In this document: positions 1-64,000 of the stretch, piece after piece | Position numbering within the stretch: position 1 is the first letter of the stretch | Layout: every line of letters begins with the position of its first letter | IMG/VR virus record: IMGVR_UViG_3300008050_008852 | Span: 32,001-96,000 of that record | From: a virus | DNA length: 64,000 bases | Direction: 5' to 3' (one strand) | Translations under genes and position numbers: made by a program | The notes under the pieces: generated by a model | The model's database searches: none | Told to the model about the DNA's origin: nothing | Seen by the model: the letters and a program-made list of their open reading frames with translations, nothing else

Positions 1-1
1 T

Positions 2-148
2 ACTGTTGGACCAATGTTGACAAAGTATTTAGAGCGAATGAATAAGTCAAATGATCAGCTTTTAAAGCTTGCCGAATTGATATCAAAATCAGAAGAAAAT
101 TCAGGAAAAATTAATTCCGACGATATTTTCTCACAGATTTCGGAGTAA
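2..148 (+). CDS. 3' end of a small hypothetical protein, truncated by the window start
   Basis: Open frame TVGPMLTKYLERMNKSNDQLLKLAELISKSEENSGKINSDDIFSQISE* ends at TAA 146-148, 2 nt before the next ATG. Confidence 0.75.
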   Translation, partial: TVGPMLTKYLERMNKSNDQLLKLAELISKSEENSGKINSDDIFSQISE

Positions 149-150
149 AT

Positions 151-1701
151 ATGGCAGAGATTACACAGGGCCCTCAAAATCCTATTGGGGCAGGTAGTTC
201 TATATATAAAGCTGTTGTCTTGGATGTTATTAATGATTTATCACAAATTAATAAACACGCTGCCACAATGCAGATCAGATATAAGGTAAAGAATTCTACT
301 CGAATTTTAGAGGCTCCACTTAATTCATGTATTATTAAATTTTATGGTACTTCTGGGCCTATAGGTGAAAATGGTATAGTTGCTTATCCATTCTTTCCAC
401 CCCATTTAGCCTTACCAGTTAAACCAGGGGAAGTTGTTTGGGTTATTTCACCACCCTTAAATTCTCCAAGCCCAGAGGATTGTTTTTGGGTTTGTAGGAT
501 TACTGCCAACAATAAAAGCGACGATATTAATTTTACACATTTATTTCGTCAATCAAAAACACCACCACCAAGCGAATTAATTCCTACAAGCGAAAAACTA
601 GTATCAGCCCAGGCAGGTCAATTTATTACAAACATCGTTGAAGGTTTTCAGAATAGTCTGGGTGGTGAACCAATTTTAAAAACCGGCCCCAATCCTGAAA
701 TAAATCCATTTGATACGATTGTGACACAATCTATTGCTAGAAAAACGTTTGTTGGCGAACCGGCACCTTATTTTTCAAAACGACCTAGTGATTTAATAAT
801 TCAAGGCAGCAATAATTCGTTAATTTGTCTTGGCCAAGATAGAGCTTATGATTTTGATTTTGATGGTGCATACTTAAGTGGGCTAACGGGTAGTCTATCA
901 ACAACAAAACCAGCACTAGGGACAGGAACAATTGATATTGTTACCGGTCGTTCTAGGTATATGCCTTTAAGTTCTACAACGGCAAAAACCAATGGTACAG
1001 AATCAGAACGAACTGGTATTAAGACAAAAGTAAATACAAGAGAATATAACGAAATTGACAAAAGAAGCTTCAACCCCCCATCCGGTGAGCTAGACTTCAC
1101 GGTAGATGCTTCTAGAATTTATGTTTCAATGAAAACAAATGGTGATAAGTGTTTTGGTTTGACATCTGAGCTTGGCAGAATGCCTGTAGGGTTTGTTAGT
1201 GGTTCAATAGTCCCCGTTGATGATGCGGCATATATTACATTAAAGTCAGATGAACTTCGTTTAATTGCTAGAAAACAAAATGAAAATGAATATTTTCCAG
1301 AATCAACCAATCCTGAGATAAATGGCAGTATTAAAATTATAAAAGAAGGTGTCGTTAATGAAGATTTCGCAGCCGTGATGTTATTACCTGATGGCACAAT
1401 TCAAATTAATGGTTCGAAGATTTTCTTAGGAAGAACTATTGCTGATGGTGGCATCGGCGGCGGCCCTGGTGAAGATGAATCACAACCATATGTCAAGTAT
1501 CAAGATTTAGAAAATCTTTGGAATGCAACAATGGACGCGCTTGACAGTTTTTGCCAGACTCTCTCAACTCATACAACACCAGGTTATGGCGCGCCATCAC
1601 CACAGATTATTGAAGCAGCCGCCACCCTAAAAGCTGAAATTGCCTCTGCGCTAAAGCCAGATATTGTAAATATACAGTCGACAAGAATTTTTGGAGAGTG
1701 A
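151..1701 (+). CDS. Putative baseplate hub/central spike protein (gp5/gpV-like)
   Basis: N-terminal OB-fold-like motif (YPFFPPHLALPVKPGEVVWV), beta-strand-rich C-half, C-terminal THTTPGYGAPSP apex-like motif; lies upstream of the gp25- and gp6-like genes. Confidence 0.55.
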   Translation: MAEITQGPQNPIGAGSSIYKAVVLDVINDLSQINKHAATMQIRYKVKNSTRILEAPLNSCIIKFYGTSGPIGENGIVAYPFFPPHLALPVKPGEVVWVISPPLNSPSPEDCFWVCRITANNKSDDINFTHLFRQSKTPPPSELIPTSEKLVSAQAGQFITNIVEGFQNSLGGEPILKTGPNPEINPFDTIVTQSIARKTFVGEPAPYFSKRPSDLIIQGSNNSLICLGQDRAYDFDFDGAYLSGLTGSLSTTKPALGTGTIDIVTGRSRYMPLSSTTAKTNGTESERTGIKTKVNTREYNEIDKRSFNPPSGELDFTVDASRIYVSMKTNGDKCFGLTSELGRMPVGFVSGSIVPVDDAAYITLKSDELRLIARKQNENEYFPESTNPEINGSIKIIKEGVVNEDFAAVMLLPDGTIQINGSKIFLGRTIADGGIGGGPGEDESQPYVKYQDLENLWNATMDALDSFCQTLSTHTTPGYGAPSPQIIEAAATLKAEIASALKPDIVNIQSTRIFGE

Positions 1702-1704
1702 GAT

Positions 1705-2499
1705 ATGCCTCTTGGTTCTGCCGTGACAGGCTTATTAAATGGTGTACAGTCGGCTTATGAGAACGCGGTTGATAATGGCTCTGAGAATAACAACACCAAC
1801 GAAACACTTCGGTCACTGGCAAGCGATTTTGGTGATGCCATTGATATATACTATTCCTCTGCAGACGTTTTTACTGACGTAACGATAGATTCAGGTCAGA
1901 GTGATTCTGTTGGTGGAAGTACAGTATCGGAAGGTCAAGGCTTAGGAACTGGTTTTTTGGAAAGTTTAGATATAGATATTTTAAAGAGTGATTTATATCA
2001 AGCTTTCAAAACAGCCGCCGACACGGGAGCAACTACAGATCCCATTCCTCACCTGGCCCAAGATATTGGGAACGCAATTCATGCGTATATGATATCCCCT
2101 ACAGTTGTAACGTCTGTTAACACTCCTGGTGGGCAGACATCAAACGCAGCCGCTGCAACGGCAAATCCAGTCGGTGCTGTAGCATCTCCTGGAACAGGCA
2201 TCGGCGAGGGAAAAGTCAGCTTTGAATCAGGTGATGTTAGTACATTAAAGTCAGATGTTGAAACTGCGTATAATACTGCAAAGTCAAATGGTGAAACTGG
2301 ATCATCATTAGAGACACTGGCTTTTGATATCCACACCGCCGTTCATCTCTTCGCATTAAGTGCTATTATCAATACAGGTGTAGATATTTTTCCAGGACAG
2401 GTGGTTGCAGGTTACATGGTGCTCGCCGGTGTAGCTCCTGTCCCATTACCTGCAGTTACACTCATGGGTGCCGGCACAGGAGAAGGTACAATTAGTTAG
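1705..2499 (+). CDS. Hypothetical virion protein with three internal ~85-aa repeats
   Basis: 264 aa. The pattern (S/Q/T)A(Y/F)..A...G...LA.D...A.....V.T.V....GQ...G.G.G recurs three times. Confidence 0.6.
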   Translation: MPLGSAVTGLLNGVQSAYENAVDNGSENNNTNETLRSLASDFGDAIDIYYSSADVFTDVTIDSGQSDSVGGSTVSEGQGLGTGFLESLDIDILKSDLYQAFKTAADTGATTDPIPHLAQDIGNAIHAYMISPTVVTSVNTPGGQTSNAAAATANPVGAVASPGTGIGEGKVSFESGDVSTLKSDVETAYNTAKSNGETGSSLETLAFDIHTAVHLFALSAIINTGVDIFPGQVVAGYMVLAGVAPVPLPAVTLMGAGTGEGTIS

Positions 2500-2541
2500 C
2501 GACGAAAAACTTAATTGGCATATTTAAGATATGGAGAAATA

Positions 2542-3033
2542 ATGGCTGGTGCAACAACATATGATTTTGGTTCTGTAGGTGATAGATTACCTACACTTCG
2601 AAGCCATGAACAGACTTTTGATGATCCAGTTAAGATAAATTTTAATCCGGCAACTCCGCTTAAATTATCAACCAACAAGTCAGATTTATTTGTTATGAAC
2701 ACAGATCTCGGTGATGCTATAGCTGATAATTTAAAAAACTTATTATTGACCAATCGCGGTGAGAGGATCATGGAACCAGATTTTGGTGCAAATTTAAAAT
2801 CTATCTTGACTGAATTTGGGACTTCTGGCTTTGAGGGTGAGGTCATGGCAAGAATAAAAACATCGGTGGCGAAATATTTGCCATATGTTATATTACAACA
2901 AATGAAATTAGAGAAGCTACCAGCACCAATATCATCAGGTCTTGTTATTATACGCATAGAAATAATGTACTCTGTTGCTAAAGCAAATTTATCAAATCAG
3001 CAAATGACAATTACACTGAATACAGTCGCATAA
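2542..3033 (+). CDS. Baseplate wedge/sheath-initiator protein, GPW/gp25 family
   Basis: Family motif NLKNLLLTNRGERIMEPDFGANL...KYLPYV. ATG 2542 is preceded by GGAG, so it is preferred over the TTG at 2515. Confidence 0.9.
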   Translation: MAGATTYDFGSVGDRLPTLRSHEQTFDDPVKINFNPATPLKLSTNKSDLFVMNTDLGDAIADNLKNLLLTNRGERIMEPDFGANLKSILTEFGTSGFEGEVMARIKTSVAKYLPYVILQQMKLEKLPAPISSGLVIIRIEIMYSVAKANLSNQQMTITLNTVA

Positions 3034-3049
3034 ATTGGATATTCTATAA

Positions 3050-4888
3050 ATGGCAAAAAACACAAAAAATATAAAGAAAGAAACCGAAAAGAATTATCTT
3101 GCAAAAGATTATAACTCTTTTAAACAGGAATTGGCTTCATATGCCAAGACATACTTTTCTGATAAAAATTCTGATTTTTCTGAGGCTAGCCTTGGTGGGA
3201 TGTTTGTAGATCTTGCAGCATATATCGGCGATAGCATGTCGTTCTTTTTAGATCATCAATTTAACGAATTAAATCCGCTTACGGCGATAGAATCAGTCAA
3301 TGTTCTTGCACACGCTAAAAACGCAGGTGTAAAAATAACTGGTGCATCGCCTGCAAGTGCTGACGTCGATATTTTTATTGAAGTTCCAGCAATTAAAACT
3401 AGAGGTCGTTATAGACCATCACGCCTATCGCTTCCAATTATTCTAGAAGGAACGACATGTAAATCAACATCTGGTATAACGTTTACAACAACAGAAGATA
3501 TAGATTTTTCTGAAGTAGATTTTAATGGCGAATATACATGCCAAGCTACAGTTTCACAAATTAATTCTTCTGGTAATCCAGCGTACTTTATTTTAACAAA
3601 ACCTGTTGGGGTGACATCTGGAAAATTAAATATAGAATCAATTCCAGTCGGATCCGCGTCCGGTTTTAAGAAAATAACACTAGCAAATACAAATGTATCA
3701 GAAATTATATCAATTGTTGATCTTGATGGAAACGTATATTATGAAGTAGATTACTTAACTCAGAACACTGTTTTTAAAAAGACTAAAAATATAAGTTCTG
3801 ATCAATTTGAGGTTCCTGCTGTATTAGAAGTTATTAATGCTAGCAGAAGATTTATTTCACAAACAGATTATAATACAATGTTAACTACGTTGACTTTTGG
3901 ATCTGGTGATCCAGATTTAAGTGACAATGATATAATTCCAGACCCATCAGAATTGGCTTTACCACTATATGGTAGATCGACATTCCAGCGCTTCTCGATT
4001 GATCCAAAGAATTTATTGCGCTCAAAGACTTTGGGCACTTCGCCAGTAAATACAACTTTAATAATTACATATAGATCCGGTGGTGGCCTATCTCACAATG
4101 TCTCAGCCGAATCAATTAAATTTATTGATAATCTTAGAATTGAATTTCCAAAAAATGCTTCATCAATTATTTCGTCAGGTGTTGTTAATTCAATCGATGT
4201 AAAAAATAAATCCGCCGCAGCCGGCGGCATGCGAAGACCAAATTTGGCAGAATTAAGGTCACAAATATTTTCGTCCCGCAATGAACAATCTAGAATTGTT
4301 ACTAACGATGATTTGTTGGCCCGTCTATATACTCTCCCAGTTCAATTTGGCAAAGTGTTTCGAGCTTCTATCCGAAAATCTTCTAGAAACCCCCTCGCCT
4401 CGGAATTATATATGATTTGTCAAGATAGATCTGGTAATTTAACTATAGCTCCTGATACACTAAAAAGAAACATAGCAATATACTTGAATGAATTTAGATT
4501 AATATCTGATGCAATTGATGTTTTAGATACAACAGTTGTAAACTATGGTGTAGAGTACTCAATAGTTGTGACACCAGAATCGAACAAATCAATTGTTTCG
4601 TCAATGGTTGCAAAATCAATTGCTTTGTTAACAGATATTAATTCATATCAAATTGATCAACCATTAATTGAGGCAGATTTTATAAATGCCATTATCAATA
4701 CACCTGGGGTTTTGTCGCTACAAGATTTTACGTTTTTTAATAGATCTGGAAAGATATCTGGTAAAAATTACAGCAGCTATAGCTATGACTTACAATCTAA
4801 TAAATTTAAAGGTATGATAGTTGGTCCACCTGGATCAATATTTGAATTAAAATATTCATCATTTGACATTGTTGGGAGCGCAGAGTAA
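3050..4888 (+). CDS. Baseplate wedge subunit (T4 gp6/baseplate J-like)
   Basis: N-terminal YLAKDYNSFKQEL...SDFSEASLGGMFVDLAAYIGD, plus LTFGSG, ITYRSGGG and QSRIVTNDD motifs; follows the gp25-like gene. Confidence 0.85.
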   Translation: MAKNTKNIKKETEKNYLAKDYNSFKQELASYAKTYFSDKNSDFSEASLGGMFVDLAAYIGDSMSFFLDHQFNELNPLTAIESVNVLAHAKNAGVKITGASPASADVDIFIEVPAIKTRGRYRPSRLSLPIILEGTTCKSTSGITFTTTEDIDFSEVDFNGEYTCQATVSQINSSGNPAYFILTKPVGVTSGKLNIESIPVGSASGFKKITLANTNVSEIISIVDLDGNVYYEVDYLTQNTVFKKTKNISSDQFEVPAVLEVINASRRFISQTDYNTMLTTLTFGSGDPDLSDNDIIPDPSELALPLYGRSTFQRFSIDPKNLLRSKTLGTSPVNTTLIITYRSGGGLSHNVSAESIKFIDNLRIEFPKNASSIISSGVVNSIDVKNKSAAAGGMRRPNLAELRSQIFSSRNEQSRIVTNDDLLARLYTLPVQFGKVFRASIRKSSRNPLASELYMICQDRSGNLTIAPDTLKRNIAIYLNEFRLISDAIDVLDTTVVNYGVEYSIVVTPESNKSIVSSMVAKSIALLTDINSYQIDQPLIEADFINAIINTPGVLSLQDFTFFNRSGKISGKNYSSYSYDLQSNKFKGMIVGPPGSIFELKYSSFDIVGSAE

Positions 4889-6429
4889 TGTATCTAATTT
4901 ATACTGGAAGCAAAGACACTTATATTACAAACAAGATCATTGATGGCGCCTTCTCTGCTTCTGATGCTAATGTCGGCCAAGCAGGTACTATTGATATATT
5001 TAAGCTCTATGATGAAACATCATTAAATGGTACAACTAAGTTGGCGGAGATATCTAGAGGTCTTATTAAGTTTGATTTATTACCACTACACGCTTTAACA
5101 GGCTCATCCATCGACGTTAATGCAAGTTCATTTAGCGCAAAGATTAAATTACATAATTTGCTTGCCGGAACAGCCACACCATCGAATTTTACGCTTGTCA
5201 TTGCTCCACTATCTAGATCGTTTACTGAAGGTACCGGCCGTGATCTTTCTGCGTTTGCTGATTTAGATGTTGCGAATTTTTACACCTCGTCTATGAGTTC
5301 TGGTTCTCCAGTGACATGGCATTTATCGGGTGCAAATAAGGGTGGCTTGCTTGATTCCAGTAATATTGACTATATAATTTCTGGTACAATTGATGGAACC
5401 TTGCAGTCTTTATCACCAGAACAGACATTTGTTGATGGCACCGAAGACTTATTTATTGATGTCACAACTATAGTTTCTGCTACCTTGGCTGGAAACATTC
5501 CAGATCACGGTTTTAGACTGGCGTTCACCGGTAGTGAGGAAAATGATGCAAAATCTAGGTTTGTAAAACGCTTTGCAAGCCTACAGTCGTCTAACCCTTT
5601 AAAATACCCTACGCTTCATATTACATATGATGATTCAATATCTGATGCTACAAATAATTTTGTTTTTGATTCATCCGGATCAATGTATTTAAACAACTTT
5701 GTTCGTGGTACAAGAACAAATTTTGTGTCAGGAACAGCCGCATCAGATATTACTGGTGCTAATTGCATGCTATTACGCCTTGAAAAAAATGATTTTGAGA
5801 AAACTTATGCAGTCTCCCAAGTATCCGAAGGTACAGATAGTACATTAGTATCTGGTCTATATTCGGCATCTTTTGCATTATCGTTGGCCAATCAAACTAA
5901 AATAAATAATTCGAATGAAACAGTATTAAATTTTGTAAATGCTAGTGGTTCTATTACGTTTGACGCAATATGGTGCTCAAATGATGAAACTGTCGGGTTT
6001 CATACTGGTTCACTTGAAATAACCAGATCAAAATCAACCATGTCAAATTCAGCTCCTGCAGACTTTATAATAAAATCAGTATCAATGCCTTCAACAATTA
6101 ATATTGATGAAGAATTAAGAGTACTCTTTTTTGTTGTTGATAAAAATATTAAACGGAAAGCCAGTAAGATACCACATAGATTAGCTAGCGTACCACTACA
6201 GCAAGTTTATTACCAAATTCGTGATATTGGCTCTAATCAAATTGTTGTTCCATTTGAAACAATAAATTCTGGTACAAAATTATCGAATGATACTTCAGGT
6301 CTATATTTCGACCTCCGTGCCAACACCCTTCAAGCCGGCTATAGCTATACTATTGACCTGCTTGTAAAAGATTTTGATAGACAAAGAATAATCACCGGTG
6401 TTTGCCAGAGCTTTAAGGTAATTAAATAA
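4888..6429 (+). CDS. Virion structural protein, possibly a DNRLRE-like beta-sandwich
   Basis: KDTYI...SRGLIKFDL...DLFIDVT.IV...DHGFRL...FASLQSSNPLKYPTLHITYDD pattern; translationally coupled to the gp6-like gene. Confidence 0.55.
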   Translation: MYLIYTGSKDTYITNKIIDGAFSASDANVGQAGTIDIFKLYDETSLNGTTKLAEISRGLIKFDLLPLHALTGSSIDVNASSFSAKIKLHNLLAGTATPSNFTLVIAPLSRSFTEGTGRDLSAFADLDVANFYTSSMSSGSPVTWHLSGANKGGLLDSSNIDYIISGTIDGTLQSLSPEQTFVDGTEDLFIDVTTIVSATLAGNIPDHGFRLAFTGSEENDAKSRFVKRFASLQSSNPLKYPTLHITYDDSISDATNNFVFDSSGSMYLNNFVRGTRTNFVSGTAASDITGANCMLLRLEKNDFEKTYAVSQVSEGTDSTLVSGLYSASFALSLANQTKINNSNETVLNFVNASGSITFDAIWCSNDETVGFHTGSLEITRSKSTMSNSAPADFIIKSVSMPSTINIDEELRVLFFVVDKNIKRKASKIPHRLASVPLQQVYYQIRDIGSNQIVVPFETINSGTKLSNDTSGLYFDLRANTLQAGYSYTIDLLVKDFDRQRIITGVCQSFKVIK

Positions 6430-9400
6430 TGGCTCGAAAAGGTGTAACAATAACAAATTCAGGCTTATTTAGTACCTCAACTGTATCTGATTTTTCCGCA
6501 CCGGGTGGGCGCACAAGTTTTGATGGCTTGGCTTCATTATCTGGTTCTATAACAACCGGAAGTTCAGTGTTTGAAGATTTTTCTTCCGCGCTTAAATCAA
6601 CACAACAAATTCCGATAGATTGGTCAAAATTTGAAAAACATACGTTTTTTGATTCTGCTGAGAGTAAAATAAATGTTGCGTTCGATACAATTATTAACTT
6701 TTATCCATTCGACAGTCCAGAGTCAGAACGAGCAGAATATATTCAAGGCCTAACCGGATTCGAAAAATATATATATGATACACTCTGGCCAAAGCATAAA
6801 GGGTATTTACATTTTTCTGGAACACAAAAGGGTGAAGATCCATCAGCCGGCCATGCCCCGAATTTAGGTAGTCATATAAGTATTGTTGATCAAGCCGGTA
6901 ATTTATATCCAACCATTAGCAAGAGATCTGATGCTGCTCCAATTATTGATTTTTCTTCTTCCCCATTTACATGCGCGTTTCATTTAAATTTACCGCCACA
7001 GGCAAATGATAATGCCACAATTATACAGAAATTAACACAAAGCCATGGCTTTTCACTTTTTATAAGTGAATCAGCCAGTTTAACAGAAGCCTCTGTTGTA
7101 TTTGCAATTTCGTCTGGTTCGACCGCGATTAGCGCTAGCGTCGCGTTTGAAAAATCAAGTACTGATTTTCATCACTGTGCCGCAGTGCTGACCCGCCGTA
7201 TAAACGAAAATCCTGGGTTATTAATTTATAAAGACGGCCGACTTCTTGCTACATCTTCACAAACTGCCAATATTGGACAATTAAACTTTAAGACAGCAAA
7301 TATTCTAATTGGCTCAGGCTCTAGTCATAATTTGGGTACGTATTCAACAACATTTGATGCCATAACAACATTTTCTGGTTCATTAGATGATTTAAGACTT
7401 TATAAGACTGAGAAAAATATTACTCAAATAAAAAATATAGCTTCAGGAACATATGGTCACGTTCCTGATTTATTGGCATATTATAAATTTAATGAAGCCA
7501 CCGGTTCGTATGACAACAATGAGATAGTTTTAGATCACTCTGGTAATTCACTACATGGTTCAATTACTAATTATACTTCAAGCTTAAGGGTTAAGGGCGA
7601 TCTTGTTGATCCAATGCCTAATGAAGATATTGATAATAATCCCGTTCTATTCCCTTCGTTTCCTAAACTAGTCGCATTAAATAGAAATTTGTTATTAACT
7701 GCGTCAAATTATGACGCAAATAACCCTAATCTTATTACAAAAATGATTCCTCGACATTATCTTGAAGAGGAAGCATATACGATGGGTTATCCAAATGCCC
7801 GAGCCGGCTTAGGTGAAGAGTACTCCTATACATCTGATTTTCCTGGCGGTGGTGATCCAGGATCACCGCAATTGATTGCTTCATTATTGTTTATGTGGGC
7901 TAAATTTTTCGATGAAATAAAATTATTCATTGATCACTTTGGATCGTTATTAAAAATAGATTATGATGACCCCGGAACAGTTGCTGATGTAATGTTACCA
8001 TTTTTTGCAAAGTATTATGGCATCGCTCTACCAAATATGTTTTCAGATGCAACTGCAGAGCAGTATCTTAAAGGTCAAAATGTTCTGTTAGATGCTCAAA
8101 AGTCAGATATGAGTCTTGCTAAAATTCAAGCTACAATCTGGCGTCGTATTTTAATAAATATTCAGGATTCAATTAGATCTAAGGGAACAATTCACGGTAT
8201 AAAGTCAGTCATGCGCGCCACTGGAATTAATCCAGATACAATGTTTAGATTTAGAGAATCTGGTGGCCCTCGTGAATTAAGCATTACGGATTCTAGAATA
8301 TTTAGAAATGAAACGAGTTCTATGCTTCATTTTGCTTCTTCGAGTATACTAGTTAGTAAGTTTTTAAGTGGAAGTAGAGTCGAACCAGGTCTACCAATAA
8401 TATCCACCGAAGGAACAATGGTTGAAAAAACTGTTACTTCACCTCATGGTATATCAAATTGGAAATGGGATGGTTTATTCACTAGTGGTTCTTGGACAAC
8501 TGAATTTATAACCAAACAAAATCCACCAAAATTAATCACATCTGCATCAATAAGTAGAATGTGTTCAACAGGTTCGCTTGGTCTAACAATGCTATCAAAT
8601 TGCATTGCTGTCGGAGCAAGTAAAAAAACAACCTCAACTGGTTCATTAACATTATTTCATAATCCAGTTGGTATATCTGGTATATCTCCACTTGAGCTTC
8701 ATTTAACTGGTACAGATATATTTGATGGAGGTATCTGGCACATTTCTTATGGAAGAGAAGTCCAGCAAGATATGACGGCCAGCTATTTCCTCCGCGCCGG
8801 TAGACAATCCAACGGTACATTGACAGAATATAAGTCAGTGTCAACAACGGCTAGCTTTGGTGTTGAGGATCTCTATTCAAGCGGATCCACTCAGGCAAAT
8901 GTATCTGGTTCATTTATGCAATTTGGTACATCACAATTTGACACATTCTCTGCTGGCTTAAACAATGCCGCAGTTACGTCTCATGCAAAGGTAAGCACAT
9001 GTACAGGTTCGGTCGGTAGAATTCGGTTTTGGTCAAAGGCACTAACTCCCGCTGAGACAAAGGAACATATAAGGAATTTTAAATCCGTCGGTGTCGAAGA
9101 TCCTCTTTTAAACTTTAATTTTGTTGTAAATAGTTCTGGTTCATTTGAACGTATGCGCTTTGATGCTCAATGTGATCAAATAACAACGTCCTCTGATACT
9201 CTTGGAAATGTTGATATTTTCGACTATTCACAAAACAATTTCCATATGTCAGGAACCTTGTTTCCAGCTGCAAAAGAAATAATAAAGCCTCAAGATTTTA
9301 GATTTTCTTCATTAAATACAAAATTTGATGAGCGCTCAACAACAAACAAGATTAGAATAGCCGGTTTCTTGGCTGATGAAAACATTGAAATGTTCAATAC

Positions 9401-9875
9401 TTTGAAGTCTCCAGTAAGAACAATTCCACTTGGTACACCAGTCGAAGATGATACAAGATTTTCTATAGAAATATCGTCTTGTAAGGCTTTAAATGACGAT
9501 ATTATTTTGCTGCTTGGAACTCTTGATTTCTTTAATGATGCCTTGGGATCACCAGAATTAATGTTTGCACAAGATTACCCTAATATCATTGCTTTAAGAC
9601 AAGTTTATTTTAATAGATTAACAGGTAAGATTAATTACAAAAATTTAGTATCATTCTATAAATGGGTCGACGATACAATTGGTTTTTTAATAAATAGAAT
9701 GATACCAAGTAATACGAGTTTTCATGGTATGAATTTTGTAATTGAATCTCATATGCTTGAAAGAAGTAAGCTTAGATATTTACAGGAAGATATTTATTTA
9801 GGTGAGAATGATCGTAGAGGCCTACAAACAGATCTTAATCTGCAACAAGTAGTAGGTCAATTAAAGAGGTTTTAG
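6429..9875 (+). CDS. Large baseplate protein with LamG/concanavalin-like domains and a gp7/P2 gpI-like segment
   Basis: LamG motifs FSGSLDDLRLY and LLAYYKFNE...VLDHSGNSLHG; wedge-like motif IWRRILINIQDSIRSKGTIHGIKSVMRATGI. Confidence 0.65.
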   Translation: MARKGVTITNSGLFSTSTVSDFSAPGGRTSFDGLASLSGSITTGSSVFEDFSSALKSTQQIPIDWSKFEKHTFFDSAESKINVAFDTIINFYPFDSPESERAEYIQGLTGFEKYIYDTLWPKHKGYLHFSGTQKGEDPSAGHAPNLGSHISIVDQAGNLYPTISKRSDAAPIIDFSSSPFTCAFHLNLPPQANDNATIIQKLTQSHGFSLFISESASLTEASVVFAISSGSTAISASVAFEKSSTDFHHCAAVLTRRINENPGLLIYKDGRLLATSSQTANIGQLNFKTANILIGSGSSHNLGTYSTTFDAITTFSGSLDDLRLYKTEKNITQIKNIASGTYGHVPDLLAYYKFNEATGSYDNNEIVLDHSGNSLHGSITNYTSSLRVKGDLVDPMPNEDIDNNPVLFPSFPKLVALNRNLLLTASNYDANNPNLITKMIPRHYLEEEAYTMGYPNARAGLGEEYSYTSDFPGGGDPGSPQLIASLLFMWAKFFDEIKLFIDHFGSLLKIDYDDPGTVADVMLPFFAKYYGIALPNMFSDATAEQYLKGQNVLLDAQKSDMSLAKIQATIWRRILINIQDSIRSKGTIHGIKSVMRATGINPDTMFRFRESGGPRELSITDSRIFRNETSSMLHFASSSILVSKFLSGSRVEPGLPIISTEGTMVEKTVTSPHGISNWKWDGLFTSGSWTTEFITKQNPPKLITSASISRMCSTGSLGLTMLSNCIAVGASKKTTSTGSLTLFHNPVGISGISPLELHLTGTDIFDGGIWHISYGREVQQDMTASYFLRAGRQSNGTLTEYKSVSTTASFGVEDLYSSGSTQANVSGSFMQFGTSQFDTFSAGLNNAAVTSHAKVSTCTGSVGRIRFWSKALTPAETKEHIRNFKSVGVEDPLLNFNFVVNSSGSFERMRFDAQCDQITTSSDTLGNVDIFDYSQNNFHMSGTLFPAAKEIIKPQDFRFSSLNTKFDERSTTNKIRIAGFLADENIEMFNTLKSPVRTIPLGTPVEDDTRFSIEISSCKALNDDIILLLGTLDFFNDALGSPELMFAQDYPNIIALRQVYFNRLTGKINYKNLVSFYKWVDDTIGFLINRMIPSNTSFHGMNFVIESHMLERSKLRYLQEDIYLGENDRRGLQTDLNLQQVVGQLKRF

Positions 9876-10822
9876 TGACAACAATTACTCCGCCTTTCAC
9901 TGGCTCATATGCTATAAACCTTCAAGGTATAAATGTTTCGAGTTTTGATTTATTCGGAATGTCGATTTCACCTAAACTTGGAAGAAATGGTATAAAGACA
10001 TTTTTATCATCAAGTACAACAATTCTTGATGTGTCGCAAAATGCTAGAACGTTTTTTGATGATTCAATTCGTCTTCCAAAGCAAATTAGTTCTATTACTG
10101 CCTTATCATCTAGTAACGTTGAGGTAATATCTGACGATACATTTAAGGTTCAACAATTTCCAAATTATATGCTTTCTAGACAAACATTTGGGCTAGAAAG
10201 AAACGATCAAGGTGGTCCTTTTACTGAACTTGATTCGTACAGCGCAGTAAGTTATATCAAAGAGCAAACTGATTATTTGGCACCTGTAATAATTGATTCG
10301 CCATCAACAATAGATATATCAGAATTTTCTGGTGTAATAGAACCATTTGCTCTCCGAAAAGTGATAGATAACGCTTCAACGTTTTTAGGAACCTTTGATG
10401 ATCCTGAACCCACAGGTGTACGAGGTTCTTTGGATTCTGGTATTAGCCAAACAGATAGAAAAACAAAAACAGTAAAGTCAGATAATTTTTATGATATAAG
10501 ACAAAGTACTAGCAATTATTTTGAAGAAGTTGGCCTCCGCCCAGAAGATGAATTATTTGCTGGTGATTCTTTTACACTTGAGGTACCACTAGAATCTGTT
10601 GATATTGTCACCGTAGTACCATTTATTGATACGACATCAATTAATGAATCATATAACAATATAACGAGTGTTGAAATTAAGAATATTTTAATAAGTAGTT
10701 CGCTACGTTCTGATTTACCAAATGGCTTTCCGGGGTTAAATTTTAAAAGTGCACCGACAGGCTTTGAGTATGATAATTCTAGAGGCGTCGATTCAATTAC
10801 ATACGGCGGACAATTAAAGTGA
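9875..10822 (+). CDS. Hypothetical structural protein
   Basis: 315-aa ORF with GTG start, overlapping both neighbours in the baseplate operon. Confidence 0.6.
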   Translation: MTTITPPFTGSYAINLQGINVSSFDLFGMSISPKLGRNGIKTFLSSSTTILDVSQNARTFFDDSIRLPKQISSITALSSSNVEVISDDTFKVQQFPNYMLSRQTFGLERNDQGGPFTELDSYSAVSYIKEQTDYLAPVIIDSPSTIDISEFSGVIEPFALRKVIDNASTFLGTFDDPEPTGVRGSLDSGISQTDRKTKTVKSDNFYDIRQSTSNYFEEVGLRPEDELFAGDSFTLEVPLESVDIVTVVPFIDTTSINESYNNITSVEIKNILISSSLRSDLPNGFPGLNFKSAPTGFEYDNSRGVDSITYGGQLK

Positions 10823-13800
10823 AAAAAAATAGTAGAATATCAAGATATTATGACCTAACAAAAGATTTTGGTGAGTATAAATCGTCTAATTCATTAATTG
10901 GTTGGTGGACATTTAATAATAAGGACTCACCTTCAGCACAACAAATACCTTCAAAAGGAACTACGAGTCTTCCAGGAAAATTTATTGATGGCTGGGATGA
11001 TCAGGTTGTTTTAGGCCCTTCTTCATTTGAATCTCCAACTTTTTTAAAGGGTTTGCAACATTTAAATAAAGCTTCAGCTACTATTAGCAATGGTATTAAA
11101 GGTTTTCAGGTTGATGGTTTTGCAGATCAATCAAGTTATCCGACTAAAACATTTACACTATCAATCACATTTAGAATACTTCAAGATTATCCTCAACCAA
11201 TCGGCGCTGGCGCCGGCGATAAAAAAATTAATATTGCAACTATTTGTGATACCAATCCCGATACCCAAGACGGCCGTTTAGGCTTGTATTTTGATAGTGA
11301 TGGAGCCCCAGGCGGTCTTCCAAGCTTTTCTACTGCCCTTGCAATAGATGATGGTACAGTGAAAATATGGCAGTCCTATTTCGATCCCACACACCCAAGA
11401 TTTTCATCAATAAAACATTTAAGGGAATGGATTAGGATTGATTTTGTTGTTAACGACATCATCCGCGCAGAGTCGAAAGGCTGGTTGGGAAGTCAATATG
11501 CCGAAATATATATTAATGGTTTACCACCAGAGACAAAACAGTCCATCAACACCGCCGCGGTCAGCAGCTTCGACATAACCAAGCTTTTAATTGGGGGGGT
11601 GGAGGACAACTTTGCCCCGCTGGCAGGTAAACCAGGTATTCAATTGGGTGAGGTTGCCATCTTCTCCGCGGCCCTCACATCAAACGAAATTAGTTATCTT
11701 TATGATAAAACACAGTCATCTGAAAATTCTGGAAAATTAACAAATTCTCCAAGATCACAATTGACCTGTGGCGAATGTGAACATGATAGTTATCCAACAA
11801 TTAATCGATCCACTGACTGGAGAAGAACAGGCAGAAGAATACCTGTGTTTTCTGAAGATGAAGGGTTTACGGTACCTACCCAAACCGGCGTAATTAATTA
11901 TCCCACACTATTATTGTCCGGCACAGAAGCCGATGCAGCAATTGGTACAATTTTAACAAATAATAATTCGTTACCAACAATAGAAACTGTTATTGATACA
12001 CCTTCTGGTTCAATTGGTAGATCAAATATTGTTAAATCATATAAAAAATGTAGTTCTACAACAGATTCATCAGATATATACAGACCATTCAACGACCTGA
12101 TCGCCCCAACTAATATTGCGACTCAAAATAGTCATATGGCACACAGTTATCCAGGGTTTACAAATACTCTTGGTGATAGAGTTATAATAGATATTGACAT
12201 AACTCCCACAAGTGCAAAAGTTTTGCGTGTTGTGACTGGATCTGACGGTGAGACATTTGATGGCCCCAATACTTTATCAAGTATAGAAAATACTGGTTTG
12301 GCATATTTTAATTTTGTTAATGGTAATTTTGAATCAATAGGTGGTATAAATTCAGAAACAGGCGTGCGTAGTAACTGGAATTTACCAGGCGCTCGTTCCG
12401 GTTCCGCCTGTATCGGGAATAAAGCTGCATACGATGCCGGCCCCCTATATCAAAAATTTAATTCATTAACTGATGAGGATTGGTTAAAAATCCCACGAAT
12501 ATTTCAGCCCTATTCATCAATTATTTCTCATCGTGGTACGTTTAATCATCCTCATACGACCGACTTTAATAGTTTTCAATTTTTTAAAGGAAAGTCGTCA
12601 GCAGTATTAGATATTGACACCTCCGCCCCACTCTCCGCTCCAACAGCCACCCAGCCTCTTTTTCCAGATCCAGATAGTTGGTTTGAGTCTACAGTCGGGT
12701 ACCCCAACTCTCCAGGCTACGGCGGTTATAATCGCGTTAACAATGAATGGTCTCCATATAATTCTGACGTTTCCGGCCGTGGTTGGTGGTTCTTTAAATT
12801 CAAAAACGATCCAAAAAAATATCCAGACCCGCAGATGAAAACTCCATCGCTAATTTGGAATCGCTCAACAGCCCCTGTAGATTTAGGATTAAAATTTCTA
12901 TCAACACTTTCAACATTAGGTAAACCAATAGTATACACAAATTGGTGTAATAACAGTTTGTTTCATGCTTCTTCTTCCCAAACGTTGAAAATGAGTGATT
13001 ATATTAATTCTCCATTACTTTTAGAATCATTTGAGGTTAATGTTGATGTAGAGGCCAAACGTTTACAGCGCCCTTTTCTTAAGGAGATAGGCTCTGGTAA
13101 ATTTGCAATGGCAAGTAATACAAATAACCACATTGATTGTTTAACATTTTTCTTATTGCGTCAAGAAAATCCACATGTCAATTCTTTTACACCTTTAATA
13201 AGAAGTCAGGGTTCAAAACGTGAATTAGTATCTTATTCAAATCATATTTTTGCTTCTACATATGTTGGATATGATTGGCTTGATAGATCTCGCATTGCAG
13301 TAGATTGGAATACCGGTGACCAAACAACAGTGCCTTATTGTGGTTCTCGAACTTCAAGGGTTTTTGCTGTTCGAGAGGATGAGGTTCTTGATACAGTTGC
13401 TGCAAGCGATTCGTTTTCATATTATAAAAAATCGGACGGCACATCCCAAACCTCCCATGGCCCAAACGGCATATTTTTCTCAAAATTCAATGATTATACT
13501 ATTTTAGGGCATCCAGATCCAGATATCCCCTTGGACACCCGGGATATTAAAGCCTCGAAGCAACCTTTTGAGCAATATGTTACTGCGTCTAAAACAATTT
13601 CAACTATAGCCCCAGTACGAATAACTGAAGCATATGCACAAAAAATAACACCTGTATTACCTTCAATGCAAAGTACAGTGCCTCAAAGGGTTGGGGTTTC
13701 TAATGTTCAAGGACCATTCTTTAATTTTCATACCATGGGCAGCACCATCGATTATTTTTTTAGAAAGACATCAACTCCAATTCAACCACGTTTATTTTTG

Positions 13801-16245
13801 GACTGTATGGGCACTTACTGGCCTGGAGGAACAACTACTAAAAATAGAAAGAGGTTTGATAGTGATTTACTTTCTATTTATGCTTACACTAGCCCCGCCT
13901 ATCAATGGCCATTTGAAAAGATCGAAGATAGATTTTCTCATCCATATTCTAGAATTCTTACGTATAAAACCGGGTCTGTTAATACTTTGACATTTGAACC
14001 AGCAGCTGACATTATTTCAAAAATGTATACACCTCCAACCCGTAATATAGTTGGACCTGCAGGTTCTGCTAGAAAATATCTAAAAGATCGTGGAGGGGTC
14101 TTACCTGCAACACCAACAAGAACAGTAGCTCCATCGCAGTACTTGGCATATGATCCTACATATGCCCAGTCAGCTTATCCACCGTCTAATGTTATGGCTG
14201 GCAATCAAACACACAATCCAGCTCCAGGCTATATGTATTTTGATATGACTGGTTCTGTTAAAGAATCTGGCTACGTCTTATTACCACAAGATGAATTAAT
14301 TCTTGGAGTACAATGGTCTCCTGCAGACGCAGTACATAGATCATTTAAGGCAATCTCACATAATGCAAAGAATCTAACCTTTAAAAATCAATTGGCCGTC
14401 GGCCTCGGCGAGGTGCCTTATTTCAATAATGCAACCGCATTTGAAACAGCATGTTCGTCGTCAATTTCTGCTCCAGAAGTAGGTGCTCATACATATCGAA
14501 ATGCTGGATATTGTAATACAAATGATTTAACAATGTATGCTTCTGCATCATGTACAATCCTTCAAAAACCTGCCACGTTGAGACTTTATGGGACGCTTAT
14601 TAAAAATAATAAGCAGAAACAACATGTCCTACCTCAGCAATTAGTTACAAATTGCATACATGAAGCCATTGGAGATGAGCCTATTTTAGATGTATATGAG
14701 ATATCTTCCACCCATCTTCTATCAACATCCCCAGCAGCAAAATATGTTAGTGGTTCACTTTCTTCTGAATCTATATACTTTGATGTATCAACCAGCAAGA
14801 CACTTAATCATAGATATGACTTAGGCCGCGGCGAACGTAGATCTTATGCTAATTCAAACTTATTTGATGTAGGTTCGGTTAAGAGAGTGTCAAAGGCTTT
14901 TGATATGTCTGAATATTATTATGACTCTTTGGCGCCAAGTATAGAAGAGATGTTTAATATAGATGAAGTTCCACAAGTCTCATGTAGTGGTTCACTAAGT
15001 ATGTTCCCCGGGGGTGATATATTGCGCTCTCCCGATCCAGCCATCCTTAAGAAATATGACGCCACCAATGGAACATTTGTACCTATCTCTAGAGATTTTT
15101 ATCCCATCGCTGTAGATTCACACAACCGGAGTGAATATATTATAAGTGGCATCAATAATGCACCAGCACCTACAAATAAAGTTTTTGGTAGATCATTTCC
15201 TTTTGAACCTCGTTATTCAAGTGTTAAACGCATGTTTTATCAAAATCCCCAAGCTGGATATTTTTTCGGATGGCAAGAAGGCAGCACAAAATCCACAGAA
15301 AAACCATTTTATCCGACCATGTATTCTGGTTCACTTAATTGGCTCGGTCTCACCGGCGCATCGCATCTATCACAAGTTGGTTTTACTTCCGCCTCTCTCC
15401 ACATGGACCCCGGGATCATCCCAAATAACGGTTATACCTACCTCGACGGTCAATATGGAAGCACCGTGAGCCCAGCAGAAACAAAAGAATGGGATAAATA
15501 TAAGGGGCTTTTATTGCCACCTTCGATAGAAAAAATAAATAGATCTAGGGATATGGGTCCATCAACAGCTGTTGTATCACCAAACTTACCTGGGAGCCTC
15601 TTTAGAAAAGATTTCTTCCAAGGTGACTATACCGATCCAGGCGGCCCGGATTCTGTTGGGCATATTGTAACAAATTTTGAATTAACTTCGAGTAATAAAA
15701 CAAATTTACAGGCATTTTTTGGTGTTGGTGACAATCGCTATGGCTTACTAAACCATTATTATTATTATCTTGAATTTATCCCAGTCGGCAAAAACCACCC
15801 ACTCGAAGTCTTCAATTTTATTCGACATGCTTCGTTATTAACTCATAAACCTCGAGGGTATCGTTATGGTTTAATATCATCTTCACCAAAAAAACTAGAT
15901 GCTACATATCGACGAAATAATTATGGTCAGTTTCGCGACCTTCTTGAACAAAGAAAATATTCTGCATTATTTATCAATGATCCAATTGACGTTGTAATAG
16001 GTCGTAATAATAATAATTTACAACATCGAAGTAATTTAGTTACTACGCCAGCAGTGACTTGTACTTTTCGAGAACCAATTTTTAAAAATCCAATTATAAC
16101 AGGTCAGGCTGCTCAAGTATCTCCGGTACAAACAAATTCGTCAAATTTAAGTAATGCGGCAACGTCGTCACTTCCTTTCTACGACGGCGAATTAAAAAAT
16201 AGAGATACCGCCCCAGCCTCAGATACAGAAACTATTGTTTTGTAG
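10819..16245 (+). CDS. Very large virion protein with an N-terminal LamG-like domain
   Basis: 1808 aa; LIGWWTFN and EIYINGL...LLIGG...GEVAIFSAALTSNEISYLY LamG-like motifs. Confidence 0.6.
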   Translation: MKKNSRISRYYDLTKDFGEYKSSNSLIGWWTFNNKDSPSAQQIPSKGTTSLPGKFIDGWDDQVVLGPSSFESPTFLKGLQHLNKASATISNGIKGFQVDGFADQSSYPTKTFTLSITFRILQDYPQPIGAGAGDKKINIATICDTNPDTQDGRLGLYFDSDGAPGGLPSFSTALAIDDGTVKIWQSYFDPTHPRFSSIKHLREWIRIDFVVNDIIRAESKGWLGSQYAEIYINGLPPETKQSINTAAVSSFDITKLLIGGVEDNFAPLAGKPGIQLGEVAIFSAALTSNEISYLYDKTQSSENSGKLTNSPRSQLTCGECEHDSYPTINRSTDWRRTGRRIPVFSEDEGFTVPTQTGVINYPTLLLSGTEADAAIGTILTNNNSLPTIETVIDTPSGSIGRSNIVKSYKKCSSTTDSSDIYRPFNDLIAPTNIATQNSHMAHSYPGFTNTLGDRVIIDIDITPTSAKVLRVVTGSDGETFDGPNTLSSIENTGLAYFNFVNGNFESIGGINSETGVRSNWNLPGARSGSACIGNKAAYDAGPLYQKFNSLTDEDWLKIPRIFQPYSSIISHRGTFNHPHTTDFNSFQFFKGKSSAVLDIDTSAPLSAPTATQPLFPDPDSWFESTVGYPNSPGYGGYNRVNNEWSPYNSDVSGRGWWFFKFKNDPKKYPDPQMKTPSLIWNRSTAPVDLGLKFLSTLSTLGKPIVYTNWCNNSLFHASSSQTLKMSDYINSPLLLESFEVNVDVEAKRLQRPFLKEIGSGKFAMASNTNNHIDCLTFFLLRQENPHVNSFTPLIRSQGSKRELVSYSNHIFASTYVGYDWLDRSRIAVDWNTGDQTTVPYCGSRTSRVFAVREDEVLDTVAASDSFSYYKKSDGTSQTSHGPNGIFFSKFNDYTILGHPDPDIPLDTRDIKASKQPFEQYVTASKTISTIAPVRITEAYAQKITPVLPSMQSTVPQRVGVSNVQGPFFNFHTMGSTIDYFFRKTSTPIQPRLFLDCMGTYWPGGTTTKNRKRFDSDLLSIYAYTSPAYQWPFEKIEDRFSHPYSRILTYKTGSVNTLTFEPAADIISKMYTPPTRNIVGPAGSARKYLKDRGGVLPATPTRTVAPSQYLAYDPTYAQSAYPPSNVMAGNQTHNPAPGYMYFDMTGSVKESGYVLLPQDELILGVQWSPADAVHRSFKAISHNAKNLTFKNQLAVGLGEVPYFNNATAFETACSSSISAPEVGAHTYRNAGYCNTNDLTMYASASCTILQKPATLRLYGTLIKNNKQKQHVLPQQLVTNCIHEAIGDEPILDVYEISSTHLLSTSPAAKYVSGSLSSESIYFDVSTSKTLNHRYDLGRGERRSYANSNLFDVGSVKRVSKAFDMSEYYYDSLAPSIEEMFNIDEVPQVSCSGSLSMFPGGDILRSPDPAILKKYDATNGTFVPISRDFYPIAVDSHNRSEYIISGINNAPAPTNKVFGRSFPFEPRYSSVKRMFYQNPQAGYFFGWQEGSTKSTEKPFYPTMYSGSLNWLGLTGASHLSQVGFTSASLHMDPGIIPNNGYTYLDGQYGSTVSPAETKEWDKYKGLLLPPSIEKINRSRDMGPSTAVVSPNLPGSLFRKDFFQGDYTDPGGPDSVGHIVTNFELTSSNKTNLQAFFGVGDNRYGLLNHYYYYLEFIPVGKNHPLEVFNFIRHASLLTHKPRGYRYGLISSSPKKLDATYRRNNYGQFRDLLEQRKYSALFINDPIDVVIGRNNNNLQHRSNLVTTPAVTCTFREPIFKNPIITGQAAQVSPVQTNSSNLSNAATSSLPFYDGELKNRDTAPASDTETIVL

Positions 16246-16254
16246 GTTTTTATA

Positions 16255-19200
16255 ATGGCAACTGCATCAAAAGGCGAGTTAAGAAAAACCGATATATTAA
16301 AGCTTGAAGATTCAAGTGGTAATATAACAAGAGTTATTTCTCCAAACAATTTACAAGTTGGTTTGGATGATCCGGATTTTTTGTCATCATTGACAGTGAA
16401 GGGTCCAGTCGTCGCACAACTTGGTATTACTGGTTCAATTACACAGGTTACCGATGGTGTTGATTTTCTACAGCCTGGTACAAATATATCAATTACAAAA
16501 AATTCTGACGGTTCATTAACAATTGGGGCTACAGGTTTTCCAGCCACCGCAGCATTGAGCCTTGGCGATGGTCTTGCATATAATGCTGGTACAACGTTTG
16601 ATGGTTCTACTGCTAGAACACTTTCTCCAAAGTTTGTAAACATGGGAGGCTTAGCATCACCGAGTTCAGCTGGATTAAGAATTGATTTTAACAACTTAGC
16701 TACTCGTGCTATAGAAACTGAAGATATACTCTTGTTTGGAGAGACAGACAATGCTGTTTCTTATTTTCCAAAAAAATGTACAGTCGCCGATTTATTAGCT
16801 CTAGGTACAGCAGCAACTCTTACAAATGCAATAACTCTTGGAAATGGAATAGAAGATTCTGCCGGAGCCGCTTCAAGTTATAATAATACTGCTGCTATAA
16901 CATTAGCTATAACTGCAGAATCTTCTAAGGGAATAGGGATAACTTCCAGTGGAGTAAAAATAGATCCATCAACTCTTTCTTCTGCTACAGTAGCTACAGG
17001 AGACAAAGTTTTAATTGGTGACATAAATGATAGTGATAATATAAAATATGTTACTGCACAGTCGATCGCAAATTTAGCAACTGTTGGAACATTAACAAAT
17101 GCCCTCACCATTGGAGATGGTTTACAATTAAACTCAGGCACTACCTTTGATGGAACATCAGCAAGAACCTTAACTGTTCAAGCTGCAGACTCAACAATTT
17201 CTGCGGCTGCTGGTGGAATAAGCGTTTTAAAAGTGCCATCAATACTTTCCCACGGCCAAGGAATCGTAACATTTTCGTATGACGGCTCGTCATCAACACA
17301 AATTCAGGTCGATTTAAGCTCAGCTGGTGGATTAAACTTTAACGGTTCTGATGAAATTAAACTCGATATTAACAATTTGCCTGCCGGCACAATTCCTGCA
17401 GGATCAGACGAAATTTCTGTGGCATTTGGTCCAAATGATACCAGAAAGATAGATATATCAACCTTAGGTTCAGTAATAACAGCTGGTATAAATTCAAGCA
17501 CGGTTTGGATCGATGGCCGCAACAAAGCATATACAACCTCTTCAATAGCAGTATCAAATACTGGTGGATATGCTACATCATATGGTTTAGACAATTATTT
17601 TTATATATCAGGTTCAATAGGTAACATCACAAATTCAGCAAAGATTTCAGTTTTCGGTGGTGATACAGTAATAAGCGGTAGTGCTACTGCTCTTATGGGT
17701 TTATCTGGTTCATTAACTAGATTGCATGATGGCTCTTCATATATAGTCGCTGGTGACGGAATAACCGTTGCTTCATCATCAAATGGTCAAATTACTATTA
17801 CTGGAAACGTTGGTGATATAACTGGCGTCACTGCAGGAACTGGTCTTTCCGGTGGTGGCACATCTGGTGATTTAACTATTACAATAGATGATTCTGTTAC
17901 TGCCACTCTTACAGGCTCTCAGTTTTCTGGAAACGTTGGGGTGACTGGTTCTATAGGATCAACCTCTACAGTAACTTCACCGGCGCTATCTGGTTCCTTA
18001 ACACGTCTTCAGGATGGTTCATCCTATCTTCGTGAAGGTGCAAATGTTACAATATCTTCATCCTCTGCTGGTTATATTACTGTAGCGTCTACAAATACTA
18101 ACACAACATACACTGCTGGTACCGGACTCGATTTGACAGCTACAGAATTTAGTGTAGACGACTCTATTGTAGCCACCCTCACCGGGTCTCAGTTTTCTGG
18201 AAATATTGGAGTTACCGGCTCAATAGAAGCGACTAGCTTCTTTAGTGGCAGCATGTTTAAAGCACCTGTCTTATCGGGATCGCTTACGAAGCTTCATGAT
18301 GGATCTTCTTATCTTGTAGCTGGAAGTAATATTACCATTGCTACAGCTTCTTCAGGGGCAGTAACTATTGCAGGTGCTGCTTCAATGACAGCAGTGTCAG
18401 GATCAGCTTCCGTTACAGATGTTTCCACGATTAATTTTTCCAAGGCCGGTATTATTCAAGATTTAGGTTCGGGTGATATTGCTATTACAAGTTCAATAGG
18501 CGTGCCAGAAGATGGAACTTATGGCGATGGGTTATTTACTGATTTCAAAGAAGCAACACCTGTAGGAACAGCTGTGGATAGATTTAACGAAGTGCTAAAA
18601 GCACTTGCTCCATCACCTGCTCCATCGTTAGATGATCTAAATTCAAAAGAGACTGGCGCAACTACATTACTTTCATTTGGTGCAAGTAATAACCAGCAGG
18701 GTGCAATACCTCCATACTTTTCAGTAGATTCCTCCGCTGGACTAAAATCTGCGGTAGACGTAAATGGTAGTTATACAGTTGCAACAAGTAGCAACAATAT
18801 TCGAATTGCTACTTTTACCGGTACTACACACATTAGTGGTGTCTTAAATGCAGATGTTTCCTCCAACAGTCAAGGCAATAATATTCAGAATTATCCATTC
18901 TATTCGTTTGGCGATGGCGATTCAGGAGTGTTAAGATTAATTGTTAATGGAAGCACAATTAAAGAGATTGATCTTACATCTAATTTAATTGGTAGTGGCA
19001 CCTCCGGATTAGGAACAGGATCGTATGTAGACGCCAATGGGTCTGGATTTATTCTTCTTTCAACTGCTACCACAGGAACATTTTCCAACGGTAATCCCTT
19101 TAATTCATTCAAGCATCGAACAGGACAATACGTGGTGGCCCATCAAAGTCAAAGGGATGGATGGAATTATGCTCAAATTCAGCATGTTAGAACCGGTTCT

Positions 19201-22023
19201 ACACAAACGACAAATTATATTGAGTGGGTAAACGACAGCAATTCAGATGCATTAACCTCAGCCGGGGAATCTATAAGTTTCGCTGGCAGCGGGAGTGCTG
19301 ACCTCTCCGGAATTACTTATTATCGTAGTGGAACAGCAACATACAAGGTACGTGTTACCAATGCCTATAAATATACATACGACAATAACAACATTACGTT
19401 TAACACCACAAATAGTGCAGCAGCTAGTTCTAGTCCAACATTTTCCCTCAGTAGCCAATTTAAACCATCAATCGATACTGGCGTAGGGGAGACACAAAAT
19501 AAAGTATTACACCTCACAGGATCGTCAACAGTTAATGCCACTTATTTTTTAAGCGGTGCAGTTACCGCTAGTGTAAATGTAACAAGTCCACTTAAGTCCA
19601 ACTTATCCGCCGGCGGCCCTGCAGTGGTAGGCGAAATCCTGATGTACAATAGCACTGATACCAACACTGCGATTGCTGAAACATTTATGTCAGAAAGTTA
19701 TAGGTTACAATCCGGTTCCTTCGATACTCAGGCTACCGTTACAAACGCAAGTTATGATTGGAATTCATCAATTCATATGACCGGATCTAATACCAATTAT
19801 TTAAATGGTCTTCAATATTATAGGGATCGCTTATATTCTCCCTTGAATACTACTAATGCTGGTGACTTTTCTACATTTGTAAATGGACCTACCAATCCGG
19901 ATTATTCGGGTATTTCTGGTTTACGCACCTTTTATCGAAAATTCCAAAACACATCTGGTGTTCCAGTACGAGATATATCCTACCTTATTACTGGTAATGG
20001 GACAATTGAAGATGCTGGAACAGTTGTCGGGGCAAATAATAAATTCCGTGTATTCTTTAAATTACCAAGTAATGGCACCAACAATTCAGGGTGGATGGAT
20101 GTTGCATCAGCGTTTACATATAACGAAACAGGTAATAGAGAAGGGTGTTATATAGGGACGTTTACCGACACTGTAGGTACTACAAATTACGTAACATGGG
20201 GCACTGGTTCAATTGCTAACAACGAATTTATTGTGGCTAAAGTTGAGGCCGACGCATCTTGGACGGGTTATATTGACAGTATGGCAGTTTCTTTTGGTGC
20301 GGTGGGTTCAGTAATATCAGCGCCAAATGTCAATAATATCGACGTCAATACTGGCGGTACTGGAGCTGAATTAAGTTTTGGATCGTCCCTTGCACTTGCG
20401 GAGTACACTAATGTAGGAACAGCCGCCGGTAATTCAGCTGTGAATGCCAATGGTACATATAACATATCAGGAAACAGATATGGGATATATGGGCCTACAA
20501 TTACTTCCCGCGTCGGTACTATCAATGAGACTACTACTAGTCCTGGTAACAGTTATCCTGTCGATGCATTCGGCGGTGGTAATGCTAATACCGGTTCACT
20601 TAAATTAGAGGTGAATGGTGCTATTATTCAAACAACCAATTTGGCAACATTTACAAACGGTAGTGATTTTAATGGCGATGGTTCAGGATTTACACTCACT
20701 GCCGCCATACCCGGCGAAGATAGTAGTGAATTACCAGACTATACTAAATTTTATCGTACCGGCATTTACACTGTGGTTTCTGCCTCACAGGTAGATGGTT
20801 GGAACTATGCCAGGGTGACCCATACTGTTACTGGAAGTGATTATGAATCTACATATGTTGAATGGGTCAATGATATCTCTAATCCTTCAATTTCATTAAA
20901 TGATGTAACAATTGGAAATTTTGGTTCCGCCACTTCAAATTCTCTTTCAGGAATTAAATATTTTATATCGCCTTCTGGATCATTTAGAATGAGAACATCT
21001 AATGTATACAAGTATGTTTATAGTAGTAATTCAAACGCCATTAGTTTCCCAACGACAACAAATTCCACCATAACTTCTATTACAGGAAGTGGCCCGGGCG
21101 TAAATACAATCACAACTGCGGCAACCTATACTACCTTACCAAATTTAAATACAGGTGTCGCAACAGCTTATGATTACGATCTTTTCATTACAGGTGCTTT
21201 TAGTTTCGATCGAGCAACATCCATTCCTGGTGGAACGGCATATACGGCTACGGTGAGTGGTAGAGTGAATCATCCATTAAAAGGTAATACAACAACTTCA
21301 TCAACACAAAGTAATAAAGTGCTGGCTGCAACAATATCTGACACATCTACTACTACATCTGAATCCTTTACAGGCGAAGCAAAAAGATTAATTTCGGGAT
21401 CATATACCATCCAAGCAAATGTAACAAACGGTGCGAATGCATGGAATAGCACAATTTCACTAAACGGCGTGGATGCTTCTTATAATACGGGTCTTGCGAT
21501 CTATAATGGAGAATTAGCATCTCCTCAAAACATTGGTTTATCTAGTGATAAAGGAGACTTTAGGAATGTGTCTGAAGGCGGTTCCCTCGAAGCACCAACG
21601 GGTAATCCGGATTATAGTTCGTTAACAAATCCCACCCGCGATTATATTCGATCATTTACACAAACTGTCGCAGGCTCAAAATCTGGGTTTGATGTTACAA
21701 TCACAGGAACAGGTACAATCGTCTCAGCCGGTACAAGTTTAGCAAGTGGTAATAACTTTAATGTATTTTTCAAATTACCTCAAACATCTGCAGGATTCTC
21801 CACTGGGTGGATGGATCTTGCAACGGCATTTGCAACAGGTCAATATGGCGACAATGCCGGTTGTTTGAATGGCACCCTAACCAGCAATATTGCTGGTGGT
21901 GCAACCAATACTGCAACACTGGGTGTAAAATCAGTGGATCAGAACGAATATATTGTTGTTAAAATTGTTGCCGATAAAACATGGACCGGAAACCTCGAAT
22001 CCGTGTCAGTGTCATGGTCGTGA
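16255..22023 (+). CDS. Giant tail-fibre/appendage protein with Gly/Ser/Thr repeats and a duplicated C-terminal module
   Basis: 1922 aa; repeats such as ATLTGSQFSGNIGVTGSI and TTYTAGTGLDL; two copies of a module containing DGWNYA...EWVND...FFKLP...GWMD...AD..WTG. Confidence 0.7.
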   Translation: MATASKGELRKTDILKLEDSSGNITRVISPNNLQVGLDDPDFLSSLTVKGPVVAQLGITGSITQVTDGVDFLQPGTNISITKNSDGSLTIGATGFPATAALSLGDGLAYNAGTTFDGSTARTLSPKFVNMGGLASPSSAGLRIDFNNLATRAIETEDILLFGETDNAVSYFPKKCTVADLLALGTAATLTNAITLGNGIEDSAGAASSYNNTAAITLAITAESSKGIGITSSGVKIDPSTLSSATVATGDKVLIGDINDSDNIKYVTAQSIANLATVGTLTNALTIGDGLQLNSGTTFDGTSARTLTVQAADSTISAAAGGISVLKVPSILSHGQGIVTFSYDGSSSTQIQVDLSSAGGLNFNGSDEIKLDINNLPAGTIPAGSDEISVAFGPNDTRKIDISTLGSVITAGINSSTVWIDGRNKAYTTSSIAVSNTGGYATSYGLDNYFYISGSIGNITNSAKISVFGGDTVISGSATALMGLSGSLTRLHDGSSYIVAGDGITVASSSNGQITITGNVGDITGVTAGTGLSGGGTSGDLTITIDDSVTATLTGSQFSGNVGVTGSIGSTSTVTSPALSGSLTRLQDGSSYLREGANVTISSSSAGYITVASTNTNTTYTAGTGLDLTATEFSVDDSIVATLTGSQFSGNIGVTGSIEATSFFSGSMFKAPVLSGSLTKLHDGSSYLVAGSNITIATASSGAVTIAGAASMTAVSGSASVTDVSTINFSKAGIIQDLGSGDIAITSSIGVPEDGTYGDGLFTDFKEATPVGTAVDRFNEVLKALAPSPAPSLDDLNSKETGATTLLSFGASNNQQGAIPPYFSVDSSAGLKSAVDVNGSYTVATSSNNIRIATFTGTTHISGVLNADVSSNSQGNNIQNYPFYSFGDGDSGVLRLIVNGSTIKEIDLTSNLIGSGTSGLGTGSYVDANGSGFILLSTATTGTFSNGNPFNSFKHRTGQYVVAHQSQRDGWNYAQIQHVRTGSTQTTNYIEWVNDSNSDALTSAGESISFAGSGSADLSGITYYRSGTATYKVRVTNAYKYTYDNNNITFNTTNSAAASSSPTFSLSSQFKPSIDTGVGETQNKVLHLTGSSTVNATYFLSGAVTASVNVTSPLKSNLSAGGPAVVGEILMYNSTDTNTAIAETFMSESYRLQSGSFDTQATVTNASYDWNSSIHMTGSNTNYLNGLQYYRDRLYSPLNTTNAGDFSTFVNGPTNPDYSGISGLRTFYRKFQNTSGVPVRDISYLITGNGTIEDAGTVVGANNKFRVFFKLPSNGTNNSGWMDVASAFTYNETGNREGCYIGTFTDTVGTTNYVTWGTGSIANNEFIVAKVEADASWTGYIDSMAVSFGAVGSVISAPNVNNIDVNTGGTGAELSFGSSLALAEYTNVGTAAGNSAVNANGTYNISGNRYGIYGPTITSRVGTINETTTSPGNSYPVDAFGGGNANTGSLKLEVNGAIIQTTNLATFTNGSDFNGDGSGFTLTAAIPGEDSSELPDYTKFYRTGIYTVVSASQVDGWNYARVTHTVTGSDYESTYVEWVNDISNPSISLNDVTIGNFGSATSNSLSGIKYFISPSGSFRMRTSNVYKYVYSSNSNAISFPTTTNSTITSITGSGPGVNTITTAATYTTLPNLNTGVATAYDYDLFITGAFSFDRATSIPGGTAYTATVSGRVNHPLKGNTTTSSTQSNKVLAATISDTSTTTSESFTGEAKRLISGSYTIQANVTNGANAWNSTISLNGVDASYNTGLAIYNGELASPQNIGLSSDKGDFRNVSEGGSLEAPTGNPDYSSLTNPTRDYIRSFTQTVAGSKSGFDVTITGTGTIVSAGTSLASGNNFNVFFKLPQTSAGFSTGWMDLATAFATGQYGDNAGCLNGTLTSNIAGGATNTATLGVKSVDQNEYIVVKIVADKTWTGNLESVSVSWS

Positions 22024-22032
22024 GTGTGAATA

Positions 22033-25000
22033 ATGGGATATGATGCCAAAACAGAAAGACTAGTATCAATAAAGAAGTTAGCTGGTAAAGCCCAAACCTC
22101 TAATGATAAAGGTTTATCAAATGAAGGGCTTCCTTCTGGGCTTACGGTCGCCGCTGCCTCTGTTTTTGGTGAATCAATTTCAACAACTCCTGCATCTACT
22201 GCCTTATATGATATTACTGGTAAAGTTGAGTTTCTTCGCCTACAGGTAACATTCATTCCCGGTACCGGCACACCAACCGGCCGCCATGGTTTTGAATTAA
22301 AACTTCCTGCCGATTATGAAGCAAATTCTTCTAATTCATCTAAAGGTACTTACCCTTTTATTAATGATCAAACGATTAATATAACGTCTGGGGCCTTGCA
22401 GCTTGTACCACCAGCATTTGCTATAGCATATGAAGCAAAACCATTCTATGGAGGTTCTTCGGCTAAAGATTCTGGTACTCAAATTCCTGTTTTGGACTCC
22501 CGGGATTGGTATTTAGATTATTTTAATGGAGTATTTTTTCAGCAGGATCCACCAGGTACTGGTGATCATGCTAATAACCCTGACTATGTTGAAGCATTTC
22601 TTTATGTTGGTGATATGCTAGATACTGTAGTCGCCAACGCTGGTGGCACCGGAGGTGCAGATGCAGACGCTCAATATTTAGTACTTCAGGCCACATCATC
22701 TTTAGGTGCTGAAAGAGTATTCAATCCTTCTACTGGTATTTCTGTCGTAGATGCCGGCCCCGGCGAAAATTATACACTTAGCATAAATAACGCTATTGTC
22801 GCTACCCTCACCGGGTCTCAGTTTTCTGGAAATATTGGAGTGACCGGTTCTATTGGTGCAACAACTGTAGTCACCTCACCGGCCATCACCGGTTCTTTAA
22901 CACAACTTCAAGACGGTTCCTCATACTTAATCGCTGGTTCTGGAATTACAATAGCTTCTGCCTCAAACGGTGCAATCACTATCACAAATGATGGTACAGT
23001 TGGAGATATTACTGGAGTAACGGCTGGTGCTGGATTAAGTGGTGGAGGGACATCTGGTACAGTAGCGTTAAATATTGACAATTCTGTAGTTGCTACTCTT
23101 TCTGGTTCTCAGTTCTCTGGAAATATCGGAACAACAGGGTCAATTGGATCTACTACAGTCATAACTTCGCCGGCATTTTCAGGATCTTTAACAAATCTTC
23201 AAGATGGCACTTCATATCTTGTTGCTGGAAACAACATTCAGATAGTAACAGGATCTTCTGGCGCAATTACAATTACTGGTACTTCAACTGGGGACATAAC
23301 CTCAATTGTTGCAGGAGCAGGGCTCACTGGCGGCGGCGCCTCTGGTGACGTTACATTAAATATAAATGACGGTATTGTAGCAACACTAACAGGATCTCAA
23401 TTCTCTGGAAACATCGGAGTGACTGGCTCAATAGAAGCAACCAGTTTTTTCAGTGGTAGCATGTTCAAAGCGCCTATTTTGTCTGGGTCACTTACAAAAC
23501 TTCATGATGGATCTTCTTATCTGCTCGCCGGCCCCGGAATATCCATAACCTCTGCCTCATCTGGCGCAATTACAATTACAAATGATGGAACAGCTGGGGA
23601 TATAACGTCCGTCATAGCCGGAACAGGCTTGAGTGGTGGTGGCTCATCCGGTGATGTAACATTGAATATAAATGATTCAGTTGTTGCAACATTAACAGGA
23701 TCTATCTTTAGTGGTAATGTCGTAGCACAATCAGGACTTACAGGCTCATTGCAGTCATTGACTGATGGTACTTCTTATTTACGGCCCGGTAATGTTAATG
23801 TTACTATCACAACAGCATCCGCTGGTTATATTTCAATATCTTCGACCGATACCAACACAACATATACGGCTGGAGATGGTCTAGATTTAAGTGGTACAGA
23901 GTTTAGCATAGATCTTAAGTCTTCTGGCGGCTTAAAAATAGATTCTACAGAGTTGGCTATTGATAATTCTATTGTCGCCACTCTTACAGGTTCTCAATTT
24001 TCTGGTAATATCGGAATAACTGGGTCAATAACTGCGACTTCTGGTATTTCTGGATCTCTTACACATCTTTCTAATGGGACCAGCTATCTAATTGCTGGAA
24101 ACAATATTCAGATTTCCACCGGTTCGAGTGGAGCTGTTACTATCACCGGGACTTCAACTGGAGACATAACCTCAATTGTTGCAGGAGCAGGGCTCACTGG
24201 CGGCGGCGCCTCTGGTGACGTTACTCTAAGCATCGACGATTCAGTGACCGCTACGTTAACAGGTTCAGTGTTTAGCGGTATCATCTCAGCTCCGGCACTT
24301 TCTGGTTCATTGACTACATTACAAAATGGTTCACCATTTTTAATATCAGGTACCGGAATATCTCTAACAACCGGCTCTTCTGGAGCAATAACAATAAATT
24401 CAACCGCCGCCGGCGGATCTGGTGATCAAAATGCCGAATTTATTGTTGCAGCCCCAACCGGCTCACTACCATCTGCTAAAACAATATCAGCAGGGTCCGG
24501 AATAACAATAACTACCGGTTCCAATTCAATGATAGTATCTGCAACGTCAATATTGTCAAAGGGTCGAAGTAAAGAAAGTTACTTTGTAACAGCTTCTCAT
24601 CCGGCTGTAACAGAATTCTCAACACCTTTGTCTAATTATTCTGACGTATTACAGGCACCAGATCTTATTGATATTTTGGTTAATGGAGTATTATTACATT
24701 CCGGCTCTTCTGCTCAAATTGCTTCTAGTTTAATGGATTATAGAATTGCCTCTTCCGGTTCACTTGAATTTTCGTTTGGTTTAGAAACAGACGACGTCGT
24801 GGACGCAATTATAATAGTAACTTCATCCGGTTCAATTGATAATACAGCAAGTTACTTATTGCAGCAAGCAACTTCATCATTACCAAATAGTCGAACATTC
24901 ACGACAGGTTCTGGTACAACGCTGCAAGATTCAGGCCCTCAGGGCACTTTTGTTTTTGATACAAGTCCCACAACAAATTTATACGTTTTGACTGCTTCTC

Positions 25001-25206
25001 ATGCTCTGCTTAATTCTCTCACTATCCCCAATATTAATTTTGTAATTAACGAAAGAAGTTTTCATAAAAATCAAGTTTTTTTGAACGGTGTGTTGATGGC
25101 TTCTGGCTCATCTCTTGACTATACTATTGACACTCCTGCTACAGGCTCACTGACGTTTAACCTTCCCCTTGAGGAAGATGACGTAGTAATAATTAGACAG
25201 ACTTGA
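22033..25206 (+). CDS. Tail-fibre-like repeat protein
   Basis: 1057 aa; about six copies of the ~90-aa unit ATL(T/S)GS.FSG...(S/T)GSL..L..G.SYL.AG; two C-terminal (V/L)NGVL..SGS..DY...GSL.F...LE.DDVV domains. Confidence 0.7.
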   Translation: MGYDAKTERLVSIKKLAGKAQTSNDKGLSNEGLPSGLTVAAASVFGESISTTPASTALYDITGKVEFLRLQVTFIPGTGTPTGRHGFELKLPADYEANSSNSSKGTYPFINDQTINITSGALQLVPPAFAIAYEAKPFYGGSSAKDSGTQIPVLDSRDWYLDYFNGVFFQQDPPGTGDHANNPDYVEAFLYVGDMLDTVVANAGGTGGADADAQYLVLQATSSLGAERVFNPSTGISVVDAGPGENYTLSINNAIVATLTGSQFSGNIGVTGSIGATTVVTSPAITGSLTQLQDGSSYLIAGSGITIASASNGAITITNDGTVGDITGVTAGAGLSGGGTSGTVALNIDNSVVATLSGSQFSGNIGTTGSIGSTTVITSPAFSGSLTNLQDGTSYLVAGNNIQIVTGSSGAITITGTSTGDITSIVAGAGLTGGGASGDVTLNINDGIVATLTGSQFSGNIGVTGSIEATSFFSGSMFKAPILSGSLTKLHDGSSYLLAGPGISITSASSGAITITNDGTAGDITSVIAGTGLSGGGSSGDVTLNINDSVVATLTGSIFSGNVVAQSGLTGSLQSLTDGTSYLRPGNVNVTITTASAGYISISSTDTNTTYTAGDGLDLSGTEFSIDLKSSGGLKIDSTELAIDNSIVATLTGSQFSGNIGITGSITATSGISGSLTHLSNGTSYLIAGNNIQISTGSSGAVTITGTSTGDITSIVAGAGLTGGGASGDVTLSIDDSVTATLTGSVFSGIISAPALSGSLTTLQNGSPFLISGTGISLTTGSSGAITINSTAAGGSGDQNAEFIVAAPTGSLPSAKTISAGSGITITTGSNSMIVSATSILSKGRSKESYFVTASHPAVTEFSTPLSNYSDVLQAPDLIDILVNGVLLHSGSSAQIASSLMDYRIASSGSLEFSFGLETDDVVDAIIIVTSSGSIDNTASYLLQQATSSLPNSRTFTTGSGTTLQDSGPQGTFVFDTSPTTNLYVLTASHALLNSLTIPNINFVINERSFHKNQVFLNGVLMASGSSLDYTIDTPATGSLTFNLPLEEDDVVIIRQT

Positions 25207-25240
25207 ATACTTAGATGTGTACCAATTAGGAATAACACAT

Positions 25241-25453
25241 ATGTTCACATCGAATGATCTTGGCCTTTCTGCTTTTTTAATGTTGAAGGGTCATAAATTA
25301 CATAATGCATATATTAATGAGAGAAAAGTTTTCGTTTTTGAATTTATAGATACAGACAACAAAATTCATCAAACAGCCATTGAATATTTAAATTCTGACT
25401 GCTCAACGTTTGATACACAGGTGAAAAAATTAAAGAAAATACTTCACAAATAG
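25241..25453 (+). CDS. Small DUF5659-like protein
   Basis: FTSNDLGLSAFLMLKGHKL...KVFVFEF...F...VKKLKKIL resembles the DUF5659 pattern; ATG 25241 follows AGGA. Confidence 0.55.
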   Translation: MFTSNDLGLSAFLMLKGHKLHNAYINERKVFVFEFIDTDNKIHQTAIEYLNSDCSTFDTQVKKLKKILHK

Positions 25454-25482
25454 TATATATATTAGCAAATGCACTATGTGTA

Positions 25483-25532
25483 TTTTAGTTTTAGCTTTAG
25501 TTTAGTTTTAATTTAGTTTTAGTTTTGTCCAG
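25483..25532 (+). repeat. Imperfect (T)TTTAG tandem array in the leader of the 25595 gene
   Basis: TAG at 25486, 25492, 25498, 25503, 25514 and 25520, plus TAA 25509 and CAG 25530, mostly separated by 2-3 pyrimidines. Confidence 0.85.
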
Positions 25533-25544
25533 TTTGGTACTAAA

Positions 25545-25565
25545 TGCATAATACTCTATTATGCA
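25545..25565. promoter_or_regulatory. Perfect inverted repeat (hairpin or operator)
   Basis: TGCATAATA-CTC-TATTATGCA, about 30 nt upstream of ATG 25595. Confidence 0.6.
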
Positions 25566-25594
25566 AGCCATATTAAATTATAAGGAGAAAAATA

Positions 25595-28120
25595 ATGGCT
25601 ATTAGAACACAAATTAGGCTTGATCAAGTATCAGGCTCATTGAACGATGGTGGATCCGAAGTTGGTTCCCAAATTCCATTCGCTGCTGACTCACTTCAAG
25701 GATCACTTGATAAACTTGCAGTAGCTGTAAGGGATATCCACGGAGCTGGTAGCTTCACAGGTGCCCCTAATGGAAAGATGTATCAGGATTTCCTTCCATC
25801 AGCTGACGGCAGCTTTGATCTTGGATCGAATCTTGCTGAGTGGCAAGATCTCTGGATTGATGGTACTGCAAATATTGATTCATTAGTTGCTGACACAGCT
25901 GATATCAACGGTGGTTCAATAGATGGTGCTATTATCGGTGGCGCCTCCACAGCCGCTGCTAGTGTCACCACACTCGACACCTCAGGTGTAGTGAATCTTA
26001 ACGACACAACTGAATCAACCTCTGCAACTTCTGGTGCTTTGATTGTTGATGGCGGTGTTGGTATTGCCAAGGACTTGTACGTCGGTATCGACCTCGATGT
26101 TGAAGGAACTGCGAATCTTGATATCGTTGATATCGATGGTGCTGTAGATATGGCATCAACACTTCAAGTAGATGGTGTTGGTACTTTTACAGCTCAATCT
26201 GTTCATACAGGCGGTATACAATCAGGCGGAGATATTCTTTCTGACACGGATAGCACAGATTCACTCGGTTCAACCGGCGTTAGATGGTTGAAGCTATGGG
26301 CTGATGATGTGGAAACCACTTCTGATGTTGTTGTTGGCGGAGAAATTAATGTTACCGGTACCTCAACGCAAGCTGTTATCAACGCTTCTGGTGTTGTTGC
26401 AATTACTGATGCTACTGCCGCCTCAAGTTCAACAACTGGTGCCCTAAAGGTCACCGGTGGCGTATCCACTCAGGCTGATCTTTGGGTCGGTGACGACCTC
26501 AATGTCGTTGGTGATACTGCTACTGTTGGTCTTACTGCAACTGGTACCTCAGCACAAGTTGCTATCAACGCTTCTGGTGTTGTTGCAATTACTGATGCTA
26601 CTGCCGCCTCAAGTTCAACAACTGGTGCCCTAAAGGTCACCGGTGGTATTTCTACTCAGGCTGATCTTTGGGTCGGTGACGACCTCAATGTCCTTGGTGA
26701 TGTAATAATTACTGGTGGTTTAGATGTTAATGGTACAACAACTACTATTGATTCAACAATTGTTTCAATTGGTGACACATTAATGGAACTGGCGTCAGGC
26801 AATGAAGCGAACGTAAAAGACCTTGGTTGGTATGCTAAGTATAATGACGGAACCTCCAAAAAGGCTGGTATGTACTATGATACCTCTGAAACGGAATTCC
26901 GCCTTGCAAAAGAACTCGGTACTGAAACAAACGGTGTTTTTGCTGCTCCAGGTGCGTATGGTACCCTTCGTGTACTTGATGCTCATGCTGAAGGTACTTT
27001 GGACGTAACTGGTGATGCTACATTCACTAGTGCTATTGATAGTAATGATGCCACTGATGCCTCAGATGCAACCGGTGCGACTGGAGCAATCCAGACTCTT
27101 GGTGGTGTTTCAATCGCTAAGAAATTGTATGTCGGTACTGATCTTGATGTTGATGGAACCACGAATCTTGATGCTGTTGATATTGATGGTAATGTGCAAG
27201 CTGACGGAACAATTACTGTTGGTGTAAACGATACTGGTTATGACGTTAAGTTCTTTGGCGATACCGCAGCAGCATACATGCTGTGGGATACATCGATTGA
27301 TGATCTCGTCCTCGCCGGTGCTGCTGGTCTTAATGTTGCTAGCAACGCTGTATTCCAATCAGACGTTCAGATTGATGGAAACATCGATGTCTCTGACTCT
27401 TCCTGCTCTGTGGCTCTGAAAGATGCTACTGCTGGTGCGTTAGTTATTGGTGAAGGCGGCACTGCATATATGACATTCAGCACAACTGATGGTAGTGAAG
27501 GGATTCGATCCTCAAAAAATCATCAATTCCTCGGTGTCATTGATGCTGACAGTACTTCAGATTTCCAGGGCGAAATGAACTTGCAAGCTGGAATTACCGT
27601 TGCCGGTGTCATTAATGCTGATGGATCGCTTGCTGCCGATGTTTCCACTTGGGACGTTGATGCATCCGGATTAATTAGCTTAAATTCCTCAGCTGGTCAG
27701 GTTAGGTTTAGAGACCAATATGCCGCTTCTTGGTCTAATGCCGCTGGTATTCCAATTGCTGATGCTACTTCCGATTGGGTAAACTATGAGTCCGCATACG
27801 GCGAAGTATCACTGCTTAATGCTATTGTGGCAGCCGGTGGTGGAGCTGGTACATTGCAGAAACGAACGTTAGAAGTAACAGGTTCAGGCTTCGTCTCTGG
27901 ACTCGTCGCGCCATTGGCACTTGATCTTGATGGTTTAGATTTTGATGGAGTAAATGAACGCGTTGATTTATATGTCAATGGTCAGCTTCTTCTTTCTTCA
28001 TCTGAGGTTGCCGGTAATGGAGACTATAGTCTTACAGAACCAGTCAACGCCGGTGCTGTAGGTGCTTCTTTCACGTTCGCCTTACTTGAAGATGATGTTA
28101 TTCAGGCTGTTGTTCGATAA
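25595..28120 (+). CDS. Acidic fibre-like virion protein, probably high copy
   Basis: 841 aa; fibre repeats SSTTGALKVTGG / SATSGALIVDGGVGIAKDLYVG / LDVDGTTNLDAVDIDG; strong AAGGAG RBS and its own terminator. Confidence 0.7.
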   Translation: MAIRTQIRLDQVSGSLNDGGSEVGSQIPFAADSLQGSLDKLAVAVRDIHGAGSFTGAPNGKMYQDFLPSADGSFDLGSNLAEWQDLWIDGTANIDSLVADTADINGGSIDGAIIGGASTAAASVTTLDTSGVVNLNDTTESTSATSGALIVDGGVGIAKDLYVGIDLDVEGTANLDIVDIDGAVDMASTLQVDGVGTFTAQSVHTGGIQSGGDILSDTDSTDSLGSTGVRWLKLWADDVETTSDVVVGGEINVTGTSTQAVINASGVVAITDATAASSSTTGALKVTGGVSTQADLWVGDDLNVVGDTATVGLTATGTSAQVAINASGVVAITDATAASSSTTGALKVTGGISTQADLWVGDDLNVLGDVIITGGLDVNGTTTTIDSTIVSIGDTLMELASGNEANVKDLGWYAKYNDGTSKKAGMYYDTSETEFRLAKELGTETNGVFAAPGAYGTLRVLDAHAEGTLDVTGDATFTSAIDSNDATDASDATGATGAIQTLGGVSIAKKLYVGTDLDVDGTTNLDAVDIDGNVQADGTITVGVNDTGYDVKFFGDTAAAYMLWDTSIDDLVLAGAAGLNVASNAVFQSDVQIDGNIDVSDSSCSVALKDATAGALVIGEGGTAYMTFSTTDGSEGIRSSKNHQFLGVIDADSTSDFQGEMNLQAGITVAGVINADGSLAADVSTWDVDASGLISLNSSAGQVRFRDQYAASWSNAAGIPIADATSDWVNYESAYGEVSLLNAIVAAGGGAGTLQKRTLEVTGSGFVSGLVAPLALDLDGLDFDGVNERVDLYVNGQLLLSSSEVAGNGDYSLTEPVNAGAVGASFTFALLEDDVIQAVVR
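26377..26701 (+). repeat. Recent 186-nt tandem duplication within the fibre gene
   Basis: 26377-26460 is identical to 26563-26646 (84 nt), followed by a second identical block (ACTCAGGCTGATCTTTGGGTCGGTGACGACCTCAATGTC); period 62 codons. Confidence 0.9.
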
Positions 28121-28154
28121 GTAACATAATATACGGTTATATTTTATAACTGTT

Positions 28155-28187
28155 GGAGACCCGATTTATTCGGGTCTCCTTTTTTTT
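28155..28187 (+). terminator. Intrinsic terminator
   Basis: GGAGACCCGA-TTTAT-TCGGGTCTCC followed by a T-run; a second hairpin (ACGGTTATA-TTT-TATAACTGT, 28133-28153) lies just upstream. Confidence 0.92.
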
Positions 28188-28240
28188 ACTTTTTTTTTCT
28201 TTACGATAAAATAAAACAGAAAATATTATGGAGTTTTTTG

Positions 28241-28783
28241 ATGGAAGAAAATGATAATTCGTCAAGTGCATTGATGGAGATTCAACAAATTATGGCTGAA
28301 TCTAAAAAACAATTTGAACTATTGAACGATTGTAATAAGCAACTTTTTAATATGGCAAATACTGTCGATGAATATGTCATACAAGTACTGCAAACTGTTG
28401 CAGAAAATGAAGACATTGCCAGTGTTAATGAAACATTGGCAAATTCATTACTACAAATTAAGAATTTTGTTTCATCTAGACCAAATGAGATTGGTCTTAC
28501 GAAATTGAAACTAGAACAGCGATTAGTGGCATATGAACAATGCATAGCTATTTTACATAAAGAGAGCTCTTCTACTGCAATTAATGAAAAAACAACAGAT
28601 TTTCAGGCAGAATCTGAAGAAGTGTTAACAACTGAAAAAAAAAATAGAATTGCTGAAAAAATTGATAAAGACGGAAAATATCCATCTCGCCGCCAAAAAG
28701 GTGTCAGGCCTGAAAAATTACGTGATATTAGGCGCGTCGAGGCTGAAATTGAAACCTCAAAGAATTTTAAGGAAGATATTTAA
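28241..28783 (+). CDS. Hypothetical helical/coiled-coil protein with a basic C-terminus
   Basis: 180-aa ORF after GGAG; C-terminal RRQKGVRPEKLRDIRR. Confidence 0.6.
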   Translation: MEENDNSSSALMEIQQIMAESKKQFELLNDCNKQLFNMANTVDEYVIQVLQTVAENEDIASVNETLANSLLQIKNFVSSRPNEIGLTKLKLEQRLVAYEQCIAILHKESSSTAINEKTTDFQAESEEVLTTEKKNRIAEKIDKDGKYPSRRQKGVRPEKLRDIRRVEAEIETSKNFKEDI

Positions 28784-28799
28784 TTCCATGAGGTAGAAT

Positions 28800-29687
28800 A
28801 TGGCGGGTATTTTAGATCCAAAGGAGCGAGTGCTTGACACAATTATTACTCCAACTGGTCGATCACAAATTGCAACTGGCGAATTAAAGATAGAATATGC
28901 ATCATTTTCTGATCGACAAGTGTATTACACCGTTAAGTCGAATGGTGAAATTACTGATCCTGGTGATAGATTATTGTTTGAAGCATACGCAACTGATTCA
29001 GATGTTATAATTCAGGAAATTAGTGATAATGTAAGTCTGGCACCATTTAAGACAGATTCATTTGTTCTTAGGGATGGAAATATAATCTCCGGATCAGCAC
29101 AACAGAGAAATATTAGAGCGTTCGGTGATGCACTTGCTATTGATTCAATTGATAGCTTGAACCGACAGATGCTAATAGGCACAAGAAATTTATTAAAGAA
29201 TGTATTGAATGAAAATTTTGCAATAACACCTACTGATGCTACATTTTATTTAGATCAAATTGACACAACGTCATCTACAACCATCGCAACTGCAAGTTTA
29301 GATGATGTTGAATCTTTGTGGCAAGATTACAGAGTTACCAATACGCCAAATTACAAATTCCTTCCTCCTCAGGCAAATGGCGGTGATATGGGTACATTTA
29401 CAAAAATAAATCAAGATCCACCCACAACATTTGGTGCCATATTGTCTAATTTGGCCGGTTTACAATCACAGAAGTTTGTATTTTCAAACACTAGAACAAC
29501 AAATGATATACTTGGACAGGTTTTTGAAATAAGCAACGATAAATTAACAAAGCTTGTTATTATTGATGGTGGAACCTTCGAGGTTAACAACGCAGTTAAT
29601 CCTCACGTTTTTTATGCTGGTAAATTATATCGTGATTCACAACAGGTATTGACATTTGTTAATATATTTACGCTGGTATTTAGATAA
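28800..29687 (+). CDS. Baseplate-associated structural protein, paralog of 37956
   Basis: N-terminus GILD...DTIITPTGRSQIATGELKIEYASFSD aligns with GFLD...DAVLTDKGRQLLARNDGSFQITRFAFGD. Confidence 0.6.
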   Translation: MAGILDPKERVLDTIITPTGRSQIATGELKIEYASFSDRQVYYTVKSNGEITDPGDRLLFEAYATDSDVIIQEISDNVSLAPFKTDSFVLRDGNIISGSAQQRNIRAFGDALAIDSIDSLNRQMLIGTRNLLKNVLNENFAITPTDATFYLDQIDTTSSTTIATASLDDVESLWQDYRVTNTPNYKFLPPQANGGDMGTFTKINQDPPTTFGAILSNLAGLQSQKFVFSNTRTTNDILGQVFEISNDKLTKLVIIDGGTFEVNNAVNPHVFYAGKLYRDSQQVLTFVNIFTLVFR

Positions 29688-32080
29688 TGTTTGTTAAAGA
29701 ATTAACGTCTAATGCTGATTATTTTTTGGTTGATGATAATTTTGCATCTATAAACTATACTGGATCAACACTAGAATATACGTTTAGTGTTTATGCAAAA
29801 CTTATACAGGCGATGATATCTGGCCATGACACAATCAGAATAAGCTTAATTAAAAAAACTGAACCAAAAATTAAATATTTCGTTGGTTCATCCCCATCTG
29901 AAGTTGAAATATCAAATATTGGTTTTGTCAAAAACGTAAAGGATACTTTACAAAAAAATTTAGATGAGGCAACTATAAAAACTCAAGATATTGAAATAAG
30001 CAGTCTTTTGTCTGACGAAATTGTTGGTAAAATCGGTTCAGGTATTATAAATTCAACAAATTATTCTAACTTTTTACCAAAAATTGAACAAATTAATGTT
30101 CGCCAAACTAGGGCAAGGCAAAGAAACTTTGCTGGTTACGATGTAGATAATTTTGATGTATTAACAAAAAAAATATTTCAGAAGTTTGGTTTACATCCAG
30201 CACTAGTAGCATCAATTCCATTCCCGGCTTTGAAAATAAAGTCTAATAATGATGGTACCAAAAATTCTGTAAGTAATAAATCTCCAGTTAATTTTAAGGC
30301 CTTATTAAAAAATCAAGAATTTCGAGATTATTATGATACATTCTACTTAAAACAAGTTAATACAAACAACAATATACGTTTTATTAAAAAGAAAGCTGAA
30401 TATCAAAGGTTTAATACAAAGCTTTCGTTTGACTTGTCAGACACCCCCCTTGTAACATTAACATCTGCAGTAACTCTTTCGATTAGATTATCGTTATTAA
30501 AATCTGAAATTGAAACATCTAGTGACATATTTCGGTTTAGTAATATTGAGGCTCTTGAAGAAGCTACAGCCGGTGTTAAAAGTGTTGATGCCAATATTAT
30601 AACGACAGATTCAAAATTTGTGTTACCAGATAAAATTAGCGTTACAAATAATGAGAATTTTCCAATTGATGTCACAGCATTTGAATATACAATGGCTGAT
30701 TCATACTTTGACAAACAGCGACTCGATATCGTTACGTTGGCCCCTGGCGAAAATTATAATTTTAATAGTACAAAAATATTTTTCGATGCAGCAGAAACTA
30801 GAAGCTATATTTTAACATCAAATAAAACAATTCCTGGAATCAATGGCGTGTCTAATGTTTTAAAGGTCTTAACACCACCTGAAGCATCATCTCCACCTAA
30901 GCAAATAGATACATTTGATATTGCAATTAAACCTTCTGGTGGTACATCTACGTCGGCTGAAATAATTGTTTCTGGCCTTTCATCTAATGAATATACGGCT
31001 ACGATATATAAACGAAAAATTGGCTCATCTAAAGCAAAAATGTTAACTCGTGTTTCAATGGGTAAACAAGGGTTTACTGATAAAAAAATTCAACCAGGTG
31101 ATGTATATGTCTACACCGCGGATTTAGAATTTAATGGCGCCAAAGGTTATGCTCGAGCCTCAACCGGGTTAGTGTCATTAGATTCAGGTGGTTTAAATAG
31201 GGTTTCGTTTTCAATAACTGATAAAAGTTCTTCTGGCACTACAAATAGTCAAAGGCACAACTTTAAAATTGTAGAATCAATATCTTCAACTGCAGCTTCA
31301 AAATTACTTGAAGCAGCAACAGAATCAGCCCAGGCAGGTATATTTAGCTCTGAATTAGAAATAGCTAAAGTTGATACTAGTGTAATAACAAGTTATTCTG
31401 TTTATCGTATGGAAACAACAACTGGTGACATCGAATATCTTGGTCAAAGAACGGCTGGTAAAAAATTACGTTTTTCTGTAACAGGCCACAACGTTAAGAA
31501 TAATATATACGAGTACATTGTATTCCCTCGCGCAACCGCGGTCTCTTCTCTTTCATATACTACAGTTGTTGCAGACACCGATATATATACTGGCAATACA
31601 TACAATTATAGATATAAGAAATTTAGGGATAAAAATTTCCCTAGAGCAACATTACTTCCATCATATTCAGAAGTGCTAGAAAACGATTTAAATGCTGCTC
31701 TTCAAAATTTACCAGACGGCGCATCAGAGTCTGTAACTTTTAGTACATCTAGTAGACAAGGTCAGATTAGATCGCTTGATGCTGTGTCAAAAGAAAATCT
31801 CGACTGTACTTTTTTATCATGGCGCTATATTGGTGATTTATCTAGTGTATCACATTTTGTAATTTTTGCTAAATATAATAAGTATAAGGCACCCATTGGT
31901 ATCGCAATACCAGACGAGAATCAGAAACAATATTCGTATTGTGACGACAAATTAGGCGACGTCGAGGGTGGTGTGGCATATAGTATTTTGCCAATCTTAA
32001 ATACCGGTCATTATGGTAAAGAATCTAAAACTATAAATGTTAAATTTACAAAAAATTATCCATTAAAGGCTTTAAAGTAA
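29687..32080 (+). CDS. Hypothetical structural protein with Ig/FN3-like beta domains
   Basis: 797 aa; IYKRK...FTDKKIQPGDVYVY and LSWRY...YSYCD...YSILP resemble FN3 strands. Confidence 0.5.
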   Translation: MFVKELTSNADYFLVDDNFASINYTGSTLEYTFSVYAKLIQAMISGHDTIRISLIKKTEPKIKYFVGSSPSEVEISNIGFVKNVKDTLQKNLDEATIKTQDIEISSLLSDEIVGKIGSGIINSTNYSNFLPKIEQINVRQTRARQRNFAGYDVDNFDVLTKKIFQKFGLHPALVASIPFPALKIKSNNDGTKNSVSNKSPVNFKALLKNQEFRDYYDTFYLKQVNTNNNIRFIKKKAEYQRFNTKLSFDLSDTPLVTLTSAVTLSIRLSLLKSEIETSSDIFRFSNIEALEEATAGVKSVDANIITTDSKFVLPDKISVTNNENFPIDVTAFEYTMADSYFDKQRLDIVTLAPGENYNFNSTKIFFDAAETRSYILTSNKTIPGINGVSNVLKVLTPPEASSPPKQIDTFDIAIKPSGGTSTSAEIIVSGLSSNEYTATIYKRKIGSSKAKMLTRVSMGKQGFTDKKIQPGDVYVYTADLEFNGAKGYARASTGLVSLDSGGLNRVSFSITDKSSSGTTNSQRHNFKIVESISSTAASKLLEAATESAQAGIFSSELEIAKVDTSVITSYSVYRMETTTGDIEYLGQRTAGKKLRFSVTGHNVKNNIYEYIVFPRATAVSSLSYTTVVADTDIYTGNTYNYRYKKFRDKNFPRATLLPSYSEVLENDLNAALQNLPDGASESVTFSTSSRQGQIRSLDAVSKENLDCTFLSWRYIGDLSSVSHFVIFAKYNKYKAPIGIAIPDENQKQYSYCDDKLGDVEGGVAYSILPILNTGHYGKESKTINVKFTKNYPLKALK

Positions 32081-32081
32081 C

Positions 32082-35000
32082 ATGCCAGCATCTTCAAAAA
32101 ATATTTCACCTCCATCTGTAAGTATGACTGCTTCTTTAGATAAAAAAGTCTCAGCCGCGATTTCTAAATCTAAGCCAAGAAAATCACAAAGATCAGATGA
32201 AGTTGCTGAAAAGCTTGCAATTTCAAAAAAGCGTTGCCTTGCTGCTGCAAAAATAATTGAGCGCCGTTTGGAGATCTTAGCACTGTTAGATTATAAACCT
32301 TTATTTTCTGGAAGAAATTCAACTACAGCCGGCGATTTATTTGAGGCTAGAGTTACAGAGCGTAATATGGATCTTGAGTCACTTTTGGCTATAATAGAAT
32401 CAAGCACTGGAGATGACACCACTGTACTAAATAAATATAATTCGGTTGTTGTTGCTACACAGTCTGACTTTGCTATTTTAAAGATGCTGATATTATTAAG
32501 GGAATATGCAACTCATACTGCAAGATTTTTAGATTTTATAAACGAGTATCAATTACACGAAGATTTAGACATATCATGGTTAGGTGATGAAAATTCTGAT
32601 CTATTAAGTAGTATTTGCAGGGTCGAATTCGAGAGAGGTCCAGCCAACCAACCTGTTGGAGCCACAGAAATATTGATTCAGCTTCTTTTAATTATTAATT
32701 GCTCAACATATGGAATATCACCCTATCATATGACGACCAGTAAAAAAAGTTTGCCAAGAAACAAGGTTATTACAAATTTTAATATTACGCTAAATAAGGA
32801 TTATATAGCAGACGCATATGATTTAGCGTTTATTTCTCGCGATTTGACATTTTCACAAGAAATGACTAAATTGAAAAATAATGAATCACCGGATGAAATA
32901 CTCAAAGAATTAATTGATAATTCGTTAGGTAATTCATTTATAACATCGCCATTAGAGCAAAACACGAATATAATGAGACAATTTGTTGGTTCGTCAAGTT
33001 TTTCTAATTTACGTACTTCAAAAGAGAATCAAGACGAGCTTAAGCATGATTTTATAGCAGATATCTTAAATAATAAAAAGGGTGTTATATCTCGACTTTT
33101 GAGGGGTTTAACAAGTAAATCGTCCCCAGACATATTGCTACCAGAATCAGGTGTAAGCAAATATCAAAAAGAATATTCTGATATTGATCCAATAGTTGAT
33201 AAGGCTTTTTCTGGTGAAAAGATATTAGATTTTGATAGATACGAGAAGGTAATTGACGATCTAATTAATGATTTAAGTGATACTGCTACATTTGGTAAAA
33301 AAGCGTTTCGTCTTTTAGATGAAAAATCAAATTCTGCTGGAAAATTTAGAGAAGATATCCCAATTGTTGCCGAAGAACAGCCGCTGTCAATGCCATCAAT
33401 TTCAGCTGTTGTTCTTGATGTCTTTAATCGTAGATTTGCGTCGACTTTGAAGACATCATTATATAATAAATTTTATGATTGGAAGACACCAGAACATGTT
33501 TCATATACAAAAATTCAAGCTTGGCTTTTGATACGAGATAATCCTGAACTTGCAAAAAAAATAGTCAGGAGTGTTATTAAAGATCATGAAGATGGTTTTT
33601 TAACAGTAGCTTCACAACCTGAACCAATAGAGGGTTCAGCTGAATTAGATTCTGATGGTAATGAAATAGAAGGTACTGAGGAAATGAGTGATTTGGTTTA
33701 TGTTAAACCAGGTACCTCAACTATGGTAAATTTGACTGGGAAAGGTCCTCGGCTGGGCAGCGCTATTAGAAAAATAAATAGTTATTATGCTGATGATGTG
33801 AGTCAGATGTCACCAAGCAATGTATTAAGCTCCAATTATGGCGAAGGGGTTTCATGGCCACCAATAAGGGTACAGTATGAAAGGATTGGATCCGATGTAA
33901 GAGATTATTTTGGTTCATCAAATCATCAACAGACAGATCCAGACTTAAGATTAATAAATGTAATGACTGTCTACCGTGAAAGGTGGGATTTCTCTACCCA
34001 GACTTCGTCAACAAATAATTACTATTGTGGCACAAAAATTATTGCAGCTGAAATTATTGATACTGTTCTTGAGATATGCAGAGCAATGGTAACACCTTTT
34101 GCTGAAGTCGAAATGCCCTCAGACGGTGATCCAGTATTTCCTTTTGTTGAAGATATGAAGAGCCCTTATGGAAATGGTCATTGGGGTTATTCGGCTGATG
34201 GTTATGATCAATTTCAGATGAATCTTTGGGTATCAACAATAACAGGATGGAATAAATTATTTACTAGATCAACAGACAAGAAAACATATTTCAGGCGCCG
34301 TAGTATAAGAACACATTCTGATAAGATTATTGATATTTTAGGTAGATTAATGTTACCATATGATTTTATGAAAGTTAGAACGGAAACAATTACTGATGGT
34401 ATCAAAATAACAGAATGGAAAAATGTTAATCCGGCTGATTTCTCATTTAAGATATGGCCTGTTTGTGCAACGATAAAATGCTCGCCGTCCGATTTAATTG
34501 CGGCGGGATCATGGAAAGCAGATGGTGATACCACTCTCGCTGACTATATGAAGGGTATTAGTTCAACAATTGATGATCTGCTTAATTCAAGTTTTGATGA
34601 CCTTGATGACATTCAACCGGTGACAGTTTCATCACAGGCTACGGCTGTCTCTGGCCCAGGAGGATCCCATTCAGCCGGTAGTAGTCTACCAGGTTCCGGA
34701 GGTGGAGGCTCACTCTATACTGCCGACGTCGAACCTGCAGAAATAGACATTGATACATCCCTTGCGGTAATTTCTGGTAATTATAGAACATTTTTATCGG
34801 TAGCTAAACATGAAAATACAATTTTGTCATTTTTATACGACTTTATTGGAAAATACGGCGAACGAATTGGAAATTATAAAGATGCAACAATCAATTTGAT
34901 AAATGATGAATCTTCTCCAATTGGTGATCTTGTAACTACGCTTTTAGATTTAGGACCAGCCGGCGAAGATATCCTCCAGAATTTAAGCACAAACCAGTTA

Positions 35001-36107
35001 GCACTAAAGCAAATAGCACTCGAGGAAGAACAAGGTGTCAAAGAAAACGGTTATCTTCCAAATTTATCAATAATATCTGAAAAAGAAGCAAATTGTGTCA
35101 GGCTACTCTGTTCAGAAGAAATTACTAGATCTCCAGAAGGTGATACTACAAAAATTATAATGGTTGGTATACCAATTAGTACTTTTGATAAAAAGAAGAT
35201 TAATGATAAATTTGGTCTTAGACTTAGCTATAGGGATATTGAGTATCCACAATTAGTTTTTGCATCAAAGACATTTATGTTTGATAAGGATTTGTACATC
35301 TTACCAGATGATTTAGAATCTACAAAAACAACTTCTAGTTTTAGTAAGATTGCAAAACAAGCGAAATATTCAAAAATTAGGGTTGAGGTTGTTGAATCAA
35401 CAGATGAAACTGCTACAATAGAAATAATTGATGATATACAAAAAATTAAGTATGATAGTAGTGATCCTGATGTGTTTATTAATCTACTTATTTCTGAGAC
35501 ATTGAAAATTTATTATCGTTTAATGCTAGGCTTAAATTTCTCAGAAACTGCATTTTTATCAACTCCAGAAGGCGCAAAAATACCAATTTCAGATACATCA
35601 TCATCCCTTGCAAAATCAATGTCAGCCAGCGTTGAGTCAATATCGACGTTCTCTGAGGGATTGGCATCAAATTTAGATGCTCTTCTTGGTGATATAACTA
35701 AATTTGACAATATAGACGATTTTGTTTCTGGCGATATAACACCAGTTGACGAAGCTCTAATTGTTGATTTAAAAAATGCATTTCAGTCACGCATATTTTC
35801 TCCGGAAGTTCTTCGATCTAGGGTTTTATCTGCAAAAATGTTTGATAGAATTTATGCAATTCCAGTCGATCCAGACGAATTTTATATTGTTCCACCTGGT
35901 GAAGCTGAAGTCGGCAATGTTGAAACACCTGCTCAAATATTTGACTTTTATTTAAATGCCGGAATTATTGAAGAAACAGGTTTAGATTCTCCGCGAAAAT
36001 ATAAATTAGCTCCAAGAAAATCAGCTGAAGGTTCAATGGCTTTTGGTAATATTACGGTTTCGATGGTAACGGCATCTGAAGATGGTGAGAGGATATTTAG
36101 CTTATGA
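32082..36107 (+). CDS. Large hypothetical protein
   Basis: 1341-aa ORF inside the structural operon; no motif recognised. Confidence 0.6.
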   Translation: MPASSKNISPPSVSMTASLDKKVSAAISKSKPRKSQRSDEVAEKLAISKKRCLAAAKIIERRLEILALLDYKPLFSGRNSTTAGDLFEARVTERNMDLESLLAIIESSTGDDTTVLNKYNSVVVATQSDFAILKMLILLREYATHTARFLDFINEYQLHEDLDISWLGDENSDLLSSICRVEFERGPANQPVGATEILIQLLLIINCSTYGISPYHMTTSKKSLPRNKVITNFNITLNKDYIADAYDLAFISRDLTFSQEMTKLKNNESPDEILKELIDNSLGNSFITSPLEQNTNIMRQFVGSSSFSNLRTSKENQDELKHDFIADILNNKKGVISRLLRGLTSKSSPDILLPESGVSKYQKEYSDIDPIVDKAFSGEKILDFDRYEKVIDDLINDLSDTATFGKKAFRLLDEKSNSAGKFREDIPIVAEEQPLSMPSISAVVLDVFNRRFASTLKTSLYNKFYDWKTPEHVSYTKIQAWLLIRDNPELAKKIVRSVIKDHEDGFLTVASQPEPIEGSAELDSDGNEIEGTEEMSDLVYVKPGTSTMVNLTGKGPRLGSAIRKINSYYADDVSQMSPSNVLSSNYGEGVSWPPIRVQYERIGSDVRDYFGSSNHQQTDPDLRLINVMTVYRERWDFSTQTSSTNNYYCGTKIIAAEIIDTVLEICRAMVTPFAEVEMPSDGDPVFPFVEDMKSPYGNGHWGYSADGYDQFQMNLWVSTITGWNKLFTRSTDKKTYFRRRSIRTHSDKIIDILGRLMLPYDFMKVRTETITDGIKITEWKNVNPADFSFKIWPVCATIKCSPSDLIAAGSWKADGDTTLADYMKGISSTIDDLLNSSFDDLDDIQPVTVSSQATAVSGPGGSHSAGSSLPGSGGGGSLYTADVEPAEIDIDTSLAVISGNYRTFLSVAKHENTILSFLYDFIGKYGERIGNYKDATINLINDESSPIGDLVTTLLDLGPAGEDILQNLSTNQLALKQIALEEEQGVKENGYLPNLSIISEKEANCVRLLCSEEITRSPEGDTTKIIMVGIPISTFDKKKINDKFGLRLSYRDIEYPQLVFASKTFMFDKDLYILPDDLESTKTTSSFSKIAKQAKYSKIRVEVVESTDETATIEIIDDIQKIKYDSSDPDVFINLLISETLKIYYRLMLGLNFSETAFLSTPEGAKIPISDTSSSLAKSMSASVESISTFSEGLASNLDALLGDITKFDNIDDFVSGDITPVDEALIVDLKNAFQSRIFSPEVLRSRVLSAKMFDRIYAIPVDPDEFYIVPPGEAEVGNVETPAQIFDFYLNAGIIEETGLDSPRKYKLAPRKSAEGSMAFGNITVSMVTASEDGERIFSL

Positions 36108-37828
36108 CCAAATTTTTAACATACCCATCTATTTCTGCGACAATTTTTGATGTTCCAGAACCAAAAGATATAACAGGTAAATTCACATATAACTACTTTT
36201 TGCCAGATGAAAGAGAGAGTACTGACACGTTTGTATCTGCGACTAGTTTTGCCTCCCACCGAGAGACCTACGCAAGACAGAATGAAATTACGTTCTCTCC
36301 ATTGAGTGCTATAATACCAGATAATCCAGTTTTATCAGAAATTCAATTATCTAATACACAAAAGCGTAGAATTTTATTAAAGAATACTGATAAAATTTCA
36401 AAAGAAACAGAATTTATGAATTCTGGTTATGTATCAATAAAACTGCAAGATGCTACTGTTTCTACCCGCCTTTTAGCAAACGCAGAAGCCACCCTTTTAC
36501 AAAAGAGAATTAGCACCGTTTCTTTATCACCACTAGAAGTAATGTTAAAATATGCATCAGAAACGTCAGATAATATTGATGGCCAGTCAATACTTGATAG
36601 TGTAAATGTTGATGATTTAAACGAATATGTGTCAATTGATCCTGTTACAGGCGAGCAATTTGATGTTCAAAAGTCGGGTGATATTAGTGATTTGACGTTT
36701 AATGTTATATTGTCTAAAAAGTTCGCCGGTGATATAGCATTGTCCGCAGTTAAAACACCACTAAGTCCTGCTGGTGATATATTTTCTAGTGTAGTAACTA
36801 CATTAAGCGATGATCAAAGTGCTGCTCGATCTGGTGCAAGTGATTCTAGAGTAATTAGAACATCTGATTTTGTTCAGACATTTGATCCAATTCAGATAGA
36901 AAAAATTGGTTTTGGTGATACATTTCTTGGTGGTAACACAATTATGGGTTATCATATAAGAAGATATGATATTAATGATCCGGAAGACGTTTCCGATTTT
37001 TATATTACAAATACTAGTGCGACAAATTTTGTAGATAATGAAGTATTATATGGCACAACATACAATTATTCTATTGCTGTGGTGTATTTAATTCGCTTAT
37101 TTACATATAATAAAAAAAATGTTTGTGCAGCTGATATACTTGTTGAATCTAGAGAATCACCTTCAATAAATGTAACAACTAAAGAGGCGACTCCTCCAAA
37201 TGCACCCGATGGCTTAGATTTTTATTTATTGCAAAACAAAAATCTTGTAATTGAATGGGACTTTCCAGTTAATCCAACTGGTGATATAAAAAGATTTCAA
37301 ATTTTTAGGCGTACTTCAATTGATGAACCATTTTCACTAATTTCAGAACTTGATTTTGACAACAGTACTATTTTGACGACAAGAAAAGAAAATGTACCTC
37401 ATGAATTAAATCACAAACTTAGTATACCAAGAACATATATTAACGATTATGAGTTTGATTTAAATTCTAAATACATATATGCCGTATGTGCTATAGATGC
37501 CCATGATTTATCTTCATCATATAGCGAGCAGTTTTTAGTGTCATTTGACATACTAACGGCACAATTGGTAATAGAAATGATATCTGAGAAAAATGCACCT
37601 AAACCATATCCAAATTTTTTATTAAGAAACCAACTTACAAAAGATGCAATTCATGATTCAAACCACTCATCACTGACATGTTATTTTGATCCTGAATACT
37701 TAAAGATCTACAAAGGTAGTGAAGAAATTGACTTTTTGCAAGAATCGTCAACCGATCCATCATATAAAATACAATTAATACATTTAAATTTTCAACAAAG
37801 CATAGTTGCAGATATTAATGTTAAATGA
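36104..37828 (+). CDS. Fibronectin type III-like domain structural protein
   Basis: GYHIRR...FVDNEVLYGTTYNYSI and PPNAP...LVIEWDFP...IKRFQIFRR...YIYAVCAIDAH.LSSSYS. Confidence 0.65.
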   Translation: MTKFLTYPSISATIFDVPEPKDITGKFTYNYFLPDERESTDTFVSATSFASHRETYARQNEITFSPLSAIIPDNPVLSEIQLSNTQKRRILLKNTDKISKETEFMNSGYVSIKLQDATVSTRLLANAEATLLQKRISTVSLSPLEVMLKYASETSDNIDGQSILDSVNVDDLNEYVSIDPVTGEQFDVQKSGDISDLTFNVILSKKFAGDIALSAVKTPLSPAGDIFSSVVTTLSDDQSAARSGASDSRVIRTSDFVQTFDPIQIEKIGFGDTFLGGNTIMGYHIRRYDINDPEDVSDFYITNTSATNFVDNEVLYGTTYNYSIAVVYLIRLFTYNKKNVCAADILVESRESPSINVTTKEATPPNAPDGLDFYLLQNKNLVIEWDFPVNPTGDIKRFQIFRRTSIDEPFSLISELDFDNSTILTTRKENVPHELNHKLSIPRTYINDYEFDLNSKYIYAVCAIDAHDLSSSYSEQFLVSFDILTAQLVIEMISEKNAPKPYPNFLLRNQLTKDAIHDSNHSSLTCYFDPEYLKIYKGSEEIDFLQESSTDPSYKIQLIHLNFQQSIVADINVK

Positions 37829-37830
37829 TA

Positions 37831-37857
37831 TGTCAGCTTTTTTACAGAAAGCTGGCA
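37831..37857. promoter_or_regulatory. Hairpin after the stop codon (mRNA stabiliser or weak terminator)
   Basis: TGTCAGCTTT-TTTACAG-AAAGCTGGCA, 10-bp stem with one G-U pair; no U-tract follows. Confidence 0.45.
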
Positions 37858-37896
37858 CAACCTATATTTATTAGTGAAGTGAGGTAATATATAACC

Positions 37897-37953
37897 ATGA
37901 GATTTTTAGATCAAGAAATATATAAGAAGCAATACATTTTAGGAGGTAATTAA
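37897..37953 (+). CDS. 18-aa upstream ORF (MRFLDQEIYKKQYILGGN)
   Basis: Has its own GAGGT RBS; its start region duplicates that of the 37956 gene; stops 2 nt before ATG 37956. Confidence 0.4.
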   Translation: MRFLDQEIYKKQYILGGN

Positions 37954-37955
37954 CC

Positions 37956-38681
37956 ATGGGGTTCCTCGATCATTCAACAAACAACATTATCGTTGATGCT
38001 GTTCTTACAGATAAAGGTAGACAATTACTTGCAAGAAATGACGGTTCATTTCAAATTACGCGTTTTGCCTTCGGAGACGATGAAGTTGATTATGGAATTA
38101 TAAAGCAATTTGGTAGAACTGTTGGTAAAGAAAAAATAGAAAAAAATACGCCAGTTTTTGAAGCACAGACAAATAGTGATGTTGCTCTTAAAAATAGAAT
38201 GGTTAGTGTTGCAAACCCTTATTTAACTGCCTTACCAACGTTATCTGTAACCGTAACAACCGGTGCCACCACATTAGTTCGTGGCTCATCTCCTATTCAA
38301 ACCGATTTGACAATTACACAAAGTAATTTCAATAATGCAAATATAGACTTAGATTTACGTGATCCAAGCTTTCTTGTTCAATATGATAGTCGATTCCTAT
38401 CTGTTACTGGTTATGAAAACAATGTTTCCACACCTTCAACCGGGCAGAATTATATTAGTACAGTCCGTGTTAGACAAACAACCACAAATAGTGATGGCAG
38501 TAATGGTTCAATGGCAACACTTCGTGTAAGTGTTAAATCTTTTTCTGATTCGTATTACAATTTTTATTCAACGTCAGCCAACTCTGGGCAGATTAGAACA
38601 TTTTTAACGATAACTGGAACTGCCTCTGGTGGTCTTATTACACAACAAATTTTAGTTAATAAAAATAGCAGTGTAACATAG
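37956..38681 (+). CDS. Baseplate/tail-fibre-attachment-like structural protein
   Basis: DAVLTDKGRQLLA...ITRFAFGDDEVDY resembles the N-terminal part of DUF3751-type fibre-attachment domains; strong AGGAGGT RBS. Confidence 0.55.
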   Translation: MGFLDHSTNNIIVDAVLTDKGRQLLARNDGSFQITRFAFGDDEVDYGIIKQFGRTVGKEKIEKNTPVFEAQTNSDVALKNRMVSVANPYLTALPTLSVTVTTGATTLVRGSSPIQTDLTITQSNFNNANIDLDLRDPSFLVQYDSRFLSVTGYENNVSTPSTGQNYISTVRVRQTTTNSDGSNGSMATLRVSVKSFSDSYYNFYSTSANSGQIRTFLTITGTASGGLITQQILVNKNSSVT

Positions 38682-38693
38682 GAATAATGATAA

Positions 38694-40016
38694 ATGTCAA
38701 ATTTTAAAACAATCGGCGCCGATGATATTCAAACGTCGACAAGTGTATTAAGTCAATTAGTTGATGTTATACAAGAAGATATATCTGGATCAAGTACCAG
38801 AAGAAAATATCAAGTTTTTGTAACTGGAGGCTTAGGGCCAGGAGTTACATCGTCATTATTTCAAACAGTTTATGATCAAGATTTTTCATTACAAACAAGT
38901 AATGCTGTTCTTGATATGAGTATTGGCTTATTTGAATCTGGTAGTACAGTGACTGCATGCTCAACTGGCACCGACGTTAACGGAAAACTGTTGTTTCCAT
39001 CACAATCAATAATGATGAGAGAAAAGGTTTCAAATTACAAACAATTCGCACAGGTTTTATTGGGCGATTCTGATGCCTCATTTTATGCTCCAGGTATTAA
39101 TTTGTATGATACGTCCGCAACTGCTACTGGGTTATCTACTGGTTCAAAGGGTGATAGAATTGAAGAGGCATTATTTGTTAGCTTTAAACGCTTGTTTGCA
39201 CGAGATGAAATAAGAAAAGAGACGTTTGCATTAAAACTATTCATGTCAGCAGCACTAGATGGTAGTCAAGTTGATGCCGATGGTGTGGCCACTGATATTG
39301 CGCAGGCATATACAGGTTCAAACATATTTATAACATCTACATCTGGCAGCGCTATTTATGCCGATGTGGGAGCCTCAGCTACACAGCTTAAACACTTTGG
39401 CGGCGACGTCGGTTTTGTAAAAAATACAGCTGATACATCTAGGACTGTTGGGCTAATGTGGTATGATCATGGTATCTGTGTTTTAGACATGGGTAAAGTA
39501 TTTTGTGGTGATCAACATATGTCTGGAACGTTAAGTGCGGTTACAAATGCATCTCCTGATGTATTTCCTGTAGGCACAACACTTCTTGGTTATGGTGGCG
39601 AACCTGTAGATGCCCGCGGCTATAGTTCAAATGTTTCTGCCTCATTTATTCCAGATTTTGTAGTATCTGCCTCGATTGATACAATTGTTGATCACGTCGC
39701 TTCCACCCGCTTTGGCTCTGGTTCTTTCACTGCTACAACGTTTCAAAACGTAACAAACATCAATTCAACACTTATTTTCTGCCGCGCCACTGCGGATGAA
39801 TTTAATTATTCGTCAAACCCAACATTTAGAAATTCTAATGGTGAATTGGTTGTTATAGATCCAGGAGACGACACCGGACAACGTACATTTACGTTTGTTA
39901 CTACAGTTGGTTTGTATAATAGCAATAATGAATTACTTGCTGTTGCGAAATTATCTCGACCTGTTGAAAAGAATGATGAAAAGGACCTTACAACCCGCGT
40001 CAGACTTGACTTTTAG
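38694..40016 (+). CDS. Baseplate/tail-associated structural protein
   Basis: C-terminal FCRA...EFNYSSNPT...FVTTVGLYNSNNELLAVAKLSRPVEK...RVRLDF. Confidence 0.6.
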   Translation: MSNFKTIGADDIQTSTSVLSQLVDVIQEDISGSSTRRKYQVFVTGGLGPGVTSSLFQTVYDQDFSLQTSNAVLDMSIGLFESGSTVTACSTGTDVNGKLLFPSQSIMMREKVSNYKQFAQVLLGDSDASFYAPGINLYDTSATATGLSTGSKGDRIEEALFVSFKRLFARDEIRKETFALKLFMSAALDGSQVDADGVATDIAQAYTGSNIFITSTSGSAIYADVGASATQLKHFGGDVGFVKNTADTSRTVGLMWYDHGICVLDMGKVFCGDQHMSGTLSAVTNASPDVFPVGTTLLGYGGEPVDARGYSSNVSASFIPDFVVSASIDTIVDHVASTRFGSGSFTATTFQNVTNINSTLIFCRATADEFNYSSNPTFRNSNGELVVIDPGDDTGQRTFTFVTTVGLYNSNNELLAVAKLSRPVEKNDEKDLTTRVRLDF

Positions 40017-40043
40017 TTCTTTTTTTGGAATGAGTGATGCTTC

Positions 40044-42395
40044 ATGTCTTTTGTAAAAATTACAAAATCAAATACTGACACTGCGTATGTAAGGTTACAT
40101 CCAAGCAGAAGTTTTGTATCATCATCATCTGGCGTTACAGGATCAGTGCGTGTAATAGCACAGTCCTCACCGTTTTTTAAAGAGGTTAGTTCATTTAGTC
40201 CATTTGTAGACAACCCTATAGATGATACAAGCATTGAGTCATATAGACAATCATTATTTATGTTGACAGGATCAGGCTTAAATTTAAGTGCTTCCGCACA
40301 TGAATATATGGGCTTAATTTCGTCAGCATCTTCAGCTGCACGTCAGTCAAAATACGTAGAGGTATTACGCTTCACACCAACAAATACATTAACATCTGAT
40401 ACACAAAGAAAAAGTGTTTATAGAAAAGTTTTATTACCATACTATCAAACTGAAAATCCTGATGCTGGATTTAATTTCACAAATTATCAATGCTTTAATT
40501 TTGTTAGCGCCTCAGTATTTCCCAGTGCATCGGCATTAATATATCCAGATCCTTTAGACAATTATTCTGTAATGAGTGGGTTTTCGTTTTCGTTTAATTC
40601 AAAAATTGCAAGAGATGCAGGTTATACAGTTAATGGTGACCCATGGGACTATCCAGCAGGGTGTGTGTTGTTTAGATCATCATCATATGCGGTGTCTATT
40701 GTCTCCGGTTCTAAAAAGGATCATACTGGTTTTCCGGCGGCATATAGAGTGTTACTGCAATTAAGTTCAGCTGTTGATACTAGTCCGTCATTACTTGATT
40801 TAAACGCCTTACCAAATTATACATTTTTAAGCTCTGATAACGTTTTAAAAAAGAACCACTGGCACAACGTGGCAATTTCGTGGGGTAAAGATCATAACGC
40901 AGGAACCGGTTCATTTTTTATTGATGGCCAAAAAGACGAATCTGCAGACTTTACGTTATCAACAATAAGTATTAATACATCCTCAGACGATTTTAACGCC
41001 TTGATGCTCGGGGCGCGCTTTTCTGGAAATAACGACTCTTATTCTGGCTTTTTCAATCCAGCTGTATCTACAGAAGGCGTCTATTCCGGAGGCGCCGCCA
41101 TAGAACCTGAAAATACTAGTCTTACAAATAGATTAAATGGAGAAATTAATGATATTCGTGTATACAGTAACGTTTTAGCCCCTGATTTAATTGAAACTGG
41201 ATCACAATTTGGTTTGACCACAATTCCATCTGGTATGGTTTTTTATGCACCATGTTTTTTCGTAAAAGAAAGTCCTGTAAGGTTGTCTTTATTAACACCG
41301 TTTCAACAAGAGACAACTGGTACACAAGAACCATATAACGTAAAACTTAGTTATGGTGTAAATGGCCGCGACATTAATTTACAGAATTATACAAGGGATT
41401 TTGTTCAAAATAATTATCCACGCTTATATCATTTAACAGCATCAACTATAGACACTTCAACAAGCACATATTCTGCCAATTCATTTCTTTTAGACATAGG
41501 CACAAATAAATTAATGCATCAAGCACGTGGAATGTTTATATTGCCAAGTGATAATGGTAAATTTGTTCCAGGCTGGAATTTACTTGCCAGTGGTACAATT
41601 GTTGATAAACCAGATTCAAGTTCGCCAATGTCAAGATACGTTAATGATTTAGACTATATGAATTATGCTATTGTATCGTTAAATAATATGATATCAACAT
41701 CATCAATTCTTGAGGGTTTAGTACAAGTAAATTCAGATGGTTCTGATAATACTGCTCAAACCGGTTTGTTACAACAAATAATGGGTGGTAGTCCAGAAGA
41801 CGTAAGCGTAGATCCAGGATCTGGTTATACGATATTACAAAGAACTCGTGATAATTCGTCAAATATGGTCACGTTTTTTGACTCTAGTAATTTATTTTAT
41901 GGTAAGAGAATAAAGTCAAGCACAATTACTTTAAGTGAACAAGAAATATCTGGTACATCTGGCACACTTTCAATGAGATTTAAAGATAATGGGATGGGTG
42001 GTATGTATAGGGCAGACGCGTCGTCTATTCATGCAACTTTTTCTAGAATTGGTGACGTTCTATACCAAGAAGGTATTGTTGGAATTTTACACCCATGTAT
42101 TCCGTTTTTTGGTAAAAATTCTTTTAATATAGATTTTAAGGGTGATCAAAACGTACATGTTTATGAAGTCAATGTTCCTGCCATGGCCGGTATGTTAAAT
42201 TCAAGCTCCAACCCAAATTATGTTGCGGGTACTAAAGATGATTATGCATCATCATATGAAGGGCCTGTTGTTGGGATTAGTTCAATACTTTTTCATGATG
42301 AAAATTTTAATGTAGTTGCAAGAACAAATTTCGCTCAACCTATACTAAAGACAGAATTTGATAAATATTTATTTAGGATAAAGTTTGATTTTTGA
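40044..42395 (+). CDS. Structural protein with a LamG-like domain; C-terminal paralog of 38694
   Basis: NHWHNVAISW...FFIDGQ...LNGEINDIRVY; C-terminal NSSSNPNY...ISSILFHDENFNVVARTNFAQPILK...RIKFDF. Confidence 0.65.
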   Translation: MSFVKITKSNTDTAYVRLHPSRSFVSSSSGVTGSVRVIAQSSPFFKEVSSFSPFVDNPIDDTSIESYRQSLFMLTGSGLNLSASAHEYMGLISSASSAARQSKYVEVLRFTPTNTLTSDTQRKSVYRKVLLPYYQTENPDAGFNFTNYQCFNFVSASVFPSASALIYPDPLDNYSVMSGFSFSFNSKIARDAGYTVNGDPWDYPAGCVLFRSSSYAVSIVSGSKKDHTGFPAAYRVLLQLSSAVDTSPSLLDLNALPNYTFLSSDNVLKKNHWHNVAISWGKDHNAGTGSFFIDGQKDESADFTLSTISINTSSDDFNALMLGARFSGNNDSYSGFFNPAVSTEGVYSGGAAIEPENTSLTNRLNGEINDIRVYSNVLAPDLIETGSQFGLTTIPSGMVFYAPCFFVKESPVRLSLLTPFQQETTGTQEPYNVKLSYGVNGRDINLQNYTRDFVQNNYPRLYHLTASTIDTSTSTYSANSFLLDIGTNKLMHQARGMFILPSDNGKFVPGWNLLASGTIVDKPDSSSPMSRYVNDLDYMNYAIVSLNNMISTSSILEGLVQVNSDGSDNTAQTGLLQQIMGGSPEDVSVDPGSGYTILQRTRDNSSNMVTFFDSSNLFYGKRIKSSTITLSEQEISGTSGTLSMRFKDNGMGGMYRADASSIHATFSRIGDVLYQEGIVGILHPCIPFFGKNSFNIDFKGDQNVHVYEVNVPAMAGMLNSSSNPNYVAGTKDDYASSYEGPVVGISSILFHDENFNVVARTNFAQPILKTEFDKYLFRIKFDF

Positions 42396-42958
42396 TGAAT
42401 AACGAATTTGTAATCGGCTTAGATGTGTCAACAAGTTGTACTGGCATTTCAATTTTAAGTCTAGATGGTAAAGTAATTAATATTTCGTACTGTAAACCAA
42501 AAGGTGATACGTTAGTAGAAAAAACTATTGACTTTAAGCACTTTGTTTGTAATTTTTTGAGTATAAATGGCTTTGGAAAACCTCAACATATATATATTGA
42601 ACAAAATCTTCAAAAATTCCGGCGTGGATTTTCGAGTGCTCAAGTTATTAATAAACTTGCAAGATTCAATGGTATGGTTAGCTATGTAATGTTTGAAAAT
42701 TTTAATGTGCAACCAGAATATATAAACGTCAATGAAGGTAGAAAAGCTTTGGGTATTAAGGTTCCTCGTGGATCAAACGCTAAAGAGGTTGTCTTTAAGT
42801 GGTGTAAGCACTCATATGCTAATTTAGAGTGGCCAACAAAAAAATTAAAGTCAGGTCCGAGAAAAGGGCTTGTAATCTTAGACACATGTTGTTATGATAT
42901 GGCAGATGCCATTGTAACTGCAGCCGCCGGGATTACGTTAGATGAACGAAATAGATGA
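42395..42958 (+). CDS. RuvC-like Holliday junction resolvase
   Basis: RNase H-fold catalytic motifs VIGLDVSTSCTG, IYIEQ and YDMADAIV; ATG overlaps the upstream TGA. Confidence 0.82.
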   Translation: MNNEFVIGLDVSTSCTGISILSLDGKVINISYCKPKGDTLVEKTIDFKHFVCNFLSINGFGKPQHIYIEQNLQKFRRGFSSAQVINKLARFNGMVSYVMFENFNVQPEYINVNEGRKALGIKVPRGSNAKEVVFKWCKHSYANLEWPTKKLKSGPRKGLVILDTCCYDMADAIVTAAAGITLDERNR

Positions 42959-43934
42959 CGAAAAAAGAGTATTTGAGATTAGAGCCAACTTTTTACAGTC
43001 CATTTTTGGTACTGGTGTAAAATCACCGGAGCATTTCGCCGTTTCATGTCCAGCATGTTGTTCTGAAACAGATCGAAAACATAAAAAGAAGCTTTCTATA
43101 AGATTGGCTACTGGTATGCACCATTGTTGGATATGTGGACTAAAAGGTAAGACACTTAAGTATACAATTAAAAAGTATAAACCACAATATTTGTCAGAGT
43201 ACTGTAGAATATTTGAAGAAGAAGATTATAATTCGAAAATTAAGCCTCCAGCAGAAGATGAAGAAATAATAGCAGTACTTCCATCAGGATTTATACCATT
43301 AGCTACATCTATTCCTTTAGATCCGGATCATATAGCAACAATAAAGTACCTTTTTGCACGACAAATATCTAAGGATGATTTTTATAGATACCGCCTGGGT
43401 ACCTGCATAACCGGTAAGTTTTCACGAAAGGTTATTATGCCATCTTTTGATGTAGATGGCAATTTAAATTATTTTACAGCCAGATCAATTGATTCAGATG
43501 GTTCAAAAAAATACATTAATTCAAAGGTTAAGCGGAAAGACGTAATTTTTAACGAAATAAATATTAGATGGAACAAGCCTCTTACCCTTGTTGAAGGTCC
43601 ATTTGATTTAATGAAGTGTAATTGGAATGCAACTGCAATGCTTGGATCATACTTAGATGAAAGTTATCAACTGTTTCAAAAGATAGTTAAAAATTGTACT
43701 GAAGTGATATTAGCAATGGATTCAGACGCCAAAGATAAGTGTTCAAAGATAGCACAAAAATTAAAATCTTATGGAATAAATGTAAAATATGTAAATTTGG
43801 ATAAATTTAATGATGTAGGTGAGATGACAAAGCTTGAATTTGAAGAAATATTGCGAAACGCAAAACCATGGTCATCGGTGTCATTACTTAATTCAAAAAT
43901 TAGTAATATTAGATCAAGTTCAAATTTTTTTTAA
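42942..43934 (+). CDS. DNA primase (zinc finger + TOPRIM; gp61/DnaG-like)
   Basis: CPAC...HCWICG zinc finger; YFTARS; TOPRIM motifs LVEGPFD and AMDSDA; DVGEM. Confidence 0.88.
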   Translation: MNEIDDEKRVFEIRANFLQSIFGTGVKSPEHFAVSCPACCSETDRKHKKKLSIRLATGMHHCWICGLKGKTLKYTIKKYKPQYLSEYCRIFEEEDYNSKIKPPAEDEEIIAVLPSGFIPLATSIPLDPDHIATIKYLFARQISKDDFYRYRLGTCITGKFSRKVIMPSFDVDGNLNYFTARSIDSDGSKKYINSKVKRKDVIFNEINIRWNKPLTLVEGPFDLMKCNWNATAMLGSYLDESYQLFQKIVKNCTEVILAMDSDAKDKCSKIAQKLKSYGINVKYVNLDKFNDVGEMTKLEFEEILRNAKPWSSVSLLNSKISNIRSSSNFF

Positions 43935-43942
43935 GGGATTAA

Positions 43943-44599
43943 ATGTTAAAAATTGCTCATTTAGCAGATATACATTTTAGAGGTTTATCACGTCATGACG
44001 AATACCGTTATGCGTTTGAACAGTTTTTCGATCAGTGTGATAAGATAAAACCAGATCATATAGTAATTGCTGGTGATATTGTACACTCTAAAACGCATGG
44101 TATATCACCGGAATTAGTTGACATTTTAACGTGGTGGTTTAAAACCATGGCTTCAATTGCTCCAACACATATTATACTGGGAAATCATGATGGTTTAATG
44201 CATAATAAAAGTAGGCAAGATGCAATTAGCCCAATTGTTAATGCAATTGATTCTAGTAATTTATACCTATATAAGGAATCTGGCAATTATTTAGTTGGTG
44301 ACGATATTTGTTTTAATGTATTTTCGTGTTTTGATGAAGATAATTGGGATAAAGTAGTACCAGTACCTGATAGAATTAATATAGCACTTTATCATGGTGC
44401 CGTGAAAGGCAGTGAAATTGAGACAGACTGGATAATTGAAGGTGAGGTTGAAGCAGCTATATTTGATGGTTATGATTTTGCAATGATTGGTGATATTCAT
44501 AAACGCCAAACTGTTTCGTCTAGATGGTCTACAAAAGAAATAGATGAAACGGAATTAGAGGGTTATATAGCCTCTGGTTGGGAAATTGTTAATGAGTAA
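43943..44599 (+). CDS. Mre11/SbcD/gp47-like metallophosphoesterase nuclease, N-terminal fragment
   Basis: Motifs AHLADIH, IAGDIVH, LGNHD, ALYHG and GDIHKRQ; the next motif (YPGS) is missing and appears in the following ORF. Confidence 0.88.
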   Translation: MLKIAHLADIHFRGLSRHDEYRYAFEQFFDQCDKIKPDHIVIAGDIVHSKTHGISPELVDILTWWFKTMASIAPTHIILGNHDGLMHNKSRQDAISPIVNAIDSSNLYLYKESGNYLVGDDICFNVFSCFDEDNWDKVVPVPDRINIALYHGAVKGSEIETDWIIEGEVEAAIFDGYDFAMIGDIHKRQTVSSRWSTKEIDETELEGYIASGWEIVNE

Positions 44600-44602
44600 T
44601 GT

Positions 44603-47176
44603 ATGAGTAAAATAAAAATACGTAAAAAGCTTGGTCATATAAAATATCCAGGTTCAACAACACAACAAAATTTTGGTGAGTCGATTCAAAAAGGCTGGCT
44701 TTTATGGAAGATTGAGTCTAAGAATAATTTTTCAAGTGAGTTTATTGAACTGAAAAATAATAGCCCGTTTATAACACTCGATTGGTCTGAGATTGATACT
44801 AGCAACGACAGTAACCATATTATACCTTTTGGTGCCAGAATCCGCTTAAAACACCCTCAAGATATCCCGCGAGCAGAAGTTAAGCAGTTTAAGTCGTTAT
44901 TAAGAGAGAAATTTGGGGCATCTGAAATTGTTACAAGGGTTGAGGCCCTTCCAGTAAAAGAAAAGATGAAAATGTCTGATGAACAAGTAATTAATTTTCG
45001 TGATTACGGTGTTTTGTTGGCATTATTTAAAGAATTTCATATTGATAAGCAATATGATGAAGATATGTGGGAGCTTATTGCCTCCAGGTTAAAAAGATAT
45101 TGTGAGATGATTCCAAAGGCAGATTCTGCGCGCGGAACCAAGTGGTCAATTGAAAAAATGACATTTGATAACATGTTTGGTTATGGTGAAGGAAATATTA
45201 TTAATTTTGTTGAACTAAGCGGTGTTGTAGGTCTATTTGGTCGAAATAGAGTCGGCAAAAGCTCAATTCCTGGTACAATAAGTTATGGTTTATTCAATAC
45301 CTCCGATAGAGGCTCATTAAAGAATCTTCATATTATTAATACTAGAAAAAATTATTGTAAAACTGAAATAGATATCGCAATTGATGGTAAAAAATATAAA
45401 ATTCAACGCCAATCGGTCAAGAAGGTATCAAGAAAAAGTTCTATTAGCGCATCAACTCATTTAAACATATTTGAATTAAATGATCAAGGTGAAATTACCA
45501 AGGACATAACTGGAGAACAACGCCGGGACACAGATGTAGTACTTTCTAAGCTGATCGGTGATAAAGACGATTTCTTTTTAACAACATTTGCCTCTCAAGG
45601 TCAAATGAATGCTTTTATTCAACAACGCGCCACATCTAGAAAGGCTGTATTGGCTAATTTTCTTGATTTGGCCGTATTTGACACACTTTATGAATTAATA
45701 CATAAGGATGCTAGTTATATTAAATCTAAATTAGCAAAAATTCCTGAACGAAATTGGGGATCAATTATTTCTGATACTGAATGTGATATTATTGAGAATA
45801 AAGAACAAATACAAGTATTAGAATCAGAGACATCAAGCCTTCAACAACGCTTAAACGGGCTTCGACTTGAATTAAGTGATATTAACCCAAAGAATATTAT
45901 CACACGTCATGAAGTGGTACGAAAAGAAAAAAAATTAAAAGAAATATCCAATAGGTTAATAAACGTTAATACAAAAATTGTTGATATAGAAGAATTAATA
46001 ACTGATTATGATAGAAAGATAAAAAAAGCAGAGTTATTTGAATTATCTTTTCCGCTTGAGGAATTAGAACAAAAGCTTCAGGAACAATGTGTTCTTGAGC
46101 GCAATCTATTAACAATAAAGCATAAATTAGAATCAGAAAAGAATACACTCAAACGCCAACGTGAATCTGCAAAAATATTAAAGGCTGTTCCTTGTGGCGA
46201 TGTGTATCCAACTTGTAAATTTATTAAAAAGTCACATAAAGATGCAAAGATAATTGATGAACAAATTAATAGTGTTAACGAGATTAAAAAGTCAACAAAG
46301 ATAATTCAACAATCGTTTAATAGATTAATTGATCAAAAATTAGGCGATAAAATTAATTCATATCGCAAAATTGTAAAGTCGGCGACTGAAACACGCCTAT
46401 CAAAAACATCGTTAGAATTTGATTTGGCTGCATTACGAAAAGAAAAGAGTGAACTTGAAGAATCAGAAATATTAGTGTCAGATCAATTGGTCGTAATGTC
46501 ATCACAATTAATAACTGAGTCTGATAATCCGGATATTTCCATTTTAACTAAGAAAATTCAGGACCTTGAAGATTCAATTAGGAATAATGACGTTTCTAGA
46601 TTGTCATTAAGTGAAAAAAACGGTATTGCAAAAGCAAAATTAGAGCAATTAAAAGAAGAAAAGTCCGATTATGAGTCAACCCTTGGTGATTGGAGAGTTT
46701 ATGACGCTTTATTGATGGCTACTAGTAAGCGTGGGGTACCTCTTCATGTACTTAATTCTAGACTTCCAAAAATTAATGCTGAAATTGCAAAAATTTTAGG
46801 TGATAGTACAAATTTTTCTGTTACACTGGAAGCGCCGATAGATTCTAATGAAATGAATATATACATAGATTATGGTGATTCATCTCGCCCAATTGAATGT
46901 GCTTCTGGCATGGAAAAAATGTTATCGTCATTAGCTATTCGTGTAGCGTTAATAAATATATCTACACTGCCAAAATCAGATATCCTTATAATTGATGAAG
47001 GGTTTGGCTCACTTGACGATAATAATGTAGAAGCTTGTGGAAAATTACTACAGAGTTTAAAAAATTATTTTAAGACAATTTTTATTATTTCGCATGTAGA
47101 TGCTGTAAAAGATAGCGTCGATAATTTAATTGAAATAACAAAAAAAGGAGTTGATGCTTATGTTCGTGCAATTTAG
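44603..47176 (+). CDS. Fusion of the Mre11/SbcD C-terminal part with a Rad50/SbcC/gp46-like ABC ATPase
   Basis: N-terminal YPGSTTQQNFGE.IQKGWLLW; Walker A GRNRVGKSS; Q-loop ASQGQ; coiled coil with CGDVYPTC; signature ASGMEK; Walker B LIIDEGFGSLD; H-loop IISH. Confidence 0.9.
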   Translation: MSKIKIRKKLGHIKYPGSTTQQNFGESIQKGWLLWKIESKNNFSSEFIELKNNSPFITLDWSEIDTSNDSNHIIPFGARIRLKHPQDIPRAEVKQFKSLLREKFGASEIVTRVEALPVKEKMKMSDEQVINFRDYGVLLALFKEFHIDKQYDEDMWELIASRLKRYCEMIPKADSARGTKWSIEKMTFDNMFGYGEGNIINFVELSGVVGLFGRNRVGKSSIPGTISYGLFNTSDRGSLKNLHIINTRKNYCKTEIDIAIDGKKYKIQRQSVKKVSRKSSISASTHLNIFELNDQGEITKDITGEQRRDTDVVLSKLIGDKDDFFLTTFASQGQMNAFIQQRATSRKAVLANFLDLAVFDTLYELIHKDASYIKSKLAKIPERNWGSIISDTECDIIENKEQIQVLESETSSLQQRLNGLRLELSDINPKNIITRHEVVRKEKKLKEISNRLINVNTKIVDIEELITDYDRKIKKAELFELSFPLEELEQKLQEQCVLERNLLTIKHKLESEKNTLKRQRESAKILKAVPCGDVYPTCKFIKKSHKDAKIIDEQINSVNEIKKSTKIIQQSFNRLIDQKLGDKINSYRKIVKSATETRLSKTSLEFDLAALRKEKSELEESEILVSDQLVVMSSQLITESDNPDISILTKKIQDLEDSIRNNDVSRLSLSEKNGIAKAKLEQLKEEKSDYESTLGDWRVYDALLMATSKRGVPLHVLNSRLPKINAEIAKILGDSTNFSVTLEAPIDSNEMNIYIDYGDSSRPIECASGMEKMLSSLAIRVALINISTLPKSDILIIDEGFGSLDDNNVEACGKLLQSLKNYFKTIFIISHVDAVKDSVDNLIEITKKGVDAYVRAI

Positions 47177-47426
47177 TGATATACGAATTATAAAAGATGA
47201 AAATTATCAAAAGGTACCATTATCATGCGATGTTTGTGATACAATGTTATGTGTTTTTGATATTATGGATTATAAGAAATATGAGTGCTGCGCCAATTGT
47301 TCATTGATGATTGCTCACCCAAACGCAGAAAAATGGCTTAATGGCTGGCGTCCTTCAAAGAAAGAAATTGATAGAGTGGTAGAAAACCAGAATAATACGC
47401 CTATTTATATCATGAGAGGTTTGTAA
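47160..47426 (+). CDS. Small zinc-binding protein
   Basis: CDVC...CCANC and WLNGWRP; ATG 47160 follows AGGAG. Confidence 0.6.
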   Translation: MFVQFSDIRIIKDENYQKVPLSCDVCDTMLCVFDIMDYKKYECCANCSLMIAHPNAEKWLNGWRPSKKEIDRVVENQNNTPIYIMRGL

Positions 47427-47809
47427 TGCTAAATTCAAATGAAGTAAATATTTTGGGGAATATCTTTAATTCCTCATTTGGAAAATCATCACTTACATTT
47501 AATTGTAAGGCACTATTAGAAGATGATAGAATAAAAGTAATGTATAGTACATCAGCAAGTTTCGCTTCAGAGCAAGACATGCATTGGCAACAGGTGCGTT
47601 TAAGTGAAGAATCAACAGCTAGAATTGCTGATTTTATTACAAATGCAAAAAAAGAATTTAAACAAGAATCTGGTGTTGCCTTAAAACTCAACGAAATACT
47701 TGATAGGGATTCTCTTGAGCTTGTGAATGCGTCAATGAATAACCCTCGACGCGTCTTTGTCTACAGGCGCTTTGCGGAGTTTGAGATATTAAATGGCGCC
47801 AAGCAATAA
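47426..47809 (+). CDS. Hypothetical protein upstream of the terminase
   Basis: 127-aa ORF with GAGG RBS, overlapping the terminase start. Confidence 0.6.
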   Translation: MLNSNEVNILGNIFNSSFGKSSLTFNCKALLEDDRIKVMYSTSASFASEQDMHWQQVRLSEESTARIADFITNAKKEFKQESGVALKLNEILDRDSLELVNASMNNPRRVFVYRRFAEFEILNGAKQ

Positions 47810-49397
47810 AAAGCATCAAGTTCAAGAAATTGTAAAATGTGGTAAAGAGCCTCTATATTTTATAAATAAGTACGTAAAAATACAACATCCTGAACGTGGT
47901 ACAATATCATTTAATACCTATCCATTTCAAGACGACTGTGTAGAAAACTTTATTGATAACCGTTTTAATATAATTGTTAAATCACGTCAGTTAGGCCTAT
48001 CAACACTTGTTGCTGCTTATGCGGTTTGGTTGGCTATTTTTTATAAAGACAAAAGTGTTCTTGTTATTGCTACAAAACTAGCGGTTGCTCAAAACTTTAT
48101 AAAGAAGGTAAAAGTTGCAATTAAAAGTTTACCACCTTGGTTGATTTTACCTGAAATAACTGGTAACAATAAGCAAAGCGTTGAATTTGGTAATGGCTCA
48201 ACAATAAAGGCAATTCCGACGTCTGACGACGCTGGCCGATCCGAGGCTCTTTCACTTTTGATTATTGATGAGGCCGCATTCGTCCGCAACTTTGATGAAC
48301 TCTGGATGGGTTTGTACCCCACCTTATCAACTGGTGGTAGGGCTATAGTGCTTTCTACACCAAATGGTGTTGGTGGTCAATATTACGATCTTTATATGAA
48401 GGCAGAAAATGGTGACAACGATTTTCATGCAACAAAGCTAATATGGGATGTCCATCCAGAACGAGATGATGAGTGGTTTGAAACAGAATGTAAGGCAATG
48501 AATGAAAAGCAAATCGCACAAGAACTATTGTGTGACTTTGCCGCGGCTGGTGATACATTTTTAACTGCTAGAGAAATTGAATACATAAGGAATTGTGTAA
48601 AAGCACCGATGGATAAATGGGGCTTTGAGAACGCAGTTTGGGTATGGAAATACCCCCTAACTGAACACAAGTATTTAATCAGTGCGGATGTTGCTAGAGG
48701 CGACGGTGCAGATTACTCTACTTTTGTTGTTATTGATATTGCAAACAGTGAAGTTGTTGCGGATTTTAAGGCAAAAATACCACCAGATAATTTTGCCACA
48801 CTATTAGCCGAAGCAGGCAGACGCTATAATATGGCTACAGTAATACCTGAAAGTAATACATACGGATATGCCGTATTGATGAAATTACAAGAACTACAAT
48901 ATGAAGCCATTTATTTTGCAAAAGAAAAAGATCGTTTTGATGTGATGTATGGTGATGGTAATATTGGAAAAGCAGGCTTTTCTACACAAACGTCTTCTAG
49001 ATCAAAAATATTGACCAAGCTTGAAGAAGTTATTAGAAATAAACAGATTTTGATATATTCGTCAAGAATCTATGAAGAGTTAAAGACGTTTATTTGGAAA
49101 GGTACAAAGCCACAAGCTATGAAGGGTAAAAATGACGATCTTGTAATAGCTTTAGCTATTGGTTGTTGGTTATATGACACTTCGTCGCAATATTCAAAAC
49201 AAGTGATTGATTTAAATGCCGCCATGTTAAACGCAATGTCAGTTAATAAAACAGAGGCACCAGAGCAATTAAACGGACAGTTGAAAAAACATCAACACTT
49301 AAACCCATTTATACCAATTGTTGTATCTGAAGATCAATTTGCTAATGAAGAAGATGAAAAAAATCCATTAACCAATCTCGGTTGGTTGTTAAAATAA
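47793..49397 (+). CDS. Terminase large subunit (T4 gp17-like)
   Basis: YPFQ; Walker A KSRQLGLST; Walker B LLIIDEAAF; coupling motif STPNG; QELLCDF; nuclease motifs ADVARGDGADYS and NDDLVIALAI. Confidence 0.95.
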   Translation: MAPSNKKHQVQEIVKCGKEPLYFINKYVKIQHPERGTISFNTYPFQDDCVENFIDNRFNIIVKSRQLGLSTLVAAYAVWLAIFYKDKSVLVIATKLAVAQNFIKKVKVAIKSLPPWLILPEITGNNKQSVEFGNGSTIKAIPTSDDAGRSEALSLLIIDEAAFVRNFDELWMGLYPTLSTGGRAIVLSTPNGVGGQYYDLYMKAENGDNDFHATKLIWDVHPERDDEWFETECKAMNEKQIAQELLCDFAAAGDTFLTAREIEYIRNCVKAPMDKWGFENAVWVWKYPLTEHKYLISADVARGDGADYSTFVVIDIANSEVVADFKAKIPPDNFATLLAEAGRRYNMATVIPESNTYGYAVLMKLQELQYEAIYFAKEKDRFDVMYGDGNIGKAGFSTQTSSRSKILTKLEEVIRNKQILIYSSRIYEELKTFIWKGTKPQAMKGKNDDLVIALAIGCWLYDTSSQYSKQVIDLNAAMLNAMSVNKTEAPEQLNGQLKKHQHLNPFIPIVVSEDQFANEEDEKNPLTNLGWLLK

Positions 49398-49424
49398 TAT
49401 AATTATAAAATACGGTACACTAAA

Positions 49425-51359
49425 ATGGCAGAAAAAAATACAGGTTTGTTTTCACGTTTGACATCACTTTTTCGTGATGGTCCATCAATAAAACGTCGAG
49501 TAAAGTCTTTTGATGATAAGGCTCCAGCAGGTGCTTCATCACTACAGCAATTTAGACAAGCCCATTCCACCGTATACTCCAGTACAATGAGCGCATATGG
49601 TTCTTTTGATCGGATGAGTCGCTATAGTGACTTTGCAGAAATGGAAGCGACACCAGAAATTGCATCGGCTCTTGATATTTACTCTGAGGAAACCGTTTCA
49701 GCAGACGATAAAGGTAATGTCTTACACATTTATTCTGAGAATCGTAAAATTAGAGAATTGTTACAAACATTATTTTATGATACATTAAACGTTGATTTTA
49801 ATCTTCCAATGTGGGTTCGAAATCTTGTAAAATATGGTGATTTCTTTCTTTTTAATGATGTGTCTCCAGAATTTGGCGTAATTGCATGCTATCCAATTCC
49901 AATATCTGAGGTTGAACGAGAAGAAGGGTTTGATTCAAATGATCCAGGTGCAGTTCGTTTTAGATGGATGACTCAAGGTAATCAAATTCTTGAAAATTGG
50001 CAGGTATCTCACTTCCGCCTTCTTGGAAATGACGCCTTTTTACCTTATGGTTCCAGCGTACTAGAATCAGCCAGAAGAATTTGGCGTCAATTAATTTTAA
50101 TCGAAGATGCAATGCTTGTTTATCGCATAATTAGAGCACCTGAACGTCGAGTGTTTTATATTGATGTTGGTAATGTACCTCCAGAAGATGTTGCGACATA
50201 CTTAGAACAAGCAAAAAATTCGTTAAAACGTGAACCGGTTGTTAATAAGGCTGATGGGCGTGTTGATTTACGCTACAATCCGATGTCAGTTGACGAAGAC
50301 TATTTTCTTCCCGTTCGCGGAGGCGATTCAGGAACAAAGATCGATACTTTAACCGGCGGTGCAAATACTGCAGCCATTGAAGATGTTGAATATATTCAGA
50401 AGAAATTGTTTGCAGCACTTAAGATTCCAAAGGCCTATCTTGGCTATGATGAAGACATTGGTTCCAAGGCAACATTGGCTCAAGAAGATATTAGGTTCTC
50501 TAGATCAATTGCAAGAATACAAAGAACAGTGATATCAGAGCTTAATAAACTTGCTATGGTTCACTTATATTCACATGGTTTTACTGGCGATACGTTGATT
50601 GATTTTGAATTAAAATTATCAAATCCGTCATCAATTGCTCAGCAACAAAAACTTGAATTAATATCTACACGTTTTGACATCGCCGGCAAAGCCCCTGAAG
50701 GTTTGGTTGATAGAAGGTGGATTCAAAAGAATGTAATGCATCTAACTGATGAAGAAATTGAATATATTGCCCAAGGTCGAGTTGATGATAAAGAACTTGA
50801 TGCCGCTATTGAATCTTCTGGTGAAGAAGCCGGCGATGAAGGTGGTGGCGATGATTTTGCCGACGAAGGCGGCGATGAAGGCGGCCTATTCGCTGCAGAT
50901 CAAACGCTTGGATCATTATTGATTGGTGATTCTGGTAATATTGATGAAGATGATGAAGAAGAAAATATATCTATTAATGATGATGAAGCTCCAATTAAAA
51001 TAGATAGACAGATTAAAAATGCATTTGGTGAACCAATTAGAAAACGAAAGAATAAATTGGGCCCAGGGTACTTACAGATGCCTGATCTTGCAAATATTAC
51101 GGGTGTCGGTTCAACTACACGATCCAGAGACACTAGTAACAAGCCTTTTGAGGCCTTTACAAATGACTTTGCAGATTTGCTTAATGATGATATAGGATTT
51201 AAGTCATCAACCCGACCAAGAATGAGTGCAGATGTTACAAAAACGTTATTAAATCTTGACGATGTAATAAGTAATAAGGTCCGTGTTTTAAGCGAAGATA
51301 ATAAATTGGCTGAGGCACTTAACATAAATGACGAGGAAGATCAAAGTGGCACGCCATAA
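49425..51359 (+). CDS. Portal protein (T4 gp20-like) with a long acidic C-terminal extension
   Basis: EIASALDIYSEE; QLILIEDAMLVYRIIRAPERRVFYIDVGNVPP; EDYFLPVRGG; DVEYIQKKLFAALKIP. Confidence 0.95.
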   Translation: MAEKNTGLFSRLTSLFRDGPSIKRRVKSFDDKAPAGASSLQQFRQAHSTVYSSTMSAYGSFDRMSRYSDFAEMEATPEIASALDIYSEETVSADDKGNVLHIYSENRKIRELLQTLFYDTLNVDFNLPMWVRNLVKYGDFFLFNDVSPEFGVIACYPIPISEVEREEGFDSNDPGAVRFRWMTQGNQILENWQVSHFRLLGNDAFLPYGSSVLESARRIWRQLILIEDAMLVYRIIRAPERRVFYIDVGNVPPEDVATYLEQAKNSLKREPVVNKADGRVDLRYNPMSVDEDYFLPVRGGDSGTKIDTLTGGANTAAIEDVEYIQKKLFAALKIPKAYLGYDEDIGSKATLAQEDIRFSRSIARIQRTVISELNKLAMVHLYSHGFTGDTLIDFELKLSNPSSIAQQQKLELISTRFDIAGKAPEGLVDRRWIQKNVMHLTDEEIEYIAQGRVDDKELDAAIESSGEEAGDEGGGDDFADEGGDEGGLFAADQTLGSLLIGDSGNIDEDDEEENISINDDEAPIKIDRQIKNAFGEPIRKRKNKLGPGYLQMPDLANITGVGSTTRSRDTSNKPFEAFTNDFADLLNDDIGFKSSTRPRMSADVTKTLLNLDDVISNKVRVLSEDNKLAEALNINDEEDQSGTP

Positions 51360-52173
51360 TAAGAAGAGGAATGCTGGTCTAATCTATGAATTATTAGTTC
51401 AACGATTAAGCAAAGCAGTAGTAGAAAGTGATAATAAAAAAATAAAAATAACTAAACATATTCTACAAAAACATTTTAAACGTGGATCTGAACTTTATAA
51501 AGAATTTAGATTATTTAATGCCCTCCTCACAACAAATAATATAACTGATCAATTGGCTTATAGAATAATTAATGAAGCAAGAGCAGCCGCTTTAAACCAT
51601 GATGCCCGTAAGTTAAATAGAGAAAAATCGTTATTGATTAAAGATATTAATCATATGATAAACGAAACAAGCTTTTATAACAGAAAGATACAAAATTATC
51701 AAGTATATGCATCTGTTCAACAATTATTAAATAACTGGCGTAGTACAGAACTTGATATTGTAGAAACAGCCCACCATGAAAAAACAGTTCATGATTGGTT
51801 ATTATGTGAAAAAAGTGATTTAGTAATTACAGATCAAAAAACAGCCGGCGTAAATGATTTAACTTTATCAATAATGCAAGAGAAGTTTGAATCAAAATAT
51901 GGTTCTATACTAACAAGCAGACAATTTGATATTCTACACGCGTATTCATCTGGTAACGATATACTACCAATTATAGAATCAACGGTTCAGTCTGCAAGAA
52001 AACAGATTGACAAGTATCTAAAAGCTTCTCCATCTGGATTTTTAAACGAAAGGGTTAGACGCACAAAAGCTATAATACAAGAATATAACTTTACACCATC
52101 GTTACTAGACGTTTCTAGAGCAATGGCGTTAGAACAATTAATTGATGAATTGACGGAGGTAACAAATGTCTAA
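51328..52173 (+). CDS. Hypothetical head-module protein
   Basis: 281 aa between portal and protease; N-terminal HNKKRNAGLIYELLV. Confidence 0.6.
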   Translation: MTRKIKVARHNKKRNAGLIYELLVQRLSKAVVESDNKKIKITKHILQKHFKRGSELYKEFRLFNALLTTNNITDQLAYRIINEARAAALNHDARKLNREKSLLIKDINHMINETSFYNRKIQNYQVYASVQQLLNNWRSTELDIVETAHHEKTVHDWLLCEKSDLVITDQKTAGVNDLTLSIMQEKFESKYGSILTSRQFDILHAYSSGNDILPIIESTVQSARKQIDKYLKASPSGFLNERVRRTKAIIQEYNFTPSLLDVSRAMALEQLIDELTEVTNV

Positions 52174-52777
52174 AATCGATCTTTTAACAAGCTGGGCACC
52201 TTTTGAATATTCTATCGAAATGATAAAAGAGTCAAAAGAGCTAAACGATGGTAAAATAATAATGAAAGGTATTTTACAAAAATCTGACACATTAAACCAG
52301 AATGGTAGAATTTATCCAAAAGCTATTTTAGAGCGTGAGGTTAGAAACTATCAAAAGTTTATTAAAGAGCGCCGCAGTCTTGGTGAATGTGATCATCCAG
52401 ACAGTTCAGTTGTTGAACTTAAGAATGCATCTCATATAATAACCGAAGCCCATATGGACGGTGATATTTGCTATGGGACAGTTGAATTGTTATCAACACC
52501 ATCTGGTAAAATCTTACAATCACTTGTTGAATCTGGTATAACACTTGGCATTAGTTCTAGAGGCGTTGGCTCTACTGTTTCACAGGGAGCAAATCAAGTT
52601 GTTCAGGATGATTTTCAACTAATTTGTTGGGATTTTGTTAGTGAACCATCAACTCCTGGGGCATTTATGATGCGTGAAGGTGTGCAAATTGATACAAAAG
52701 ATTTAAATAAGGTGTTTAACGCATCCGATCGTGCATATAGAATATGTAATGATATTATTAACTGGGATAAACAATGA
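52166..52777 (+). CDS. Prohead maturation protease (T4 gp21-like)
   Basis: NQNGRIYP, LGECDHP, TPSGKIL, GISSRGVGS and DFVSEPSTPGA. Confidence 0.95.
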   Translation: MSKIDLLTSWAPFEYSIEMIKESKELNDGKIIMKGILQKSDTLNQNGRIYPKAILEREVRNYQKFIKERRSLGECDHPDSSVVELKNASHIITEAHMDGDICYGTVELLSTPSGKILQSLVESGITLGISSRGVGSTVSQGANQVVQDDFQLICWDFVSEPSTPGAFMMREGVQIDTKDLNKVFNASDRAYRICNDIINWDKQ

Positions 52778-53175
52778 GTTTCGAAAATACAAAACCAAGT
52801 GAAAAGTTTGTACCATCGTACCAACTATCTGGAAAACCTTATGCTGAAACAATAACTGCTTCAGACAGCGCCAACGGCACAGAGATAACATTTCCAGCAG
52901 TAACACGCTGGGTTCAAGTTGCAAATCTTGGTTCTACAGGTCAAGATGTTAAAATTGGCTTTTCTGCCCATGGTGTTGATGGAACAGAAGACGATTATTT
53001 TTATCAACTAGAGCCAGCAGCCGACGGCGGTGGCACGACTGGAAGATTGGAGCTTAGATGCAAAAGCCTGTTTATTCTATCAACTTCTGGAACACCCACC
53101 GTTTCAGTACTTGCTGGATTGACAGATATTGCTGACATGAGATCAGCATTAACAGGATCAGCCGGAGTAGGATAA
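52774..53175 (+). CDS. Small beta-rich virion protein, possibly head decoration
   Basis: 133 aa; YQLSGKPY...ITFPAVTRWVQVAN...LELRCKSLF; ends LTGSAGVG. Confidence 0.45.
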   Translation: MSFENTKPSEKFVPSYQLSGKPYAETITASDSANGTEITFPAVTRWVQVANLGSTGQDVKIGFSAHGVDGTEDDYFYQLEPAADGGGTTGRLELRCKSLFILSTSGTPTVSVLAGLTDIADMRSALTGSAGVG

Positions 53176-53624
53176 TGGCAAAAGTATCAAGGAACATGCT
53201 AAAAAGTTTGGTTAAAGAGTGTTTAGTTGAGATATTAAGTGAAGGCTTATCAACTCTTCCAAATGATTTAGTTGAGTCAAGACAGCCAAGCAGATCTAGA
53301 AAAACAAAGAAAGCTGTTTCTAGACGGGTTGCTCCTGATTTAGTTTCATATGGAAAAAATTCAGCATCTGATAATAAGGTACTGGAAAATAGAATTAGGT
53401 CTGCAGCCGGAAGCAACACCGTAATGCAGGATATTTTAAGAGATACTGCACAAAATACATTACCAAATATGATTTCTGCTGAATCACGTCATACTTCTGG
53501 TTTAGCAGAGCGTGTCACTAGAGGTGATGCCGCCACAAAGGTTATGGCTGATGCCGATCCTATGGATATTTTTGAAGGTGCATCAAATTGGGCTACAATG
53601 GCATTTGCAGACAAAACAAAGTAG
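53175..53624 (+). CDS. Hypothetical prohead-core-like protein
   Basis: N-terminal LKSLVKECLVEILSEG with LxE motifs; head-module context. Confidence 0.5.
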   Translation: MAKVSRNMLKSLVKECLVEILSEGLSTLPNDLVESRQPSRSRKTKKAVSRRVAPDLVSYGKNSASDNKVLENRIRSAAGSNTVMQDILRDTAQNTLPNMISAESRHTSGLAERVTRGDAATKVMADADPMDIFEGASNWATMAFADKTK

Positions 53625-53688
53625 ATATATTTAGATAAAAATTAAAATTTTTGATATTTAATTTTGAACATAACTAACGGAGAATATT

Positions 53689-53952
53689 ATGTCACGTAAA
53701 ATTAGAAAATTAACCCCATCCGTTTTACGGAAAATTGTTTTGCAAGAAACACTTTCTGGGCAAGTTGAACCAGTTGAAAAAGTAAAAGCTGTCGAGCTCG
53801 ATGCCGATGAGTATGGTACATCTGCTTCACTTGAAAAAGATATTGATCATGCTAAAGTCTTAAAGCTTGAAGAGCGTCGACTTAAGAGAAGAATTAGAAA
53901 AATTCAGGAAATGCGTCGAAGAATGCACATTAAAATCTTGAAGGGACTATAA
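53689..53952 (+). CDS. Small head-module protein with a basic C-terminus
   Basis: 87 aa; LTPSVLRKIVLQE and ERRLKRRIRKIQEMRRR; GGAG RBS. Confidence 0.6.
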   Translation: MSRKIRKLTPSVLRKIVLQETLSGQVEPVEKVKAVELDADEYGTSASLEKDIDHAKVLKLEERRLKRRIRKIQEMRRRMHIKILKGL

Positions 53953-53953
53953 A

Positions 53954-54436
53954 ATGGGTGCCAAACAAGACACTACATTAACAGGCGAAAGCGCCAGTGC
54001 TCTTGGTAAGCGTGACACTGAACGTCTTAAGGCTGCATATGCTTCTTCTCCACTTTATACTAGTGTTCCAGATGAATTACTTGAAGATGGTACTTTAAGC
54101 TCAAAAATGCGCGAATGGTATCAAACAAATGTTCTTGATGGTACACAAAACGGCAATACACTTACAGGCGCCGTAGATATGGACTATGGTACTGCTACAG
54201 ATGTAGATGACGTTGCAACTGGTGGCGAAGGTAAACCAGCTGGTCCTCGTGTTCCAACTACTGCTTCTCCAGGTGAAGGAAATGGATCTAATCCAGCTTC
54301 ACAACCAGAAGTAGATCCGGTTACAGGTCATAACGGCGATCTTGGCTCAATTGAAGATCCAGCAGGTTCATCTCCAACCCAAGGCGGCTTTAATCTAACA
54401 AACTTACCAACAGTTGGTACTTCTAACGGGAGTTAA
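53954..54436 (+). CDS. Low-complexity protein, paralog 1 of 3
   Basis: LKAAYASSP...WYQTNVLDG...VDMDYGT...GGEGKPAGPRVP. Confidence 0.65.
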   Translation: MGAKQDTTLTGESASALGKRDTERLKAAYASSPLYTSVPDELLEDGTLSSKMREWYQTNVLDGTQNGNTLTGAVDMDYGTATDVDDVATGGEGKPAGPRVPTTASPGEGNGSNPASQPEVDPVTGHNGDLGSIEDPAGSSPTQGGFNLTNLPTVGTSNGS

Positions 54437-54438
54437 AA

Positions 54439-54963
54439 ATGCCGACATCTTCACAAGGTACAATAGCCGCCCTCCCCGGTGGGGAATATGGTACTGGAAC
54501 CAGATCCAAAGGTTCGTCAGACTCAGCTTCCCTCGCCAAGGCCTATCCAAATTCACCAATCAATCTCAGGGGTGAGGATATGACAGCTTGTTCTATACAA
54601 AGGGGCGACGGCGATGGAACTTTAAAGGGTTGGTATCAAGCAAATGTTCTTGATGGTGTAGAAGAAAACAACACCGGTACTGGTACCGTAGATATGAATT
54701 ATGGTACGTCCGACGACACAGCTGCTGATCTTCAACCACCAGACTTAGAAGCAGACCTTACTGATACTGAAGGTACCGCCGTTAATTCTTACGTTCCAGA
54801 CGTATCCGCAGAAGCTGCAACCGGTGTTTATCCAGGTTCTGATCGTGTCGCACCAATTCCAACATCTCCATCAGCCACTTCAATAACTATGTCTAAACAA
54901 GATATTTCTAACCTTCCAATTAAAGGTAAATCTGAAGTACCAGTTGAAACCTCGTCGTCGTAG
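54439..54963 (+). CDS. Low-complexity protein, paralog 2 of 3
   Basis: LAKAYPNSP...WYQANVLDG...VDMNYGT. Confidence 0.65.
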   Translation: MPTSSQGTIAALPGGEYGTGTRSKGSSDSASLAKAYPNSPINLRGEDMTACSIQRGDGDGTLKGWYQANVLDGVEENNTGTGTVDMNYGTSDDTAADLQPPDLEADLTDTEGTAVNSYVPDVSAEAATGVYPGSDRVAPIPTSPSATSITMSKQDISNLPIKGKSEVPVETSSS

Positions 54964-54973
54964 GAATTAATAG

Positions 54974-55498
54974 ATGGCGTCAAACAAGCAACAAACAACT
55001 GAGGTTATTAAGGTTACATCCTTTTCCACAGGTCAGGCTAATCCAACCCACCCGGGTTTTCAACAAACATCTGTTGAACTTCCAAAAAGTGATGAAATTT
55101 GGGGCGACTATTTTAATGGTGTCCTTCGCGGCAGCACAGATGGGTATGATGGTTCCGATGTCACTAGTAGAACATTTTCTGAAACTAATTCTGCAGGTGA
55201 AGGTCCACCAAGAATTACAATAACCCAACCCGCTGAATGGCCTGAAAAAGGCGGCGCCGGTGAAGGAGGGAATCCCGCCGGCGGTTTTGTGCCCGCCATT
55301 GGATCTGCCAAAGATGGAGAGGTCTCAAGCATTAAAGCTGTTAGTGATTTTATTGAAAGTATGAAGGATTGTGGACATGGCCTTCAAGGCCATGGTAGTC
55401 TTCAAAATCCAAGAGATTCCTCTGATAAACAGCCAACAAGCTCTATTGTTGCTGATGGCATATCTCCAAGTTATGAACTTGGTAAGTACTCAAGTTAA
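54974..55498 (+). CDS. Low-complexity protein, diverged paralog 3
   Basis: YFNGVLRG...GEGGNPAGGFVP matches motifs in paralog 1. Confidence 0.55.
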   Translation: MASNKQQTTEVIKVTSFSTGQANPTHPGFQQTSVELPKSDEIWGDYFNGVLRGSTDGYDGSDVTSRTFSETNSAGEGPPRITITQPAEWPEKGGAGEGGNPAGGFVPAIGSAKDGEVSSIKAVSDFIESMKDCGHGLQGHGSLQNPRDSSDKQPTSSIVADGISPSYELGKYSS

Positions 55499-55516
55499 GC
55501 GACTGTTTATAAACTT

Positions 55517-56077
55517 ATGTCAAATATTACTAAATTTTATAATTTATCATTATTAGAATATTTTCAACATAGTCGTTCATTTTTACAATATCCAGAACCT
55601 CCAATCCATGATCTAGAGGCTGAAGAAGCTATAGATGATGAAACCTATGGTGCAATACTGAAAAGGCTCCTTACATATTCTAGAAATGATTCGTTATCAA
55701 AATTATCAACGGATCCTTTTTACTTTGCTGGTGCTGCCACTAAATTATCTGAAACAACCGCTAAAGGTATGGTTCCATTTCCAAGAATGTATAATAAGCG
55801 AACTGCAATTGCAGGAGGGACATCTTCCAAGTATCCTTTGGGACCCACTATTGGGTTCTCATCTCGCACAAAACCAACTGGTACAAAGCATGGTTATTCA
55901 AAAGCACCCTATCCAGATGTAGATTTAGAAAATAATAATGATTATTATAGTGTTAGCGACATAATTAATCAAGATTTAGATGATAATCATGTCGATTTAA
56001 TAAGGAAAATGGTAAATTTAATCCATTTAGAACAAGAACAACAGAAAGTTAGCGAGCAAGGTAATAATTACAAATGA
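55517..56077 (+). CDS. Hypothetical head-module protein
   Basis: 186-aa ORF between the paralog trio and the scaffold gene. Confidence 0.55.
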   Translation: MSNITKFYNLSLLEYFQHSRSFLQYPEPPIHDLEAEEAIDDETYGAILKRLLTYSRNDSLSKLSTDPFYFAGAATKLSETTAKGMVPFPRMYNKRTAIAGGTSSKYPLGPTIGFSSRTKPTGTKHGYSKAPYPDVDLENNNDYYSVSDIINQDLDDNHVDLIRKMVNLIHLEQEQQKVSEQGNNYK

Positions 56078-56095
56078 TTCATTATAGGAAGACAT

Positions 56096-57781
56096 ATGAG
56101 CTCTAATTTATATAAGGAAGCCCTCTTTGAAGTCGATGAACTAAAAAGAATGGCAGAAGAAAATGCTAAAAATAAAATTATTGAAGCAGTAACACCTAAG
56201 ATTCGTCATATGATTGAAGCTCAATTGCTTGGCGAAAAGAAAATTGATGATTTAGATAATTTTGACGATGATTCTTTAGAAGATGATGAATCTTCTGGCG
56301 AATTGGCAATTGGTTCAGATGATCTTGAATTAGATATGTCAGCAGATCTTATTGATTCAATTCCAGAACCAGTAACAAGTCAAGTAGTTGATATACCATC
56401 CGCACCAGCTGTCGATGCAGCGCCTGAAGCAGCACCAAGAATAAAAATTGATGTACAAGGTGATCTTAATATTGATATGGAAGCCGAGGAAGCTGAAACT
56501 GAAGACGATTTAATTTTAGGTCGCCAAATTGGTGATGTTGTTGAAGGTTATATATTAGGAAAGAGGCAGCCAGCCATTAGAATTAAAGAATTGGCTAGAA
56601 AGACTGCTGTACTTTCAAGGATGTTTGAAACAACTAGTATTAAAAATGCTAGTCCAACACAAAAGAAAATTGCGTTGCTATATTATGCAAAGCTTTTAGA
56701 CGAAGCCGTTAGTTTGGTAACTAGCGGTATAATTATTGAGGAGTCTGTTGGTTCAGGCCTCTTGGGCCAGCTTAAAACAACTATAAAGGAGATAAGGCAC
56801 ATGGCAAATAGAAAAGATGCTGTAGCATTTCGGAGGCTTCTCGAGGAACTTGAGGCAGATGATAGTTTACAGGAAATGATGAGAGAAGAAGATGAGGATG
56901 TCGTAGTTGACGAACCTGATGAAGATGTCGAGCTCGATGATACAGCTGAAGAGGACGTTGATGTCCCAGCAGCTCAAGATGCTCTTGGTGATCTTGCCGT
57001 TGCACTTGGAATGGATCTTGATGACGATGTTCCTGCAGAGGACGAAGAGGTTGTTGATGTAGAAGCATCTGAGGAACCTTTAGAACTCGGCGAGGCTGAT
57101 GAGGTTCTTGAAATTGATGAGTCAATGCTTCGTAGAGAAATTCTTCGTATGAAGGAAGGCCTTGAGGCTGAAGAGGGTGACCCTACTGTTGATGAGTCAG
57201 AAGTTGGTGACCCACTCGACGCCCAGGAAGATTTCGGTGGTTCTGATGAAGTTATCGAAGTTTCTGAGGAAGATCTTGTTGAAGCCCTTCGCTTAGAGAT
57301 TGGACGCGCTCGCCGTGGCCGTCGTTCTGCCCCCCGTCGTCGTAGAGTTACAGAAACTCGCCGTAGACGAGCCCGTAGATCAGCTCGTAAGTCAGCACCT
57401 CGTCGTACACATGCAACTGCAGGTACTACACATAAATTAAATGAAGCAAACAAAAGGCTTCGTAATCAATTAAATGAAATGAATGTTTTTAATGCAAAAT
57501 TGCTTTTTGCAAATAAGCTCATGCAAAATCGTGAACTAACCAGAAAGCAACAACGCACCATAGTCGAGGCTTTAGATAGTGCCAAGACAGTAAATGAGGC
57601 AAAGCTCCTTTATAAGAGTCTTTCTACTTCATTAACACAGGGCGGTACTCTTACAGAAAGTAAGAACCGTCTGCTCGCATCATCCTCAAGATCAACTCGG
57701 TCGGCATCCCCGGCATCAAATGGAGTTGATGGTGATAGGTGGGCTCTTCTTGCTGGATTATCTGGCAAGAATAACCAATAA
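56096..57781 (+). CDS. Prohead scaffolding/core protein (gp22-like role)
   Basis: Directly upstream of the capsid gene; highly acidic; N-terminal LYKEAL...AEENAKNKIIEAVTPKI; C-terminal LNEMNVFNAKLLFANKL...EAKLLYKSL...RWALLAGL. Confidence 0.75.
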   Translation: MSSNLYKEALFEVDELKRMAEENAKNKIIEAVTPKIRHMIEAQLLGEKKIDDLDNFDDDSLEDDESSGELAIGSDDLELDMSADLIDSIPEPVTSQVVDIPSAPAVDAAPEAAPRIKIDVQGDLNIDMEAEEAETEDDLILGRQIGDVVEGYILGKRQPAIRIKELARKTAVLSRMFETTSIKNASPTQKKIALLYYAKLLDEAVSLVTSGIIIEESVGSGLLGQLKTTIKEIRHMANRKDAVAFRRLLEELEADDSLQEMMREEDEDVVVDEPDEDVELDDTAEEDVDVPAAQDALGDLAVALGMDLDDDVPAEDEEVVDVEASEEPLELGEADEVLEIDESMLRREILRMKEGLEAEEGDPTVDESEVGDPLDAQEDFGGSDEVIEVSEEDLVEALRLEIGRARRGRRSAPRRRRVTETRRRRARRSARKSAPRRTHATAGTTHKLNEANKRLRNQLNEMNVFNAKLLFANKLMQNRELTRKQQRTIVEALDSAKTVNEAKLLYKSLSTSLTQGGTLTESKNRLLASSSRSTRSASPASNGVDGDRWALLAGLSGKNNQ

Positions 57782-57813
57782 CCCCCAAACTTCAAACTAA
57801 GGAGAAAATCAAA

Positions 57814-59754
57814 ATGTCGAAGTTTTCATTAGATCAGTTGACGGAGGGTATTCGCCAGAGACATCTGGGCACCCAAAACCGTCAATTAGTAGAGAAGTGG
57901 TCAAGAACAGGACTACTTCGCGGCCTTAAAGGTCAAAACCGGGAAATTATGTCAACACTGCTTGAGAATCAGGCAGCACAAGTTCTTCGTGAGCAGTCTT
58001 CACTCGGTACAGGAGCTGGTTCAACCGCCTCCTCCGGTGATGCTACTGGTTTCCAGAACGTTGCATTCCCAATCGTCCGTCGAGTATTCGGAGGCCTTGT
58101 TGCCAATGATCTCGTTTCAATCCAGCCGATGAGCTTACCTTCTGGTCTGCTTTTCTATCTAGATTACACATATGGCACACCAGTTGGTGGTGTTGCAGGA
58201 AACACAGCACAGTATAACTCAGGTTCATCAATCTATGGTTCCCCTGCCGGTTCTAACGTCCGTAAGGGTGCAGACGGTATTGGTGGACAATATGATCTAG
58301 CTGGTTCTGGTTACTCACGTGTATATAAAACCGCCGCTCTTACTGTTAGTGCAGGTGCCCAGGATATTATAGCCTCAGGCTCATGGTCAGGTGGTTCATC
58401 CATAACCGCCATGGACAATGCGGTCGCGATGCATGCTACTGGTACAGATGGTAAATTGCTTATGTTCGATCCTGAGATTACATCTGCTATTGAGGGTCTC
58501 GCTGGTGATGATCCTGGTAAAGGTGAGACAAAGGCTTCATATTATGCATTGTTTATTGATGCAAGATGCCTATCTGGATCATCTACCTCCGGTGTTCAGG
58601 CTGTAGATCCAACCATGATCAAGAACATTGCACTGCAAGATACTGATGATTATGATATCGCGGTTGGCCATCGTGTCATCCCGTCCACTATTCAATCCGA
58701 TGTTGGTGTACTAAATGTACGTCGTCTTAATGAGCTTGGAACATGGTCTAGTGGTGTCTTCACCGCTGATCCGCTTGCCGACGTTACCACTGCTGGTACT
58801 GTTGTTAAGATGATTGTTTCTGGTACAAACGGCGGCGCCGCCAATGGTGTTGAGGGTGGAACTGCTGTTGCATACTCAACCTTATCTGTCTCATTCCCTA
58901 TTGCTGACCGTCGTATTGCTGGTGATTCTGGTGATTCACTTGTTGTTCCATCGTTTGAGTCAGACTTCGGTTCTACTCCATCCCCGGAGATTCCAGAAAT
59001 CGATATCAAAGTACAGTCAGTTGCAGTTACTGCTCAGTCCCGTAAGCTTCGTGCTCGCTGGTCTCCAGAACTTGCACAGGACCTTAACGCTTATCACAGC
59101 CTTGACGCTGAGGTTGAGCTCACCCAGATTCTTTCTGAGCAAATCGCTCTAGAGATTGATCGTGAGATTCTCAATGACCTTGTAACTCAAGCAGATACTC
59201 GTTTTTACTGGTCACGCTCACCTGGCGATTTCGTCAACAAGCGTACTGGCGCTGCTGATGCTTCTGGTGCTTCATTCACCGGTACCGTCCGCGAATGGTA
59301 TGAGACTCTTATCGAGACCATCATTGATGTTGGTAACGAGATTCACCGCAAGACTCTTCGTGGTTCTGCAAACTTCATCGTGGTTTCACCTGAAGTTGCT
59401 ACAATCCTCGAAGCTTCAGTGATGTATCGTCCATCATACAGTCTAGATAGTGACGGACAAGTTCAGTCACCGTTTAGTATTGGTGCAGAATCTGTTGGTA
59501 CATTGAGTAATCGTTTCACCGTCTATAAGGACCCATACTTCCCACGTAACCAGATTCTAGTTGGCTATAAGGGTGGTTCATACCTTGAGACTGGTTATGT
59601 ATATGCTCCATATGTTCCACTTATTGTTACCCCAACAATCTTTGCCCCTGAGGACTTCACTCCTCGTAAGGGTGTAATGACTCGTTATGGTAAGAAGATG
59701 GTTCGTAACGACTTCTACGGAACAGTTACTTGCATGAACATGAACATTATCTAG
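57814..59754 (+). CDS. Major capsid protein (T4 gp23-like) with a large insertion
   Basis: LVEKW, AFPIVRRVF, VSIQPMSLPSGLLFYLD, AQSRKLRARWSPELAQDLNAYHSLDAEVEL, EIDREIL, GYVYAPYVPL, FTPRKGVMTRYG. Confidence 0.97.
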   Translation: MSKFSLDQLTEGIRQRHLGTQNRQLVEKWSRTGLLRGLKGQNREIMSTLLENQAAQVLREQSSLGTGAGSTASSGDATGFQNVAFPIVRRVFGGLVANDLVSIQPMSLPSGLLFYLDYTYGTPVGGVAGNTAQYNSGSSIYGSPAGSNVRKGADGIGGQYDLAGSGYSRVYKTAALTVSAGAQDIIASGSWSGGSSITAMDNAVAMHATGTDGKLLMFDPEITSAIEGLAGDDPGKGETKASYYALFIDARCLSGSSTSGVQAVDPTMIKNIALQDTDDYDIAVGHRVIPSTIQSDVGVLNVRRLNELGTWSSGVFTADPLADVTTAGTVVKMIVSGTNGGAANGVEGGTAVAYSTLSVSFPIADRRIAGDSGDSLVVPSFESDFGSTPSPEIPEIDIKVQSVAVTAQSRKLRARWSPELAQDLNAYHSLDAEVELTQILSEQIALEIDREILNDLVTQADTRFYWSRSPGDFVNKRTGAADASGASFTGTVREWYETLIETIIDVGNEIHRKTLRGSANFIVVSPEVATILEASVMYRPSYSLDSDGQVQSPFSIGAESVGTLSNRFTVYKDPYFPRNQILVGYKGGSYLETGYVYAPYVPLIVTPTIFAPEDFTPRKGVMTRYGKKMVRNDFYGTVTCMNMNII

Positions 59755-59775
59755 TAGAATAAAGTTCAATATTCT

Positions 59776-59809
59776 AGGAGGCCTCTTTAAACAGAGGCCT
59801 CCTTTTTTT
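59776..59809 (+). terminator. Intrinsic terminator after the capsid gene
   Basis: AGGAGGCCTCT-TTAAAC-AGAGGCCTCCT followed by a T-run. Confidence 0.93.
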
Positions 59810-59912
59810 ATTTCATAACCGTATTAAGCAGTATATATAATGTTGTAAAGTGATATAATAATTTTGTATTGAACTCTTCACACAAGAAAATGGTAAAAAC
59901 CGCTTTAGCGAT

Positions 59913-59919
59913 ATATTTA
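59913..59919 (+). promoter_or_regulatory. Putative late promoter motif ATAnTTA (representative copy)
   Basis: Also found shortly upstream of starts at 2520, 25207, 28776, 36093, 37864, 49399, 53627/53654, 56064, 60292 and 63428. Confidence 0.55.
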
Positions 59920-59944
59920 TAAAGGTCAAACAGGAGAACATATA

Positions 59945-60187
59945 ATGGCATTAACATCAAAAGCATCGACATCAGTATCAGCAGATACTCATTCTCATGC
60001 TGATCTTGAGAAACAATTAGCGAAAATGCAAAACGATCTTGACACACTTACTCAAAGATGTGCTTCACTTGAATCAAAACTTGCTTCAAGGCCAGCAACA
60101 TCATCACCTTCTGGTGATTTTGTAACAACTCAAGCTTGGGGTATATGGAGAAAGAAGGTTGCAAAGAAACTTGGTATGCGACTTTAA
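59945..60187 (+). CDS. Small coiled-coil hypothetical protein
   Basis: 80 aa; AGGAG RBS, upstream ATATTTA and a downstream terminator, so probably a monocistronic unit. Confidence 0.7.
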   Translation: MALTSKASTSVSADTHSHADLEKQLAKMQNDLDTLTQRCASLESKLASRPATSSPSGDFVTTQAWGIWRKKVAKKLGMRL

Positions 60188-60213
60188 TCGTTAATTTTTC
60201 ATTAGATGATTTT

Positions 60214-60263
60214 AGGTTCTCTTGTGTACGGTTCACACACCAAAGCACAAGAGAACCTTTTTT
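60214..60263 (+). terminator. Long-stem terminator-like hairpin
   Basis: AGGTTCTCTTGTG (60214-26) pairs perfectly with CACAAGAGAACCT (60246-58); 19-nt loop; T-run follows. Confidence 0.75.
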
Positions 60264-60316
60264 GTATAAAGTAATGAGCGTTTTTTCTGTAATAGTTAAT
60301 CAATGGAGCGAGGACC

Positions 60317-61483
60317 ATGTCAACATTTGTAAGCACATTTAGACCAACACCATTTGGTTTTTTTGATGACGATATCACATTTCAGGCTGATGCTGATAAA
60401 ATTATACCTTATATTAAGCGTAAACTTGGTGATGACATTTTAAGTGTTGAATTGACAAAGAAACAAATGTGGGCATGTTTTGAAGAGGCAACATTAATAT
60501 ATGGTGCCGAAGTCAATGAATATCAGACTAAATCACAATTATCTAATTTGATGGGTATCTCTACAGGTTCAAACATAGAAGGGAAATATGCACACGAAAC
60601 GCTTGATTTTGTTTTACGACTTGCAGAACCATACGCCCAAGAAGCCGGAATCGGCGGTTCATATAATACAATGTCTGGTTCAATTGATTTAAAGGCTGGT
60701 GTCCAAGATTATGATATATATGACAAGTTAGAAGACGCGTCAGGTAATTTATTGTTTTCATCAAGCTTGAATTCAGATGCCCCAACCCGTATGAAAATAA
60801 TGGAGGTAATGCATCATTCTCCTCAAGCAGCATATAGATTTTTTGATACAACATCTGCAATCAATTATTTAAATAATGAATTTTCGTTTGAATCATTTAC
60901 ACCAGAAACAGTTTTCTATGTTTTACCAGTGTTCGAAGACATTCTTAGAGCAGGTCAGATGGATTTATCCAATCGAGTCCGCCGTTCAAATTATTCATAC
61001 ACCACTCAGGGCACAAAAATAAGGATATATCCAACACCAACAAGTGACACAACCAACAAGTTGTGGTTAAGGGTAGGCTTTTCAGCCGATCCTTTTTCAC
61101 CAGCATATAAAGATGCAACAATTGATGGTGTTAGTTCATTTGCAAATATACCTTATGGATTTTTAAAATATGAGACATTTAATAGTATGGCCCGGACATG
61201 GATATATCGTCTTTCGCTAGCTCTTGCAAAAGAATTACTTGGTCTTGTTAGATCTAAATTTTCACAGGTACCAATTCCTGGAAATTCATTACAATTAAAT
61301 GGTACTGATTTAATATCACAAGGTAGAGAAGATCAAACAAAATTAAAAGAAGAAATGATGGCTCTTTTAGATTCATTAACATATGAAAAAATGCTTGAAG
61401 GCGATGCAGCGAAGGCAGAAAGCTTACAGAAATTGTTAAAGACAATTCCAATACCTATGGGTAAGGCAATTATAATAGGTTAA
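60317..61483 (+). CDS. Neck/head-tail adaptor protein (T4 gp13-like)
   Basis: YIKRKLGDDILSVELT...FEEA; WIYRLSLALAKELLGLVRSKFSQVPIPG..LQLNG.DLISQG. Confidence 0.85.
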   Translation: MSTFVSTFRPTPFGFFDDDITFQADADKIIPYIKRKLGDDILSVELTKKQMWACFEEATLIYGAEVNEYQTKSQLSNLMGISTGSNIEGKYAHETLDFVLRLAEPYAQEAGIGGSYNTMSGSIDLKAGVQDYDIYDKLEDASGNLLFSSSLNSDAPTRMKIMEVMHHSPQAAYRFFDTTSAINYLNNEFSFESFTPETVFYVLPVFEDILRAGQMDLSNRVRRSNYSYTTQGTKIRIYPTPTSDTTNKLWLRVGFSADPFSPAYKDATIDGVSSFANIPYGFLKYETFNSMARTWIYRLSLALAKELLGLVRSKFSQVPIPGNSLQLNGTDLISQGREDQTKLKEEMMALLDSLTYEKMLEGDAAKAESLQKLLKTIPIPMGKAIIIG

Positions 61484-61484
61484 T

Positions 61485-62144
61485 ATGGCACGTCTTTTTA
61501 TAACACCTCGCGAAGTTGATTTAATATCTGACATTACAAAAGAAGTAATGAAAGATGTTATAGGTCAAAAAGTGTATTATTATAGAGTTCGTGAAGAATA
61601 TTCTAATGTACATGATGTTTATGAAGAGGCCCCAGAAAAAATATTTGATCCACCAGTAGAAATTGATGCATTAATTGAATGGGACAGCTCAAAGGTTTCC
61701 ACCAACAACTTCGGTACAGAAAAATACCAAAAAATAATAGTACATATTCAACATCGTGATGTTTTAAGTAAAGATATTGTCATCAGAGAAGGTGATTATT
61801 TAAGTTATGGTACAAACTTTTTTGAGTTAACAACTGTAGAAGCAGATCAGCTTATATTTGGGCAAATTGAATATATTACTGGATATAAAATAACATGTAC
61901 TCAAGCACGAATTGGACAGATCGATAAAATACCAATAGGGCCAACAGGTGAAGAGTATTCTGATGATGGTTCTACACAAGATACGTTTGTACAACAACGA
62001 GGTTTGAAAGAAAATCGCCTTGGTGAAACCGGAGATGTTAGAGACCTTATCAAGAAAGGTAAACTAGAAGCACCAGAAAAACCTACGGAAGTATCAACTA
62101 AAGCTGATCCGAAAAAACTTGAACCTTCATTTTATAACGAGTAA
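61485..62144 (+). CDS. Neck/head-closure protein (T4 gp14-like)
   Basis: EVMKDVIGQKVYYY...DVYEEA...IREGDYL...FFEL; follows the gp13-like gene. Confidence 0.7.
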   Translation: MARLFITPREVDLISDITKEVMKDVIGQKVYYYRVREEYSNVHDVYEEAPEKIFDPPVEIDALIEWDSSKVSTNNFGTEKYQKIIVHIQHRDVLSKDIVIREGDYLSYGTNFFELTTVEADQLIFGQIEYITGYKITCTQARIGQIDKIPIGPTGEEYSDDGSTQDTFVQQRGLKENRLGETGDVRDLIKKGKLEAPEKPTEVSTKADPKKLEPSFYNE

Positions 62145-62148
62145 TTAA

Positions 62149-63408
62149 GTGAGCACATTTCAACAAACACATGCAAGTAATAATGAGAAAGGGATATCTA
62201 AAGATCCTGATTTCACTATACCGTCATGTACAATAGAAGATGTTGATCGTGCAATTTTTCAATTGTTTGATAAAGATATTGATTTATTCTATACACACGA
62301 TTCAGCAATAACAAGAGTCCCTGTTGTATTTGCGACTGGTGAACGTTTTGCTATTTTGGCTAGAAATAAACCTCTTCGTGACAAGAACGACGCCCTCATC
62401 CTGCCATTGATATCGATTGCAAGGGGTACAATACAGAAAGATATGTCAAGGGGGACCAGCACAAATCAGGCTGCCCCTGTTACAATCAAGCGCCGCTTAA
62501 GTACTAGTGATCCTGCATATCAACAAATTATAAATAAAGAATCCATAAAGAATCAAGATAATCGAGCCCATAGCTCTCATAAGGCTGGTATATCTGGTAC
62601 AGGTATAACGTCTGGCTCAATTGCAACACGTAGAAATTTAAGTGAAACAAATGCCATATATCGTTCCGGAAGGCTTCTTGAACAAACTGGTAAAAATAAT
62701 ATTTATGAAATTTTAGAATTACCAAACGTAAAATATTATACGGCAACATATGATATTACTATTTGGACACAATATACACAACAGATGAATGATCTTATCA
62801 TGGCATTTATAAATTCTACTCATACTGGCTCAAAGGTATCGTTTAGAATTGAAACCGATAAGGGCTACTATTTTGTTGCTTATTTAGATGGTGATATTTC
62901 TCCATCAAGTAATTTTGACGATTTTACAGACTCTGAACGGCTAGTTAGATATGCATTTACGATGTCTGTTCCAGCTTATATAGTAAACCCTAATTATGCC
63001 GGTTCAAGAAATGAAATTAGAAGATTTATATCGGCACCTCAAATATCATTTGATATTACAGCCGTCAACGCACCGCTAACATCAAAGAATATTGTTGGTG
63101 TTCCAAGCGGAAAATCAGAAAGTTATGCGCTTAATGAACTAAATACTAAAGATATGCCTCTTCCAGGCCAATCAGTAGCAGAAAATAGTCAAGCGGATAT
63201 TAATGAGTATTATGACTCCGCGGCTCTTGGTGGAGCAAAATCAGGCCGCGAAAGAGTTGAAGTTGTTAGGACTTTTATTGATCCTGTCTCCGGAGAGGCA
63301 ATTAGTGAAGTTCTTCCATTCAAGCAAAGGAATGCCCGAAAGGGCGAAACTGTGTATCAAGCACAATTAACAGATGATTTAGGTACAATAACTGTTGTAC
63401 CGGAGTAG
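62149..63408 (+). CDS. Tail terminator/completion protein (T4 gp15-like)
   Basis: RVPVVFATGERF...LILPLISI...YDITIWTQYTQQMNDLI...ERLVRYAFTMSVPAYI; sits between the neck and sheath genes. Confidence 0.72.
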   Translation: MSTFQQTHASNNEKGISKDPDFTIPSCTIEDVDRAIFQLFDKDIDLFYTHDSAITRVPVVFATGERFAILARNKPLRDKNDALILPLISIARGTIQKDMSRGTSTNQAAPVTIKRRLSTSDPAYQQIINKESIKNQDNRAHSSHKAGISGTGITSGSIATRRNLSETNAIYRSGRLLEQTGKNNIYEILELPNVKYYTATYDITIWTQYTQQMNDLIMAFINSTHTGSKVSFRIETDKGYYFVAYLDGDISPSSNFDDFTDSERLVRYAFTMSVPAYIVNPNYAGSRNEIRRFISAPQISFDITAVNAPLTSKNIVGVPSGKSESYALNELNTKDMPLPGQSVAENSQADINEYYDSAALGGAKSGRERVEVVRTFIDPVSGEAISEVLPFKQRNARKGETVYQAQLTDDLGTITVVPE

Positions 63409-63462
63409 AATAATGAAGTTTAATGAGATAATTACTATTGAAGAATTAAAAGGAGCTCAATA

Positions 63463-64000
63463 ATGGCTGAACAAACTTTTCGATCACCCGGATTTTTTGA
63501 GAGAGAAATCGATCTATCCGGACGTACGATTGAACCAACTGGTACACCTGCTGGTGTTATCGGAACATCAGAGCGAGGACCTGCATTTATTCCAGTAACT
63601 GTAGGTTCAATCGAAGACTTCACTGCACGCTTCGGCGATCTGGATCCAAATTTGGCTGGACCATATGCTGTGAATGAATACTTAAAGCATAAAGATGCTG
63701 TTACATTTATGAGGGTTCTAGGAGCCGGTTCAAATGATACAGAATCTGAGATATCTGCAACAAAGACATATGGCATAGTTTCTAAGGCGGGTTTTAAACT
63801 CACAGATGTAGCAACTACCATCGGCGTCGCCTCAACTGCATGGGGTCACGGCGCGCCATTGTTTCTAATGGCTCAACATTACGTATCAACATCAGTTGAA
63901 TCAATGTCACTACCAGAATTTACTGATAACAGTTCTTTCCCAAACCTTGGGGCTGGTGATAATACGGTTAACTTGTTAAGAGGCGTAATATTTCCAACAA
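63463..64000 (+). CDS. Contractile tail sheath protein (gp18-like), truncated by the window end
   Basis: MAEQTFRSPGFFEREIDLS...AGVIGTSERGPAFIPVTV...F.ARFG...FMRVLG, the typical sheath N-terminus; AGGAG RBS. Absent from the ORF track because there is no stop in the window. Confidence 0.92.
   Translation, partial: MAEQTFRSPGFFEREIDLSGRTIEPTGTPAGVIGTSERGPAFIPVTVGSIEDFTARFGDLDPNLAGPYAVNEYLKHKDAVTFMRVLGAGSNDTESEISATKTYGIVSKAGFKLTDVATTIGVASTAWGHGAPLFLMAQHYVSTSVESMSLPEFTDNSSFPNLGAGDNTVNLLRGVIFPT

Follow-up and report, generated by a model that had tools for sequence, protein, structure and literature searches.

A Ser/Thr-Gly-Ser tripeptide enriched in baseplate and fibre proteins of an aquatic T4-like phage clade: a candidate O-glycosylation acceptor motif

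The tripeptide in the structural proteins of the contig

The DNA analysed here is a 64-kb window of a 128-kb contig from an uncultured, aquatic, T4-like phage, and its genes (Table 1) are named by their start coordinates in that window. A preliminary description had proposed that the tripeptide Ser/Thr-Gly-Ser ([ST]GS) marks exterior virion proteins. We therefore compared the number of [ST]GS in each ORF with the mean of 2000 composition shuffles. The earlier hand counts for seven named ORFs (4888 to 40044 in Table 1) were exact on recount; six of these exceeded their shuffles at p≤0.002, and 40044 was the weakest of the seven.

Table 1. Features of the locus, with [ST]GS counts. Expected counts are shuffle means; positions refer to the window unless marked as contig coordinates.
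Feature	Position	Strand	[ST]GS	Expected	Details
gp6-like baseplate wedge protein, contrast case	3050..4888	+	0	0.79	PHROG baseplate wedge subunit
513-aa protein, directly after the gp6-like wedge gene	4888..6429	+	7	0.93	
1148-aa Laminin_G_3 protein	6429..9875	+	14	1.94	PF13385, residues 173-334, E=1.5e-8
1808-aa structural-module protein	10819..16245	+	8	2.62	p=0.002
1922-aa fibre-like protein	16255..22023	+	24	7.77	
1057-aa fibre-like protein	22033..25206	+	28	5.56	
440-aa clade-signature protein, baseplate/fibre module, highly conserved	38694..40016	+	6	0.94	
783-aa protein	40044..42395	+	5	1.53	p=0.016; Laminin_G_3 match, PF13385, residues 258-335, E=1e-6
Major head protein	57814..59754	+	3	1.21	p=0.12, not individually significant
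Glycosyltransferase (GT) ORFs	contig 8151-30764				two GT2, one Glyco_trans_1_2, one GT9-like (below cut-off), two GT4
GT4 pair, last two cluster genes	contig 28360-29613 and 29610-30764				just upstream of the window

The 100 ORFs of the whole contig contained 138 [ST]GS, with ∼53.8–53.9 expected. Seven ORFs held this excess, and the remaining 93 were close to expectation (37 vs 30.4). An enriched ORF was also found beyond the window (contig 4190-7927, 1245 aa, 14 vs 3.6). The major head protein carried three sites, at residues 136, 188 and 254 of 646, N-terminal of its HK97-like part (phrog_138 match at 383-629), and ORFs 60317 and 62149 carried two each. The proteins listed earlier as free of the motif (42392, 42942, 43943, 44603, 47793, 49425, 51328, 52166, 53954, 54439, 54974, 3050, 32082 and 36104) indeed had none. 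The idea that the motif marks exterior virion proteins thus applied to some of the baseplate and fibre proteins, enriched ∼5-fold, but not as a general rule, since several large virion proteins lacked it and the fibre-like proteins 25595 (2 vs 1.9), 29687 (1 vs 0.9) and 32082 (0 vs 1.4) were unenriched. Two of the three sheath paralogues likewise showed no enrichment over shuffles.

The excess was specific to the tripeptide. Among six proteins lacking tandem repeats, SGS (34 vs 6.7 expected) and TGS (20 vs 4.9) were strongly enriched, while AGS (2/4.2), GGS (3/5.4), NGS (0/3.5) and DGS were not; the other 92 ORFs lay at expectation (SGS 16/15.6, TGS 16/13.2). Hydrophobic residues were enriched at positions −1 and +3 around the motif. 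One might suspect that composition, repeat expansion or a DNA-level signal creates the excess artefactually, because the two richest proteins, 16255 and 22033, are themselves rich in these residues (13–15% S, ∼13% T, 12–13% G) and share a repeat unit, present as about six ∼97-aa tandem repeats in 22033 (residues 246-835) and as a tandem-repeat zone at about residues 441-730 of 16255, whose C-terminal half is duplicated. However, composition shuffles were exceeded in six of the seven ORFs, and the excess persisted outside the tandem zones of both 22033 (6 vs 1.07, p=0.0006) and 16255 (13 vs 5.65, p=0.003), in agreement with the earlier statement that repeat expansion alone does not explain it. 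Tandem repeats are altogether absent from five of the enriched proteins, and the G/S/T-rich proteins 25595 and 53954-55498 showed no excess. Because the codons were diverse, with 106 sites encoded by 63 distinct 9-mers, the signal lies at the protein level. We regard an artefactual origin as refuted, with a negligible residual probability.

Conservation and placement of the sites

Conservation of the motif extended to 46 related metagenomic loci, and family totals far exceeded expectation for homologues of 4888 (46 sequences, 195 vs 34.3), 6429 (37, 329 vs 61.3), 10819 (19, 109 vs 31.1) and 38694 (120, with 57–100% identity, 703 vs 104). At many of the motif positions, orthologues retained either [ST]GS itself or [ST]-[AS]-S, which answers the question raised earlier of whether relatives bear a different tripeptide there. 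SGS or TGS at residues 32, 208, 218 and 343 of 38694 was kept in 95–117 of 120 sequences, and the 4888 alignment had ∼10 columns semi-conserved for the motif. Among 28 near-full-length homologues of 6429, 297 sites were spread over 49 columns, with 11 hot columns holding 198; the 99 sites outside the hot columns, with ∼46 expected for whole sequences, suggest gain and turnover of sites.

The middle residue varied between G, A, S and V, and the flanking Ser was kept in 94–100% at several sites. At one site of the 38694 family both outer positions were Ser in 120/120 sequences around a middle A72/G48, and at one site of the 4888 family the middle was G15/V12/A8, followed by Ser in 94%. This better retention of the flanking Ser argues against a simple, Gly-dependent turn; together with the lack of enrichment of AGS, GGS and NGS, and of DGS in the six non-tandem proteins, it led us to reject a Gly-dependent β-turn.

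A broader structural explanation, which we consider less likely than the O-glycosylation proposed below, is that the motif is unmodified and serves structure or assembly, with paired exposed hydroxyls around a small residue at β-strand edges providing inter-subunit hydrogen bonding or tight packing in the baseplate and fibre architecture of this clade, and is inherited with the proteins. In keeping with this, positions were conserved throughout the 38694 family and partly in the 4888 family; in both, nearly all of the excess lay at inherited positions, and sporadic sites were at or below chance. The hydrophobic flanks also fit, as does the concentration of 52 of the 92 sites of the seven named ORFs in the two paralogous repeat-rich fibre proteins. 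Two sites of 6429 coincide with the conserved Gly of a Laminin_G-type C-terminal strand motif, judged by what we take to be its consensus. In the AF2 models, 4 of 13 sites fell in a strand or where one begins (4888 residues 6, 263 and 373; 38694 residue 217).

Other observations speak against a purely structural role. At least four unrelated settings contained the motif: LamG domains, the CBM/Ig-like sandwiches of 4888 (modelled at pLDDT 76.9 as a CBM-like jelly roll followed by Ig/FN3-like β-sandwiches), the 38694 protein, for which no known fold was found, and the fibre repeats. Retention of the hydroxy residues rather than Gly, and the unenriched AGS, GGS and NGS, point the same way. The gp6-like family, moreover, avoided the motif, its 46 orthologues containing two [ST]GS where shuffling gave 30.0 on average (sd 5.2) and never fewer than 16 in 300 shuffles.

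Comparison with other phages was also informative. An excess was present in the cultured relatives Flavobacterium phage immuto (118 vs 47.9 expected), Microcystis phage Mel-JY01 (134 vs 55.1) and Rhodothermus phage RM378 (53 vs 19.5). SGS (29/4.0) and TGS (20/2.8) were the two most enriched tripeptides of the Mel-JY01 module and ranked second and fifth in that of immuto. The baseplate and fibre proteins of T4 (19 vs 28.1 genome-wide; 0/243 ORFs significant) and of cyanophage S-SM2 (63 vs 54.1; 0/222) gave no such signal, and the excess is not a generic property of fibres. LR756508 (484 kb), a clade member with homologous structural genes and a homologue of the first GT4 of Table 1 (GT4a), showed a non-specific excess (125 vs 87.0), with SGS (78/53.5) similar to GGS (57/40.5) and DGS (67/45.7) and 1/669 ORFs significant. 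Its homologue of 16255 aligned over ∼573 residues and kept [ST]GS at 2 of the 12 sites of the present phage, which weighs against a structural requirement. Streptomyces phage Blueeyedbeauty, with an adjacent GT pair of which one member is distantly similar to the second GT4 (GT4b), had no excess (26 vs 24.6). The clade comparison has few independent points (four positives that are related, two negative outgroups and one negative relative) and is phylogenetically confounded.

A sugar cluster and a GT4 pair upstream of the window

No modifying enzyme had been seen in the window, and a search for glycosyltransferase or nucleotide-sugar genes elsewhere in the genome had been proposed. Such genes were found in the ∼24 kb immediately upstream. 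The cluster (contig 8151-31792) contained at least six ORFs with GT domains and many sugar-nucleotide enzymes, including a nucleotidyltransferase, 4,6-dehydratases, epimerases and an aminotransferase, as well as C- and O-methyltransferases, a sulfotransferase, a PfkB-family kinase and a GT1-like enzyme. The GT9-like match (contig 24056-24898; PF01075, E=1.2e-4) scored 21.9 bits against a Pfam cut-off of 22. None of the 28 ORFs of the cluster had more than one hydrophobic 19-mer, and a multi-pass membrane protein was thus absent from it; the contig is ∼43% complete (CheckV), and the missing part could encode exporters or enzymes of DNA hypermodification.

An adjacent GT4 pair was present in 22/22 related loci with >8.6 kb of upstream flank, as well as in immuto and Mel-JY01; RM378 has one GT4. 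GT4a matched 7 of 50,697 phage records, the same seven that carry a 38694-like domain; the C-terminal domain of 38694 occurs in immuto, Mel-JY01, RM378 and LR756508. GT4a and GT4b are predicted to form a heterodimer, with a complex score of 0.86 (best of three controls, 0.00), a value reached by 58/80 solved complexes and 2/110 mismatched pairs, counts that hold roughly here since the alignments were our own. Runs agreed in at least 98% of contacts, with partner pLDDT of at least 90, and the score may reflect likeness to solved GT4 dimers. Both proteins kept a Glu-containing EGFGL...E segment, which we take to be the catalytic E-x7-E motif, with E286...E294 invariant in GT4a and E270 invariant in GT4b. 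Searches of PDB sequences with phmmer returned 22 (GT4a) and 1 (GT4b) entries for generic GT4 enzymes. The names GtfA and GtfB did not appear among them; one of those for GT4a was the PBCV-1 GT4 B736L (3oy2, E=2.2e-6).

The contents of the cluster also bear on the idea that the motif is recognized by a factor other than a GT, either for another Ser/Thr modification (phosphorylation, acylation, or sulfation by the sulfotransferase of the cluster) or by a clade-specific assembly chaperone. The conserved hydroxy residues, the clade restriction of the motif and the presence of sulfotransferase, kinase and methyltransferase genes are compatible with it. However, immuto, Mel-JY01 and RM378 share the GT4 genes alone and none of these enzymes, the enzymes belong to Pfam families typical of sugar tailoring, and no chaperone candidate was identified. 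We consider this alternative improbable.

DNA is an unlikely glycosyl acceptor in immuto, because LC-UV-MS of its digested DNA showed dA, dC, dT and one 324-Da peak, identified as fdPreQ1 replacing dG (bioRxiv 10.1101/2023.04.13.536721).

A candidate O-glycosylation motif and its implications

We propose, with a probability of roughly 45%, that baseplate and fibre proteins are O-glycosylated at an acceptor motif of the sequence [ST]-G-S, in its wider form [ST]-[G/A/S]-S, so that the tripeptide may be the attachment site for a phage-made sugar coat. The clade-specific soluble GT4 pair, working as a heterodimer, would initiate glycosylation of [ST]GS-bearing baseplate and fibre proteins, assembled or still folding, in the host cytoplasm. 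The acceptor would be the third residue of the motif, a Ser, or the hydroxy residue that opens it, and the variable ∼24-kb cluster would supply and extend the glycan, which would coat the distal tail. The sequon suggested in the preliminary description gains from the excess, specificity and conservation of the motif and from the upstream GT genes, and those of its checks that could be run were all favourable or neutral; the step from motif to glycosylation is one that we infer, and LR756508 lacks a specific excess. Also counted against it are Blueeyedbeauty, the hydrophobic flanks, the in-strand sites, the motif-free virion proteins and the inherited positions.

Several known systems offer comparisons. 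GtfA/GtfB is the O-GlcNAc transferase of serine-rich-repeat adhesins in streptococci and staphylococci. As there, the phage has two adjacent GT4 genes (here a predicted heterodimer), would act on a cytoplasmic acceptor and has Ser alternating with small residues. However, GtfB is non-catalytic while both phage GT4s keep an E-x7-E-like motif, and the phage acceptors would be isolated tripeptides in folded β-rich proteins rather than long Ser-rich repeats. The autotransporter heptosyltransferases (Aah/AIDA-I, TibC/TibA) recognize a strand-loop-strand structural motif and, as proposed here for the phage, modify many Ser/Thr sites, flanked by hydrophobic strand residues, in β-rich, repeat-bearing surface proteins by cytoplasmic O-glycosylation. 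The sequon differs, the GT9-like match falls below cut-off, and a heptose pathway was not identified in the phage cluster. Chlorovirus PBCV-1 and giant viruses encode their own capsid or fibril glycosylation, N-linked at non-canonical sequons of the capsid protein. They resemble the present phage in having a virus-encoded, export-less kit for sugar synthesis and transfer, with methyltransferases, which in the phage too would act on its own structural proteins, but are eukaryotic viruses, whereas here a bacteriophage would be modified at Ser/Thr sites of the tail.

A further comparison is with the mycobacteriophages, in which phage-encoded GTs glycosylate the virion (Freeman et al., 2023, Cell Host Microbe, as cited in PMC12619734), with glycans reported in PMC12619734 at subunit C-termini in the capsid and the tail tube. 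In both cases the targets of the phage GTs would be virion proteins of the same phage, modified within the host, and GT genes are present here. Compared with that account, our candidate sites differ in being internal tripeptides (residues 136-254 in the capsid protein) that lie mainly in baseplate-distal and fibre proteins of T4-like myoviruses. The candidate enzymes here are a GT4 pair and a ∼24-kb sugar cluster.

Phage-encoded virion glycosylation has so far been documented for mycobacteriophages, and no sequon was described for any phage in the literature that we searched, which likewise yielded no proteomic or staining data for immuto, Mel-JY01 or RM378. Were the proposal correct, glycosylation sites of tail proteins would be predictable from sequence across thousands of metagenomic phages, one marker protein alone having 4461 homologues, and site-directed glycosylation of proteins would gain a compact, soluble tool in the GT4 pair. 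The cultured relatives immuto, Mel-JY01 and RM378 make the question directly testable.

The clade is widespread, with hosts spanning Bacteroidota, Rhodothermus and cyanobacteria. It is conceivable, somewhat less so than the acceptor motif itself, that it runs its own cytoplasmic O-glycosylation, with a sequon, a core heterodimeric GT4 initiator, variable sugar islands and a glycan coat on the tail. Lineage-variable islands would then build exotic methylated, aminated or sulfated sugars, and the coat on baseplate and fibres would take part in host recognition or shield the tail. Sugar clusters of aquatic phages have also been read as modifiers of the host surface; if the proposal is true, these common islands could be re-read as kits for coating the virion.

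Distribution of the tripeptide

We recounted the Ser/Thr-Gly-Ser tripeptide ([ST]GS) and compared it with composition-shuffled controls. The preliminary description had counted it by hand in seven baseplate/fibre proteins, named here by the window positions at which their ORFs start, and all of these counts were exact; its zeros for the replication, packaging, head-assembly and gp6-like proteins, for 32082 and 36104, and for three G/S/T-rich proteins were also right. The shuffle comparison that it had proposed placed all seven ORFs above the shuffle mean (see table). Across the contig (128,008 bp, about 43% complete by CheckV, with the window covering bases 32001-96000), 138 sites were found against 53.9 expected, the excess being confined to seven ORFs. 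One of those seven lay outside the window, and an Atlas search with its 1245-aa product gave weak leads only, to viral clusters at 0.85-0.90.

In six proteins lacking tandem repeats, SGS (34 observed, 6.7 expected), TGS (20, 4.9) and SGT (14, 4.9) were in excess and SAS was raised too (15, 5.4), with no excess of AGS (2, 4.2), GGS (3, 5.4) or NGS (0, 3.5). The remaining 92 ORFs were at expectation (SGS 16/15.6, TGS 16/13.2). Positions -1 and +3 around the tripeptide were enriched in hydrophobic residues. As many as 63 distinct 9-mers encode 106 sites, indicating that the signal lies in the protein and not in the DNA; this diversity of codons rules out a DNA-level cause. A tandem repeat of about 97 aa is common to 16255 and 22033, and the excess persisted outside the repeat zones of both (22033, 6 vs 1.07, p=0.0006; 16255, 13 vs 5.65, p=0.003), so that repeat expansion alone is ruled out, as had been claimed earlier. 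A generic feature of beta-rich virion proteins is likewise ruled out by internal controls (25595, 53954-55498 and the tail sheaths) and by phages T4 and S-SM2. The motif is a real and ordered feature at the protein level, and is limited to a subset of tail-distal proteins.

Coordinates and composition of the features discussed ([ST]GS as observed/shuffle mean)
Feature	Position	[ST]GS	Remarks
ORF 4888	window, from 4888	7/0.93
ORF 6429	window, from 6429	14/1.94
ORF 10819	window, from 10819	8/2.62
ORF 16255	window, from 16255	24/7.77
ORF 22033	window, from 22033	28/5.56
ORF 38694	window, from 38694	6/0.94
ORF 40044	window, from 40044	5/1.53	p=0.016
Enriched ORF outside window	contig 4190-7927	14/3.6
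Glycosyltransferases	contig 8151-31792		two GT2, one Glyco_trans_1_2 protein, two GT4
GT9-like protein	contig 8151-31792		match just under cut-off
Sugar-nucleotide enzymes	contig 8151-31792		GDP-mannose 4,6-dehydratase, more dehydratases and epimerases, RmlA-like nucleotidyltransferase, UDP-glucose dehydrogenase
Aminotransferase/methyl transfer	contig 8151-31792		DegT-type aminotransferase, three FkbM methyltransferases, C-methyltransferase, B12-binding domain protein
Other cluster genes	contig 8151-31792		sulfotransferase, cupin, PfkB kinase
PD-(D/E)XK nuclease	contig 27465-28307
GT4a	contig 28360-29613
GT4b	contig 29610-30764
Three tail-sheath paralogues	window 63463-64000 and beyond (contig 95463-104994)	4/1.18 (first)	tandem, about 1050 aa each
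immuto genome		118/47.9	9 significant ORFs, mostly baseplate/fibre module
immuto ORF after neck genes	NC_055915.1, 135075-136196	12/1.25	373 aa
immuto tail sheath	NC_055915.1, 147026-149155	7/1.28
RM378 genome		53/19.5	5 significant ORFs
Mel-JY01 genome		134/55.1	10 significant ORFs
T4 genome		19/28.1	0 of 243 ORFs significant
S-SM2 genome		63/54.1	0 of 222 ORFs significant
Blueeyedbeauty GT gene pair	NC_048720.1, 6177-8152

Folds and conservation of the sites

None of the seven motif-rich proteins matched a PHROGs family. The AF2 model of 4888 (pLDDT 76.9) shows a CBM-like jelly roll followed by Ig/FN3-like sandwiches, and Laminin_G_3 domains are found in 6429 and 40044, indicating that the motif is present in several unrelated folds. 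For 38694 (model pLDDT 68.5), Foldseek returned no PDB match at E<=0.001, wide VIA-align matched no solved fold (best Z 3.3), and profile searches of PDB sequences yielded no useful match. As modelled, 4 of 13 sites fall inside a strand or where one begins, and the others in loops or at helix/strand ends; a predicted strand start within +0 to +5 of 6 of the 13, at a background of 0.33-0.50, is nothing distinctive.

A scan of viral contigs gave 46 loci with a 4888 homologue (37-94% identity). Sites were in large excess in the 4888 (195 vs 34.3), 6429 (329 vs 61.3) and 10819 (109 vs 31.1) families of these loci. The gp6-like wedge family (window 3050-4888 and 45 orthologues) was strongly depleted: it has 2 sites, whereas 300 shuffles gave a mean of 30.0 (sd 5.2) and never fewer than 16, even though the composition includes 12% Ser, 7% Thr and 6% Gly. 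For an inner baseplate protein such avoidance, seen in non-independent orthologues, would fit a sequon.

Sites in the 4888 alignment (35 sequences) occupy 22 columns, about 10 of them semi-conserved. The 38694 family (120 sequences) holds 703 sites against 104 expected, and the question whether orthologues carry a different tripeptide at the same positions was answered by four positions that retain SGS/TGS in 95-117 of the 120. Outside conserved columns, sites were at or below chance in both families; in the 6429 family, 99 of 297 lay outside 11 hot columns, the expectation for entire sequences being about 46. Several conserved sites varied more in the middle residue than in the hydroxy residues on either side: one reads S in 120/120, then A72/G48, then S in 120/120, and another combines a G15/V12/A8 middle position with Ser in 94% at position 3. 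This pattern gives [ST]-[G/A/S]-S as the working motif and makes a Gly-dependent turn unlikely.

The sugar cluster and the GT4 pair

The preliminary description had seen no modifying enzyme in the window; sugar genes, which it had suggested seeking elsewhere in the genome, lie immediately upstream (see table), and motif-rich proteins adjoin this cluster on either side. Its 28 ORFs each have at most one hydrophobic 19-mer, and hence show no polytopic exporter in this stretch of a genome of which over half is unseen.

The two GT4 glycosyltransferase genes, GT4a and GT4b, overlap by stop/start upstream of the baseplate genes, and both are found in all 22 related loci whose upstream flank exceeds 8.6 kb. 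GT4a matches seven phage-database records, the same seven that have a 38694-like domain. A Glu-bearing EGFGL segment is kept in both proteins, and PDB sequence searches with the pair returned generic GT4 enzymes only, PBCV-1 B736L among them. Complex prediction for GT4a-GT4b gave 0.86, the best of three controls giving 0.00, with at least 98% of contacts agreeing between runs and a partner pLDDT of at least 90. It used custom alignments of 22 and 23 rows, which makes the benchmark for the mark approximate (58 of 80 solved complexes reached it, as did 2 of 110 mismatched pairs), and similarity to solved GT4 dimers may account for the pass. We liken the phage system to GtfA/GtfB, the autotransporter heptosyltransferases and the chlorovirus system by mechanism only, rather than by any established family membership. 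Ahead of the pair, this contig, the Flavobacterium phage immuto and 20 of the 22 related loci carry a gene for a PD-(D/E)XK nuclease; in the Microcystis phage Mel-JY01 a homologue lies upstream of the GT4 pair at a distance of about 1.8 kb.

Lineage, clade comparison and proposed function of the motif

The window holds a T4-like structural module (gp6-like wedge, terminase, portal and major head protein), together with SbcC-like and further replication/repair genes. For the marker protein 38694, the database search gave 4461 relatives (E<=0.001, among 8000 candidates scored), some on contigs of 275-293 kb, which places the lineage among common aquatic large phages. A homologue 89% identical sits on a 100-kb contig labelled Rhodobacteraceae bacterium MAG at NCBI; this contig is probably of phage origin and was binned with bacterial sequence, or else it hints at the host. 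Window ORFs 43943-44599 (218 aa) and 44603-47176 (857 aa) both match a single 3.2-kb Mel-JY01 ORF (183173-186373; 40-41% identity), so that the nuclease and the SbcC/Rad50-like part are two ORFs in this phage and a fusion, or a single annotation, in Mel-JY01. All three sheath paralogues match the single sheath gene of immuto, Mel-JY01, T4, S-SM2 and the Rhodothermus phage RM378.

The GT4 pair is common to immuto, where a different sugar cluster lies beside it, and Mel-JY01; RM378 has one GT4, and T4 and S-SM2 lack any. SGS (29/4.0) and TGS (20/2.8) are the top tripeptides of the Mel-JY01 module and rank second and fifth in that of immuto (33/7.2 and 28/6.1). The enriched neck-adjacent ORF and sheath of immuto extend the motif there beyond baseplate and fibres. 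LC-UV-MS of digested immuto DNA gave dA, dC, dT and fdPreQ1 replacing dG, with no mention of a glycosylated nucleoside (bioRxiv 10.1101/2023.04.13.536721); this makes DNA an improbable acceptor in immuto.

The clade member LR756508 (484 kb) has GT4a, with no GT4b found by BLAST. The only rise there is a general one, 1.4-fold across x-G-S tripeptides, and 1 of its 669 ORFs, the 38694 homologue, is significant. GT4b also matches 37 Streptomyces phage records and one Microbacterium phage record at 24-30% identity; in the Streptomyces phage Blueeyedbeauty, one of two adjacent GT genes matches it (29% identity, about 66% of length), and [ST]GS is not in excess. The prediction that a GT4a- or GT4b-like gene is accompanied by the excess in every phage that has one failed for these two genomes. 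Read post hoc, the excess tracks presence of the pair better than that of GT4a, in a comparison that stands on few, related points.

A purely structural hydroxyl-pair motif, free of modification, is a less favoured but plausible alternative to O-glycosylation; against it, the LR756508 homologue of 16255 has [ST]GS at just 2 of 12 aligned sites, indicating that this fold does without the motif. Some different modification or a recognition function appears more doubtful still. Among the papers searched, none combined 'Ser-Gly-Ser' with bacterial O-glycosylation and a glycosyltransferase. Judged from sequence, the motif is conserved in a clade with hosts in several phyla and absent from the T4-type outgroups, and this span of hosts makes a host enzyme unlikely as the modifier. 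Phage-encoded modification of the motif's hydroxy residues would be the most economical explanation. Given the conserved, soluble GT4 pair and the export-less sugar island next to it, O-glycosylation leads among the candidates, and we put the probability that the motif is an O-glycosylation acceptor at roughly 0.45.

What the first reader, a model, noticed from the sequence alone, without database searches (positions are those of the whole stretch)
44480..44700. Mre11 nuclease domain split by a single in-frame stop, with an acidic tail and basic head at the break
Seen: GDIHKRQ ends ORF 43943 and YPGSTTQQNFGE opens ORF 44603. In SbcD/Mre11 proteins these motifs are normally only a few residues apart. 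Between them sit an acidic tail (EIDETELEGYIASGWEIVNE) and a basic head (MSKIKIRKKLG). The ORFs are in the same frame, separated by TAA-TGT, within the repeat ATGAGTAA-TGT-ATGAGTAA (44592-44610). No intein splicing residues or homing endonuclease are present. Established precedents for split phage enzymes are Aeh1 nrdA (non-spliced reassembly) and T4 gene 60 (ribosomal bypass). Inference: the two charged peptides form an intein-free heterodimerising latch that reassembles the nuclease; alternatively, stop readthrough yields one Mre11-Rad50 chain.
Basis: partly seen in the sequence, partly recalled or inferred. Interest (0 to 1): 0.8.

Follow-up and report, generated by a model that had tools for sequence, protein, structure and literature searches.

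The report
Two-piece phage Mre11-Rad50 with clasp
A marine phage makes its DNA-repair nuclease, one Mre11-Rad50 chain in its nearest relatives, as two proteins whose acidic and basic ends are predicted to zip into a small hairpin; this looks like the scar of a selfish-endonuclease insertion, a kind of split first noted in 2009, so it is real but not new.

Summary
ORF 43943-44599 carries Mre11/SbcD motifs up to GDIH plus a 29-aa acidic tail. TAA-TGT-ATG follows. ORF 44603-47176 then opens with a 14-aa basic head, YPGS, the rest of Mre11 and a Rad50/SbcC ATPase. An independent metagenome contig holds the same junction, so the TAA is real.

The nearest relatives outside its own 88-96% group encode one contiguous 1040-1045-aa chain with 12 residues between GDIH and YPGS.

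Readthrough is not supported. The closest relative with DNA (88% identical) and three distant split relatives overlap the two ORFs as NTGA, out of frame. The window's in-frame stop and its 8-nt repeat come from a 2-nt indel.

Both ORFs are under strong purifying selection. The co-fold passed its controls. An AlphaFold2 model puts the break at the tip of a beta-hairpin in a small strand-helix-hairpin module.

The cassette sits in unrelated core lineages (AU test p 1e-4). Other relatives hold a Zn-finger/Vsr-like or TnsA-like endonuclease gene in the same gap, with a decay series down to nothing.

Best reading: this is an endonuclease-less relic of a 'fractured gene', reassembled by charged tails. 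The same kind of split, in an SbcD-like gene, was published by Dassa et al. 2009, and the tail mechanism by Crona et al. 2011. This scan has already found it on other DNA.

The parts
43943..44599 (+). N-fragment gene: Mre11/SbcD phosphoesterase motifs ADIH (43964-43975), AGDIVH (44069-44086), GNHD (44180-44191), YHG (44390-44398) and GDIH (44489-44500), then the tail and a TAA stop
   Evidence: Metallophos, 47.7 bits; phrog_100; profile hits to solved SbcD/Mre11 chains; coordinates. dN/dS against L104 is 0.043 over 189 codons.
44510..44596 (+). Acidic C-terminal tail of the N-fragment (residues 190-218). It is absent from contiguous relatives. The model shows strand 195-201, helix 202-210 and strand 214-218.
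   Evidence: contiguous relatives lack it; homologous tails in 40 other N-fragments; AF2 secondary structure; residues 190-202, 205, 208, 211-216 and 218 lie in the predicted interface; charge; dN/dS 0.167.
44597..44602 (+). Junction: TAA stop plus a TGT spacer. It lies at the predicted hairpin turn. Relatives have an NTGA stop/start overlap here.
   Evidence: an independent contig bridges it; the turn is at model residues 219-222.
44603..44644 (+). Basic N-terminal head of the C-fragment (MSKIKIRKKLGHIK). In the model it forms strand 223-229, pairing with the last strand of the tail.
   Evidence: identical in P0121 and P0122; 27 heads, median charge +5; residues 2-20 in the interface; 0 non-synonymous and 2 synonymous differences against L104.
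44603..47176 (+). C-fragment gene: head, YPGS (44645-44656), the last strands of the nuclease domain and the capping region, then the Rad50/SbcC ATPase. The ATPase has Walker A GRNRVGKSS (45239-45265), the Cys pair CGDVYPTC (46193-46216), SGMEK (46904-46918) and LIIDEGFG (46985-47008).
   Evidence: phrog_77, E 5.7e-49; weak match of the YPGS region to T. maritima Mre11, E 0.05; dN/dS 0.03-0.05.
44510..44638 (+). The cassette as a whole: 43 codons, including the stop, that stand where the nearest contiguous relatives have 7 residues. The net gain is 36 codons, or 108 nt.
   Evidence: Comparison with P0123-P0137 and with L001 and L002.

Best explanation
The phage's single-chain Mre11-Rad50 (SbcD-SbcC) gene is truly divided into two translationally coupled genes. 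The cut lies inside the nuclease domain, in the loop between the GDIH metal-binding motif and YPGS.

A 108-nt cassette at the cut does three things. It adds an acidic strand-helix-strand tail to the N-fragment. It provides the stop and the restart. It adds a basic strand head to the C-fragment.

The two polypeptides are made separately and reassemble without splicing. Most of the interface is the ordinary interior of the Mre11 fold. The tail and head add a beta-hairpin 'clasp' whose tip is the break point (inferred from models).

The cassette is most likely what a free-standing homing endonuclease insertion left behind after the endonuclease gene was lost. It has moved between, or been exchanged among, phage lineages (inferred from phylogeny and from relatives that still hold the endonuclease gene). 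The in-frame TAA is an accident of a 2-nt indel and has no role.
For: (1) The split is real and under selection. An independent contig bridges the junction. dN/dS against L104 is 0.043 for the ORF1 core, 0.032 and 0.053 for the two parts of ORF2, 0.167 for the tail and 0 for the head.

(2) Two polypeptides are made, not one. In L104 (88% aa identity) the ORFs overlap as ATGA, with the C-fragment out of frame with the N-fragment. L082 (ATGA), L083 (TTGA) and L068 (GTGA) do the same. The window differs from L104 by a 2-nt indel at the tail end.

(3) The added peptides are conserved. 46 of the 120 listed N-fragment-length homologues stop soon after GDIHxxQ, and 40 of them carry a homologous tail (R.....IDE..L..Y, then GWEI or AEVI). 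31 of the 150 best 50%-identity cluster representatives are C-fragments starting M-x-K-(I/V)-K-I-R-x-K-..., 117 are contiguous and 2 are unclear. Median net charge is -7 for tails (n=41) and +5 for heads (n=27).

(4) Structure predictions agree. The co-fold of ORF1 with ORF2 residues 1-185 scored 0.92 in each of 3 runs, and the best of 3 controls scored 0.00. That mark was reached by 58 of 80 solved complexes and by 2 of 110 mismatched pairs. The runs agree in at least 97% of contacts and the partner's pLDDT is at least 67. My own alignments were used, so those counts hold only roughly. Mre11 structures are solved, so the pass may partly reflect likeness, because these are two halves of one fold. 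The AF2 model of the chain read through has mean pLDDT 84.5. Its insertion runs strand 195-201, helix 202-210, strand 214-218, turn 219-222, strand 223-229, with 10-residue block pLDDT values of 70-84 across the insertion.

(5) The origin points to an endonuclease. L003 is split at the same site with a homologous tail and head, and holds a 305-aa Zn-finger plus TnsA-like endonuclease ORF in the gap. A second lineage split in the same loop shows a series. L213 and L221 hold a 298-aa Zn-finger plus Vsr-like ORF, L222 a 195-aa truncated copy, L211 a remnant of about 180 nt that keeps the ORF's 3' end, and L214 nothing, with an ATGA overlap.

(6) The cassette has been exchanged between lineages. 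The window and P0001 nest (98* SH-aLRT) in a 7-row clade with 5 contiguous genes. Holding the 11 type-A cores together costs 244 lnL units, p-AU 9.7e-5. The tree was built on 67 of the 206 rows, chosen as the split rows plus their nearest contiguous neighbours, with the tail columns left out. The window's tail is 73% identical to that of P0009 although their cores are only 56% identical.

(7) There is published precedent. Dassa et al. 2009 described an SbcD-like locus with a Vsr-like ORF, no intein, and 25 C-terminal plus 9 N-terminal extra residues (passages read). Crona et al. 2011 showed that oppositely charged tails are essential for the split Aeh1 NrdA (abstract and passages read).
Against: No RNA, protein or binding measurement exists for this phage. 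Every structural statement is a prediction.

The window itself has no endonuclease gene at the site. None of the TnsA-like family was found in its 128-kb record, but that search also rang in no control genome, so it says little.

Two contiguous proteins, P0270 and P0210, carry a tail-like plus head-like insertion as an internal loop. The module could therefore predate the split.

The lineage with tail LGYREYEE and head MKKL(V/I) is split with almost no clasp, so the long clasp may help rather than be required. In Aeh1 the tails were not needed for the two halves to associate.

Except for P0009, type-A tails are less similar to the window's tail (27-46%) than their cores are to its core (55-63%). 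No clear Shine-Dalgarno sequence lies 5-15 nt upstream of the ORF2 start. The cassette's GC content (31.1%) does not differ from its flanks (33.3% and 32.3%).
Confidence: 0.75

Rival explanations
1. The strand-helix-hairpin module is an old internal mini-domain of some Mre11-Rad50 fusions. On this reading the gene split at the hairpin tip by ordinary mutation (a stop plus a nearby start), with no mobile element. Endonuclease genes later settled in the gap that already existed.
For: Contiguous proteins P0270 and P0210 hold a tail-like plus head-like insertion, with 51 residues between GDIH and the GS of YPGS in P0210. 28 of the 102 contiguous representatives measured have an intermediate loop of 25-26 residues ending KPW(I/V)(A/G)YPGS, like the heads. 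Free-standing endonuclease genes do favour intergenic gaps (Crona et al. 2011 discussion).
Against: The junction is the same word, NTGAGYAAR (stop TGA inside a start plus Ser-Lys), in types A and B. The module is scattered over unrelated cores (AU p 9.7e-5). The window's nearest relatives (P0123-P0137; the 16 listed range from 52 to 64% identity, P0127 is a 587-aa fragment) have the short loop. A one-base change at an NTGA overlap would re-fuse the halves, so the contiguous long forms may be secondary.
Confidence: 0.15
2. The in-frame TAA is read through or bypassed, giving one Mre11-Rad50 chain.
For: ORF1 and ORF2 share a frame and are 3 nt apart. The read-through chain folds well in a model.
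Against: The arrangement is out of frame in L104 (88% identical), L068, L082 and L083. TAA is the phage's commonest stop, used by 19 of 39 genes. ORF2 has its own ATG, and Met-Ser-Lys is conserved across split forms. A GAG-to-GAG hop within the repeat would land directly before another TAA (read from the sequence).
Confidence: 0.03
3. The gene is a pseudogene inactivated by a nonsense mutation.
For: A stop codon lies inside a catalytic domain that is contiguous in most relatives: 76 of 80 IMG/VR loci.
Against: dN/dS is 0.03-0.05 on both sides at dS above 1. The same two-ORF layout is found in P0001, P0121, P0122 and L104, and in 31 of 150 cluster representatives. The extra 36 codons are conserved.
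Confidence: 0.03
4. The stop codon is an assembly or sequencing error.
For: None was found. The window is a metagenomic assembly.
Against: Contig record 24 of run X4, from another study, is identical over 44523-44673. Close relatives have the same split.
Confidence: 0.01

Closest known systems
Intein-less 'SbcD-like' fractured gene from Lake Gatun GOS data (Dassa et al. 2009, Nucleic Acids Res 37:2560, PMC2677866; passages read)
   Same: It is the same enzyme type, split into N- and C-terminal ORFs without an intein. Extra residues sit at the fracture, 25 on the upstream ORF and 9 on the downstream ORF, flanked by consecutive conserved SbcD motifs. It is found in phage-like environmental DNA.
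   Different: Their locus holds a Vsr-like endonuclease ORF between the halves, whereas the window has only 3 nt. I could not see their Supplementary Figure S2, so I have not shown that their 25+9 residues are homologous to this tail and head, or that the break point is identical. They described one locus. Here the split is seen in 31 of 150 cluster representatives and is polyphyletic.
Phage Aeh1 NrdA-a / mobE / NrdA-b, reassembled through tails (Crona et al. 2011, Nucleic Acids Res 39:1381, PMC3045599; abstract and passages read. Friedrich et al. 2007 is recalled only.)
   Same: An essential enzyme is cut inside its catalytic region by a free-standing endonuclease insertion. The new C- and N-terminal extensions have opposite charge. 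There is no RNA or protein splicing.
   Different: The polarity is reversed: in Aeh1 the C-tail is basic (pI 10.4) and the N-tail acidic (pI 3.8). The Aeh1 tails had no database relatives and act in dimerisation of heterodimers. Here the tails form a conserved family and are predicted to pair with each other as a hairpin. Here the endonuclease gene is gone. Function is untested.
T4 topoisomerase genes 39 and 60 with mobA and the 50-nt bypass insert (named in Crona et al. 2011; bioRxiv 10.1101/2022.08.31.505936 seen as a search listing only; Bonocora et al. 2011 recalled only)
   Same: A small insert in an essential phage gene is tied to a homing endonuclease and is tolerated by a special way of making the product.
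   Different: T4 gene 60 uses ribosomal bypass of a gap within one mRNA. Here there is an ordinary stop and restart, there are no matched take-off and landing codons that would work, and relatives are out of frame.
Split inteins in fractured genes (Dassa et al. 2009)
   Same: The locus layout in relatives is half gene, endonuclease gene, half gene. The two ends carry complementary charges.
   Different: The tail (29 aa) plus head (14 aa) is far too small for an intein fold. There is no Cys/Ser at the upstream junction and no His-Asn plus Cys/Ser/Thr at the downstream one. Pfam gave no intein hit.

Membership tests
Mre11/SbcD nuclease (calcineurin-like phosphoesterase) | A phosphoesterase domain recognised by a curated profile | tested here: met
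   ORF1 matches PF00149 at 47.7 bits against a cut-off of 21.5 and phrog_100 'SbcD-like' at E 6.5e-14. The A1 profile hits 15 distinct solved SbcD/Mre11 sequences, E 1e-9 to 6e-6.
Mre11/SbcD nuclease (calcineurin-like phosphoesterase) | Metal-binding motifs DxH, GD..H, GNHD, H and GxxH, followed by (Y/F)PGS (motif names recalled) | tested here: met
   ADIH, AGDIVH, GNHD, YHG and GDIH lie on ORF1, and YPGS on ORF2. T. maritima Mre11 aligns GHIH and YPGS 12 residues apart (the YPGS match is weak, E 0.05).
Rad50/SbcC ABC ATPase | Walker A, signature and Walker B motifs separated by a long coiled coil with a Cys hook | tested here: met
   phrog_77 'SbcC-like' matches at E 5.7e-49 over residues 182-849. 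GRNRVGKSS, SGMEK, LIIDEGFG and CGDVYPTC are present. Pfam SMC_N (26.5 bits) and SbcC_Walker_B (20.3 bits) fall below their cut-offs of 40 and 27. The hook is Cx6C, not CxxC (the CxxC motif is recalled).
Fractured gene / gene in pieces made by a free-standing homing endonuclease | A conserved enzyme gene broken into two ORFs at a point that is contiguous in relatives | tested here: met
   76 of 80 IMG/VR loci are contiguous, 3 are split and 1 is cut by a contig end. All of the nearest relatives P0123-P0137 are contiguous.
Fractured gene / gene in pieces made by a free-standing homing endonuclease | An endonuclease gene between the two halves | tested here: not met
   In the window only TGT separates the ORFs. 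The feature is met in relatives L003 (TnsA-like, PF08722, 27.2 bits against a cut-off of 26.5) and in L213, L221 and L222 (Vsr-like, PF03852, E 7.8e-5, below its cut-off). The window is therefore filed as a relic of this kind, not as a complete member.
Fractured gene / gene in pieces made by a free-standing homing endonuclease | Presence or absence of the insert that does not follow the host-gene tree | tested here: met
   The AU test rejects one clade for type-A cores (lnL difference 244, p 9.7e-5). Starred branches force at least 5 changes for type A.
Tail-mediated reassembly of a split enzyme (Crona et al. 2011) | Extra C- and N-terminal extensions of opposite charge at the break | tested here: met
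   The window's tail has charge -5 and its head +6. Family medians are -7 (n=41) and +5 (n=27).
Tail-mediated reassembly of a split enzyme (Crona et al. 2011) | The two fragments associate | tested here: inconclusive
   Prediction only. The co-fold scored 0.92 against a best control of 0.00. The pass may reflect likeness to solved Mre11 folds.
Tail-mediated reassembly of a split enzyme (Crona et al. 2011) | The tails are required for activity | not testable with these tools
   This needs deletion mutants and enzyme assays. A near clasp-less split lineage is a caution.
Intein / split intein | A HINT-fold insert of about 130 aa or more, with Cys/Ser at its start and His-Asn plus Cys/Ser/Thr at its end (features recalled) | tested here: not met
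   The insert is 43 codons. It starts with Thr-Val (Tyr-Leu in type B) and ends Gly-His before Ile-Lys-Tyr. Pfam gave no intein family.
Programmed stop-codon readthrough or ribosomal bypass | The frame relation and signals are conserved in relatives | tested here: not met
   L104, L068, L082 and L083 have out-of-frame NTGA overlaps.

The most novel reading that the evidence does not exclude
The empty clasp cassette is itself the unit that spreads. On this reading it is a 108-nt module that can be dropped by recombination into the GDIH-YPGS loop of Mre11-Rad50 genes only about 55% identical to one another. It keeps the enzyme working as two chains. It also destroys the target site of the endonucleases that attack this loop, so it acts as an immunity allele, much as the T4 gene 60 insert is thought to act against MobA (recalled). 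If so, the 29+14-residue pair is a naturally portable, host-independent heterodimerising clasp.
Probability: 0.2. Interest if true: 0.55.

Novelty: new member of a known kind. Interest (0 to 1): 0.3.

Why it matters
The case shows the end state of a homing-endonuclease invasion of an essential gene. The selfish gene is gone, but the host enzyme stays permanently in two pieces, held together by peptides that came with the invader or were recruited at the cut.

The tail/head pair is short and conserved, and it occurs in many divergent Mre11-Rad50 backgrounds. That makes it a candidate natural split-protein clasp and a convenient system for testing the tail idea of Crona et al. 2011 on a second enzyme.

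For annotation, the two ORFs should be called together as one split SbcD-SbcC, not as a truncated SbcD plus an odd SbcC. The split itself was noted in 2009 and has been found repeatedly by this scan, so the gain here is documentation, not discovery.

Tried and rejected
Readthrough or bypass was rejected on comparative grounds and on stop-codon usage.

An intein was rejected on size, junction residues and the lack of any Pfam hit. Alternative genetic codes were rejected because the window tiles into long ORFs under table 11 and uses all three stops.

The 8-nt repeat was rejected as a signal because it is absent from L104. The cassette showed no compositional difference from its flanks.

A search for a trans-acting TnsA-like endonuclease in the phage's own 128-kb record found nothing. 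The same search also rang in none of the 14 control genomes, so it is uninformative.

The L003 endonuclease-like ORF has only one weak relative in the phage collection, an 'endonuclease' of Bacillus phage Moonbeam.

No RNA holder was listed for the stretch, so expression could not be examined. Runs X2 and X3 hold contigs that end at or begin next to the stop but do not bridge it.

Several viral-contig scans gave no split loci. P0093 and P0216 found nothing. P0015 and P0222 found only contiguous relatives. DNA of other type-A split relatives (P0002, P0005, P0008, P0009 and others) was therefore not obtained, and co-conversion tracts could not be looked for.

Pairing of the short 'type C' tails with the short heads seen was settled only for the six loci.

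Only Dassa et al. 2009 holds 'fractured gene' together with 'SbcD'. No paper holds 'Mre11-Rad50 fusion' together with 'phage'.

Full report
WHAT IS THERE. The window is part of a 128-kb virus record with tightly packed genes on the + strand. Around the finding the gene order is RuvC-like resolvase, primase, the two ORFs in question, two small ORFs, large terminase and portal.

ORF1 (43943-44599, 218 aa) is a calcineurin-like phosphoesterase of the SbcD/Mre11 kind. It carries the motifs ADIH, AGDIVH, GNHD, YHG and GDIH. After GDIHKRQ it continues for 29 residues of net charge -5 and stops at TAA.

Three bases later ORF2 (44603-47176, 857 aa) begins with MSKIKIRKKLGHIK (net charge +6). It then has YPGSTTQQNFGE, the rest of the Mre11 nuclease and capping region, and an SbcC/Rad50 ATPase.

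IS THE STOP REAL? A 27.9-kb contig of run X1 is identical, but X1 may be the source of the window. A 151-nt contig of run X4, from another study, covers 44523-44673 with no difference and bridges the junction. Contigs of X2 and X3 end at or start next to the stop and do not bridge it. TAA ends 19 of the 39 tiled genes of the window, and gaps of 1-4 nt or overlaps between genes are the rule here.

WHAT RELATIVES LOOK LIKE. The C-fragment's closest relatives, P0121 (96%) and P0122 (91%), are also 857 aa with the identical head. The next 16 (P0123-P0138; 45-64% identity) are contiguous chains with GDIHKRQYLNxxKTIAYPGS, 15 of them of 1040-1045 aa and one (P0127) a 587-aa fragment.

Of the 80 best IMG/VR loci, 76 are contiguous, 3 are split (L068, L082, L083) and 1 is cut by its contig end. 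In the metagenome scan L104 is split, 7 loci are contiguous and 3 are too short to tell. None of the 26 readable loci from species-representative genomes is split.

A profile search of 1.84 billion cluster representatives gave 1919 hits. Among the best 150, 31 are C-fragments that start with a head, 117 are contiguous and 2 are unclear. Among the 120 listed proteins of N-fragment length, 46 stop soon after GDIHxxQ. Ten have a tail like the window's (type A: RWSYKEIDExxLExYxxxGWEI). Thirty have type B (YRxxExxIDExDLxxYPxAEVI). Six have a very short tail (LGYREY...). Types A and B align without gaps (R.....IDE..L..Y), so they are one family.

READTHROUGH IS NOT THE MECHANISM. L104 is 88% identical in the N-fragment. 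Its tail ends ...GWEIVSENNI and its stop TGA overlaps the ATG of Met-Ser-Lys (ATGA), which puts the C-fragment in another frame. The window differs by a 2-nt indel that ends the tail three codons earlier at TAA and, by accident, restores a common frame and creates the repeat.

L082 (ATGA), L083 (TTGA) and L068 (GTGA) have the same overlapping junction. The junction word NTGAGYAAR is shared by types A and B. In type B the tail codons for (A)EV(I) spell GAGGTG 5-8 nt before the start, a Shine-Dalgarno-like word. The window has no clear one, so coupling by termination and reinitiation is inferred.

BOTH HALVES ARE KEPT BY SELECTION. Between the window and L104, dS is 1.2-1.5. dN/dS is 0.043 for the ORF1 core, and 0.032 and 0.053 for the two parts of ORF2. 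For the tail it is 0.167 over 29 codons. The head has no amino-acid change and two synonymous changes. This excludes a pseudogene.

HOW THE HALVES PROBABLY FIT. The co-fold of ORF1 with ORF2 residues 1-185 scored 0.92 in three runs against 0.00 for the best of three controls. The interface takes in tail residues 190-202, 205, 208, 211-216 and 218 and head residues 2-20. The tool's caveats apply: my own alignments were used, and the two chains are halves of a fold with solved relatives, so the pass partly shows likeness.

The model has mean pLDDT 84.5 and pTM 0.74. It gives strand 195-201, helix 202-210, strand 214-218, a four-residue turn that is exactly stop-Cys-Met-Ser, strand 223-229 and strand 232-235, with 10-residue block pLDDT values of 70-84 across the insertion. 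The break therefore sits at the tip of a beta-hairpin in a small added module.

Charge complementarity holds across the family: tails have median -7 (range -11 to 0, n=41) and heads median +5 (range 0 to +7, n=27). In T. maritima Mre11, GHIH and YPGS are 12 residues apart, as in the contiguous phage genes. The module is thus an insertion into a short loop of the catalytic domain.

WHERE IT CAME FROM. L003 is a 484-kb uncultured phage whose core is only 36% identical. It is split at the same place with a type-A-like tail (EDELEKYLNSGWKL) and head (KYRVKRVW). Between the halves it has a 305-aa ORF with zinc-finger repeats and a TnsA-like nuclease domain.

A degenerate pattern for the short-tail lineage found 28 IMG/VR loci, of which 22 are contiguous (YLGYRETSDGEKKPWIAYPGT) and 6 are split. 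L213 and L221 hold a 298-aa zinc-finger plus Vsr-like ORF in the gap. L222 holds a 195-aa truncated copy. L211 holds about 180 nt that still encode the ORF's last residues. L214 holds nothing, with an ATGA overlap. L210 ends too soon to tell. That is a decay series from an occupied gap to an empty one. It makes the empty gap in the window readable as the last stage.

THE CASSETTE DOES NOT FOLLOW THE GENE TREE. On trees of the nuclease core, with the tail columns left out, the window and P0001 sit inside a clade of contiguous genes (97* in a FastTree of 206 rows; 98* in an IQ-TREE quick tree of 67 rows). Type A occupies at least 5 places forced by starred branches. The 67 rows were the split rows, their nearest contiguous neighbours and a spread of others. 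L003 and L004 were left out for their long branches.

Forcing the 11 type-A cores into one clade costs 244 log-likelihood units, p-AU 9.7e-5. The window's tail is 73% identical to that of P0009, whose core is 56% identical and whose sister is the contiguous L030. The other type-A tails are less similar than their cores, so not every case looks recent.

In the same metagenome runs, contigs of relatives match the GDIH region and then run on into contiguous-type loops (loose ends at 44500-44509). Split and unsplit alleles therefore co-occur.

WHAT SPEAKS AGAINST, OR COMPLICATES. Two contiguous proteins carry the whole module internally: P0270 (...EEGWKVIEVGEECQTNKRRYRIRKR...) and P0210. In addition, 28 of the 102 contiguous representatives measured have a medium loop ending KPW(I/V)(A/G)YPGS. 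The module may be older than the split, or these may be re-fusions, since one base at an NTGA overlap would do it. I could not root the tree to decide.

The short-tail lineage works, or at least persists, with almost no clasp. In Aeh1 the tails were needed for activity but not for association of the halves. I therefore rate the clasp as probably helpful but not shown to be required.

COMPARISON WITH WHAT IS KNOWN. Dassa et al. [quoted passage not shown] It had 25 C-terminal and 9 N-terminal residues absent from other SbcD-like proteins. This is the same kind of locus, and probably the same family. Their supplementary alignment could not be opened, so identity of site and peptides is not shown.

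Crona et al. 2011 showed for Aeh1 NrdA that such oppositely charged tails are essential. They predicted that tail-like sequences would be found on other fragmented genes.

Earlier notes of this scan describe the same split in at least 30 other genomes, with an endonuclease gene, a glycosyltransferase gene, a small Cys-rich gene or nothing in the gap. I used them as leads and checked the paper, the hairpin and the decay series myself.

VERDICT. The feature is real. It is ordinary in mechanism (stop and restart, non-covalent reassembly) and is a member of a published kind. What this window adds is a clean endonuclease-free end state only 3 nt wide, nested among contiguous relatives, with an accidental in-frame stop that invites a readthrough reading the comparative data reject.

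Noticed in passing
L213:1921-2817, L221, L222:1460-2047, L211, L214 (viral contigs): A second fracture in the same Mre11 loop, with a minimal tail (LGYREYEE) and head (MKKL(V/I)PW). The gap shows a full decay series of a zinc-finger plus Vsr-like endonuclease gene: 298 aa, then 195 aa, then a remnant of about 180 nt, then none.
   Followed up: partly
P0270 (1089 aa) and P0210 (668 aa), proteins: These are contiguous Mre11-Rad50 chains that carry a tail-like plus head-like module as an internal loop. They are either ancestors of the split or re-fused descendants.
   Followed up: partly
window 46193-46216 and 46904-46918: The Rad50 part has a CGDVYPTC (Cx6C) pair where a CxxC zinc hook is usual, and SGMEK where LSGG is usual (both usual motifs recalled). 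The same Cx6C appears in contiguous relatives L001 and L002.
   Followed up: no
window 47151-47426: A 91-aa Cys-rich ORF (CDVCD...CCANC) overlaps the end of ORF2 by 26 nt. It is conserved in the same position in L001 and L002. PHROGs gave no hit.
   Followed up: no
window 44462-44509, table 7: In all four metagenome runs, contigs of related phages match only the GDIH region and then continue into contiguous-type loops. Split and unsplit alleles therefore co-occur in the same samples.
   Followed up: no
P0283 (1779 aa), P0235 (1416 aa), P0279 (887 aa): Two homologues are unusually long, and one has an unrelated N-terminal stretch before the Mre11 C-part. These may be further insertions or fusions in this family.
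   Followed up: no
window 10819-25206: Three very large consecutive ORFs (1808, 1922 and 1057 aa) lie upstream in the same strand block. They were not examined.
   Followed up: no
window 44510-44644 against L104: Synonymous divergence is lower in the tail (dS 0.72) and head (dS 0.34) than in the flanks (dS 1.2-1.5). The counts are small. The cause could be nucleotide-level constraint for coupling or a more recent exchange of the cassette.
   Followed up: no
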